Of a stretch of DNA of 64,000 nt, positions 1 to 64,000 are shown piece by piece (position 1 is the first letter of the stretch; each line of letters starts with the position of its first letter). The notes under the pieces were generated by a model, which was not told the DNA's origin, made no database searches, and was given only the letters and a program-made list of their open reading frames with translations. The stretch comes from Anaeramoeba ignava BMAN (lineage: Eukaryota; Protista; Anaeramoebae), in NCBI GenBank assembly GCA_028826165.1, contig JAPDFW010000100.1:1-64000 (forward strand), written 5' to 3'. The position numbers and the translations under genes are program-made.

Positions 1-1571
1 TCTAACATCAATTATCATCAGGTGATGTTCCATGATGATTTATAATTCAAATCAACAAAAGTAATTGTATATCCGTGAACACTTTATTTGGTTGAATTAG
101 ACTAAAATATTAATTTTTGAAATTAATCGGCAAAAGTATAATTAAGTTTAATTTGATCTTACCTGAATCTGCACAGATACAAATTACAATAATAATGAAG
201 AATTTAGATTATTTGAGATTTATACTAATTTTACTAATTGAAAATTTGATAAAGATAAAATGTAATGTTAAAATCAAATAATGAATAATGGCCTATCATT
301 TTAATGTAAATTGTGTATTTCTTGATTGATTCTTAATATGGCTTGGGAATTTTAAACTTCATATTTTCAATTTCCTTCAACTGCTTGTTAATATTTAGCT
401 TTTCATGCTACCACCATAGCCGAAGCCAAATCTTTCCAAATTGTAAAAGTATCATTGGAAAAACATTTTTGAAAACTTATAGAGAAAGATTTTGAAAACC
501 AACTTTTATAATATTATTAAGATAAACAGATTGATTTCCAATTTCCCAATTTTAATTAAATGATAATAATCTCCATTTTGATAAATCGAATTATTGTTAA
601 TACTGCTAAATTTTCTTCATTTAAAAATTTCCTCTATAATAATAAATTCCAATTATAAAGAGAAAGAAGTATTTGAACCTATTGAAATTACTGAATAATA
701 ACTTCCTCTAAAAGATGCTTTTATCATCAATCAAAATATTAGATTGATTAATGTTTGACAAATCTCCATTGAAAGAAAGAACTCAAATTAGATTAACTTT
801 CAGTAACTTGAATCCCAGTTGAAGATTCAATTCCTTTTTAAAATTAAAATTAAAATTAAAATTAAAAATTAAAATTAATTAAAATTAAAATTTAATTAAA
901 AAGTAAAATAAAAGTAAAATTTAAATAAAAATTAAAATTAAAATTAAAATTAAAATCCAAAAATAAGAAAATTTGGAAAAATTTAAATTTAAAATTAAAA
1001 TAAAATTTGAAATTAAAATTAAAAAGAAATTAAAATTAAAATTAAATTCCAAAAATTAAATTAAAATTAAAATTAAAATTAAAATTATTAAAAATTAAAA
1101 ATCAAATTAAAGTAAAATTAAAATTAAAATTAAATTAAAATTCAAATCAAAATTAAAATTAAAAGTGAAATTAAAAGTGATTAAAATTAAAATTAAAATT
1201 AAAATTAAAATCAAAATTAAAATTAAAATTAAAATTAAAATTAAAATTAAAATTAAAATTAAAATTAAAATTAAAATTAAATTAAAATTAAAATCCAAAA
1301 ATAGAAAAATTTGGGAAAAATTAAAATTAAAAATTAAAAAATTACCTGTATGAGTAACATTATTTTTCAAATACCACCAATTTAGGCCCACGAGTTTTTA
1401 ACAGTTACATTTACTTCTAATCCATCAGCATAAAAACAAGAATTAAATTTCCAGAATATTGATTTTTGAAAAATGTAAATATGATGAAGAACTACTCTCT
1501 TGAACAAAAATGAATTTGATAAAAGAAAAACAAATTGAAAAAGAAAAAGAAAAGAAAAGAAATTTAATCAT
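1..1571 (-). pseudogene. Gene A copy 1, 5' part only (LamG-like receptor); heavily frameshifted, either a pseudogene or sequencing error
   Basis: Collinear with gene A copies 2-4: ATG ~1571, donor after ~1346, exon 2 from ~833 running off the window start. Many scattered 1-3 bp indels. Variable patches mostly resemble copy 3. Confidence 0.75.
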
Positions 1572-2526
1572 TTTCTTTTTGATTGTTAATTAATTGATTA
1601 ATTAATTAATTGATTAATTGAAAAATTAAAATCAAAAATCAAAAAATTTTCAAATGAAAATTAAAAAGTGAAAATCAAAAATTAAAAATTTTTATTTTAA
1701 AAATCTCAATAAAAATAAAAAATAAATTAAAAAGCAAATTTATTTTAATTTTAGCTTCTGATTTTAATTTTAAAATTTATTTTAATTTAAAATGTAGTTT
1801 ATTTAATCAATAAAATAAAAATAAAATCCAAAAATTAAATATAATACGAATAAAGGCAAAATAAAAAGTAAATTTTAATTTTAATTTTAATTTTAATTTA
1901 AAAATAAAAATAAATTTAAAATTTGATCTCTTTTTATTTTTAAATTAAGTAAATAAATTAATTAAATTAAATTAAATTTAAAATTAGTGAAACAAAAAAT
2001 TAAATTAAATTAAAAAATTAAATTAATTAAATCAAATTAAAATTAGTAATTAAATTCATTAAAATTATTAAATTAAATTAAATTAAATTATTAAAGTAGA
2101 TTAGATTGATTAAATTAATTAAATTAGATTCAAATTAGATTAAATTAAATTAAATTAAATTGGAATTAAATTAGATGGATGGAATCTGATCTTTTTCTTT
2201 TTCTTTTTATTTTTGATTGTTTTGGAATTATTTTTACTTTTTGGATTCCAAAATTAAGTAAAATTAAAAATTAAAAATAAAAATTTTTTTGTTTTGTTTT
2301 TGTTTTTATTTTTGTTTTTAAAATTCATTCAATTGAAAAAGAAAAAGAAAAAGAAAAAGAAAAATATTTTCCTTTTTCTTTTTGATTGATTCGTTATTGA
2401 TTAATTGATTGATTACTTGATTGATTGATTGATTGATTAATTGGTTGATTTGATTGATTGATTAATTAATTGATTAATTGATTGATTATTGTTTTGAATT
2501 AATTGATTAATTGATTAATTAGTGAT

Positions 2527-4469
2527 TCGAAAAAAGAAAGAAAAAGAAAAAGAAAATTGAAAATTGAAAAGTGAAAGGTGAAAAAGAAAAAGAAGGTGAA
2601 AAAGGTGGGCCGTTGGAATTGAATATTAAAGTGTTTTGTTGAATAATAATTGTTCGAATTGATTTCTGTATAAGTTGAATAATTAATTGCAATTATTGTT
2701 TCTTTACCTCAAATATAAATCATTTTAGAATTTTGGGGAGTAAATGTTGAGCCAGTTTTTAATAGTAGTATATCCTTCTGAATCTGAATAGAAATTTGCA
2801 CCATTTGCTTCTAAAATATTCTCAATTATTACAGTGAAAATTATATTACTTTTTAAAATACTTTCCACATTCAAAGTTCAATTCTTCTTCAATTTTTCCA
2901 GTTTCTAAATTTACTTTTTGATTATTAACTTTGAAAATTTTGAATTATAATATTTTTACAATTTGTTGAATTTTTCCTCTATTATTTTTAAACAAAATAT
3001 GAAAAATTAATTAATTGTTGAGATGATGATTTAAATTTTCTTCATTCACATAAATAATAACACTCAATTATTATCAAAAGATCTATAATCAATAATAGTA
3101 TTATTTGAAAAATAATTTTTGAAACCTTTTAGTTTTGATTTGAAAGAATTTGATAAATTGATCCATTTTAAAGGAATTGAAAATTATTGCATTATCAAGA
3201 CTTGAATATGATGATGTTTCAATTAAAGAAATTTGACAAGATTTATAATGTAATACAATAAGTTGATAAAGAAAGAACAATATGGATTTGGATGATTGAT
3301 TGAAACATTAAACAGTGAATTGAATAAGGAGGATTTGGAAATGTTGAAAAATTATTAGTTTTATCGCACAAATATTCCATTTAGTAATATAAGAATCATG
3401 ATAAAGATTTTTCAAAAAGAAATTGAGAAGATAAATTAACAATTAATTCTTGTTCAATATAAATCAAATTTGTTTTTATTCAAAAAAAATGTAAATATAT
3501 CCATAATTTGGAAGTCCCAAAAATATCATTGTTTTCAAATATAAATGTATCATTTGTTTCATTTTTGTAAAAGATTCTAATAATATCTATTTATTTTATT
3601 TTTCAAAAATGAATTTTTAATTCATTCAAATTAAATTCAAATTCAAATTCAAATTCAAAAATAAAAATAAAAATACCTTTTAATTGAAAAGTTTTGTTTG
3701 TTTTGAATATTTAATGAATTAATTAAAATTGATGGATGAGACAGAGGGGAGGTGGTCCATTATTAAATCTAACTTAAAATATATGAAGATGAAAGTTCAC
3801 TTCCATAAACTCAAATACATAAATCTGATTGTATACATAAACAGCAGTTCTAGATTTTCATTTCAGGAATTGTTAAATAATTATTCCATCAGAATGAATA
3901 ATTGAATTAATCAAAGTTCCATTATAATAAGTTGAAAAATTTCCATTTTTATAAGTAAAAACAACATGATTTAAATCAAATAGTGAAATATTGGAATAAA
4001 AGAGTTTTATTTTTGATTTTGATCAAATCAAATTTGAATTTGAGGAGGAGATTGAATCTTGTCAGTTACTGCAAAAAAATATAATCTCCTGCTTCCATGT
4101 GTAAAAAATAGAGTATAAAATGAATTATTTTCAGGAGGTTGAAAAACCAAAATTCAAAAGAAGAAGCTTGCTCAGTATATGAAGTTGAATTTAATCCACA
4201 TCCTTGAGTTAAATCAGAACAAATTACAATATATTGGGATTAGATTAATAATATTAATTTGAGTCATATTAACACCAGAACTAAAAAGTGAAGGATAAAA
4301 ATTTCCAGAAACACCAGAGAAAAAGAAAGTTTGATCAGGTAAAGAAGCAGCAATATCACCTTTTCCTTCATTAAATTTAAATTCAAATTGTTTATTAACT
4401 TGAGATAATCTAATTTCAATTAAAAATCAAAAATAAATTGAAAAGATTAAATTTAAAATTATTTGCCAT
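2527..4469 (-). pseudogene. Gene B copy 1 (LamG-like GPI-type surface protein); heavily frameshifted, either a pseudogene or sequencing error
   Basis: Collinear with 19265-21226. ATG GCA AAT at 4469 and an intron at ~3590-3676. Numerous indels leave no long ORF. Confidence 0.75.
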
Positions 4470-5680
4470 TTTGTTTTGTTTTTGTTTGTTTTTGATTAAT
4501 TAAATTTTGTTTTTTTGTTTTTTTTTGGAAAAGAAAAATGGATTTTTAATTAAAACATTTTTCTTAAAACTCCATTAATTAATTAGTCATTTAATTTTAA
4601 TTTTATTTTTATTTATTTAATATTATTTAATATTTTTAATTTAATAAAAATATATAAAAATGGTAAATTTAATCTAAATCAAGATCAAATCAAGATCAAA
4701 TTTAAAACAAAATTTAAAATTAAAAACAAAAAACAAAAATTCAAAACAAAAATTTTTCAATATAAAATTTAATTTTGATCAATAAATAAATTAAATAAAT
4801 GATAAATTAAATAAAAGAAAATTTATTATTTTAAATTTAATTTTAAATAAAAAAAAAAAAATTAAAATTGCTTTTTGGATTTTTTTTTGAAATTTAAAAT
4901 CCAAAAATTTAAAATTAAAATTAAAATTAAAATTTAAAATTAAAATTAAAATTAAAATTTAAATTAAAATAAAATTAAAAATTAAAATTAAAATTAAAAA
5001 TTAAAATTAAAATTAAATTAAAAATTAAAAATTAAAATTAAAATTAAAATTAAAATTAAAATTAAAATTAAATATTATTTCTTTTTTTATTATTATTATT
5101 TTAAAATTAATTTTGATTTTAAATACTAAAAAAAATCGTCAAAATCAAAAAATTAAATTTAAAAATTTTAAAAATAAAATTAATAAATCTTAATAAAATT
5201 AAATTAAATCAAATATCTATTTTCTAATTTTGATTTTTGCCTAATTTTTATTTAATTTTATTTTAATTTTTGAAATGATGAAAAATTTATCCAAATTTTT
5301 CCTTTTTAAAAACAAAAAGAAAAAAAATTTATTTGAAAATAAAAAAAATTAAAATAATAAAAATAATAAATTAAATTTAAATTTATTTATTTAAATAATT
5401 AGAATTAAATAAAAATATTTTATAAATAATTAATAAAAAAATTAATCCAAAAAGAAGAAAAAGAAAAAGAAAAATTTATTTTTATTTTTAATTCATAAAA
5501 TTAATAAAATAAATAAATAAAAAAACTAAAAAAAATATCTTATAATAATAAAATATTTAATAATAAAATAATAAATTAAAATTAATTATTTATTTAATTA
5601 ATAATCAAAATAATTATTAATTATTTATTTTTAATTTAATTATTAAAAATTCTAAAAATTATTTTTCTTTTTCTTTTCAA

Positions 5681-5711
<31 letters not shown>

Positions 5712-7539
5712 TAAAAATAATCTTTTTAATAATTATTTTGATTAATTTAATAATTATTTAAAATTAAATTATTATTCAAAATTTATATTTATTTCTTTTT
5801 AATAATTTGGAAAATTAATTTTAATTTTTATTTTTGGATTTCAAATTTTTAAATAAAAATAAAAATAAATTTAAATCAAATAAAATAAAATAAATATTTA
5901 TTTTTGTTTCACTTTTTGATTATATTTTATTTTTATATATTAAGGTCAAATAAAAATTTGATTAAATTAAATAATAAATATTTATTTTATTCTTATTAAA
6001 TTTAAATTTTAAATTTAAGAAGAAAGAAAGAAAGAAAAGAAGATAATTAAAATATTAAATAAATTTATTATTTGATTTTTTTATTTATTATTTATTATTT
6101 ATTATTTTAATATTGTTTTTGTGATTAAGATTTATAAATTTATTTTTATTTTTGATAAATTTAAAAATAATTTTATTTTCTTTTTCTTTAATTTTTAATT
6201 TAAATTTTTAATTTTAAATTTAAATTTTTTATTTTATATTATTTTTGATAAGTTTTAATTATTTTATTTAAATAAATTTTATTTTTATTTTTATTTTTAT
6301 TTTCATTATTAAATATCAATTTTTATTTTATTTTTAAATCAAAAAATAATCAAAATAAATAAAAAGGGGAATTAAGGAAAATTAATTAAATAAATAAATA
6401 AAAAGGAAGGGCGAAAATTCTCTTAATTATTTTATTTTAAATTTAATTATTTTTTTTAAATTAATTATTTTTAAATTTTTGAAGATTTTTGTTTTTATTT
6501 TGAATAAGATTTTCTTTTTATTTTTAAATAAAATAAATAAAAATAAAAATAAGAATAAAAAGAATAAATTGAATTTTTTATTATTAATGTTTTTAAAATT
6601 AAAAATTATAAAAAAATAAAATTTTTAAATTAAAATTTTTGTTTTTGTTTTTGAAAATAAATTTAAATAAAAATAAAAATTTTAAAAACAAAATTAATTA
6701 ATTAATTTATTTTAAATTTAAATTATTATATTTTTATTTTTGTTTTTGTTTTTATTGTTTATTTTTGTAAAAATAAATTTTAAAATTTTTGATTAAATTT
6801 TTGATTTGGATTTTTAATCTTTAATTAATTAAATAAATAAATAAATTAAAAATAAAATTTAATTTAAAATAATTTAATTTTTGAAAATAAAAATATTAAT
6901 TATTTTATAAATTAAATTTTAATTAATTAATTTATTTTTATTCAAATTTTTATTTTTATTTTTTTTGGAATGAAAAAAATAAAAACAAAAAATAAATTAA
7001 TCAAAAATTAAAATAAATTAAAATTAAATTAATAAATATTAAATAAAATAAATTAATTTAAAATAAATATTTAATAAATATTTTAAATTTTAAAATTTAA
7101 TTTTTATTATTTTAATTTTTTGATTAAATTTATATTAAAAATTAATTAAATTATTTTATTAATTATTTAATAAGGAAAATAAATAATTAAATTATATTTT
7201 ATATTATTAATTTATTTCAAAAATAATTTATACATTAAAATAATAATTATTCAATATATTATTATTTAAAATTATTTTATTTTGTTTTTAGAAATTAAAT
7301 TAAATTAAAATTCAAATTAATATTTTTGATTCCAAATTTATATTTGATTTTAAATAATTTTAAATTAATTTAGATAATAAAACCTTTTTATAAATTTTAT
7401 AAATAAATAATTTTATATTTTAAATAATATTTTCTTTTTATTTTTATTATTTTTATTTTTTGAATTTATATTTTAATTTTTCATTTTTAATTTAAAAATA
7501 AAAAGTGGAATAAAAAGTGGAATAAAAATGAAATAAAAA

Positions 7540-8720
7540 TATTTTAAAAATATTTTTTAATTAAAATTTTTTACAAAATAATAAATAAAATGTAATTAAA
7601 AATTAAATAAAAATAATAAATAAAATATTTTTAATTAATTTATTTTAATTTAATTTTAATAATAATAATTTAATATTAATAACCAAATTCATTTTTAAAA
7701 TTATTTCTTAATTAAATTTATTACAAAATAATAAATAAATTATAAAAAATCAAAATAAATAATAAATAAAATATTTTAATAAATTTATTTAAATTTTATT
7801 AATAATAATTTAATAATAATAATAAATTTTTTTAAAATTATTTTTATTAATTAAATTTTATTATTGATAAATTATATTTAAAAATAAAAAAATAATAAAA
7901 TAAAATATTTTTAATTAAAAATTAAAATAATAAAAATTTAATAAATAAATTCATTTTTAATTAAAAATTGAATTTTTCTAGGAAAAGCCAATTATTATAA
8001 TTTTAATTCAAATCAAAATTTAAAATATTAATAATTAATTTATTTTTAATAAAATTATTTTTAAAAATTAAATTTATTATTAAAAATAATAAATAAAATT
8101 AATAAAAGGTATTTTGAATAAATTGTTTTTAATAAAATAATTTAAATAAAATAATTTTATTTTTAATTTATTGTTTTTAATTATTTTTACAAAATAATAA
8201 TAATTTAATATTAAAATTGGTAAAAATAAATCATTTAAAAAATTTTTTAAATTAAATTTATTATAAAATAATAAATAAATTATAATTTTTAAAAATTAAG
8301 TAAAAATAATAAAATAAAATAAATCAAATTTAATAAAAATTTATTTTAATGATTTTTTTATTTTTAATAATAATAATTTAATATCATTAATAATAAATTC
8401 ATTTTTAAAATTATTTTTTTAAATTTATTATAAAAATAATAAATAAATTATAATTAAAAATTAAAGTAAAATAATAAATAAAATATTTTAATAAATTTAT
8501 TTAATTATTTTTAATAATAATAATTTAATATTAATAATAAATTCATTTTTAAAATTATTTTTAATTAAATTTATTATAAAATAATAAATAAATTATAATT
8601 AAAAATTAAGTAAAATAATAAATAAAATATTTTAATAAATTTATTTAATTATTTTTAATAATAATAATTTTAATATTAATAATAAATTCATTTTTAAAAT
8701 TATTTTTAATTAAATTTATT
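7540..8720. repeat. ~145-bp AT-rich tandem repeat, about 8 partly degenerate units
   Basis: Recurrent ...aataataaattcatttttaaaattattt... motif at ~145 bp spacing (e.g. 8398, 8542, 8687). Confidence 0.8.
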
Positions 8721-11700
8721 AATTTATTTTTAATAATTAAATTAAGAAATAAAAAGGATTTTTGTTGATTAAAATAATTTTGTTTTTGTTTTTAAAAATA
8801 AATAAATAAAAGAAATAAAATTAATTTTATTTTCAATTTTCCAATTTCTTTTTATTATTATTTTATTTTTATTATTTTATTTAGAATTAAATTGTGAAAA
8901 ATAAAAGAAAAGAAGAAAGAAAAATTAATTTTTCTTTTGGGAATATTTTTATTTTGTTATTTTAAATTAAAGAAGAAGAAAGAAAAAGAATTAAAATTAA
9001 AATTGTTTTTGTTTTTGTTTTTGTTTTTGTTTTAATTTAATAAATAATTTCAAATTTAATTTATTATTTTTATTTTTTTTGGGAAATAAAAAAATGATTT
9101 AATTTTATTTATTTATTTATTTCTAAAATTAATTAATTAAATAATTAATATTTCTCTTTTTTATTTTTATTTTTATTTTTATTTTTATTTTTAAATTTGG
9201 AAAATAAATTTAAATTGATTTATGTTTATTTTCTTTTGTTTTTTTTTGATTTTTGATTTTTTTGGTTTTTGAAATTAAAAAATTTTGAATAAATAAATAA
9301 ATAATTAAATAATTTATTCTTCTTTCTTTTTCTTTTTCTAAAATATTCTTTCAATTAAAATAATAATAATTTAAATTAATTTGAATAAATTAATAAATAT
9401 AATTTAATTTATGTAAAAAAAAAAAAAAAGAGAAATTTTTATTTTTATTTTTATTTTTATTTTGGAAATTATTTAAAAAAAATATTTAGAGAATAAGATA
9501 AATTAAGAGAAAATTTATAAAATGAAATAATTTATAAATAAAATATTATTTAAATTTAATTTAAAATTTATTTATAATTTAATTAAATAAAATGAAAGAA
9601 ATTATTCTTAATTATTCTTTTTCAATAATAATTAAGAAATAATAAATAATAAAAACTTATAAATTAGAACTTTTTGTTTTTATTTATTTCTTTCTTTTGA
9701 TTATTTATCAAAATAAAAATATAATTTTTCTAAATTCAAATCTTTCAAAAAGAAAATTTTTGTATATTTAAAATTTATATTAATTTTTGAATATAAAAAT
9801 TAAGAATATAAATTTGAAAATTTTATATTCTTTTATATAAAATAAAATTTATTTAATTAATAATTCATTCTTATTCTTAAAATTATTATTTTATATTTAA
9901 AAACAAATTTAACAAATTTTTCTTTTTATAATTTAAATTTTATTTATTCTTTTCTAATTTTTCTTTTCAATTTCTTGAATTAAAATTTATTTTATTTTAT
10001 TTTTATTTTATCATAAATTAATTAATAATTTTAATTATTTTTCAATTTAATCTTATTTTATTTTATATTTGAAAATTATTATTTTCTGATTATTAAATTA
10101 TTTATATTATTTTAATTAAATTAAAATCTTCTTCTTCTTCTTCTTTTTCTTTTTCATAATTTGAATTATTTCAATTTTTCTTCAATTAAATTTTAATTAT
10201 TTTCTTTTTAAATAATTTTTTTTTCTAAATTAATTAGAAACAAAAACAAAACAAAACAAATTTATTTTTATTTATATTTATATTTATATTTATATTTATA
10301 TTTTTATTAAGAAAAGATAATTAAAAATAAATAAAAGAAATAAGAAGATACAAAAATATGAAATATAATCACAATATTTAATGTAAAATATTATCTTAGA
10401 AAATAAATAATATTTAATTTGAAAAATAAAAATAAAACAATAAATAAGTTTTTAATATGAAAATTTACAAAGAAATCTAAAAATATCTTTAATTATTCCA
10501 AATAAAATAAAAATAAAAATAATAATTCTCTCTAAAAAAAAGAAATTAAATTATTTTCAAAAAGAATTTAAGAAAGATTTATAGATAAAAATAATTATTA
10601 AAAATATTTATTAATTAATTAATTAAATAAAAATAAATTATAAAATATAAGAAAAATCAAAATCAAAATCAAAAAAAAAAATTTTATTTATTTATTTTTA
10701 TGTAAATATAATAATAAGAAATAAAAAAATTGAAATAATAAAATAAAATATAAATTATATTCAAAGAAATAAAGAAGAATTCTTTAATTTTATTTGTAAA
10801 TTTTTATTATAATAAACATAAAAATTAATAAAAATAAAAATAAAATAACAAGAAAATATTATTAGAAAAAGTAAAATTGATTTCAAAATAATATTTTTGA
10901 AATTATATATATTATTTATTATTTAAATATTAAGAGAATAAAATTCTTGAAAATGAAGAAAATTAAATAATTATAGAAAGAAAATCAAGTTAATAATATA
11001 AATAATTAGAAGAAACAAAATAATCATAAATAATAAAATTAAAATTAATTCTAAAATAATCAATTAGAAACAAAATAATAAATAAAAGAAATAAATTTAA
11101 ATTATGAAAATAAAAATCAAAATCAAAAACTTAATAATATTGAAAATAAAAAAATAAAGAATATAAATAATTAATTCAATAAGAAAATAAGAAAAATAAG
11201 AAAATCTTTAATATAAATCAATTTTATAATTAAAATTAAATTCAAAATTATTGAAAAAGGAGAATTTAAATATAAGATAAATTAAATTCTTTTTTCTTTT
11301 TCTTTTTGAAATTTATAATTTAGAAAATTATTATTAATAATAAAATAAGAATTAATAATTTAAGAGATATAAATTTCTTAATTTTATTTTTTGTTTTTAT
11401 TTTAAACAAATATAAATATAAATAAAAATAATTTTTAAATAATATTTTTTTCAAATAAATTAAAATCAAAAATTTTAAATTTAAATTTATTTTTCTTTGA
11501 TTTAAATTTGATAAAATAAACATTAATTTATTTAAAAATGAAAAAGAATTTAATTTTTTTTCTTCTTCTTCTTCTTCTTTTCAAAATTATCAAAATAAGG
11601 AAATATAATTAATAAGAAAAATATCAAGAATAAATTTATTTAAGAAATTAAATTAAATTAAATTAAATAAAATATAATAAAATTAATTATTTTAGAAAAG

Positions 11701-13566
11701 ATATATTAATATCAAGAATAAGTTTATTTTTAATTAATTTTAATATAAATAATTTAAATTTTGATAATTTAAAAATGAATAAAAAAATAAATAATATTTT
11801 TCAAAAGAAGAATATATAATATTTTATATTTTATTTTCTTATTTTTTCCTTATAAAAACAAATAAATGAATAATAAATTTTCTCTTAAAAAGATAAAAAT
11901 CAAAAATTAACACAATAAAATCTTCTTTTTAAAATTTCAAAAATTCAAAAATTCAAATATTAATAAATTGAAATAATAATAAAATTTTCAATTAAAAACA
12001 AAAATAAACATATGTATTCTCTTTAATTTCATAAAAATATAAAATTATTCAAAAATATTCTTTTATTCAATAAATAAATGAAAATAAATTTAAAATATAA
12101 AATTTATTTATTTATTTTAAATTATATTTGAAATATTTAATTAAAAGAAAAAAAGAAAATATTATTATAAAAATGTAAATTAAAAATCCAAAAAAATCAA
12201 AAATTCAAAATTAAATTCAAATATAAATTAAAAAGAAGAAAATATTTCTAAAAAAATTTGGAAAATTTAAATAAATAATTTGAAAAGAAAGAAAAGAAAA
12301 GAAATTAATAAGAATAATTAAATAAATCAAGAGAAAAAGAAATGAAAATGAAAATATTTTTACTTTTCCAATTTAATTTAAATTTAATTTAAAAATAAAA
12401 ATAAAAATAAAAATATTTACAAATAAAAAATAAGATAAATATGAATAAATAAGATAAATATTGATAAATTATTTCTAAAAATCAAAATTTTTGTAAAAAT
12501 GTTTTTATTTTATTCAAAAAGAAAAAAAATTATTAATTAATTAAATCAATAATATAAAATGATATCAATTAATAAATATATTTTATAAATATTTATTTAT
12601 ATTTATTAAATAATTTATTAATTAAATAATAATATAATTTTTGTTTTAATTTTTAAATTTTGAAAATAAATTAAATATTTTATAATTATTAATAAATTAA
12701 ATAAATCAATAATAAATCAATAATAAATCAATAATATAAAATGATATCAATTAATGAATATATTTTATAAATATTTATTTATATTTATTAAATAATTTAT
12801 TAATTTATTTTACATTTAAAATTGAAAAAGAATAAGAATGAAAATATTAATAAATCTAAAAATATTGAAAATGAGAATAAAAATAAACTATTATAAACAA
12901 AGAATTAAATTAAAAATAAGAAATAAAAGTGATAAATTTCAAAATTTGAAATGATAAATAATTTTTTTTTGATTAATTTATTCTTAATATTCCTTAAAGA
13001 AGATATTTACAATCAAATAAAAATAAAAATAAAAATAAAAATAAAAATAAAAATAAAAGAAGATTTGATTTTGATTTGTTTTTTTTTGATTTAAAATAAT
13101 TTTATTTAATAAAAAAAAAGAAAAAAAAATAATTAGAATTGTTTTATATTCCAAATCAAAATTAAATTAAATCAAAATCAAAATAAATCAAAATTAAATC
13201 AAAATCAAAATTAAATCAAAATTAAATTAAATCAAATCAAAATTAAATCAAAATTAAATCAAAATTAAATTAAATTAAATCAAAATTAAATCAAAATTAA
13301 ATTAAATTAAATTAAATTAAATCAAAATTAAATTAAATTAAATCAAAATTAAAATTAAAATCAAAATTAAATCAAAAGTAAATAAAATCTAAATTAAATC
13401 AAAATCAAAATCAAAATCAAAATTAAATCAAAATCAAAATTAAATCAAAATTAAATTAAATCAAATCAAAATTAAATCAAAATTAAAATCAAAATTAAAA
13501 TTAAAATTAAATTAAAATTAAATCAAAATTAAATTAAATTAAATTAAATCAAATTAAATTAAATTA

Positions 13567-14748
13567 CACCTTTTCAACTTTGGTTTAAACCTTTTGCAAA
13601 AATATTTAAACCTTTTGCAAAAATATTTAAACCTTTTGCAAAAATTTTAAACCTTTTTTTTATTTAAACCCTTGACTTTTGAAAATTTCATCTAAACTTT
13701 TATTTTTCTTTTTTGAAAAAAATTTGGAAGATGATGAAAAAGATTGTGAATTGAAAATGAGAATACAAAATCTCAATTCATTTTGATTTTCAAAAATCAA
13801 GAATATATTCTTTGTTCAAAGTTTTGGGAATAATATTTCTACTGATATATGATAATCAATTTGGGGATTTCTCCAGAGTTCTTGTTAACTTTCTTTGATC
13901 AAATCAAGCAGAGATTATTGATTTGTGAATTGTTGAAAAGCAACACAATTTTTCACTGTTAAATAAACATTTTCACCACGATTAAGAAAAGGAGAATAAG
14001 ATGAAAGAAAATGTATAGAAGGGAGAAGATGTTCCAATATTTCTGTGGTCATATTAGAGTGATGAAAATATAACATTATAAGAGATAAATTTAAAGCCTT
14101 CATCTTTAAGTAATACATGAAAACAATATGGTAAAAAGTCAATAAAGTCAATAGAATTAAATGCATCAATTTGAATCTTGGATTGAATTAATCCAAAATT
14201 TGGTTCACTTTCATCTCTTTGAGATTGTATCATTATTTGGAAGAAAAAATAAAAATTAGATATCTTCAAAAAAAAATTCAACCTGTTATTTATTGAGAGT
14301 CAAAAAAGTTGAAACCAAATACTGAAATCGACAAGGGTTTAAATTAAAAAAAAAGGTTTAAAATTTTTGCAAAAGGTTTAAATATTTTTGTAAAAGGTTT
14401 AAATATTTTTGCAAAAGGTTTAAATATTTTTGCAAAAGGTTTAAGCATGAGTTGATTTTAAAAAAACTAAAAACAAAAAATTTCCTTTCTTTGCAAATGA
14501 AAGGGGGTTTTGAGTTAGTTTTTAAGGAAATCAACTGTTTTGTTGAAAAAAAATGGAGGAAAGGAAATTATTTCCTTTCCGCTCAAAAAAGGGGAAATTT
14601 ATTTCCACTGTATTTCCTTTTGAAAGAGGAAATTTTGGGAGGACAGGAAATAATTTCCTTTCCTCCCCATTTTTTTTTGATGAAAAGAAAAAAATAATTT
14701 TATCCAATTTTCTTTTTCAGAGTCCAACAAACCAAAGTTGAAAAGGTG
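13567..14748. mobile_element. Non-autonomous DNA transposon (MITE-like), 1182 bp, with 20-bp TIRs and a TA target duplication
   Basis: Left end CACCTTTTCAACTTTGGTTT (13567-13586) is the exact reverse complement of AAACCAAAGTTGAAAAGGTG (14729-14748). TA flanks both ends. The element is absent from the three homologous tracts. No transposase ORF was recognised. Confidence 0.9.
13589..14440. mobile_element. Inner inverted-repeat structure flanked by TTAA; possibly a nested piggyBac-like non-autonomous element
   Basis: 13589-13674 (3x 21-bp ACCTTTTGCAAAAATATTTAA plus tail) is inverted relative to 14331-14440 (4x). TTAA lies at 13585-13588 and 14441-14444. Confidence 0.55.
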
Positions 14749-15359
14749 TAAAATTAAAATTAAATTAAAATAAATCAAATCAAAATTAAATTAAAATTAA
14801 AATCAAATTAAATCAAATTAAAAAATATTTCCCAAAAAGAAAAAATTAATTATTTCTTTTATTTTTTTTATTTAATTATTTATATTTTTTTTTGATTAAA
14901 TTTAAGAAATAAAAAAGATGAAAAGAAAAAAAAACAACAAATTTAATTTTGATTTTTATTTTGAAATTATTATTTATTTTTGATAATTTAAATTAAAATT
15001 TTTTTTTAAAATTAAATTAAAAAATAATCAATTCAAAATTTTTTATTAAAAAAATAAAAATAAAAAAAAGGAATAAATTTAAATTTTGAATTTTGAAATT
15101 TTAATAATTTAATTTTATTTATAAATTTTTGAATTTTTATAATTTTTAAGAATAAATTAATAAAACAAAACAAAATAATTTTAATTTTAATTTTAATTTT
15201 TCTTTCCATTTTTTTTTTTAAAATAAAAATTAAAAAAGATTAAAAAAAGAAAAAAAAAGGAATTTGATTTATTTTTATTCAATTTAAATTAAACAATTAA
15301 AAATTAATTTTCAAATAAAAAAAAGAAAAATATTAAATAAATAATTAATCAATGTCAAT

Positions 15360-18300
15360 TTAAAATAAAAAAAAAGTGGAATAAATAAAAATAAATAAAA
15401 ATAAATAAAAATAAATTTGATCAAAAAATAAAAAAGAAATAAAAATAAATATCGATATTTTGCTTGATGGAGTGTTTAAACGGAATAAAGTATATTCTTG
15501 TTCAGTTTTTTCAACTTCATCTTTTATTAATTCCTCAATTAGCTTCTTGAACAAATTATTATGAACAGCTAAATAAGTAACAGCTCTACAAACAGAATCC
15601 ATATCATATACTTTGACAACTTTCAACATCCCACTAATAAATCTTAAACTATCTGCTGTAGTAAAAATCAATTCTTCAAGATCTCGAATCGATTCCATTT
15701 TCTTGGCATTTTCACCTTTAAATTGCAAATTATACAATTTCTCTCCATAAACGTAAGGCCCAAAATCATCAGGAGGAGGTGGTGCTTTTACTTCGTTTTT
15801 CTTTCTTCTCACAACCAAAACCACCAAAACAACAATCAAAACCAATCCAAATCCTCCAACACTTGCTCCAACAGCAATAGGAATCGTGTTGTTTACATTG
15901 TTGCTTGTTGTTTGTTGCGGAACAGAAATCTCATACTTCACCAAATAGAAATCTTCTGGCTTCTCTGTATTCGTCAAATTCACAACCAAATAATCAGTCT
16001 GCGCTCCTTCATTCCCTTCATTCGTTATGATCGTGAAGTTTGCTAATTGCTCATCAATTTCTTTCTTGCTTCCGTTCAACATCTTGTTTTGCGTCTCGTT
16101 GAAACTTGATGATTTCATCTCAAATACTGTTAATGAAAGTCTTATTATAAGTTCTGTTTCGTCAGGATCAAAAATATCAAACGAAATCATGAATTGATTT
16201 CCTTGATAAATGAATTCTTTGTTGTTGTTATTGTTTTCACAATCATCATAGCAAATTGCTTGAATTGTTGATTGATGATAAGTTTTTGTAATATCAAAAA
16301 CAATTGTGAAGTTTTTAACTGCTTCTCCATTCTTCATCATAAAACTCAACTCCAATGGATAGAAATAGTAAAGTGGTGCTCTGATATAAACCAACAAAGG
16401 ATTCGCTTCATTGATTGATGTTCCATCTCCTTTTGTGATTACATCCCCCATAGAAATATCACTGTTGTTTACTCGAATACTTGAATTTGAAATATTCTCT
16501 CCAATCCATACAATTTCCCAAATAGAACTTAAATTTCCTGAAAATAAATCTGTAAATGTGAGATTGATTGGTGAATAATAATCTTCAGTTATGTTCCCTT
16601 CTCCTTTATTCATTTCAAGATTAGATGAATTAAGTTTCAATGTGATTTGATTTGTTCTTGAATATCCACTATCTGATCCTAATGTTAGATTAAAAGAAAT
16701 ATCTGGAGAATTATCATTGTTTTGAGATGTCATAATATAATCAAATGTAATATTTCCTGAATTTGAAGCAGAAGAAATATTAGATGTAATTCCATTCGAA
16801 ACAAGTTTTCCATTATAATAAATGATTCCATTCGTGATAGGTGATGATATTGTGAAATTAATAACATTATTTCCTTTTCCATCTTTATAATCTATCGCAA
16901 AACTTTGATTTTCTAAACTTGATAAATTTAATTCAAAATAAAAAGGATAAAATCCAGGACCTCCTGTTACATTTCTAACATCAATTATCAACTCAGATTG
17001 ATGTTTCCATGATGATTTATAATTCAAATCAACAAAAGTAATTGTATATCCAAACAAACATTGAACACTTTGATTTGGTTGAATTGGAGCTAAAATATTA
17101 ATTTTTGAAGAATTAATCGGCAAAGTATAATTAAGTTTAATTTGATCACCTGAATCTGCTGAATACAAATTACAATAATAATATGAAGAATTTGAATTAT
17201 TTGAAGTTATACTAATTTCATAAATTGAAGAATTTGATAAAAGATAAAAATCATTAAAATCAAATAATGAATATTGACTATCATTTAATGTAAGTGTATT
17301 TCTTGATTGATTAAACCAAGCAGGAATTCCAGCTTCATAATTTCCTTTAATTTCTTCACTTGTTAATATTCTTTCATAACTTCCTACATAATAAACCAAA
17401 TGTTCAAATTGTAGAGTATCTATTGGAAAAACATTTGAAATATTTTTAGAAAGATTTCCAAAACCAATTTTAATATTATTAAGATAAACAGATTGATTTC
17501 CAATTTCCCAATTTACAATTAAATGATAATAATCTCCATTTGATAAATCAGGTGTTAATACTGTAAATTTTGATATAAATGATCCTTGTGAAGAAATTCC
17601 AATTCTAAGAGAAGAAGTATTTGAACCTATTGAAATTACTGGATAATAACTTCCTCTAGAAGATGATTCATCATTAATCAAAATATTATTAGATTGATTA
17701 ATATTTGAAAACCAAATCTCAATTGAAAAAGAAGAAGAATTCAAATTAAGATTAATTGCAGTAGGTGAAGATCCAGTTGAAGATTCAATTCCTTTTTTTT
17801 TTAAAATTAAAATTAAAATTAAAATCAAAATTTAAATTAAAATTAAAATTAAAATTAAAATTAAAATTAAAATCAAAATTAAAATTAAAATTAAAATTAA
17901 AATTAAAATTCAAATTAAAATTAAAATTAAAATTAAAATTAAAATTAAAATTAAAATTCAAATTAAAATCAAAATTAAAATTAAAATTAAAATTAAAAAT
18001 TAAAATTAAAATTAAAATTAAAATTAAAATTAAAATTAAAATCCAAAATTAAAATTAAAATTAAATTAAAATTAAAAATCAAAATTAAATTTAAAATTAA
18101 AATTAAAAATTAAAATTAAAATTAAAATTAAAATTAAAATTAAAATTACCTGTATGAGTAACATTATTTTCAATATACCACCAATTTGTATTTTGATTTG
18201 TAACAGTTACATTTACTTCAGATCCATTAGCAAGAAAACAAGGAATTAAATTTCCAGAATATTGATTTTGAAAAGTAAATGAAAAATTAGAAGGAATTAC

Positions 18301-18387
18301 TCTTGAACAAAATGAATTTGATAAAAGAAAAAAAATAAAACAAATTGAAAAAGAAAAAGAAAAAGAAAAAAGATTAAATTTAATCAT
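15360..18387 (-). CDS. Gene A copy 2: LamG-like single-pass receptor with a truncated RasGAP domain (~889 aa; exons 18387-18150 and 17791-15360)
   Basis: Signal peptide MIKFNLF...SFC and a phase-1 GT-AG intron. LamG-like motifs FSIEIWF, HLIVNW, VYLNN, YERILTSEEI. TM IAVGASVGGFGLVLIVVLVVLVV followed by RRKK. TLFRLNTPSSK is followed by a 32-aa hydrophobic tail and a stop. Confidence 0.88.
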
Positions 18388-19264
18388 TTCTTTTTTTTGA
18401 TTGATTAATTGATTAATTGATTAATTGATTGATTGATTAATTGAAAAATTAAATCAAAAAAAAAAATCCAAAAAAAATTTTTCAAACGAAAAATTAAAAA
18501 AAAAAAAGTGAAAAATCAAAATTAAAAAAAAATTTTTTTTTATTTTAAAAAAATCTCAATAAAAATAAATTAAAAATAAATTAAAAAAAAAAAGCAAATT
18601 TATTTTTAATTTAAATTTGACTTTGATTTTAATTTTAAATTTTAATTTTTAATTTTAATTTTAATTTTAATTTTAAATTTAAATGTGGTTATTTAATCAA
18701 TAAAAATAAAAATAAAAAATCCAAAAAAAAAAATTAAATAAATTTAATAAGGCAAAATAAAAGTAAATTTTAATTTTAATTTTAATTTAAATTTTAAAAT
18801 AAAAAAATAAATTTAAAATTTGATCTCTTTTTTTTTTGATTTTTAAATTAAATTAAATTAAATTAAATTAAATTAAATTAAATTAAATTAAATTAAATTA
18901 AATTAAATTAAATTAAATTAGATTAAATTAAATTAAATCAAAAATAAATTAGATCTGATCTTTTTTCTTTTTTTTTTCTTTTTTTATTTTGATTGTTTGA
19001 ATTATTTTTTTTATTTTTTTTGGATTTAAAATTAAATTAAAAAATAAAAATTAAAAAAGAAAATAAAAAGATTTTTTGTTTTTGTTTTTATTTTTATTTT
19101 TTATTTTTGAAATTCATTCAATTGAAAAAAAGAAAAAGAAAAGAAAAGAAAAAAAAATATTTTCCTTTTTTCTTTTTGATTAATTGATTAATTGATTGAT
19201 TGATTAATTGATTGATTGATTGATTAATTGATTGATTGATTGATTAATTGATTGATTAATTGAT

Positions 19265-21226
19265 TCAGAAAAAAAGAAAAAAAGAAAAAAAGAAAATTGA
19301 AATTGAAATTGAAAGAGAATTGAAAAGAAAAGAAGGTGAATTAGAAAAAGGTGAATTTGGAATTGAGATATTAAGTGTTGCAGTTGTTGAATAATAAATT
19401 GTTGAATTGATTTCTTCATAAATTGAATAATTAATTGTAATTATTGTTTCTTTACCTCCAAGAATATAAATCATTTTGGAATTTTGAGGTAATGTTGAGC
19501 CAGTTTTAATAGTAATATATCCTTCTGAATCTGAATAGAAATTTGCACCATTTGCTTCTAAAATATTCTCAATTAATACAGTGAAATTATATTCTTTTAA
19601 AATACTTTCACATTCAAGTTCAATTCCTTCAATTTTTCCAGTTTCTAAATTTACTTTTTGATTATTAACTTGAAGAAAATTTTGAATTATAATATTTTCA
19701 TTACAATTTGTTGAATTTTTTCCTCTATCATTTGTAACAAAATATGAAAAATTAATTAATTGTTGAGATGAATGATTTAAATTTTCTTCATATTCATAAA
19801 TAACACTCCAATTATCAAAAGATCTATAATCAACAATAGTATCATTTGAAATAATTTTTGAACCTTTAGTTTGATTTGAAAGAATTTGATAAATTGATCC
19901 ATTTAAAGGAATTGAATTAATTATTGCATAAACAAGATTTGAATATTGATCATTTCCAATTAAAGAAATTTGACAAGATTTATCAATATTAATACAATAA
20001 GTTGATAAAGAAGAACAATATGGATTTGGATGATTTATTGAAACATTAAATTGAATTGAATAAGGAGGATTTGGAAATGTTGAAAAATTATTAGTTTTAT
20101 CAAAAAGTGAAATATTCCATTTAGCAATATAAGAATCAAGATCAAGATTTCCTTCAAAAAGAAATTGAGAAGATAAATTAACAATTAATTCTTGTTCAAT
20201 ATAAATCAAATTTGTTTTTATTCCATCAAAAAATGTGTAAATAGATCCATAACCTGGTTCAAAAATATCAATTGTTTTCAATATAAATGTATCATTTGTT
20301 TCATTTGTAAAAGATTCAAGACTAATAATATCTATTTATTTTATTTTCAAAAAAATTATTTTTAATTCAAATTTAAATTCAAATTCCAAATAAAATAAAA
20401 TAAAAAAAAAAAATAAAAAAATACCTTTTAATTGAAAAGTTTTGTTTGTTTGAACATTTAATGAATTAATTAAAATTGATGGAGGAGCAGGAGGTGGTCC
20501 ATTATTAAATCTACTTAAAATATATGAAGATGAAAGTTCACTTCCATAAACTCCTAAATACATAAATCTTGACATTACTTCAATATACATTGATTCAGAT
20601 TGACCTTCAAGAATTGTTAAATAATTATTCCCATCAGAATGAATAATTGAATTAATCAAAGTTCCATTATAATAAGTTGAAAAATTTCCATTTTTTTTAT
20701 AAGTAAAAACAATATGATTTAAGAATCCAAATGATGAAATATTGGAATAAAGAAATTTGTAGTTTTGATTTTGATCAAATATCTTAATTTGAATTTGAGG
20801 AGGAGTGATATCTGTGATAGTATTTACAAAAATTAAATAAGAATTTCCTTCAATCCCAAATAGATTATAAAATGAATTATTTGCAGGAGGTTGAAGAAAC
20901 CAAAATTCAAAAGAAGCTTGCTCAGTATATGAAGTTGAATTTAATCCACATCCTTGAGTTAAATCAGAACAATTACAATATATTGAATTGCTAAAAATAG
21001 GATTAGTTTCAGTCATATTAACACCAGAACTAAAAAGTGAAGGATAAAGCCAATTTCCAGAAACACCAGAGAAAAAAAAAGTTTGATCAGGTAAAGAAGC
21101 AGCAATATCACCTTTTCCTTCATTAAATTTAAATTCAAATTGTTTATTAACTTGAGATAATCTAATTTCAATTAAAAAAATCAAAAAAATAAATTGAAAA
21201 AGATTAAATTTAAAATTATTTGCCAT
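19265..21226 (-). CDS. Gene B copy 2: secreted, probably GPI-anchored LamG/ConA-like surface protein (622 aa; exons 21226-20425 and 20331-19265)
   Basis: Signal peptide and motifs SFEFWF, HIVFTY, YYNGTL, VYGSELSSSYI. A phase-1 GT-AG intron joins the two ORFs in frame (802+1067 nt). An Ig/cadherin-like segment (ISLIGND...SIPLNG...FSYFVTN) precedes a terminal hydrophobic tail with no cytoplasmic residues. Confidence 0.88.
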
Positions 21227-21450
21227 TTTTGTTTTGTTTTGTTTGTTTTGTTTTTTTGATTAATTAAAATTTGTTTTTTGTTTTTGTTTTTGAAAAGAAA
21301 AAAAAAATGGATTTTTTAATTTAAAACATTTTTTTTTTCTTAAAAACTCATTAATTAATTAGTCATTTTATTTTAATTTTAATTTTAATAATATTATTTA
21401 ATATTATTTAATTTAATTAAAAAATATATAAAAAAATGGTAAATTTAATC

Positions 21451-21472
21451 AAATCAAGATCAAATCAAGATC
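21451..21472. promoter_or_regulatory. Direct repeat (AAATCAAGATC)x2 about 230 bp upstream of gene B; candidate cis-element
   Basis: Conserved at ~4676, 21451, 37952 and 55113 amid indel-prone flanks. The function is only inferred. Confidence 0.25.
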
Positions 21473-24400
21473 AAATTTAAAACAAAATTTAAAATTAAAA
21501 ACAAAAACAAAAAAAAATTCAAACAAAAAAAAATTTTTTTTTTCAATATAAAATTTAATTTTGATCAATAAATAAATTAAATAAATTAATTAAATAAAAA
21601 GAAAAATTTATTATTTTAAATTTAATTTTAAATAAAAAAGAAAAGGAAATTAAAATTGCTTTTTTTTTTTGGATTTTATTTTTTTTTTGTTTTGGAAATT
21701 TAAAATTAAAATTAAAATTAAAATTAAAATTAAAATTAAAATTAAAATTAAAATTAAATTTAAAATTAAATTTAAAATTAAAATTAAAATTAAAATTAAA
21801 ATTAAAATTAAAATTAAAATTAAAATTAAAATTAAAATTAAAATTAAAATTAAAATTAAAATTAAAATTAAAAATAAAATTAAAATTAAAATTAAAATTA
21901 AAATTAAATATTATTTCTATTTTTATTATTATTTTAAATTTAATTTATTTTAATTTTTCAAAAATCAAAATCAAAAATCAAAATAATTTAAATTTAAAAA
22001 TTTAAAAATAAAATTAATAAATCTTAATAAAATTAAATTAAATAAAATGATCTATTTTTATTTTTATTTTGATTTTTTTTGCCTAATAAATATTTTAAAT
22101 TTAATTTTAATTTAAATTTTATTTTTGAAATGATGAAAAATTATCCAAATTTTTTTATTTTTAAAAAACAAAAAAAAAGAAAATAATTTATTTTAAAAAT
22201 AAAAAGAAATTAAAATAATAAAAATAATAAATTAAATTTAAATTATTTATTTAAATAATTAAATTAAATAAAATATTTATAAATAATTAATCAAAAATTA
22301 ATCCAAAAAAAAAAGAAGAAAAAAAGAAAAGAAGAAAAAAAATTTATTTTTTTATTTTTAATTAAAATTAATAAATAAATAAATAAAAAAAAACTAAATT
22401 AAAAATATCTTATAATAATAAAATATTTAATAATAAAATAATAAATTAAAATTAATTAATTATTTAATTAATAATCAAAATAATTATTAATTATTTATTT
22501 TTAATTTAATTATTAAAAAATTCTCAAAAAAAAAATTATTTTTTTCTTTCTTTTCAAAATAAAAATAAAAATAAAAATAAAAATAAGAATAAAAATAAAA
22601 ATAATCTTTTTAATAATTATTTTGATTAATTTAATAATTATTTAAAATTAAATTATTATTCCAAAATTTATATTTATTTCTTTTTAATAATTTGGAAAAT
22701 TAATTTAATTTTTTTTTTTATTATTTTTTTGGATTTCAAATTTTTTAAATAAAAAATAAAAAAATAAAAAATAAATTTAATCAAATAAAAATAAATATTT
22801 ATTTTTGTTCCACTTTTTTTTTTGATTATATTTTATTTTTTTTTATTTTAAAAATTAAATAAAAAAATTTGATAAATTAAATAATAAATATTTATTTTAT
22901 TCTTATTAAATTTAAATTTAAAGAAAGAAAGAAAGAAAGAAAGAAAGAAATAAGATAATTAAAATATTAAATAAATTTATTATTTGATTTAATTATTTAT
23001 TATTTATTATTTATTATTTTATTATTGTTTTTGTGATTAAGATTTATAAATTTATTTTTTATTTTTTTTTTGATAAATTTAAAAATAATTTTATTTTCTT
23101 TTTCTTTAATTTTTAAATTTAAATTTCTTTTTATTTATATTATTTTTGATAAGTTTTAATTATTTTATTTAAATAAATTTTATTTTTATTTTTATTTTTA
23201 TTTTCATTATTAAATATCAATTTTTTATTTTTATTTTTTAAATCAAAAAAAAATCAAAAAAAAATAAATAAAAAAAAGGGGAATTAAGAAAATTAAATAA
23301 ATAAATAAAAAAAAAAGGAAATGAAATAATTCTCTTAATTATTTTATTTAAATTTAATTATTTTATTTAAAATAATTATTTTTAAAATTTTTGGAATTTT
23401 TTTTGTTTTTTTTGGAATAAAGATTTTATTTTTTATTTTATAAACAAAAAATAAATAAAAATAAAAAATAAGAATAAAAAAAGAATAAATTGGAATTTTT
23501 TATTATTAATGTTTTTTAAAATTAAAATTTATAAATAAAATAAAATTTCTTAAATTAAAATTTTTTGTTTTTTTTTGTTTTTTTTGAAAATAAATTTAAA
23601 TAAAAATAAAAAGAATTTTAAAAAAAACAAAATTAATTACTTAAATTTTAATTTATTCTTATTTTTTTATTTTTGTTTTTGTTTTTATTGTTTATTTTTT
23701 TTGTAAAAATAAATTTTAAAATTTTTTGATTAAATTTTTTGATTTGGATTTTTTTTAATCTTTAATTAATTAAATAAATAAATAAATTAAAATAAAATTT
23801 AATTTAAAATAATTTAATTTTTGAAAATAAAATAAATTATTAATTATTTTATAAATTAAATCTTTAATTAATTAATTTATTTTTATTCCAAATTTTTTAT
23901 TTTTTATTTTTATTTTGGAATGAAAAAATAAAAAAAATAAAAATAAATTAATCAAAAAAAAATAAATTAAATTAAATTAAATTAAATTAATATTAAATAA
24001 ATAAATTAATTTAAAATAAATATTTAATAAATATTTTAAATTTTAAATTTGATTTTTATTATTTTAATTTTTGATTAAATTTATATTAAAATTAATTAAA
24101 TTATTTTATTAATTATTTAATAAGGAAAATAAATAATTAAATTATATTTTATATTATTAATTTATTTCAAAATAATTTATACATTAAAATTAATAATTAT
24201 ATTATTATTTAAAATTATTTTATTTTGTTTTAGAAATTAAATTAATTAAAATTCAAATTAATATTTTTTTTGATTCCAAATTTATATTTGATTTTAAATC
24301 AATTTTAAATTAATTTAGATAATAAAATCTTTTTATAAATTTTATAAATAAATAATTTTATATTTTAAATAATATTTTCTTTTTATTTTTATTATTTTTA

Positions 24401-24494
24401 TTTTTGGAATTTATATTTAATTTTTTTCATTTTTTTTAATTTAGAAAATAAAAAAAAGTGGAATAAAAAGTGGAATAAAAATGAAATAAAAATA

Positions 24495-25545
24495 TTTTAA
24501 AATTATTTTTAATTAAATTTATTATAAAATAATAAATAAATTATAATTAAAAATTAAGTAAAATAATAAATAAAATATTTTAATTAATTTATTTAATTAA
24601 TTTTAATAATAATAATTTAATAATAATAATAAATTCATTTTTAAAATTATTTCTTAATTAAATTTATTACAAAATAATAAATAAATTATAATTAAAAAAT
24701 CAAGTAAAATAATAAATAAAATATTTTAATAAATTTATTTAATTATTTTTAATAATAATAATTTAATATTAATAATAAATTCATTTTTAAAATTATTTCT
24801 TAATTAAATTTATTATAAAATAATAAATAAATTATAATTAAAAATCAAATAAAAATAATAAATAAAATATTTTAATTAATTTATTTAATTATTTTTAATA
24901 ATAATAATTTAATAATAATAATAAATTCATTTTTAAAATTATTTCTTAATTAAATTTATTACAAAATAATAAATAAATTATAATTAAAAATTAAATAAAA
25001 TAATAAATAAAATATTTTTAATAAATTTATTTAATTAATATTAATAATAATAATTTAATATTAATAATAAATTCATTTTTAAAATTATTTCTTAATTAAA
25101 TTTATTACAAAATAATAAATAAATTATAATTAAAAATTAAATAAAATAATAAATAAAATATTTTAATAAATTTATTTAATTAATTTTAATAATAATAATT
25201 TAATATTAATAATAAATTCATTTTTAAAATTATTTTTAATTAAATTTATTATAAAATAATAAATAAATTATAATTAAAAATTAAATAGAATAATAAATAA
25301 AATATTTTAATTAATTTAATTAATTAATTTTAATAATAATAATTTAATATTAATAATAAATTCATTTTTAAAATTATTTCTTAATTAAATTTATTACAAA
25401 ATAATAAATAAATTATAATTAAAAATTAAATAAAATAATAAATAAAATATTTTAATTAATTTAATTAATTATTTTTAATAATAATAATTTAATAATAATA
25501 ATAAATTCATTTTTAAAATTATTTTTTAATTAAATTTATTAATTT
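24495..25545. repeat. ~145-bp tandem repeat, 7 units
   Basis: ttcattttt landmarks at 24634, 24780, 24926, 25072, 25217, 25361 and 25506. Confidence 0.92.
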
Positions 25546-28500
25546 ATTTTTAATAATTAAATTAAGAAATAAAAAGGATTTTTTGTTGATTAAAATAATT
25601 TTTGTTTTTTTTTGTTTTTAAGAAATAAATAAATAAATAAAGAAATAAAATTAATTTTATTTTCAATTTTTCCAATTTCTTTTTTATTTTTATTTTATTT
25701 ATTATTTTATTTAGAATTAAATTGTGAAAAATAAAGAAAAGAAGAAAGAAAATTAATTTTTTTTTCTTTTTGGGAATATTTTTTGTTTTGTTATTTTAAA
25801 TTAAGAAGAAAAAAGAAAAAAAGAATTAAAATTAAAAATTGTTTTTGTTTTTATTTTTGTTTTAATTTAATAAATAATTTCAAATTTAATTTATTATTTT
25901 GTAATAAATTTAATTAAAAATAATTTAATTTATTTATTTATTTATTTATTTCTAAAATTAATTAATTAATTAAATAATTAATATTTCTCTTTTTTATTTA
26001 TTTTTATTTTTATTTTTATTTTTAAATTTGGAAAATAAATTTAAATTGATTTATGTTTATTTTCTTTTTGATTTTTTGATTTTTTGGATTTTTTGGAAAT
26101 TAAAAAATTTTGAATAAGTAAATAAATAATTAAATAATTTATTCTTCTTTCTTTCTTTTCTTTCTTTTTCTAAAATATTCTTTCAATTAAAATAATAATA
26201 ATTTAAATTTATTTGAATAAATTAATAAATATAATTTAATTTATGTAAAAAAAAACAAAAGAGAAATTATTATTTTTATTTTTATTTTTATTTTTGAAAT
26301 TATTTAAAAAAAAATATTTAGAGAATAAGATAAATTAAGAGAAAATTTATAAAATGAAATAATTTATAAATAAAATATTATTTAAATTTAATTTAAAATT
26401 TATTTATAATTTAATTAAATAAAATGAAAGAAATTATTCTTAATTATTCTTTTTTTTCAATAATAATTAAGAAATAATAAATAATAAAAACTTATAAATT
26501 AGAACTTTTTTGTTTTTTTATTTGTTTCTTTCTTTTGATTATTTATCAAAACAAAAATATAATTTTTTTTTCTAAATTCAAATCTTTTAAAAAAAAGAAA
26601 AAATTTTTTTTGTATATTTAAAATTTATATTAATTTTTGAATATAAAAATTAAGAATATAAATTTGAAAATTATTTATATTCTTTATATAAAATAAAATT
26701 TATTTAATTAATAATTTATTCTTATTCTTAAAATTATTATTTTATATTTAAAAACAATTTTAACAAATTTTTTCTTTTTTTATAATTTAAATTTTATTTA
26801 TTCTTTTTCTAATTTTTTTTTCTTTTCAATTTCTTGAATTAAAATTTATTTTATTTTATTTTATTTTATTATAAATTAATTAATAATTTTAATTATTTTT
26901 TTTCAATTTAATCTTATTTTTATATTTGAAAATTATTATTTCTGATTATTAAATTATTTATATTATTTTAATTAAATTCAAAATCTTCTTCTTCTTCTTT
27001 TCTTTTTTCATAATTTGAATTATTTCAAATTTTTTCTTCAATTAAATTTTAATTATTTTCTTTTAAATAATTTTTTTTTTTCTAAATTAATTAGAAACAA
27101 AACAAAACAAAACAAAACAAAACAAAACAAATTTATTTATTTATATTTATATTTATATTTATATTAAAGATAATTAAAAAATAAATAAAAGAAATAAGAA
27201 GATACAAAATATGAAATATAATCACAATATTTAATGTAAAATATTATCTTAGAAAATAAATAATATTTAATTTGAAAAATAAAAATAAACAATAAATAAG
27301 TTTTTGATATGAAATTTACAAGAAATCTAAAAATATCTTTAATTATTCCAAATAAAATAAATAATAATTCTCTCTAAAAAAAAAAGAAATTAAATTATTT
27401 TCAAAAAAAAAAAAAGAATTTAAGAAAGATTTATAGATAAAAATAATTATTAAAAATATTTATTAATTAATTAAATAAAAATAATTTATAAAATATAAGA
27501 AAAATCAAAATCAAAATCAAAAAAAAAAGAATTTTATTTATTTATTTTTATTGTAAATATAATAATAATAAATAAGAAATTTAAATAATAAAATAAAATA
27601 TAAATTATATTCAAAGAAATAAATAAAGAAGAATTCTTTAATTTTATTTATAAATTTTTATTTATAATAAACATAAAAAAAATTAATTAAATAAAATAAA
27701 ATAACAAGAAAATATTATTAGAAAAAAAAGTAAAATTGATTTCAAAATAATATTTTTGAAATTATATTATTATTTATTATTTAAATATTAAGAGAATAAA
27801 ATTCTTGAAAATGAAGAAAATTAAATAATTATAGAAAGAAAATCAAGTTAATAATATAAATAATTAGAAGAAACAAAATAATCATAAATAATAAAATTAA
27901 AATTAATTCCAAAATAATCAATTAGAAACAAAATAAATAAATAAATAAATTTAAATTATGAAAATTAAATAAAATCAAAATCAAAAACTTAATAATATTA
28001 GAAAATAAAAAAATAAAGAATATAAATAATTAATTCAAAAAGAAAAAGAAAAATAAGAAAATTTTTAATATAAATCAATTTTATAATTAAAATTAAATTC
28101 AAAATTATTGAAAAAAAAGGAGAATTTAAATATAAGATAAATTAAATTCTTTTTTTTCTTTTTTTTTGAAATTTATAATTTAGAAAATTATTATTAATAA
28201 TAAAATAAGAATTAATAATTTAAGAGATATAAATTTCTTAATTTTATTTTGTTTTTATTTTAAACAAATATAAATAAAAATAAAAATAATTTTAAATAAT
28301 ATTTTTCAAATAAATTAAAATCAAAAATTTAAATTTAAATTTAATTTATTTTTCTTTGATTTAAATTTGATAAAATAAACATTAAATTATTTTCAAAAAA
28401 AAAAAGAATTTAATTTTCTTTTTTTTTCTTTTTCTTTTCAAAATTATCAAAATAAGGAAATATAATTAAGAAGAAAAATATCAAGAATAAATTTATTTAA

Positions 28501-29424
28501 GAAATTAAATTAATTTAAATTAAATAAAATAAAATAAAATTAATTATTTTAGAAAAGATATATTAATATCAAGAATAAGTTTATTTTTTAATTAATTTTA
28601 ATATAAATAATTTAAATTTTGATAATTTAAAAATGAATAAAAAATAAATAATATTTTTTTTTCAAAAGAAGAATAAATAATATTTTTTATTTTATTTTCT
28701 TATTTTCCTTATAAAAAAAAAAACAAATAAATGAATAATAAATTTTCTCCTTAAAAAAAAAAAAGATAAAAAAATCAAAAATTAACACAATAAAATCTTC
28801 TTTTTAAAATTTCAAAATTTCAAAAATTCAAAATAATTAATAAATTGAAATAATAATAAAATTTTCAATTAAAAAACAAAAAAATAAAAATAAATATGTA
28901 TTCTCTTTAATTTCATAAAAATATAAAATTATTCAAAAAAAAAATATTCTTTTATTCAATAAATAAATGAAAATAAATTTAAAATATAAAATTTATTTAT
29001 TTATTTAAATTATATTTGAAATATTTAATTAAAAAGAAAAAAAAGAAAAATATTATTATAAAAATATAAATTAAAAATCCAAAAATTCAAAAATTCAAAA
29101 TTAAATTTAAATATAAATTAAAAAGAAGAAAATATTTCTAAAAAAATTTGGAAAATTTAAATAAATAATTTGAAAAAAAAAGAAGAAAGAAAAGAAATTA
29201 ATAAGAATAATTAAATAAATCAAGAGAAAAAAAAGAAATGAAAATAAAAATATTTTTACTTTCCAATTTAATTTAATTTAATTTAAAAATAAAAATATTT
29301 ACAAATAATAAATAAGATAAATATGAATAAATAAGATAAATATTGATAAATTATTTCTAAAAATCAAAATTTTTTGTAAAAATATTTTTATTTTATTCAA
29401 AAAGAAAAAAAAATTTATTAATTA

Positions 29425-29870
29425 AATCAATAATATAAAATGATATCAATTAATGAATATATTTTATAAATATTTATTTATATTAATTAAATAATTTATT
29501 AATTAAATAATAATATAATTTTGTTTTTAATTTTTTTTAAATTTTTGAAAATAAATTAAATATTTTATATTTATTAATAAAATAAAATAAAATAAAATAA
29601 ATCAATAATAAATAAATAATATAAAATGATATCAATTAATAAATATATTTTATAAATATTTATTTATATTTATTAAATAATTTATTAATTAAATAATAAT
29701 ATAATTTTGTTTTAATTTTTTTTAAATTTTTGAAAATAAATTAAATATTTTATAATTATCAATAAATAAAATAAATAAATCAATAATAAATAAATAATAT
29801 AAAATGATATCAATTAATGAATATATTTTATGAATATTTATAAATATTTATTAAATAATTTATTAATTTA
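29425..29870. repeat. ~180-bp tandem repeat: 3 cores here, 2 in the other units
   Basis: aatataaaatgatatcaattaat... recurs at ~29432, 29618 and 29797. Pairs occur at ~12552/12733, 46098/46276 and 62626/62805. Confidence 0.85.
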
Positions 29871-30240
29871 TTTTACATTTAAAATTGAAAAAAAAGAATA
29901 AGAATGAAAATATTAATAAATTTAAAAATATTGGAAATGAGAATAAAAATAAACTATTATAAACAAAGAATTAAATTAAAAATAAAAATAAAAGTGATAA
30001 ATTTCAAAATTTGAAATGATAAATAATTTTTTTTTGATTAATTTATTCTTAATATTCCTTAAAGAAGATATTTACAATCTAATAAAAAAAAACCAAAAAT
30101 AAAAATAAAAATAAAAATAAAAATAAAAATAAAAATAAAAATAAAAATAAAAGAAGATTTGATTTTGTTTTTTTTTAATTTAAAATAATTTTATTTAATA
30201 AAAAAAAAGAAAAAAAAATAATTAGAATTGTTTTATATTC

Positions 30241-31150
30241 CAAATTAAAATCAAAATTAAAATTAAATTAAATCAAAATTAAATCAAAATCAAAATCAAA
30301 ATCAAATCAAAATTAAATCAAAATTAAATCAAAATTAAATCAAAATTAAAATTAAAATTAAATCAAAATTAAAATTAAAATTAAATTAAATTAAATCAAA
30401 TCAAAATTAAAATTAAAATCAAATCAAATTAAATTAAATCAAAATCAAAATTAAATTAAAATTAAATCAAATCAAAATTAAATCAAAATCAAAATTAAAT
30501 TAAATTAAATTAAAATCAAATCAAAATTAAATCAAAATTAAATCAAAATTAAATCAAAATCAAAATCAAAATAAATTAAATCAAAATTAAATCAAAATTA
30601 AATTAAAATTAAATCAAAATTAAATCAAAATTAAATCAAATCAAAATTAAATCAAAATCAAAATTAAATTAAATTAAATTAAAATCAAATCAAAATTAAA
30701 TCAAAATTAAATCAAAATTAAAATTAAATCAAAATTAAATCAAAATTAAATTAAATCAAAATTAAATCAAAATTAAATCAAATCAAAATCAAAATTAAAT
30801 CAAAATTAAATTAAATCAAAATTAAATTAAATCAAAATTAAATTAAATCAAAATTAAATTAAATTAAATTAAATCAAAATTAAATTAAATCAAAATCAAA
30901 TTAAAATTAAATCAAAATTAAATTAAATCAAAATTAAATCAAAATTAAATCAAATCAAAATCAAATTAAAATTAAATCAAAATCAAAATCAAATCAAAAT
31001 TAAATCAAAATTAAATTAAATCAAAATTAAATTAAATTAAAATTAAATTAAATCAAAATTAAATCAAATTAAATCAAAATTAAAATTAAATCAAAATTAA
31101 ATTAAATTAAATTAAATCAAATTAAATCAAAATTAAATTAAATTAAATTA
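30241..31150. repeat. Compound AAAT(T/C) microsatellite at the unit boundary
   Basis: About 900 bp of mixed AAATT, AAAATT, AAATC and AAAATC. Confidence 0.93.
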
Positions 31151-31701
31151 AAAAATATTTCCCAAAAAGAAAAAATTAATTATTTCTTTTATTTTTTTTA
31201 TTTAATTATTTATATTTTTTTTGATTAAATTTAAGAAATAAAAAAGATGAAAAGAAAAAAAAAACCAAAAATTTAATTTTGATTTTTATTTTGAAATTAT
31301 TATTTATTTTTGATAATTTAAATTAAAAATTTTTTTTTAAAATTAAATTAAAAAATAATCAATTCAAAATTTTTATTAAAAAAATAAAAATAAAAAAAAA
31401 GGAATAAATTTAAAATTTGAAATTTTGAAATTTTAATAATTTAATTTTATTTATAAATTTTTGAATTTTTATAATTTTTAAGAATAAATTAATAAAACAA
31501 AACAAAATAATTTTAATTTTAATTTTAATTTTTCTTTCCATTTTTTTTTAAAAATAAAAATTAAAAAAGATTAAAAAAAGAAAAAAAAAGGAATTTGATT
31601 TATTTTTATTCAATTTAAATTAAACAATTAAAATTTAATTTTTCAAATAAATAAAAAAATATTAAATATTAAAATAAATAAAATAAATAATCAATGTCAA
31701 T

Positions 31702-34700
31702 TTAAAATAAAAAAAAAGTGGAATAAATAAATTTAAATAAAATTAAATTAAAATAAATTTGATCAAAAAATAAAAAAGAAATAAAAATAAATATCGATAT
31801 TTTGCTTGATGGACTGTTTAAACGGAATAAAGTAGATTCTTGTTCAGTTTTTTCAACTTCATCTTTTATTAATTCCTCAATTAGCTTCTTGAACAAATTA
31901 TTATGAACAGCTAAATAAGTAACAGCTCTACAAACAGAATCCATATCATATACTTTGACAACTTTCAACATCCCACTAATAAATCTTAAACTATCTGCTG
32001 TAGTAAAAATCAATTCTTCAAGATCTCGAATCGATTCCATTTTCTTGGCATTTTCACCTTTAAATTGCAAATTATACAATTTCTCTCCATAAACGTAAGG
32101 CCCAAAATCATCAGGAGGAGGTGGTGCTTTTACTTCGTTTTTCTTTCTTCTCACAACCAAAACCACCAAAACAACAATCAAAACCAATCCAAATCCTCCA
32201 ACACTTGCTCCAACAGCAATAGGAATCGTGTTGTTTACATTGTTGCTTGTTGTTTGTTGCGGAACAGAAATCTCATACTTCACCAAATAGAAATCTTCTG
32301 GCTTCTCTGTATTCGTCAAATTCACAACCAAATAATCAGTCTGCGCTCCTTCATTCCCTTCATTCGTTATGATCGTGAAGTTTGCTAATTGCTCATCAAT
32401 TTCCTTCTTGCTTCCGTTCAACACCTTGTTTTGCGTCTCGTTGAAACTTGATGATTTCATCTCAAATACTGTTAATGAAAGTCTTATTATAAGTTCTGTT
32501 TCGTCAGGATCAAAAATATCAAACGAAATCATGAATTGGTTTCCTTGATAAATGAATTCTTTGTTGTTGTTTTTGTTTTCACAATCATCATAGCAAATTG
32601 CTTGAATTGTTGATTGATGATAAGTTTTTGTAATATCAAAAACAATTGTGAAGTTTTTAACTGCTTCTTCATTCTTCATCATAAAACTCAATTCCAATGG
32701 ATAAAAATAGTAAAGTGGTGCTCTGATATAAACCAACAAAGGATTCGCTTCATTGATTGATGTTCCATCTCCTTTTGTGATTACATCCCCAATAGAAATA
32801 TCACTGTTGTTTACTCGTATACTTGAATTTGAAATATTCTCTCCAATCCATACAATTTCCCAAATAGAACTTAAATTTCCTGAAAATAAATCTGTAAATG
32901 TAAGATTGATTGGTGAATAATCATCTTCAGTTATGTTCCCTTCTCCTTTATTCATTTCAAGATTAGATGAATTAAGTTTCAATGTGATTTGATTTGTTCT
33001 TGAATATCCACTATCTGATCCTAATGTTAGATTAAAAGAAATATCTGGAGAATTATCATTGTTTTGAGATGTCATAATATAATCAAATGTAAGATTTCCT
33101 GAATTTGAAGCAGAAGAAATATTAGATGTAATCCCATTCGAAACAAGTTTTCCATTATAATAAATGATTCCATTCGTGATAGGTGATGATATTGTGAAAT
33201 TAATAACATTATTTCCTTTTCCATCTTTATAATCTATCGCAAAACTTTGATTTTCTAAACTTGATAAATTTAATTCAAAATAAAAAGGATAAAATCCAGG
33301 ACCTCCTGTTACATTTCTAACATCAATTATCAACTCAGATTGATGTTTCCATGATGATTTATAATTCAAATCAACAAAAGTAATTGTATATCCAAACAAA
33401 CATTGAACACTTTGATTTGGTTGAATTGGAGCTAAAATATTAATTTTTGAAGAATTAATTGGCAAAGTATAATTAAGTTTAATTTGATCACCTGAATCTG
33501 CTGAATACAAATTACAATAATAATATGAAGAATTTGAATTATTTGAAGTTATACTAATTTCATAAATTGAAGAATTTGATAAAAGATAAAAATCATTAAA
33601 ATCAAATAATGAATATTGACTATCATTTAATGTAAGTGTATTTCTTGATTGATTAAACCAAGCAGGAATTCCAGCTTCATAATTTCCTTTAATTTCTTCA
33701 CTTGTTAATATTCTTTCATAACTTCCTACATAATAAACCAAATGTTCAAATTGTAAAGTATCCATTGGAAAAACATTTTGAAAACTATGAGAAAGATTTC
33801 CAAAACCAATTTTAATATTATTAAGATAAACAGATTGATTTCCAATTTCCCAATTTACAATTAAATGATAATAATCTCCATTTGATAAATCAGGTGTTAA
33901 TACTGTAAATTCTTCATTAAAAATTCCTCTATAATAAATTCCAATTATAAGAGAAGAAGTATTTGAACCTATTGAAATTACTGGATAATAACTTCCTCTA
34001 AAAGATGCTTTATCATCAATCAAAATATTATTAGATTGATTAATATTTGAAAACCAAATCTCAATTGAAAAAGAAGAAGAACTCAAATTAAGATTAACTG
34101 CAGTAACTTGAGATCCAGTTGAAGATTCAATTCCTTTTTTTTTTAAAATTAAAATTAAAATTAAAATTAAAATTAAAATTAAAATTAAAATTAAAATTAA
34201 AATCAAAATTAAAATTTAAAATTAAAATTAAATTAAAATTAAAATTAAAATTAAAAATTAAAATTAAAATTTAAAATTAAAATTAAAATTAAAATTAAAA
34301 TTAAAATTAAAATTAAAATTAAAATTAAAATTAAAAATTAAAATTAAAAATTAAAATTAAAATTAAAATTAAAATTAAAATTAAAATTAAAATTAAAATT
34401 AAAATTAAAATTAAAATTAAAATTAAAATTAAAATTAAAATTAAAATTAAAATTAAAATTAAAATTAAAATTAAAATTAAAATTAAAATTAAAATTAAAA
34501 TTAAAATTAAAATTAAAAATTAAAATTTAAATTAAAATTAAAATTAAAATTAAAATTAAAAATCCAAAAAAAAATAAGAGAAAAATTTGGAAAAAAATTT
34601 AAAATTAAAATTAAAATTACCTGTATGAGTAACATTATTTTCAATATACCACCAAGTTGAATTTTGAGTTTTAACAGTTACATTTACTTCAGATCCATCA

Positions 34701-34858
34701 GCAAGAAAACAAGGAATTAAATTTCCAGAATATTGATTTTGAAAAGTAAATGAAAAATTAGAAGGAATTACTCTTGAACAAAATGAATTTGATAAAAGAA
34801 AAAAAATAAAACAAATTGAAAAAGAAAAAGAAAAAGAAAAAAGATTAAATTTAATCAT
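31702..34858 (-). CDS. Gene A copy 3: LamG-like single-pass receptor with a truncated RasGAP domain (~889 aa; exons 34858-34621 and 34133-31702)
   Basis: Same exon lengths as copy 2 (238+2432 nt). Same truncation after TLFRLNSPSSK. Different residues in the LamG variable patches. Confidence 0.88.
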
Positions 34859-35788
34859 TTCTTTTTTTTGATTGATTAATTGATTGATTAATTGATTAAT
34901 TGAAAAATTAAATCAAAAAAAATCCAAAAAAATTTTTCAAATGAAAAATTAAAAAAAAAAAAGTGAAAAATCAAAATTAAAAAAAAATTTTTTTTTATTT
35001 TAAAAAAATCTCAATAAAAATAAATTAAAAATAAATTAAAAAAAAAAAGCAAATTTATTTTTAATTTAAATTTGACTTTGATTTTAATTTTAAATTTTAA
35101 TTTTAATTTAAATGTGGTTTTTAATCAATAAAATAAAAATAAAAAATCCAAAAAAAAAAATTAAATAAAATTAAAATAAGGCAAAATAAAAATCCAAAAA
35201 TTTTTAATTTAAATTTTTAATTTAAAATAAAAATAAATTTAAAATTTGATCTCTTTTTGATTTTTAAATTAAATTAAAAAATAAATTAAATTAAAAAATT
35301 TAAATTAAATTAAAATAAATTAAATTTTGAATTAAATTAAATTAAATTAAATTAAATTAAATTAAATTAAATTAAATTAAATTAAATTAAATTAAATTAG
35401 ATTAAATTAAATTAAATTAAATAAAATTAAAATCAAATTAAATTAAAATTAAATTAAATTAGATCTGATCTTTTTTCTTTTTTTTTTCTTTTTTTATTTT
35501 GATTGTTTGAATTATTTTTATTTTTTTATTTTTTTTGGATTTAAAATTAAATTAAAAATTAAAAATTAAAAAGAAAATAAAAAGATTTTTTGTTTTTGTT
35601 TTTGTTTTTATTTTTTATTTTTGAAATTCATTCAATTGAAAAAAAGAAAAAGAAAAAGAAAAGAAAAGAAAAAAAAATATTTTCCTTTTTTCTTTTTGAT
35701 TGATTAATTGATTGATTAATTAATTAATTGATTGATTAATTGATTGATTGATTGATTGATTAATTGATTAATTGATTGATTAATTGAT

Positions 35789-37736
35789 TCAGAAAAAAAG
35801 AAAAAAAGAAAAAAAGAAAATTGAAATTGAAATTGAAAGAGAATTGAAAAGAAAAGAAGGTGAATTAGAAAAAGGTGAATTTGGAATTGAGATATTAAGT
35901 GTTGCAGTTGTTGAATAATAAATTGTTGAATTGATTTCTTCATAAATTGAATAATTAATTGTAATTATTGTTTCTTTACCTCCAAGAATATAAATCATTT
36001 TAGAATTTTGAGGTAATGTTGAGCCAGTTTTAATAGTAGTATATCCTTCTGAATCTGAATAGAAATTTGCACCATTTGCTTCTAAAATATTCTCAATTAT
36101 TACAGTGAAATTATATTGTTTTAAAATACTTTCACATTCAAGTTCAATTCCTTCAATTTTTCCAGTTTCTAAATTTACTTTTTGATTATTAACTTGAAAT
36201 TTTGAATTATAATATTTTCATTACAATTTGTTGAATTTTTTCCTCTATTATTTGTAACAAAATATGAAAAATTAATTAATTGTTGAGATGAATGATTTAA
36301 ATTTTCTTCATATTCATAAATAACACTCCAATTATCAAAAGATCTATAATCAATAATAGTATTATTTGAAATAATTTTTGAACCTTTAGTTTGATTTGAA
36401 AGAATTTGATAAATTGATCCATTTAAAGGAATTGAATTAATTATTGCATTATCAAGACTTGAATATTGATCATTTCCAATTAAAGAAATTTGACAAGATT
36501 TATCAATATTAATACAATAAGTTGATAAAGAAGAACAATATGGATTTGGATGATTGATTGAAACATTAAATTGAATTGAATAAGGAGGATTTGGAAATGT
36601 TGAAAAATTATTAGTTTTATCAAAAAGTGAAATATTCCATTTAGTAATATAAGAATCATGATAAAGATTTCCTTCAAAAAGAAATTGAGAAGATAAATTA
36701 ACAATTAATTCTTGTTCAATATAAATCAAATTTGTTTTTATTCCATCAAAAAATGTGTAAATATATCCATAATTTGGTTCAAAAATATCAATTGTTTTCA
36801 ATATAAATGTATCATTTGTTTCATTTGTAAAAGATTCAAGACTAATAATATCTATTTATTTTATTTTCAAAAAATTATTTTTAATTCAAATTTAAATTCA
36901 AATTCAAATTCCAAAAAAATAAAAATAAAAATACCTTTTAATTGAAAAGTTTTGTTTGTTTGAATATTTAATGAATTAATTAAAATTGATGGAGGAGCAG
37001 GAGGTGGTCCATTATTAAATCTACTTAAAATATATGAAGATGAAAGTTCACTTCCATAAACTCCTAAATACATAAATCTTGTGTATACATAAACAGCAGT
37101 TCCTAGATTTTCATTTCCAGTTATTGTTAAATAATTATTCCCATCAGAATGAATAATTGAATTAATCAAAGTTCCATTATAATAAGTTGAAAAATTTCCA
37201 TTTTTTTTATAAGTAAAAACAATATGATTTAAGAATCCAAATGATGAAATATTGGAATAAAGAATTTTTGGGTTTTGATTTTGATCATAAATCCAAATTT
37301 GAATTTGAGGAGGAGATTGAGATGTATCAGTTCCTGCCACAAAAAACCAATCTCCTGAAAGAATTTCAAATAGAGTATAACCTGAATTATTTTCAGGAGG
37401 TTGAAGAAACCAAAATTCCAAAGAAGCTTGCTCAGTATATGAAGTTGAATTTAATCCACATCCTTGAGTTAAATCAGAACAATTACAATATATTGAATTG
37501 CTCAAAATAGGATAAGTTTGAGTCATATTAACACCAGAACTAAAAAGTGAAGGATAAAGCCAATTTCCAGAAACACCAGAGAAAAAGAAAGTTTGATCAG
37601 GTAAAGAAGCAGCAATATCACCTTTTCCTTCATTAAATTTAAATTCAAATTGTTTATTAACTTGAGATAATCTAATTTCAATTAAAAAAATCAAAAAAAT
37701 AAATTGAAAAAGATTAAATTTAAAATTATTTGCCAT
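35789..37736 (-). CDS. Gene B copy 3 (exons 37736-36935 and 36851-35789) with an apparent frameshift at ~36196
   Basis: Collinear with copy 2. Exon 2 is 4 nt shorter (aacttgaaattttg versus aacttgaagaaaattttg). The downstream frame is intact to the GPI-type tail. Confidence 0.8.
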
Positions 37737-40700
37737 TTTTGTTTTGTTTGTTTTGTTTTTTTGATTAATTAAAATTTGTTTTTTGTTTTGGAAAAGAAAA
37801 AAAAAATGGATTTTTTAATTTAAAACATTTTTTTTTTCTTAAAAACTCATTAATTAATTAGTCATTTTATTTTAATTTTATTTTTATTTTAATATTATTT
37901 AATATTTTTTAATTTAATTAAAAAATATATAAAAAAATGGTAAATTTAATCAAATCAAGATCAAATCAAGATCAAATTTAAAACAAAATTTAAAATTAAA
38001 AACAAAAACAAAACAAAATTCAAACAAAAAAAAATTTTTTTTTTTCAATATAAAATTTAATTTTGATCAATAAATAAATTAAATAAATTAATTAAATAAA
38101 AGAAAAATTATTTTAAATTTAATTTTTAAATAAAAAAGAAAAAGAAATTAAAATTGCTTTTTTTTTGGATTTTATTTTTTTTTGTTTGAAATTTAAAATT
38201 AAAATTTAAAATTTAAAATTAAAATTAAATTTAAAATTAAAAATTAAAATTAAAATTTAAAATAAAATTAAAAATAAAATTAAAATTAAAATTAAAATTA
38301 AAATTAAATTTAAAATTAAAATTAAAATTAAAATTAAAATTAAAATTAAAATTTAAAATTAAAATTAAATATTATTTCTATTTTTATTATTATTATTTTA
38401 AATTAAATTTATTTTTAATTTTTCAAAAAAATCAAAAATCAAAATCAAAATAATTTAAATTTAAAAAATTAAAAAATAAAATTAATAAATCTTAATAAAA
38501 TTAAATTAAATAAAATGATCTATTTTTATTTTTATTTTGATTTTTTTTTTTGCCTAATAAATATTTAATTTAAATTTTAATTAAATTTTATTTTTGAAAT
38601 GATGAAAATTATCCAAATTTTTTTTATTTTTAAAAACAAAAAAAGAAAAAATTTATTTTAAAAATAAAAAAAGAAATTAAAATAATAAAAATAATAAATT
38701 AAATTTAAATTATTTATTTAAATAATTAAATTAAATAAAATATTTATAAATAATTAATCAAAAATTAATCCAAAAAAAGAAAAAGAAAAAAAAGAAAAAA
38801 ATTTATTTTTTATTTTTTAATTAAAATTAATAAATAAATAAATAAAAACTAAATTAAAAATATCTTATAATAATAAAATATTTAATAATAAAATAATAAA
38901 TTAAAATTAATTATTTATTTAATTAATAATCAAAATAATTATTAATTATTTATTTTTAATTTAATTATTAAAAAATTCTCAAAAAAAAAATTATTTTTTT
39001 CTTTCTTTTCAAAATAAGAATAAAAATAAAAATAAAAATAAAAATAAGAATAATCTTTTTAATAATTATTTTGATTAATTTAATAATTATTTAAAATTAA
39101 ATTATTATTCAAAATTTATATTTATTTCTTTTTAATAATTTGGAAAATTAATTTAATTTTTTTTATTATTTTTTTGGATTTCAAATTTTTAAATAAAAAT
39201 AAAAATAAATTTAAATTTAATCAAATAAAAATAAATATTTATTTTTGTTCCACTTTTTTTTGATTATTTTTTATTTTTTATATTAAAAATTAAATAAAAA
39301 TTTGATAAATTAAATAATAAATATTTATTTTATTCTTATTAAATTTAAATTTAAATAAAAGAAAGAAAAGAAAGAAAGAAATAAGATAATTAAAATATTA
39401 AATAAATTTATTATTTGATTTTATTATTTATTATTTATTATTTATTATTTTAATATTGTTTTTGTGATTAAGATTTATAAATTTATTTTTTATTTTTTTT
39501 TTGATAAATTTAAAAATAATTTTATTTTTTTTTTCTTTAATTTTTAATTTAAATTTTTAATTTTAAATTTAAATTTCTTTTTATTTATATTATTTTTGAT
39601 AAGTTTTAATTATTTTATTTAAATAATTTTTATTTTTATTTTTATTTTTATTTTCATTATTAAATATCAATTTTTATTTTTATTTTTAAATCAAAAAAAA
39701 TAAATAAAAATAAATAAAAAAAATTAAGGAAAATTAATTAAATAAATAAATAAATATAAAAAGGAAATGAAATAATTCTCTTAATTATTTTATTTAAATT
39801 TAATTATTTTATTTAAATTAATTATTTTTTAAAATTTTTTTGGAATTTTTTTTGTTTTTTTTGGAATAAAGATTTTCTTTTTATTTTATAAACAAAAATA
39901 AATAAAAATAAAAATAAGAATAAAAAGAATAAATTGAATTTTTTTTATTAATGTTTTTAAAATTAAAATTTATAAATAAAATAAAATTTCTTAAATTAAA
40001 ATTTTTGTTTTTGTTTTTGTTTTTGAAAATAAATTTAAATAAAAATAAAAAAGAATTTTAAAAAAAAAACAAAATTAATTAATTAATTAATTAATTTAAA
40101 TTTATTCTTATTTTTTTATTTTTGTTTTTGTTTTTATTGTTTATTTTTTTTGTAAAAATAAATTTTAAAATTTTTTGATTAAATTTTTGATTTGAATTTT
40201 TAATCTTTAATTAATTAAATAAATAAATAAATTAAAATAAAATTTAATTTAAAATAATTTAATTTTGAAAATAAAATATTAATTATTTTATAAATTAAAT
40301 CTTTAATTAATTAATTTATTTTTATTCCAAATTTTTTATTTTTTATTTTTTTGGAATGAAAAATAAAAATAAAAATAAATTAATCAAAAATAAAATAAAT
40401 TAAATTAAATTAATAAATATTAAATAAATAAATTAATTTAAAATAAATATTTAATAAATATTTTAAATTTTAAATTTAATTTTTATTATTTTTAATTTTT
40501 GATTAAATTTATATTAAAATTAATTAAATTATTTTATTAATTATTTAATAAGGAAAATAAATAATTAAATTATATTTTATATTATTAATTTATTTCAAAA
40601 TAATTTATACATTAAAATTAATTATTATATTATTATTTAAAATTATTTTATTTTGTTTTAGAAATTAAATTAATTAAAATTCAAATTAATATTTTTGATT

Positions 40701-40919
40701 CCAAATTTATATTTGATTTTTAAATCAATTTTAAATTAATTTAGATAATAAAATCTTTTTATAAATTTTATAAATAAATAATTTTATATTTTAAATAATA
40801 TTTTCTTTTTATTTTTATTATTTTTATTTTTGGAATTTATATTTAATTTTTTCATTTTTTTTTAATTTAGAAAATAAAAAGTGGAATAAAAAGTGGAATA
40901 AAAATGAAATAAAAAATAT

Positions 40920-42255
40920 TTTAAAATTATTTCTTAATTAAATTTATTACAAAATAATAAATAAATTGTAATTAAAAATCAAATAAAATAATAAATAAAA
41001 TATTTTAATAAATTTATTTAATTAATTTTTAATAATAATAATTTAATATTAATAATAAATTCATTTTTAAAATTATTTCTTAATTAAATTTATTACAAAA
41101 ATAATAAATAAATTATAATTAAAAATCAAGTAAAATAATAAATAAAATATTTTAATTAATTTATTTAATTATTTTTAATAATAATAATTTAATAATAATA
41201 ATAAATTCATTTTTAAAATTATTTCTTAATTAAATTTATTATAAAATAATAAATAAATTATAATTAAAAATCAAGTAAAAATAATAAATAAAATATTTTA
41301 ATAAATTTATTTAATTAATATTAATAATAATAATTTAATATTAATAATAAATTCATTTTTAAAATTATTTCTTAATTAAATTTATTACAAAAATAATAAA
41401 TAAATTATAATTAAAAATTAAATAAAATAATAAATAAAATATTTTTAATTAATTTATTTAATTAATTTTAATAATAATAATTTAATATTAATAATAAATT
41501 CATTTTTAAAAATATTTCTTAATTAAATTTATTACAAAATAATAAATAAATTATAATTAAAAATTAAATAAAATAATAAATAAAATATTTTAATTAATTT
41601 ATTTGATTATTTTTAATAATAATAATTTAATATTAATAATAAATTCATTTTTAAAATTATTTCTTAATTAAATTTATTACAAAATAATAAATAAATTATA
41701 ATTAAAAATTAAATAAAATAATAAATAAAATATTTTAATTAATTTATTTAATTATTTTTAATAATAATAATTTAATATTAATAATAAATTCATTTTTAAA
41801 ATTATTTTTAATTAAATTTATTACAAAATAATAAATAAATTATAATTAAAAATCAAATAAAATAATAAATAAAATATTTTTAATAAATTTATTTAATTAT
41901 TTTTAATAATAATAATTTAATATTAATAATAAATTCATTTTTAAAATTATTTCTTAATTAAATTTATTACAAAAATAATAAATAAATTATAATTAAAAAT
42001 TAAGTAAAATAATAAATAAAATATTTTAATTAATTTAATTATTTTTAATAATAATAATTTAATATTAGTAATAAATTCATTTTTAAAATTATTTTTAATT
42101 AAATTTATTACAAAATAATAAATAAATTATAATTAAAAATTAAATAAAATAATAAATAAAATATTTTAATTAATTTAATTAATTATTTTTAATAATAATA
42201 ATTTAATATTAATAATAAATTCATTTTTAAAATTATTTTTAATTAATTTTATTAA
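40920..42255. repeat. ~145-bp tandem repeat, 9 units
   Basis: Landmarks at 41060, 41206, 41352, 41499, 41644, 41789, 41934, 42076 and 42220. Confidence 0.92.
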
Positions 42256-45200
42256 TTTATTTTTAATAATTAAATTAAGAAATAAAAAGGATTTTTTGTT
42301 GATTAAAATAATTTTTGTTTTTTTTTTGTTTTTAAGAAATAAATAAATAAATAAAGAAAGAAAATTAATTTTATTTTCAATTTTTCCAATTTCTTTTTTA
42401 TTTTTATTTTATTTATTATTTTATTTAGAATTAAATTGTGAAAAATAAAGAAAAGAAGAAAGAAAATTAATTTTTTTTCTTTTTGGGAATATTTTTTGTT
42501 TTGTTATTTTAAATTAAGAAAAAAAGAAAAAAAGAGAATTAAAATTAAAAATTCTTTTTGTTTTTATTTTTGTTTTTGTTTTAATTTAATAAATAATTTC
42601 AAATTTAATTTATTATTTTTATTTTTTTTGGGAAATAAAAAAATGATTTAATTTTATTTATTTCTTTCTAAAATTAATTAATTAAATAATTAATATTTCC
42701 TCTTTTTTATTTTTATTTTTATTTTTATTTTTATTTTTAAATTTGGAAAATAAATTTAAATTGATTTATGTTTATTTTCTTTTTGATTTTTTGATTTTTT
42801 TGATTTTTTGATTTTTTGGAAATTAAAAAATTTTGAATAAGTAAATAAATAATTAAATAATTTATTCTTCTTTCTTTCTTTCTTTTTTTCTTTTTCTAAA
42901 ATATTCTTTCAATCAAAATAATAATAATAATTTAAATTAATTTGAATAAATTAATAAATATAATTTAATTTATGTAAAAAAAAAAACAAAAGAGAAATTA
43001 TTATTTTTATTTTTATTTTTATTTTTGAAATTATTTAAAAATATTTAGAGAATAAGATAAATTAAGAGAAAATTTATAAAAATGAAATAATTTATAAAAT
43101 AAAATATTATTTAAATTTAATTTAAAATTTATTTATAATTTAATTAAATAAAAATGAAAGAAATTATTCTTAATTATTCTTTTTCAATAATAATTAAGAA
43201 ATAATAAATAATAAAAATTATAAATTAGAACTTTTTGTTTTATTTGTTTCTTTCTTTTGATTATTTATCAAAATAAAAATATAATTTTTCTAAATTCAAA
43301 TCTTTTAAAAAGAAAATTTTTGTATATTTAAAATTTATATTCTTAATTTTTGAATATAAAAATTAAGAATATAAATTTGAAAATTATTTATATTCTTTTT
43401 ATATAAAATAAAATTTATTTAATTAATAATTCATTCTTATTCTTAAAATTATTATTTTATATTTAAAAACAATTTTAACAAATTTTTCTTTTTATAAGTT
43501 AAATTTTATTTATTCTTTTTTCTAATTTTTTTTCTTTTCCAATTTCTTGAATTAAAATTTATTTCATTTTATTTTATTTTTTATTATAAATTAATTAATA
43601 ATTTTTAATTATATTTTTCAATTTAATCTTATTTTATTTTATATTTGAAAATTATTATTTCTGATTATTAAATTATTTATATTATTTTAATTAAATTCAA
43701 AATCTTCTTCTTCTTCTTCTTTTTCTTTCATAATTTGAATTATTTCAAATTTTTCTTCAATTAAATTTTAATTATTTTCTTTTTAAATAATTTTTTTTTT
43801 CTAAATTAATTAGAAACAAAACAAAACAAAACAAATTTATTTATATTTATATTTATATTTATATTTTTATTAAAGATAATTAAAAATAAATAAAAAGAAA
43901 ATAAGAAGATACAAAATATGAAATATAATCACAATATTTAATGTAAAATATTATCTTAGAAAATAAATAATATTTAATTTGAAAAATAAAAATAAAAATA
44001 AAATAAGTTTTTAATATGAAATTTACAAGAAATCTAAAAATATCTTTTAATTATTCCAAATAAAAATTTAAATAATAATTCTCTCTAAAAAGAAATTAAA
44101 TTATTTTCAAAAAAAAAAAGAATTTAAGAAAGATTTATAGATAAAAATAATTATTAAAAATATTTATTAATTAATTAATTAAATAAAATAATTTATAAAA
44201 TATAAGAAAAATCAAAATCAAAATCAAAAAAAAAAGAATTTTATTTATTTATTTTTATTGTAAATATAATAATAATAAATAAGAAATTGAAATAATAAAA
44301 TAAAATATAAATTATATTCAAAAAGAAATAAATAAAGAAGAATTCTTTTAATTTTATTTATAAATTTTTATTATAATAAACATAAAAAAAATTAATAAAA
44401 TAAAAATAAAATAACAAGAAAATAATATTAGAAAAAAAAAGTAAAATTGATTTCAAAATAATATTTTTGAAATTATATTATTATTTATTATTTTAAATAT
44501 TAAGAGAATAAAATTCTTGAAAATGAAGAAAATTAAATAATTATAGAAAGAAAAATCAAGTTAATAATATAAATAATTAGAAGAAACAAAATAATCATAA
44601 ATAATAAAATTAAAAATTAATTCCAAAATAATCAATTAGAAACAAAAAATAATAAATAAATTTAAAATTATAAAAATTAAATAAAATAAAATCAAAAACT
44701 TAATAATAATATTAGAAAATAAAAATAAAGAATATAAATAATTAATTCAAAAGAAAAAGAAAATAAGAAAATCTTTAATATAAATCAATTTTATAATTAA
44801 AAATTAAATTCAAAAATTATTGAAAAAGGAGAATTTAAATATAAGATAAATTAAATTCTTTTTCTTTTTGAAATTTATAATTTAGAAAATTATTATTAAT
44901 AATAAAATAAAAATTAATAATTTAAGAGATATAAATTTCTTAATTTTATTTTTGTTTTTATTTTAAACAAATACAAATAAAAATAAAAACAATTTTAAAT
45001 AATATTTTTCAAATAAATTAAAATCAAAAATTTAATTTAAATTATTTTTCTTTGATTTAAATTTGATAAAAATAAACATTAATTTATTTAAAAATGAAAA
45101 AGAATTTAATTCTCTTTTTCTTCTTCTTCTTCTTTCTTTTCAAAATTATCAAAATAAGGAAATATAATTAAGAAGAAAAATATTAAGAATAAAATTATTT

Positions 45201-46725
45201 AAGAAATTAAATTAATTTAAATTAAATTAAATATAATAAAATTAATTATTTTAGAAAAGATATATTAATATCAAGAATAAGTTTATTTTTAATTAATTTT
45301 AATATAAATAATCTAAATTTTGATAATTTAAAAATGAATAAAAAATAAAGAATATTTTTTTTTCAAAAGAAGAATATATAATATTTTTATTTTATTTTCT
45401 TATTTTCCTTATAAAAACAAATAAATGAATAATAAATTTTCTCTTAAAAAAAAAATAAAAAAATCAAAAATTAACACAATAAAATCTTCTTTTTAAAATT
45501 TCAAAATTCAAAATTCAAATAATTAATAAAATTTTCAAATAAAAAACAAAAAAATAAATATGTATTCTCTTTAATTTCATAAAAATATAAAATTATTCAA
45601 AAATATTCTTTTATTCAATAAATAAATGAAAATAAATTTAAAATATAAAATTTATTTATTTAATTAAATTATATTTGAAATATTTAATTAAAAGAAAAAG
45701 AAAATATTATTATAAAAATGTAAATTAAAAATCCAAAAAAATCAAAAATTCAAAATTAAATTCAAATATAAATTAAAAAGAAGAAAATATTTCTAAAAAA
45801 TTTGGAAAATTTAAATAAATAATTTGAAAAAAAAAGAAGAAAGAAAAGAAAATTAATAAGAATAATTAAATAAATCAAGAGAAAAAGAAATGAAAATGAA
45901 AATATTTTTACTTTCCAATTTAATTTAATTTTAATTTAATTTAAAAATAAAAATAAAAAGATTTACAAATAATAAATAATATAAATATGAATAAATAAGA
46001 TAAATATTGATAAAATTATTTCTAAAAATCAAAATTTTTGTAAAAATATTTTTATTTTATTCAAAAGAAAAAAAAATTATTAATTAATTAAATCAATAAT
46101 ATAAAGTGATATCAATTAATAAATATATTTTATAAATATTTATTTATATTTATTAAATAATTTATTAATTAAATAATAATATAATTTTGTTTTCATTTTT
46201 TTTAAATTTTTGAAAATAAATTAAATATTTTATAATTATTAATAAATAAATAAAATAAATCAATAATAATAATAATAATATAAAATGATATCAATTAATA
46301 AAATATATTTTATAAATATTTATTTATATTTATTAAATAATTTATTAATTTATTTTACATTTAAAATTGAAAAAGAATAAGAATGAAAATATTAATAAAT
46401 CTAAAAATATTGAAAATGAGAATAAAAAAAAACTATTATAAACAAAGAATTAAATTAAAAATAAGAAATAAAAGTGATAAATTTCAAAATTTGAAATGAT
46501 AAATAATTTTTTTTTGATTATTTTATTCTTAATATTCCTTAAAGAAGATATTTACAATCAAATAAAAATAAATTTAATAAAAAAAAAACCAAAAATAAAA
46601 ATAAAAATAAAAATAAAAATAAAAATAAAAAAAGATTTGATTTTGTTTTGTTTTTTTTGATTTAAAATAATTTTATTTAATAAAAAAAAAAAGAAAAAAA
46701 AATAATTAGAATTGTTTTATATTCC

Positions 46726-47856
46726 AAATCAAAATTAAATTAAATTAAAATTAAATTAAATTAAATCAAAAATAAAATTAAATCAAAATTAAATCAAAAT
46801 TAAATCAAAATTAAATCAAAATTTAAATCAAAATTAAATTAAAATCAAATCAAAGTTAAATCAAAATTAAAATCAAAATTAAATTCAAAATTAAATTAAA
46901 TCAAAATTAAATTAAATTAAATCAAAATTAAATTAAAATTAAATCAAAATTAAATTAAATCAAAATTAAATCAAATTTAAATCAAATCAAAATTAAATCA
47001 AAATTAAATTAAAATCAAAATTAAATCAAAATTAAATTAAATCAAATTAAAATTAAATCAAAATTAAATCAAAATTAAATCAAATCAAATCAAAATTAAA
47101 ATTAAATCAAAATTAAATCAAAATCAAAATTAAATTAAAATTTAAATTAAATCAAAATTAAATTAAATCAAAATTAAATTAAATTAAATCAAAATTAAAT
47201 TAAATCAAAATTAAATTAAATCAAAATTAAATCAAATCAAAATTAAATCAAAATTAAATTAAATCAAATCAAAATTAAATTAAATTAAATCAAAATTAAA
47301 TCAAAATTAAATCAAAATTAAATCAAAATTAAATTAAATTAAATCAAAATTAAATTAAATTAAATCAAAATTAAAATCAAAAATAAATTAAAATCAAATC
47401 AAAATTAAATCAAAATTAAATTAAATTAAATCAAAATTAAATCAAAATTAAATTAAATTAAAATCAAAATAAATTAAATCAAAATTAAATCAAAATTAAA
47501 TTAAAATTAAATCAAAATTAAATTAAATCAAATCAAAATTAAATTAAATCAAAATTAAAATCAAAATTAAATCAAAATTAAATTAAATCAAATTAAATTA
47601 AATTAAAATTAAATCAAAATTAAATTAAATCAAATTAAATTAAATTAAAATTAAATCAAAATTAAATCAAAATCAAAATTAAATCAAAATTAAATTAAAT
47701 TAAATTAAATTAAAATTAAATCAAAATTAAATCAAAATTTAATCAAAATTAAATCAAAATCAAAATTAAATCAAAATTAAATTAAATTAAATCAAAATTA
47801 AAATTAAATCAAAATTAAAATCAAAATCAAAATCAAAATTAAATTAAATTAAATTA
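46726..47856. repeat. Compound AAAT(T/C) microsatellite at the unit boundary
   Basis: About 1.1 kb of mixed 5- and 6-mers. Confidence 0.93.
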
Positions 47857-48208
47857 AAAAATATTTCCCAAAAAGAAAAAATTAATTATTTCTTTTATTT
47901 TTTTTATTTAATTATTTATATTTTTGATTAAATTTAAGAAATAAAAAAGATGAAAAGAAAAAAAACAAATTTAATTTTGATTTTTATTTTGAAATTATTA
48001 TTTATTTTTGATAATTTAAATTAAAATTTTTAAAATTAATAAAAATAATCAATTCAAAATTTTTATTAAAAATAAAAATAAAAAGGAATAAATTTTAAAT
48101 TTTGAATTTTGAAATTTTAATAATTTAATTTTATTTATAAATTTTTGAATTTTTATAATTTTTAAGAATAAATTAATAAAACAAAACAAAATAATTTTAA
48201 TTTTAATT

Positions 48209-51200
48209 TTAATTTTTCTTTCCATTTTTTTTAAAAACAAAAATTAAAAAGATTAAAAAGAAAAAGGAATTTGATTTATTTTTATTCAATGCTAATGCAA
48301 CTTTGTTTTGAGAAATAAATCGATGAAGTATTGCAAGAGAAACATCTCGAACATTTTGAGGAATTTCATGTCTCATTTCAATGTTTTCCAACAAATTAGA
48401 CTTTTCAACTTTAGAAAGAATACATTCAAAGAACTTGAAATTTTTGTTAAAAAAAAAATAAATTTAATTAAAAATAATGAATAAAAAATAAATAATAATA
48501 ATAAAGAAAAATTAAATTAGATTACTGTGTGAAAATTATCATTATTTTTTTTAATAAAAGCAGTGGAATTGATCAACGATTCTTCTTTAAAAGATGATCC
48601 ATTTAAAGAATTTTGAATGAATTTTGAAACGAGTGTTAAGATTTTCCTTTTTGTATCTTGAATTTGTGAGTCGTGTTCTGTTTCTAGTAAAATTCCAAAA
48701 CTTGAATGAGCTAGAATTGCCGGACAGAAAAATCTCAAAAATAAAAATCCACCCATCGCAAAATATCCACTATTTCCATTAAATTTAGAATTGCAAGACT
48801 TGTTCAACAAATAACAAATATACTTAAATTGATTAGGCATTTCTCCAATTTCAAAAATTTTAGTCAAAAACTCCTGTGCAAGTGACTCAATTTTGGATAT
48901 ATTTTCGGATAGAGTTGATTGAGCAACCAAATCAACTTGGAGATCGAAATTGTCTTCCAAATTATCATCCAAATTATCATCCAAATTATCATCCAAATTA
49001 TCATCCAAATTATCATCCAAATTATCTTTCAACTTATTGGGATTTCTAGATTCCAAAATTAGTTTTTTATCTAATATAATGTTGTCATATTTTTCCGAGG
49101 TGTAAACTTCAAAGATTTTACCAGCTAATATGGTATACAAATAAGGTAATCCAATGATTTTTGCATAAAAGCTCAATATTTTGCTTGATGGACTGTTTAA
49201 ACGGAATAAAGTAGATTCTTGTTCAGTTTTTTCAACTTCATCTTTTATTAATTCCTCAATTAGCTTCTTGAACAAATTATTATGAACAGCTAAATAAGTA
49301 ACAGCTCTACAAACAGAATCCATATCATATACTTTGACAACTTTCAACATCCCACTAATAAATCTTAAACTATCTGCTGTAGTAAAAATCAATTCTTCAA
49401 GATCTCGAATCGATTCCATTTTCTTGGCATTTTCACCTTTAAATTGCAAATTATACAATTTCTCTCCATAAACGTAAGGCCCAAAATCATCAGGAGGAGG
49501 TGGTGCTTTTACTTCGTTTTTCTTTCTTCTCACAACCAAAACCACCAAAACAACAATCAAAACCAATCCAAATCCTCCAACACTTGCTCCAACAGCAATA
49601 GGAATCGTGTTGTTTACATTGTTGCTTGTTGTTTGTTGCGGAACAGAAATCTCATACTTCACCAAATAGAAATCTTCTGGCTTCTCTGTATTCGTCAAAT
49701 TCACAACCAAATAATCAGTCTGCGCTCCTTCATTCCCTTCATTCGTTATGATCGTGAAGTTTGCTAATTGCTCATCAATTTCCTTCTTGCTTCCGTTCAA
49801 CATCTTGTTTTGCGTCTCGTTGAAACTTGATGATTTCATCTCAAATACTGTTAATGAAAGTCTTATTATAAGTTCTGTTTCGTCAGGATCAAAAATATCA
49901 AACGAAATCATGAATTGGTTTCCTTGATAAATGAATTCTTTGTTGTTATTGTTGTTTTCACAATCATCATAGCAAATTGCTTGAATTGTTGATTGATGAT
50001 AAGTTTTTGTAATATCAAAAACAATTGTGAAGTTTTTAACTGCTTCTCCATTCTTCATCATAAAACTCAACTCCAATGGATAAAAATAGTAAAGTGGTGC
50101 TCTGATATAAACCAACAAAGGATTCGCTTCATTGATTGATGTTCCATCTCCTTTTGTGATTACATCCCCCAATAGAAATATCACTGTTGTTTACTCGAAT
50201 ACTTGAATTTGAAATGTTCTCTCCAATCCATACAATTTCCCAAATAGAACTTAAATTTCCTGAAAATAAATCTGTAAATGTGAGATTGATTGGTGAATAA
50301 TCATCTTCAGTTATGTTCCCTTCTCCTTTATTCATTTCAAGATTAGATGAATTAAGTTTCAATGTGATTTGATTTGTTCTTGAATATCCACTATCTGATC
50401 CTAATGTTAGATTAAAAGAAATATCTGGAGAATTATCATTGTTTTGAGATGTCATAATATAATCAAATGTAAGATTTCCTGAATTTGAAGCAGAAGAAAT
50501 ATTAGATGTAATCCCATTCGAAACAAGTTTTCCATTATAATAAATGATTCCATTCGTGATAGGTGATGATATTGTGAAATTAATAACATTATTTCCTTTT
50601 CCATCTTTATAATCTATCGCAAAACTTTGATTTTCTAAACTTGATAAATTTAATTCAAAATAAAAAGGATAAAATCCAGGACCTCCTGTTACATTTCTAA
50701 CATCAATTATCAACTTAGATTGGTGTTTCCATGATGATTTATAATTCAAATCAACAAAAGTAATTGTATATCCAAACAAACATTGAACACTTTGATTTGG
50801 TTGAATTGGAGCTAAAATATTAATTTTTGAAGAATTAATTGGCAAAGTATAATTAAGTTTAATTTGATCACCTGAATCTGCTGAATACAAATTACAATAA
50901 TAATATGAAGAATTTGAATTATTTGAAGTTATACTAATTTCATAAATTGAAGAATTTGATAAAAGATAAAAATCACTAAAATCAAATAATGAATATTGAC
51001 TATCATTTAATGTAAGTGTATTTCTTGATTGATTAAACCAAGCAGGAATTCCAGCTTCATAATTTCCTTTAATTTCTTCACTTGTTAATATTCTTTCATA
51101 ACTTCCTACATAATAAACCAAATGTTCAAATTGTAAAGTATCCATTGGAAAAACATTTGAAATATTTTGAGAAAGATTTCCAAAACCAATTTTAATATTA

Positions 51201-51990
51201 TTAAGATAAACAGATTGATTTCCAATTTCCCAATTTACAATTAAATGATAATAATCTCCATTTGATAAATCAGGTGTTAATACTGTAAAATTTTCAACTG
51301 GAGAATAACCTTGATAAATTTGAATCAAAAGAGAAGAAGTATTTGAACCTATTGAAATTACTGGATAATAAGATTGAGTTGAAAAAGAAGATGGTTTGCC
51401 ATTAATCAAAACATTATTAGATTGATTAATATTTGAAAACCAAATCTCAATTGAAAAAGAAGAAGAACTCAAATTAAGATTAATTGCAGTATATGTTGAT
51501 GGATTATTTGAAGATTCAATTCCTTTTTTTTTTAAAATTAAAATTAAAATTAAAATTAAAATTTAAATTAAAATTAAAATTAAAATTAAAATTAAAATTA
51601 AAATTAAAATTAAAATTAAAATTAAAATTAAAATTAAAATTAAAATTAAAATTAAAATTAAAATTAAAATTAAAATTAAAATTAAAATCCAAAAAAATAA
51701 GAGAAAAATTTGGAAAAAAAAAATTTAAATTTAAAATTAAAATTAAAATTACCTGTATGAGCAACATTATTTTCAATATACCACCAATTTGTATTTTGAG
51801 TTGAAATACTTACATTTACTTCAGATCCATCAGCAAGAAAACAAGGAATTAAATTTCCAGAATATTGATTTTGAAAAGTAAATGAAACATTAGAAGGAAT
51901 TACTCTTGAACAAAATGAATTTGATAAAAGAAAAAAAATAAAACAAATTGAAAAAGAAAAAGAAAAAGAAAAAAGATTAAATTTAATCAT
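48209..51990 (-). CDS. Gene A copy 4: full-length LamG-like transmembrane RasGAP receptor (~1150 aa; exons 51990-51753, 51522-48526 and 48433-48209), with a +1 frameshift at ~50170 that is probably an artefact
   Basis: RasGAP signatures TLFRLNSPSSK (arginine finger), GGFLFLRFFCPAI (FLR motif), LVSKFIQN and FKEE. A phase-0 intron at 48525-48434 gives NFHT|FFECIL. The ectodomain and TM match copies 2 and 3. The exact C-terminus is uncertain. Confidence 0.88.
48957..49026 (-). repeat. 12-bp coding tandem repeat encoding (LDDN)n inside the RasGAP domain
   Basis: About 5 copies of ccaaattatcat; the translation reads KDNLDDNLDDNLDDNLDDNLDDNLEDNF. Confidence 0.92.
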
Positions 51991-52934
51991 TTCTTTTTTT
52001 TGTTTGATTGATTAATTGATTAATTGATTAATTGAAAAATTAAATCAAAAAAAAAATCCAAAAAAAATTTTTCAAATGAAAAATTAAAAAAAAAAAAGTG
52101 AAAAATCAAAATTAAAAAAAATTTTTTTTTATTTTAAAAAAATCTCAATAAAAATAAATTAAAAATAAATTAAAAAATAAAAAAGCAAATTTATTTTTAA
52201 TTTAAATTTGACTTTGATTTTAATTTTTAATTTTAATTTTAATTTTAATTTTAATTTTAAATTTAAATGTGGTTATTTAATCAATAAAATAAAAAATAAA
52301 ATAAATCCAAAAAAAAAAATTAAATAAAATTAATAAGGCAAAATAAAAGTAAATTTTAATTTTAAATTTTTAATTTTAAATTTTAAAATAAAAAAATTAA
52401 ATTTAAAATTTGATCTCTTTTTGATTTTTAAATTAAAAATTAAATAAATTAAATTTAAATTAAATTAAAATTAAATTAAATTAAATCAAAATTAAATTAA
52501 ATCAAAATTAAATTAAAATAAATTAAATTAAATTAAATTAAATTAAATTAAATTAAATTAAATTAAATTAAATTAAATTAAATTAAATTAAATTAAATTA
52601 AATTAAATTAGATCTGATCTTTTTTCTTTTTTTTTTTCTTTTTTTATTTTGATTGTTTGAATTATTTTTTTATTTATTTTTTTTGGATTTAAAATTAAAT
52701 TAAAAATTAAAATTTAAAAATTAAAAAAGAAAATAAAAAGATTTTTTGTTTTTGTTTTTGTTTTTTGTTTTTGTTTTGAAATTCATTCAATTGAAAAAAA
52801 GAAAAAGAAAAGAAAAGAAAAGAAAAAAAAATATTTTCCTTTTTTCTTTTTGATTGATTGATTAATTGATTGATTGCTTGATTGATTAATTGATTGATTA
52901 ATTGATTGATTAATTGATTGATTAATTGATTGAT

Positions 52935-54885
52935 TCAGAAAAAAAGAAGAAAAGAAAAAAAGAAAATTGAAATTGAAATTGAGAGAGAATTGAAAAGAAA
53001 AGAAGGTGAATTAGAAAAAGGTGAATTTGGAATTGAGATATTAAGTGTTGCAGTTGTTGAATAATAAATTGTTGAATTAATTTCTTCATAAATTGAATAA
53101 TTAATTGTAATTATTGTTTCTTTACCTCCAAGAATATAAATCATTTTAGAATTTTGAGGTAATGTTGAGCCAGTTTTAATAGTAATATATCCTTCTGAAT
53201 CTGAATAGAAATTTGCACCATTTGCTTCTAAAATATTCTCAATTATTACAGTGAAATTATATTGTTTTAAAATACTTTCACATTCAAGTTCAATTCCTTC
53301 AATTTTTCCAGTTTCTAAATTTACTTTTTGATTATTAACTTGAAGAAAATTTTGAATTATAATATTTTCATTACAATTTGTTGAATTTTTTCCTCTATTA
53401 TTTGTAACAAAATATGAAAAATTAATTAATTGTTGAGATGAATGATTTAAATTTTCTTCATATTCATAAATAACACTCCAATTATCAAAAGATCTATAAT
53501 CAACAATAGTATCATTTGAAATAATTTTTGAACCTTTAGTTTGATTTGAAAGAATTTGATAAATTGATCCATTTAAAGGAATTGAATTAATTATTGCATT
53601 ATCAAGATTTGAATATTGATCATTTCCAATTAAAGAAATTTGACAAGATTTATCAATATTAATACAATAAGTTGATAAAGAAGAACAATATGGATTTGGA
53701 GGATTGATTGAAACATTAAATTGAATTGAATAAGGAGGATTTGGAAATGTTGAAAAATTATTAGTTTTATCAAAAAGTGAAATATTCCATTTAGTAATAT
53801 AAGAATCTTGATAAAGATTTCCTTCAAAAAGAAATTGAGAAGATAAATTAACATTTAATTCTTGTTCATTATAAATCAAATTTGTTTTTATTCCATCAAA
53901 AAATGTGTAAATAGATCCATAATTTAGATCAAAAATATTAATTGTTTTCAATATAAATGTATCATTTGTTTCATTTGTAAAAGATTCAAGACTAATAATA
54001 TCTATTTATTTTATTTTTCAAAAAATTTATTTTTAATTCAAATTCAAATTCAAATTCCAAAAAAATAAAAAATAAAAAAATACCTTTTAATTGAAAAGTT
54101 TTGTTTGTTTGAATATTTAATGAATTAATTAAAATTGATGGAGGAGCAGGAGGTGGTCCATTATTAAATCTACTTAAAATATATGAAGATGAAAGTTCAC
54201 TTCCATAAACTCCTAAATACATAAATCTTGTGAATATAGCAACAGTTGTTAATTCAGCTTCATTTTGAGTCATTGTTAAATAATTATTCCCATCAGAATG
54301 AATAATTGAATTAATCAAAGTTCCATTATAATAAGTTGAAAAATTTCCATTTTTTTTATAAGTAAAAACAATATGATTTAAGAATCCAAATGATGAAATA
54401 TTGGAATAAAGAACTTTTGGGTTTTGATTTTGATCAAAAATAGCAATTTGAATTTGAGGAGGAGATTGAGATGTATCAGTTGTTGCTACAAAAAACCAAT
54501 CTCCTGAAAGAATTTGAAATAGAGTATAAATTGATTGATTTGCAGGAGGTTGAAGAAACCAAAATTCAAAAGAAGCTTGCTCAGTATATGAAGTTGAATT
54601 TAATCCACATCCTTGAGTTAAATCAGAACAATTACAATATATGAAATTAGATTGAAGAACATTAGTTTGAGTCATATTAACACCAGAACTAAAAAGTGAA
54701 GGATAAAGCCAATTTCCAGAAACACCAGAGAAAAAGAAAGTTTGATCAGGTAAAGAAGCAGCAATATCACCTTTTCCTTCATTAAATTTAAATTCAAATT
54801 GTTTATTAACTTGAGATAATCTAATTTCAATTAAAAAAATCAAAAAAATAAATTGAAAAAGATTAAATTTAAAATTATTTGCCAT
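52935..54885 (-). CDS. Gene B copy 4: LamG-like, probably GPI-anchored surface protein (622 aa; exons 54885-54084 and 54001-52935)
   Basis: Intact frame (802+1067 nt) with the same architecture as copy 2. Confidence 0.88.
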
Positions 54886-57800
54886 TTTTGTTTTTTGTTT
54901 GTTTGTGTTTTTTTGATTAATTAAAATTTGTTTTTTGTTTTTTGTTTTGTTTTGGAAAAGAAAAAAAAAATGGATTTTTTAATTTAAAACATTTTTTTTT
55001 TCTTAAAAACTCATTAATTAATTAGTCATTTTATTTTAATTTTATTTTATTATTATTATTTAATATTATTTAATTTAATTAAAAAATATATAAAAAAATG
55101 GTAAATTTAATCAAATCAAGATCAAATCAAGATCAAATTTAAAACAAAATTTAAAATTAAAAAACAAAAACAAAACAAAAATTCAAACAAAAAAAAATTT
55201 TTTTTTTCAATATAAAATTTAATTTTGATCAATAAATAAATAAATTAAATTAATTAAATAAAAAGAAAAATTTATTATTTTAAATTTAATTTTAAATAAA
55301 AAGAAAAAGGAAATTAAAATTGCTTTTTTTTTTTTGGATTTTATTTTTTTTTATTTGTAAATTCAAAATTAAAATTTAAAATTAAAATTAAAATTAAAAT
55401 TAAAATTAAAATTAAATTAAAATTTAAAATTAAAATTAAAATTTAAAATTAAAATTAAATATTAAAATTTAAATTAATATTAAATTTAAAAATTAAAATT
55501 AAATACTATTTCTATTTTTATTATTATTATTTTAAATTTAATTTATTTTAATTTTTCAAAAATCAAAATCAAAATCAAAATAATTTAAATTTAAAAAAAT
55601 TTAAAAATAAAATTAATAAATCTTAATAAAATTAAATTAAATAAAATGATCTATTTTTTATTTTTTATTTTTATTTTAATTTTTGCCTAATAAATATTTA
55701 ATTTAAATTTATTTTAAATTTAATTTTTGAAATGATGAAAAATTATCCAAATTTTTATTTTTAAAAACAAAAAAAAAGAAAAAATTTATTTTAAAAATAA
55801 AAAGAAATTAAAATAATAAAAATAATAAATTAAATTTAAATTATTTATTTAAATAATTAAATTAAATAAAATATTTATAAATAATTAATCAAAAATTAAT
55901 CCAAAAAAAAAGAAGAAAAAAAAGAAAAAAAGAAAAAATTTATTTTTATTTTTAATTAAAATTAATTAATAAATAAATAAAAACTAAATTAAAAATATCT
56001 TATAATAATAAAATATTTAATAATAAAATAATAAATTAAAATTAATTATTTATTTAATTAATAATCAAAATAATTATTAATTATTTATTTTTAATTTAAT
56101 TATTAAAAATTCTCAAAAATTATTTTAAAAATAAGAATAAAAATAAAAATAAAAATAAAAATAAGAATAAAAATAAAAATAAAAATAATCTTTTTTTAAT
56201 AATTATTTTGATTAATTTAATAATTATTTAAAATTAAATTATTATTCCAAAATTTATATTTATTTCTTTTTAATAATTTAGAAAATTAATTTATTTTTAT
56301 TTTTATTTTTGGATTTCAAATTTTTAAATAAAAATAAAAATAAATTTAAATTTAATCAAATAAAAATAAATATTTTTTTTTGTTCAACTTTTTGATTATT
56401 TTTATTTTTATTTTAAAAATTAAATAAAAATTTGATAAATTTTTAAATAATAAATATTTATTTTATTTTTATTTTTATTAAATTTAAATTTAAAAATAAA
56501 TATTTAGAATTAAATTTAAAGAAAGAAAGAAAGAAAAAGAAGATAATTAAAATATTAAATAAATAAATTTATTATTTGATTTTATTATTTATTATTTATT
56601 ATTTATTATTTTAATATTGTTTTTTTTTGTGATTAAGATTTATAAATTTATTTTTTATTTTTTTTTTGATAAATTTAAAAATAATTTTATTTTTCTTTTT
56701 TCTTTTAATTTTTAATTTAAATTTTTAATTTTAAATTTAAATTTCTTTTATTTATATTATTTTTGATAAGTTTTAATTATTTTATTTAAATAAATTTTAT
56801 TTTTATTTTTTATTTTTTATTTTCATTATTAAATATCAATTTATTTTTTATTTTTTAAATCAAAAAAAAATCAAAAAAAATAAATAAATAAGGGGAATTA
56901 GGAAAATTAAATAATTAAATAAATAAAATAAAAAGGAAAATGAAATAATTCTCTTAATTATTTTATTTAAATTTAATTATTTTATTTAAATTAATTATTT
57001 TTAAAAATTTTTGAATTTTTTTTGTTTTTTTGAATAAAGATTTTCTTTTTATTTTATAAACAAAAATAAATAAAAATAAAAATAAGAATAAAAAAAAGAA
57101 TAAATTGGAATTTTTTATTATTAATGTTTTTAAAATTAAAATTTATAAATAAAATAAAATTTCTTAAATTAAAATTTGTTTTTTGTTTTTTTGTTTTTTT
57201 GAAAATAAATTTAAATAAAAATAAAAAGAATTTTAAAAAAAAAAACAAAATTAATTAAATTTAAATTTAAATTTAAATTTATTCTTATTTTTATTTTTGT
57301 TTTTGTTTTTGTTTTTATTGTTTATTTTTGTAAAATAAATTTTAAAAATTTTGATTAAATTTTTGATTTGGATTTTTTTTAATCTTTAATTAATTAAATA
57401 AATAAATAAATTAAAATTTAATTTAAAAATAATTTAATTTTTGAAAATAAAATAAATTATTAATTATTTTATAAATTAAATCTTTAATTAATTAATTTAT
57501 TTTTATTCCAAATTTTTTTATTTTTATTTTTGGAATGAAAAATAAAAAAAATAAAAATAAATTAATCAAAAAATAAATTAAATTAAATTAAATTAATAAA
57601 TATTAAATAAATAAATTAATTTAAAATAAATATTTAATAAATATTTTAAATTTTAAATTTAATTTTTATTATTTTAATTTTTGATTAAATTTATATTAAA
57701 ATTAATTAAATTATTTTATTAATTATTTAATAAGGAAAATAAATAATTAAATTATATTTTATATTATTAATTTATTTCAAAATAATTTATACATTAAAAT

Positions 57801-58104
57801 TAATTAATTATATTATTATTTAAAATTATTTTATTTTGTTTTAGAAATTAAATTAATTAAAATTCAAATTAATATTTTTGATTCCAAATTTATATTTGAT
57901 TTTAAATCAATTTTAAATTAATTTAGATAATAAAATCTTTTTATAAATTTTATAAATAAATAATTTTATATTTTAAATAATATTTTCTCTTTTATTTTTA
58001 TTATTTTTATTTTTGAATTTATATTTAATTTTTTTCATTTTTTTTTAATTTAGAAAATAAAAAAAAGTGGAATAAAAAGTGGAATAAAAATGAAATAAAA
58101 ATAT

Positions 58105-58735
58105 TTTAAAATTATTTTTAATTAAATTTATTACAAAATAATAAATAAATTATAATTAAAAATTAAATAAAATAATAAATAAAATATTTTAATTAATTTA
58201 TTTAATTATTTTTAATTCCAATAATAATTTAATATTAATAATAAATTCATTTTTAAAATTATTTCTTAATTAAATTTATTATAAAATAATAAATAAATTA
58301 TAATTAAAAATTAAGTAAAATAATAAATAAAATATTTTAATTAATTTATTTAATTATTTTTAATAATAATAATTTAATAATAATAATAAATTCATTTTTA
58401 AAATTATTTCTTAATTAAATTTATTATAAAATAATAAATAAATTATAATTAAAAATTAAAATAAAAAATAATAAATAAAATATTTTAATTAATTTATTTA
58501 ATTATTTTTAATAATAATAATTTAATTATTAATAATAAAAATTCATTTTAAAAATTATTTTTTAATTAAATTTTTATTATAAAAATAATAAATAAATTAT
58601 AATTAAATCAAAAAAATAAAATAAAAAATAAAAATATTTTAATTTAAAATTTATTTAATTATTTTTAATAATAATAATTTAATATTAATAATAAATTCAT
58701 TTTTAAAATTATTTTTAATTAAATTTATTAATTTA
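58105..58735. repeat. ~145-bp tandem repeat, 4 units
   Basis: Landmarks at 58246, 58391, 58542 and 58696. Confidence 0.9.
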
Positions 58736-61700
58736 TTTTTAATAATTAAATTAAGAAATAAAAAGGATTTTTTGTTGATTAAAATAATTTTTGTTGTTTT
58801 TTTTTGTTTTTAATAAATAAATAAATAAAATAAATAAAATAAAATTAATTTTATTTTCAATTTTTCCAATTTCTTTTTTATTTTTATTTTATTTATTATT
58901 TTATTTAGAATTAAATTGTGAAAAATAAAGAAAAGAAGAAAGAAAATTAATTTTTTTTCTTTTTGGGAATATTTTTTATTTTGTTATTTTAAATTAAGAA
59001 AAAAGAAAAAAAAAGAATTAAAATTAAAAATTGTTTTTGTTTTTGTTTTTATTTTTGTTTTAATTTAATAAATAATTTCAAATTTAATTTATTATTTTTA
59101 TTTTTTTTGGGAAATAAAAAAAATGATTTTATTTATTTATTTATTTATTTCTAAAATTAATTAATTAAATAATTAATATTTCTCTTTTTTATTTTTATTT
59201 TTATTTTTATTTTTAAATTTGGAAAATAAATTTAAATTGATTTATGTTTATTTTCTTTTTGATTTTTGATTTTTGATTTTTTGATTTTTTGGATTTTTTG
59301 GAAATTAAAAAATTTTGAATAAGTAAATAAATAATTAAATAATTTATTCTTCTTTCTTTCTTTTCTTTTTTTCTTTCTTTTTTCTAAAATATTCTTTCAA
59401 TTAAAATAATAATAATAATAATTTAAATTAATTTGAATAAATTAATAAATATAATTTAATTTATGTAAAAAAAAAACAAAAGAGAAATTTTTATTTTTAT
59501 TTTTATTTTTATTTTGGAAATTATTTAAAAAAAATATTTAGAGAATAAGATAAATTAAGAGAAAATTTATAAAATGAAATAATTTATAAATAAAATATTA
59601 TTTAAATTTAATTTAAAATTTATTTATAATTTAATTTAAATAAAATGAAAGAAATTATTCTTAATTATTCTTTTTCAATAATAATTAAGAAATAATAAAT
59701 AATAAAAACTTATAAATTAGAACTTTTTTGGTTTTTTTTATTTGTTTCTTTCTTTTGATTATTTATCAAAACAAAAATATAATATTTTTTTCTCAATTCA
59801 AATCTTTTAAAAAAAAAGAAAATTTTTGTATATTTAAAATTTATATTCTTAATTTTTGAATATAAAAATTAAGAATATAAATTTGAAAATTATTTATATT
59901 CTTTATATAAAATAAAATTTATTTAATTAATAATTCATTCTTATTCTTAAAATTATTATTTTATATTTAAAAACAAATTTTAACAAATTTTTTCTTTTTA
60001 TAATTTAAATTTTATTTATTCTTTTTCTAATTTTTTCTTTCAATTTCTTGAATTAAAATTTATTTTAATTTTATTTTATTTTATCATAAATTAATTAATA
60101 ATTTTAATTATTATTTTTCAATTTAATCTTATTTTATTTTATATTTGAAAATTATTATTTCTGATTATTAAATTATTTATATTATTTTAATTAAATTCAA
60201 AATCTTCTTCTTTTCTTTTTCTTTTTCATAATTTGAATTATTTCAATTTTTCTTCAATTAAATTTTAATTATTTTCTTTTAAATAATTTTTTTTCTAAAT
60301 TAATTAGAAACAAAACAAAACAAAACAAATTTATATTTATATTTATATTTATATTTATATTTATATTAAGAAAGATAATTAAAAATAAATAAAAGAAATA
60401 AGAAGATACAAAATATGAAATATAATCACAATATTTAATGTAAAATATTATCTTAGAAAATAAATAATATTTAATTTGAAAAATAAAAATAAACATAAAA
60501 TAAGTTTTAATATGAAATTTACAAGAAATCAAAAATATCTTTAATTATTCCAAATAAAAAATAAATAATAATTCTCTCTAAAAAGAAATTAAATTATTTT
60601 CAAAAAAAAAAAAAAGAATTTAAGAAAGATTTATAGATAAAAATAATTATTAAAAATATTTATTAATTAATTAATTAATTAAAATAATTTATAAAAATAT
60701 AAGAAAAATCAAAATCAAAATCAAAAAGAATTTTATTTATTTTATTTTTATTGTAAATATAATAATAAGAAATAAGAAATTGAAATAATAAAATAAAATA
60801 TAAATTATATTCAAAGAAATAAATAAAGAAGAATTCTTTTAATTTTATTTATAAATTTTTATTATAATAAACATAAAAATTAATAAAAATAAAATAAAAT
60901 AACAAGAAAATATTATTAGAAAAAAAAAAAGTAAAATTGATTTCAAAATAATATTTTTGAAATTATATTATTATTTATTATTTAAATATTAAGAGAATAA
61001 AATTCTTGAAAATGAAGAAAATTAAATAATTATAGAAAGAAAATCAAGTTAATAATATAAATAATTAGAAGAAACAAAATAATTATAAATAATAAAATTA
61101 AAATTAATTCCAAAATAATCAATTAGAAACAAAATAATAAATAAATAAATTTAAATTATAAAAATTAAATAAAATCAAAATCAAAAACTTAATAATATTA
61201 GAAAATAAAAATAAAGAATATAAATAATTAATTCAAAAAGAAAAAAAGAAAATAAGAAAATCTTTAATATAAATCAATTTTATAATTAAAATTAAATTCA
61301 AAATTATTGAAAAAAAAAAGGAGAATTTAAATATAAGATAAATTAAATTTTCTTTTTCTTTTTGAAATTTATAATTTAGAAAATTATTATTAATAATAAA
61401 ATAAGAATTAATAATTTAAGAGATATAAATTTCTTAATTTTATTTTTGTTTTTATTTTAAACAAATATAAATACAAAATAAAAAATAATTTTAAATAATA
61501 TTTTTCAAATAAATTAAAATCAAAAAATTTAAATTTAAATTATTTTTCTTTGATTTAAATTTGATAAAATAAACATTAATTTATTTAAAAATGAAAAAGA
61601 ATTTAATTTTCTTTTTTTCTTCTTCTTCTTTCTTTCAAAATTATCAAAATAAGGAAATATAATTAATAAGAAAAATATCAAGAATAAATTTATTTAAGAA

Positions 61701-63252
61701 ATTAAATTAAATTAATTTAAATTAAATAAAATTAATTATTTTAGAAAAGATATATTAATATCAAGAATAAGTTTATTTTTAATTAATTTTAATATAAATA
61801 ATTTAAATTTTGATAATTTAAAAATGAATAAAAATAAAGAATATTTTTTTTTCAAAAGAAGAATATATAATATTTTTTATTTTATTTTCTTATTTTCCTT
61901 ATAAAAAAAAAACAAATAAATGAATAATAAATTTTCTCTTACAAAAAAAAAGATAAAAAAATCAAAAATTAACACAATAAAATCTTCTTTTTCAAAATTT
62001 CAAAATTCAAAATTCAAATAATTAATAAATTGAAATAATAATAAAATTTTCAAATAAAAAACAAAAAAATAAATATGTATTCTCTTTAATTTCATAAAAA
62101 TATAAAATTATTCAAAAAAAAAATATTCTTTTATTCAATAAATAAATGAAAATAAATTTAAAATATAAAATTTATTTATTTATTTAAATTATATTTGAAA
62201 TATTTAATTAAAAGAAAAAAAGAAAATATTATTATAAAAATATAAATTAAAAATCCAAAAAATTCAAAATTCAAAATTAAATTCAAATATAAATTAAAAA
62301 GAAGAAAATATTTCTAAAAAAATTTGGAAAATTTAAATAAATAATTTGAAAAAAAAAGAAAAGAAAAGAAATTAATAAGAATAATTAAATAAATCAAGAG
62401 AAAAAAAAGAAATGAAAATAAAAATATTTTTACTTTCCAATTTAAATTTAATTTAAATTTAATTTAATTTAATTTAAAAATAAAAATATTTACAAATAAT
62501 AAATAAGATAAATATGAATAAATAAGATAAATATTGATAAATTATTTCTAAAAATCAAAATTTTTGTAAAAATATTTTTATTTTATTCAAAAAGAAAAAA
62601 AAAATTTATTAATTAATTAAATCAATAATATAAAAGTGATATCAATTAATAAATATATTTTATAAATATTTATTTATATTTATTAAATAATTTATTAATT
62701 AAATAAATAATATAATTTTGTTTTAATTTTTTTTAAATTTTTGAAAATAAATTAAATATTTTATATTTATTAATAAATAAAATAAATGAAATCAATAATA
62801 ATAATAATATAAAATGATATCAATTAATGAATATATTTTATAAATATTTATTTATATTTATTAAATAATTTATTAATTTATTTTACATTTAAAATTGAAA
62901 AAAAAGAATAAGAATGAAAATATTAATAAATCTAAAAATATTGAAAATAAGAATAAAAATAAACTATTATAAACAAAGAATTAAATTCAAAATAAAAAAT
63001 AAAAGTGATAAATTTCAAAATTTGAAATGATAAATAATTTTTTTTTTGATTAATTTATTCTTAATATTCCTTAAAGAAGATATTTACAATCAAATAAAAA
63101 TAAATTTAATAAAATAAAACCAAAAATAAAAATAAAAATAAAAATAAAAATAAAAATAAAAGAAGATTTGATTTTGTTTTGTTTTTTTTGATTTAAAATA
63201 ATTTTATTTAATAAAAAAAAAGAAAAAAAAATAATTAGAATTGTTTTATATT

Positions 63253-63913
63253 CCAAATCAAAATCAAAATTAAATCAAAATTAAATCAAAATCAAAATTA
63301 AATTAAAATTAAATCAAAATTAAAATTAAATTAAAATTAAATCAAAATTAAATCAAAATTAAATCAAAATTAAATCAAAATTAAATCAAAATTAAATCAA
63401 AATTAAATCAAAATTAAATCAAATCAAAATTAAAATTAAATCAAAATTAAATTAAATCAAAATTAAATCAAAATTAAATTAAAATCAAAATTAAAATAAA
63501 ATTAAATCAAAATTAAATCAAATCAAATCAAAATCAAAATTAAATCAAATTAAATTAAATCAAATTAAATCAAAATCAAAATCAAAATCAAATTAAATCA
63601 AATTAAATTAAAATTAAAATCAAAATTAAATTAAATTAAATTAAAATTAAAATTAAAATTAAATCAAAATTAAATCAAAATTAAATCAAAATTAAATCAA
63701 AATCAAAATTAAATCAAAATTAAATCAAAATCAAAATTAAATTAAAATTAAATCAAAATTAAATTAAATCAAAATCAAATTAAATCAAAATTAAATCAAA
63801 ATTAAATTAAATTAAATCAAAATTAAAATTAAATCAAAATTAAAATCAAAATCAAAATCAAAATTAAATTAAATTAAATTAAATTAAAATCAAAATCAAA
63901 ATTAAATTAAATT
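63253..63913. repeat. Compound AAAT(T/C) microsatellite; a further array unit begins immediately after it
   Basis: The tract is followed by the aaaaatatttcccaaaaag landmark at ~63914. Confidence 0.92.
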
Positions 63914-64000
63914 AAAAAATATTTCCCAAAAAGAAAAAATTAATTATTTCTTTTATTTTTTTTATTTAATTATTTATATTTTTTTTTGATTAAATTTAAG

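Follow-up and report, generated by a model that had tools for sequence, protein, structure and literature searches.

Anaeramoeba ignava BMAN carries a tandem array in which a gene for a putative single-pass receptor with a neurofibromin-like RasGAP as its cytoplasmic part (gene A) is linked to a gene for what may be its dedicated extracellular partner (gene B). Self or kin recognition that damps Ras at cell contacts is the best reading of this pair, and we give it slightly less than an even chance of being right. The fuller version, which we advance more tentatively, is a self-recognition locus of a solitary, free-living metamonad amoeba, in which a polymorphic LamG tag would be read by a likewise polymorphic LamG receptor wired directly to a RasGAP. 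Such a locus would predate the split between A. ignava and A. flamelloides, combine Tgr-like genetics with plexin-like signalling by convergence, and be the best-anchored example of a class of non-plexin receptor GAPs in protists that has yet to be described.

Layout of the array

The window (the whole stretch analysed, 64,000 nucleotides from the start of contig JAPDFW010000100.1) and the copies past it hold at least seven B genes and at least five A genes; these counts are minima that leave out 72–80 kb and 84–88 kb of contig C101. The array is real, and the tandem two-gene cassette with B upstream of A that the sequence-only reading proposed was confirmed. Three B-then-A units lie on the minus strand at 15360–21226, 31702–37736 and 48291–54885 with a period of 16.3–17.1 kb, a fourth, noisy unit occupies 1–4469, and further copies are present outside the window. 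The proposal that every unit consists of B plus A failed, because B5 and B6 are orphan B genes without any A.

All genes of the window units are on the minus strand. A1 (M0811_11326, 889 aa; 15360–18387, intron 17792–18149) encodes a signal peptide, a LamG domain, an Ig-like stalk and a TM segment (from 15884), and breaks off after the arginine finger at ~15456. Its hypervariable blocks 1–4 lie at approximately 17409–17777, and a fifth is found at ~18184–18207 in exon 1. B1 (M0811_11327, 622 aa; 19265–21226, intron 20332–20424) encodes a signal peptide, a LamG domain, cadherin/Ig-like repeats and a hydrophobic, GPI-signal-like C-terminus without a cytoplasmic tail, with hypervariable blocks 1–4 at approximately 20567–21016. 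A non-coding spacer of ~10.4 kb with a GC content of 4–11% (21250–31613) is present in every unit; its copies are 88–94% identical across kilobase-long stretches, and it begins at the junction that cuts A. The second unit consists of A2 (M0811_11328, 889 aa; 31702–34858, intron 34134–34620), truncated in the same way as A1, and B2 (M0811_11329; 35789–37736), whose assembly frame is interrupted by a 4-nt gap near 36198. In the third unit, A3 (48291–51990, introns 51523–51752 and 48434–48525, an extra G at 50166–50170) encodes the LamG domain, the stalk, a TM segment (from 49605) and a RasGAP with its arginine finger at ~49206 and FLR motif at ~48741; it is cut at 48291, ~32 residues short of the natural end. 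B3 (M0811_11331, 622 aa; 52935–54885, intron 54002–54083) is intact. The A. ignava assembly is nanopore-based (PMC11550330), and the extra G of A3 and the gap of B2 may be nanopore errors. A tRNA scan of the whole window found zero genes.

At the error-rich contig start, the 5′ part of A0 (1–1571) encodes a signal peptide and an A2-type LamG domain. The rest of A0 probably lies at the end of contig C120, across a gap of ~130–156 nt. The C120 end holds the sole array RasGAP with a full C-terminus, and the one complete A copy appears to be the terminal copy of the array, divided by the contig gap. B0 (2530–4469) is an error-rich copy with a mosaic LamG domain, whose blocks 1–3 are nearest B4 and block 4 nearest B2.

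Gene A had been described as a TM segment plus a RasGAP, which is correct for A3, the only one of the three window copies with a RasGAP domain, and incorrect for A1, A2 and A4, whose coding sequence gives way to spacer DNA five residues past the arginine-finger motif. That all A copies are signalling receptors was ruled out, with three of the five cut after the arginine finger. The tandem amplification presumably broke A within its 3′ end, leaving most inner A copies without a working GAP. Gene conversion may keep the framework uniform and shuffle the variable blocks, so that the one or two signalling copies could draw new specificities from the array.

Domains of the receptor and its proposed partner

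Searches with spliced genes used their single exons or the corresponding database proteins, and N was substituted at frameshifts for the local comparisons. Pfam searches identified a single TM segment followed by a RasGAP in A3, in the A. ignava paralogue A′ and in A of A. flamelloides. The PF00616 match in A3 is unbroken (1–204 of 207), the insert being a short acidic repeat only. The arginine finger and the FLR motif, which align with those of NF1 (E 7e-17), occur in one domain in A3, the C120 copy, A′ and A. flamelloides A, all of which are predicted from these motifs to be catalytically competent; A1, A2 and A4 keep the arginine finger only. From the intact catalytic motifs, we infer that engagement of A would switch Ras off. 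In a RasGAP tree from a quick search only, the long branch of the array had no placement.

The N-terminal domain of A matches Laminin_G_3 in Pfam (E 9e-5, below the curated cut-off). Its model, with a mean pLDDT of 67 and a core of roughly 65–96, resembles the jelly-roll of NanB (Z 13.1, 149 residues aligned at an rmsd of 3.2) and, with similar values, those of CBM40 and pentraxin. B itself gave no Pfam match. Its LamG assignment comes from the Pfam match of the paralogue B′ (7e-9) and an Atlas feature search of B (LamG plus cadherin/Ig, 0.93), the single-sequence model of B being unusable (pLDDT 34). A and B both have a LamG/ConA-like jelly-roll (PF13385 clan) at the N-terminus. They had been called related, and the kinship proved only remote: BLASTP found no match between the two domains, and the profile-profile comparison gave an E of 1e-4. 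The Foldseek list for A was filled with clostridial neurotoxin binding-domain jelly-rolls at 10–16% identity, a likeness of fold only, which does not imply kinship with toxins. Pfam gave no match for a Sema domain in A, A′ or A. flamelloides A, nor for a TIG domain in A or B.

The C-terminus of B, examined by eye and by hydropathy without a predictor, has a hydrophobic stretch after small residues and no cytoplasmic tail. The B protein of A. flamelloides lacks a GPI-signal-like hydrophobic tail. Apparently, B is a putative GPI-type protein in A. ignava and a secreted one in A. flamelloides.

Linkage and polymorphism

A second A. ignava locus, on contig C74, has the A–B neighbourhood in paralogous, 32%-identical form; there A′ (match 213203–216007, plus strand) and B′ (219752–222844, minus strand), the parts of this stretch that the analysis covers, are tail-to-tail. 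In both strains of A. flamelloides (BUSSELTON2 and SCHOONER1), a species with a mean protein identity of 37% to A. ignava, A and B are head-to-head with start codons ~550 bp apart. Counting the head-to-tail array, A and B are linked at three loci, each time in a different orientation. A functional pairing of A and B, as first proposed from the window, is now well supported at the level of gene order: all B-type genes found (array, C74 and the two A. flamelloides strains) adjoin or share an array with an A-type RasGAP receptor. Searched against the complete A. ignava genome, A. flamelloides B matches the B genes of the array alone (E 4e-7), and A. flamelloides A has its best match in A′ (E 4e-89). 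The ectodomain of A. flamelloides A by itself gave no match in the A. ignava genome, and its homology is taken from profile matches (E 2e-8 and E 3e-4) and an intron position in common. No B neighbour was found for the RasGAP-less A-type ectodomains on contigs C56 and C58 or for two other A. flamelloides receptor RasGAPs, and no B relatives were found in metagenome contigs.

Among the array copies, the variation in the LamG domains of A and B is concentrated in 4–5 short blocks that are shuffled between copies and keep frame and length. In the blocks, pN is 0.13–0.45 and pS 0.09–0.35, compared with ~0.005 and 0–0.003, respectively, in the framework. Variable columns number 45/212 in LamG versus 13/621 elsewhere for A (p 6e-18) and 59/226 versus 30/353 for B (p 3e-8). 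The LamG domain is thus the main variable region of both proteins, as suggested earlier, but the stalk of B is mildly variable rather than near-identical. Along the strands, invariant Ile and variable residues alternate, which places the latter on one exposed face. A codon-frequency-aware likelihood method did not find an omega above 1 for LamG (0.6–0.8 domain-wide, with ranges spanning 1), unlike simple counting, which put it at 1.5–1.6.

Between the two A. flamelloides strains, 38 of the 59 amino-acid differences in A fall in LamG, as do 17 of the 26 in exon 2 of B. In A, 38/145 LamG residues differ (p 6e-22), with a pN of 0.135 versus 0.005 in the cytoplasmic part; in B, 17/183 differ (p 5e-5). 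LamG is the divergence peak between the alleles (38 changes per 300 nt versus typically 2–12), and the RCC1-BTB gene that flanks the pair has 9/580 differing residues. A control LamG receptor without a partner is mildly enriched (7/162 LamG differences, p 0.008); A exceeds it (p 3e-8), and B is not significantly higher (17/183 versus 7/162, p 0.09). Across these two strains, the outer domains are far above background polymorphism, strongly for A and more weakly for B.

Another reading takes the array for a by-product of no selective importance, or for a partial mis-assembly, with the blocks as relaxed sites. The truncation of most A copies, the two frameshifts, the noisy contig end, the nanopore assembly and the omega values fit it, but the blocks preserve frame and length, their pS stands far above that of the framework, and LamG is also the allele divergence peak in another species. 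We consider it the least probable reading of the array, and for the A–B pair it is largely refuted.

Four clean units gave no A–B co-variation, at very low power (Mantel r −0.29, p 0.79), and the A2-type LamG domain adjoins one B gene in unit 2 and another in noisy unit 0. With the orphan B genes and the mostly GAP-less A copies, this does not support the view of each unit as a matched lock and key. A Tgr-like reading gains real support from the polymorphism of both LamG domains between the A. flamelloides strains but not from co-variation among the A. ignava units. A and B could instead be a cis co-receptor for a foreign ligand (prey, parasite, virus or symbiont), which we regard as unlikely, yet as the most serious rival. 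B would capture or co-bind the ligand like CD14/MD-2 or neuropilin, both faces would form the site, and the array would widen the range. Freely mixing blocks fit such a repertoire better than fixed pairs, as do the many variants within one genome, and the linkage is accounted for equally well. The closest folds to A LamG, CBM40 sialic-acid modules and pentraxins, include glycan-binding modules, which counts against self-recognition. However, each A. flamelloides strain has a single pair (a two-member cluster), a poor repertoire, and a RasGAP output would damp uptake rather than trigger it. The symbionts of the two A. flamelloides strains are also 99.7% identical (PMC11550330), making a symbiont change an unlikely driver of the LamG polymorphism.

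An ordinary conserved ligand-receptor pair, giving a semaphorin-plexin-like contact or density signal, could also acquire a variable face through parasite or virus attachment. Exposed tips of surface receptors frequently evolve in this way, the unpaired control receptor is mildly enriched too, and synonymous divergence is likewise raised in the blocks. This explanation requires targeting of both partners on an equivalent face in two distant species and does not by itself account for tight linkage in three orientations; we judge it improbable. A mating-type or gamete-compatibility pair, in which a self match inhibits and a mismatch allows fusion as at self-incompatibility loci, would leave the same genomic signature, a polymorphic receptor linked to a polymorphic ligand. 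Anaeramoebae are termed amoeboflagellates in abstracts, so other life stages exist. At least seven B copies are hard to reconcile with a simple mating type, and this reading seems very improbable.

Under self or kin recognition, A and B would be inherited as a linked pair, with the LamG domains at their tips working as a polymorphic tag of self and as its reader. Contact of A with a matching B, which would most simply be carried or released by a clone-mate, would cluster or switch on the GAP; Ras-GTP would then fall at that spot, and local protrusion and cup formation would stop. The outcome may be a do-not-engulf-kin signal or contact inhibition. NF1 restricts feeding cups through local Ras inhibition (PMC4374526). 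The literature searched gave no account of Anaeramoeba behaving socially or as a cannibal. If the reading is correct, it extends self or kin recognition to Metamonada and to an organism in which we know of no multicellular stage, and bears on why such loci remain polymorphic and how phagotrophs avoid kin as food. Two natural alleles per gene from cultured strains make cognate versus non-cognate binding directly testable.

Comparison with known systems

Molecular self or kin recognition in protists is known chiefly from social amoebae. The tgrB1/tgrC1 genes form a head-to-head polymorphic pair, within clusters showing orphans, broken copies, an excess of partners and gene conversion (PMC13648343). 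The A. flamelloides pair is similarly an adjacent, head-to-head receptor and partner with polymorphic outer domains, and the A. ignava array, adjacent but in other orientations, shares the orphans, broken copies, surplus partners and gene conversion. The TgrB1/TgrC1 pathway is tied to a Ras-family GAP, RapGAPB (PMC12142906). The Tgr proteins are Ig-like/IPT and both membrane-spanning, whereas A and B vary in LamG, B lacks a cytoplasmic portion, and A itself carries the GAP; no homology to the Tgr proteins was found. Brassica SRK/SCR shares the linked polymorphic receptor-ligand logic, with a kinase output, and CD47-SIRPalpha the inhibitory self signal against engulfment proposed here, with a phosphatase output; the domains of both are unrelated.

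To our knowledge, plexins are the only receptor GAPs known, and plexins and semaphorins are not known as linked, allele-polymorphic pairs. The literature searched yielded no other receptor GAPs and no publication on a non-plexin receptor-type RasGAP class. A resembles plexin as a single-pass receptor with an intracellular RasGAP, and B resembles semaphorin as a ligand-type partner with the N-terminal fold of its receptor. Semaphorins are secreted, GPI-anchored or transmembrane, and share their N-terminal fold with plexins (PMC8011033). Unlike that pair, A and B lack Sema and PSI domains, and the GAP is not split by a Rho-binding domain. With its arginine finger and FLR motif, the A RasGAP is of the neurofibromin/p120 type, which is otherwise soluble, but forms a receptor tail. 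A belongs with receptor-type RasGAPs of Anaeramoeba and Amoebozoa that have an ectodomain, one TM segment and an unsplit RasGAP; EukProt holds such proteins from Cavostelium, Soliformovum, Paramoeba and Rhizamoeba, at least one with a faint LamG match. Among the relatives with genomic sequence, partner genes were found for the A type only. Proteins of this class present the plexin layout built from other parts, in Anaeramoeba and several amoebozoans. By analogy, the A–B pattern resembles that expected of a self-recognition system, undescribed in this branch of life. Judged from the genes, the genomic pattern of the pair recalls tgrB1/tgrC1 and its layout semaphorin-plexin, and the parts come from neither.

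Array layout and domain anatomy of A and B

The window carries three units on the minus strand, each with the LamG surface partner B followed by the LamG receptor A, separated by approximately 10.4 kb of near-pure AT spacer. A noisy fourth unit (A0/B0) occupies positions 1-4469, and outside the window there are A4, B4, and then B5 and B6, both without an A. The three units in the window bear out the tandem two-gene cassette of the sequence-only reading. The end of another contig (C120) holds the 3′ two-thirds of an A copy whose tail is complete. This piece abuts the A0 fragment in fitting orientation, with approximately 130-156 nt absent between them. With these two pieces counted as one A, the array contains at least seven B and at least five A genes, and extra units could be hidden in the gap between C120 and the window contig (C101). 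The annotated gene models are consistent with the called units (A1 is M0811_11326). Frameshifts in the array should be weighed against the origin of the published assembly, a polished assembly of nanopore reads (PMC11550330). A Gln/Asn-rich ORF lies approximately 0.7 kb upstream of B6 (L006:3074-3766; C101, ~90.7-91.4 kb), so the 10 kb spacer is missing ahead of the first B. At 13567-14748 there is a non-autonomous DNA transposon with Tc1/mariner-like ends (terminal inverted repeats, subterminal 21-nt repeats, and TA at both flanks) and a captured gene-like fragment as cargo; the genome has approximately seven copies of 0.94-1.2 kb each.

The A protein consists of a signal peptide, a LamG-like domain, a beta-rich stalk, a single TM, a proline motif, and RasGAP. 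In an AlphaFold model, its N-terminal 318 residues form a jelly-roll, for which the nearest structures are sialidase lectin/CBM40 modules and pentraxins (Z 12.8-13.1), and the remoter matches of the family profile, among those scanned, are Laminin_G_3 proteins. B has a signal peptide, LamG, cadherin/Ig-like repeats, and a hydrophobic end that terminates the protein, leaving no cytoplasmic part. The LamG-like N-termini and the absence of a cytoplasmic part in B, both noted from the sequence, were recovered, and the two proteins have a common fold with little sequence likeness. The expected TM-RasGAP architecture of A held for A3 and the C120 copy, the only array A genes with RasGAP, and failed for A1, A2, and A4, which end five residues past the finger motif, at a junction between coding sequence and spacer DNA. 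In A3 the cut lies at a second junction, approximately 32 residues short of the natural end. Such truncations would be expected if tandem duplications had broken within the 3′ part of A and the terminal copy had retained its native end. The array GAP carries the arginine finger and FLR motif seen in NF1. Its branch in the tree is very long, and it has a short insert of an acidic four-residue repeat (48950-49030), with six copies of the repeat in A3 and five in the C120 copy.

The pair at other loci and the wider receptor class

The array and contig C74 are the only places in A. ignava with B-type genes. On C74, B′ (33-40% identical to B) lies tail-to-tail with A′, at most approximately 4 kb away. 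A′ is a full LamG-TM-RasGAP receptor with a 32% identical ectodomain. Its listing in EukProt probably reflects transcriptome data, given the nature of that collection. Three A-type ectodomain genes without TM-RasGAP (G000:C56:223600-228650 and C58:292200-294100; loci L015-L018 and L016) have no B beside them. Two, in tandem, are on C56; two of the three have GPI-like tails and one is apparently tail-less, and they are possibly decoys or further ligands.

Among database proteins, the A′ tail is closest to that of A. flamelloides A (47%); orthologues of the two species have a mean identity of 37.3% (PMC11550330). A. flamelloides A has a collinear A-type ectodomain and an intron at the matching position, and its best genome match is A′. 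An unannotated gene lies head-to-head with it, with start codons approximately 550 bp apart. This gene, the A. flamelloides B, aligns with B over 520 residues (22%, E 5e-8; E 1e-10 in a second search), and as a query of the A. ignava genome it retrieved only array B genes. Its C-terminus has no hydrophobic tail, and the protein is therefore probably secreted. No B-like neighbour was found at two other A. flamelloides receptor RasGAPs. A′/B′ are the probable orthologues of the A. flamelloides pair, and the array is probably a faster-evolving paralogue. An RCC1-BTB gene is next after both the terminal array A (L040:2-835) and A. flamelloides A (L051:21629-25160), but this family may be too large to prove synteny. 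The linkage of A and B, kept through rearrangement, says at the sequence level that they should work together.

Unsplit TM-RasGAP receptors with FN3, EGF, IPT, cadherin-like, and LamG ectodomains exist in Anaeramoeba and amoebozoans. Six database proteins (P0053, P0055, P0058, P0059, P0062, and P0064), from amoebozoan and unassigned transcriptomes, combine LamG/IPT/EGF/cadherin-like ectodomains with one TM and an unsplit RasGAP. The A. ignava genome gave 140 RasGAP matches, which are not copy numbers (loci L025, L026, L030, L032, and L034). Several long ORFs have a TM approximately 120 residues ahead of the finger, indicating that the receptor-RasGAP family is wider and includes further ectodomain types. 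Three RasGAP genes are in tandem at G000:C93:357000-368500, with an open frame of approximately 650 aa. A literature search, which missed most subscription journals, found nothing on unsplit TM-RasGAP receptors; they are possibly an ancient, undescribed receptor class.

Variation among copies and between strains

As proposed from the sequence, LamG is the main region that differs between copies. Each domain has four to five short blocks in which the differences are concentrated (A, p 6e-18; B, p 3e-8). Block pN is 0.13-0.45 and pS mostly 0.09-0.35, compared with 0.005-0.006 and 0-0.003 in the LamG framework, which makes the blocks old or fast segments set in a framework undergoing homogenisation. 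The closest copy switches from block to block. In B, approximately half of the informative site pairs conflict with a single tree, and all three possible partitions are seen in A; this mosaicism is gene conversion or recurrent change. On predicted strands the variable residues alternate with invariant isoleucines and thus lie on one side, which, from the fold, would be the concave ligand face. Domain-wide omega is 0.6-0.8 in LamG and 0.22 in the stalk and juxtamembrane part of A, but bootstrap ranges take in 1, so positive selection on the LamG domains is no more than suggested.

In A. flamelloides, the A/B locus is syntenic in both sequenced strains, with approximately 97% DNA identity across 21 kb and the same neighbours. 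Fifty-nine of 1135 A residues differ, 38 of them within the 145-residue LamG core (pN 0.135), whereas the TM and cytoplasmic part has only few differences (pN 0.005). In B exon 2, 26 of 660 residues differ; 17 are in LamG, and 12 of these fall in one 50-residue stretch aligning with array blocks 2-3. DNA divergence peaks at 38 changes per 300 nt, where 2-12 are typical. A control LamG-like receptor RasGAP without a partner has 7 differences in 162 LamG residues; A greatly exceeds this level (p 3e-8), and the excess of B is not significant (p 0.09). That both tips are polymorphic between strains indicates that something favours difference. The symbionts of the two strains are 99.7% identical. 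One strain alone has an insertion of approximately 1.6 kb in the first intron of A (L051:11034-12970).

If each unit were a matched A-B pair, A and B would co-vary between units. No correlation of A and B distances was found across the four clean units (r -0.29), and A0, in noisy sequence, has the four blocks of A2 beside a mostly B4-like B. This absence of co-variation inside the array would fit a co-receptor for a foreign ligand, which we consider rather unlikely, and a conserved pair under a parasite-driven arms race, which seems more doubtful still.

Proposed function and known systems

A and B are most simply read as a candidate self tag and reader whose output is inhibitory. In Dictyostelium, feeding cups are built by local Ras activity and limited by NF1 (PMC4374526); by this logic, a matching B would engage the receptor GAP and quench protrusion at the contact. 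On this reading, the array of A. ignava would serve as a multi-tag haplotype and conversion reservoir, in which truncated A copies may be decoys or pseudogenes. Pairing and allelic polymorphism are sequence results, from which we infer the putative function.

A proposed parallel to the array is provided by the tgr clusters of Dictyostelium, which contain orphans and broken copies and in which ligand-like sequences outnumber receptor-like ones approximately threefold (PMC13648343). A/B resembles tgrB1/tgrC1 in genetics and semaphorin-plexin in layout (PMC8011033), but is not homologous to either by the tests applied. A/B is assembled from other parts than these systems.
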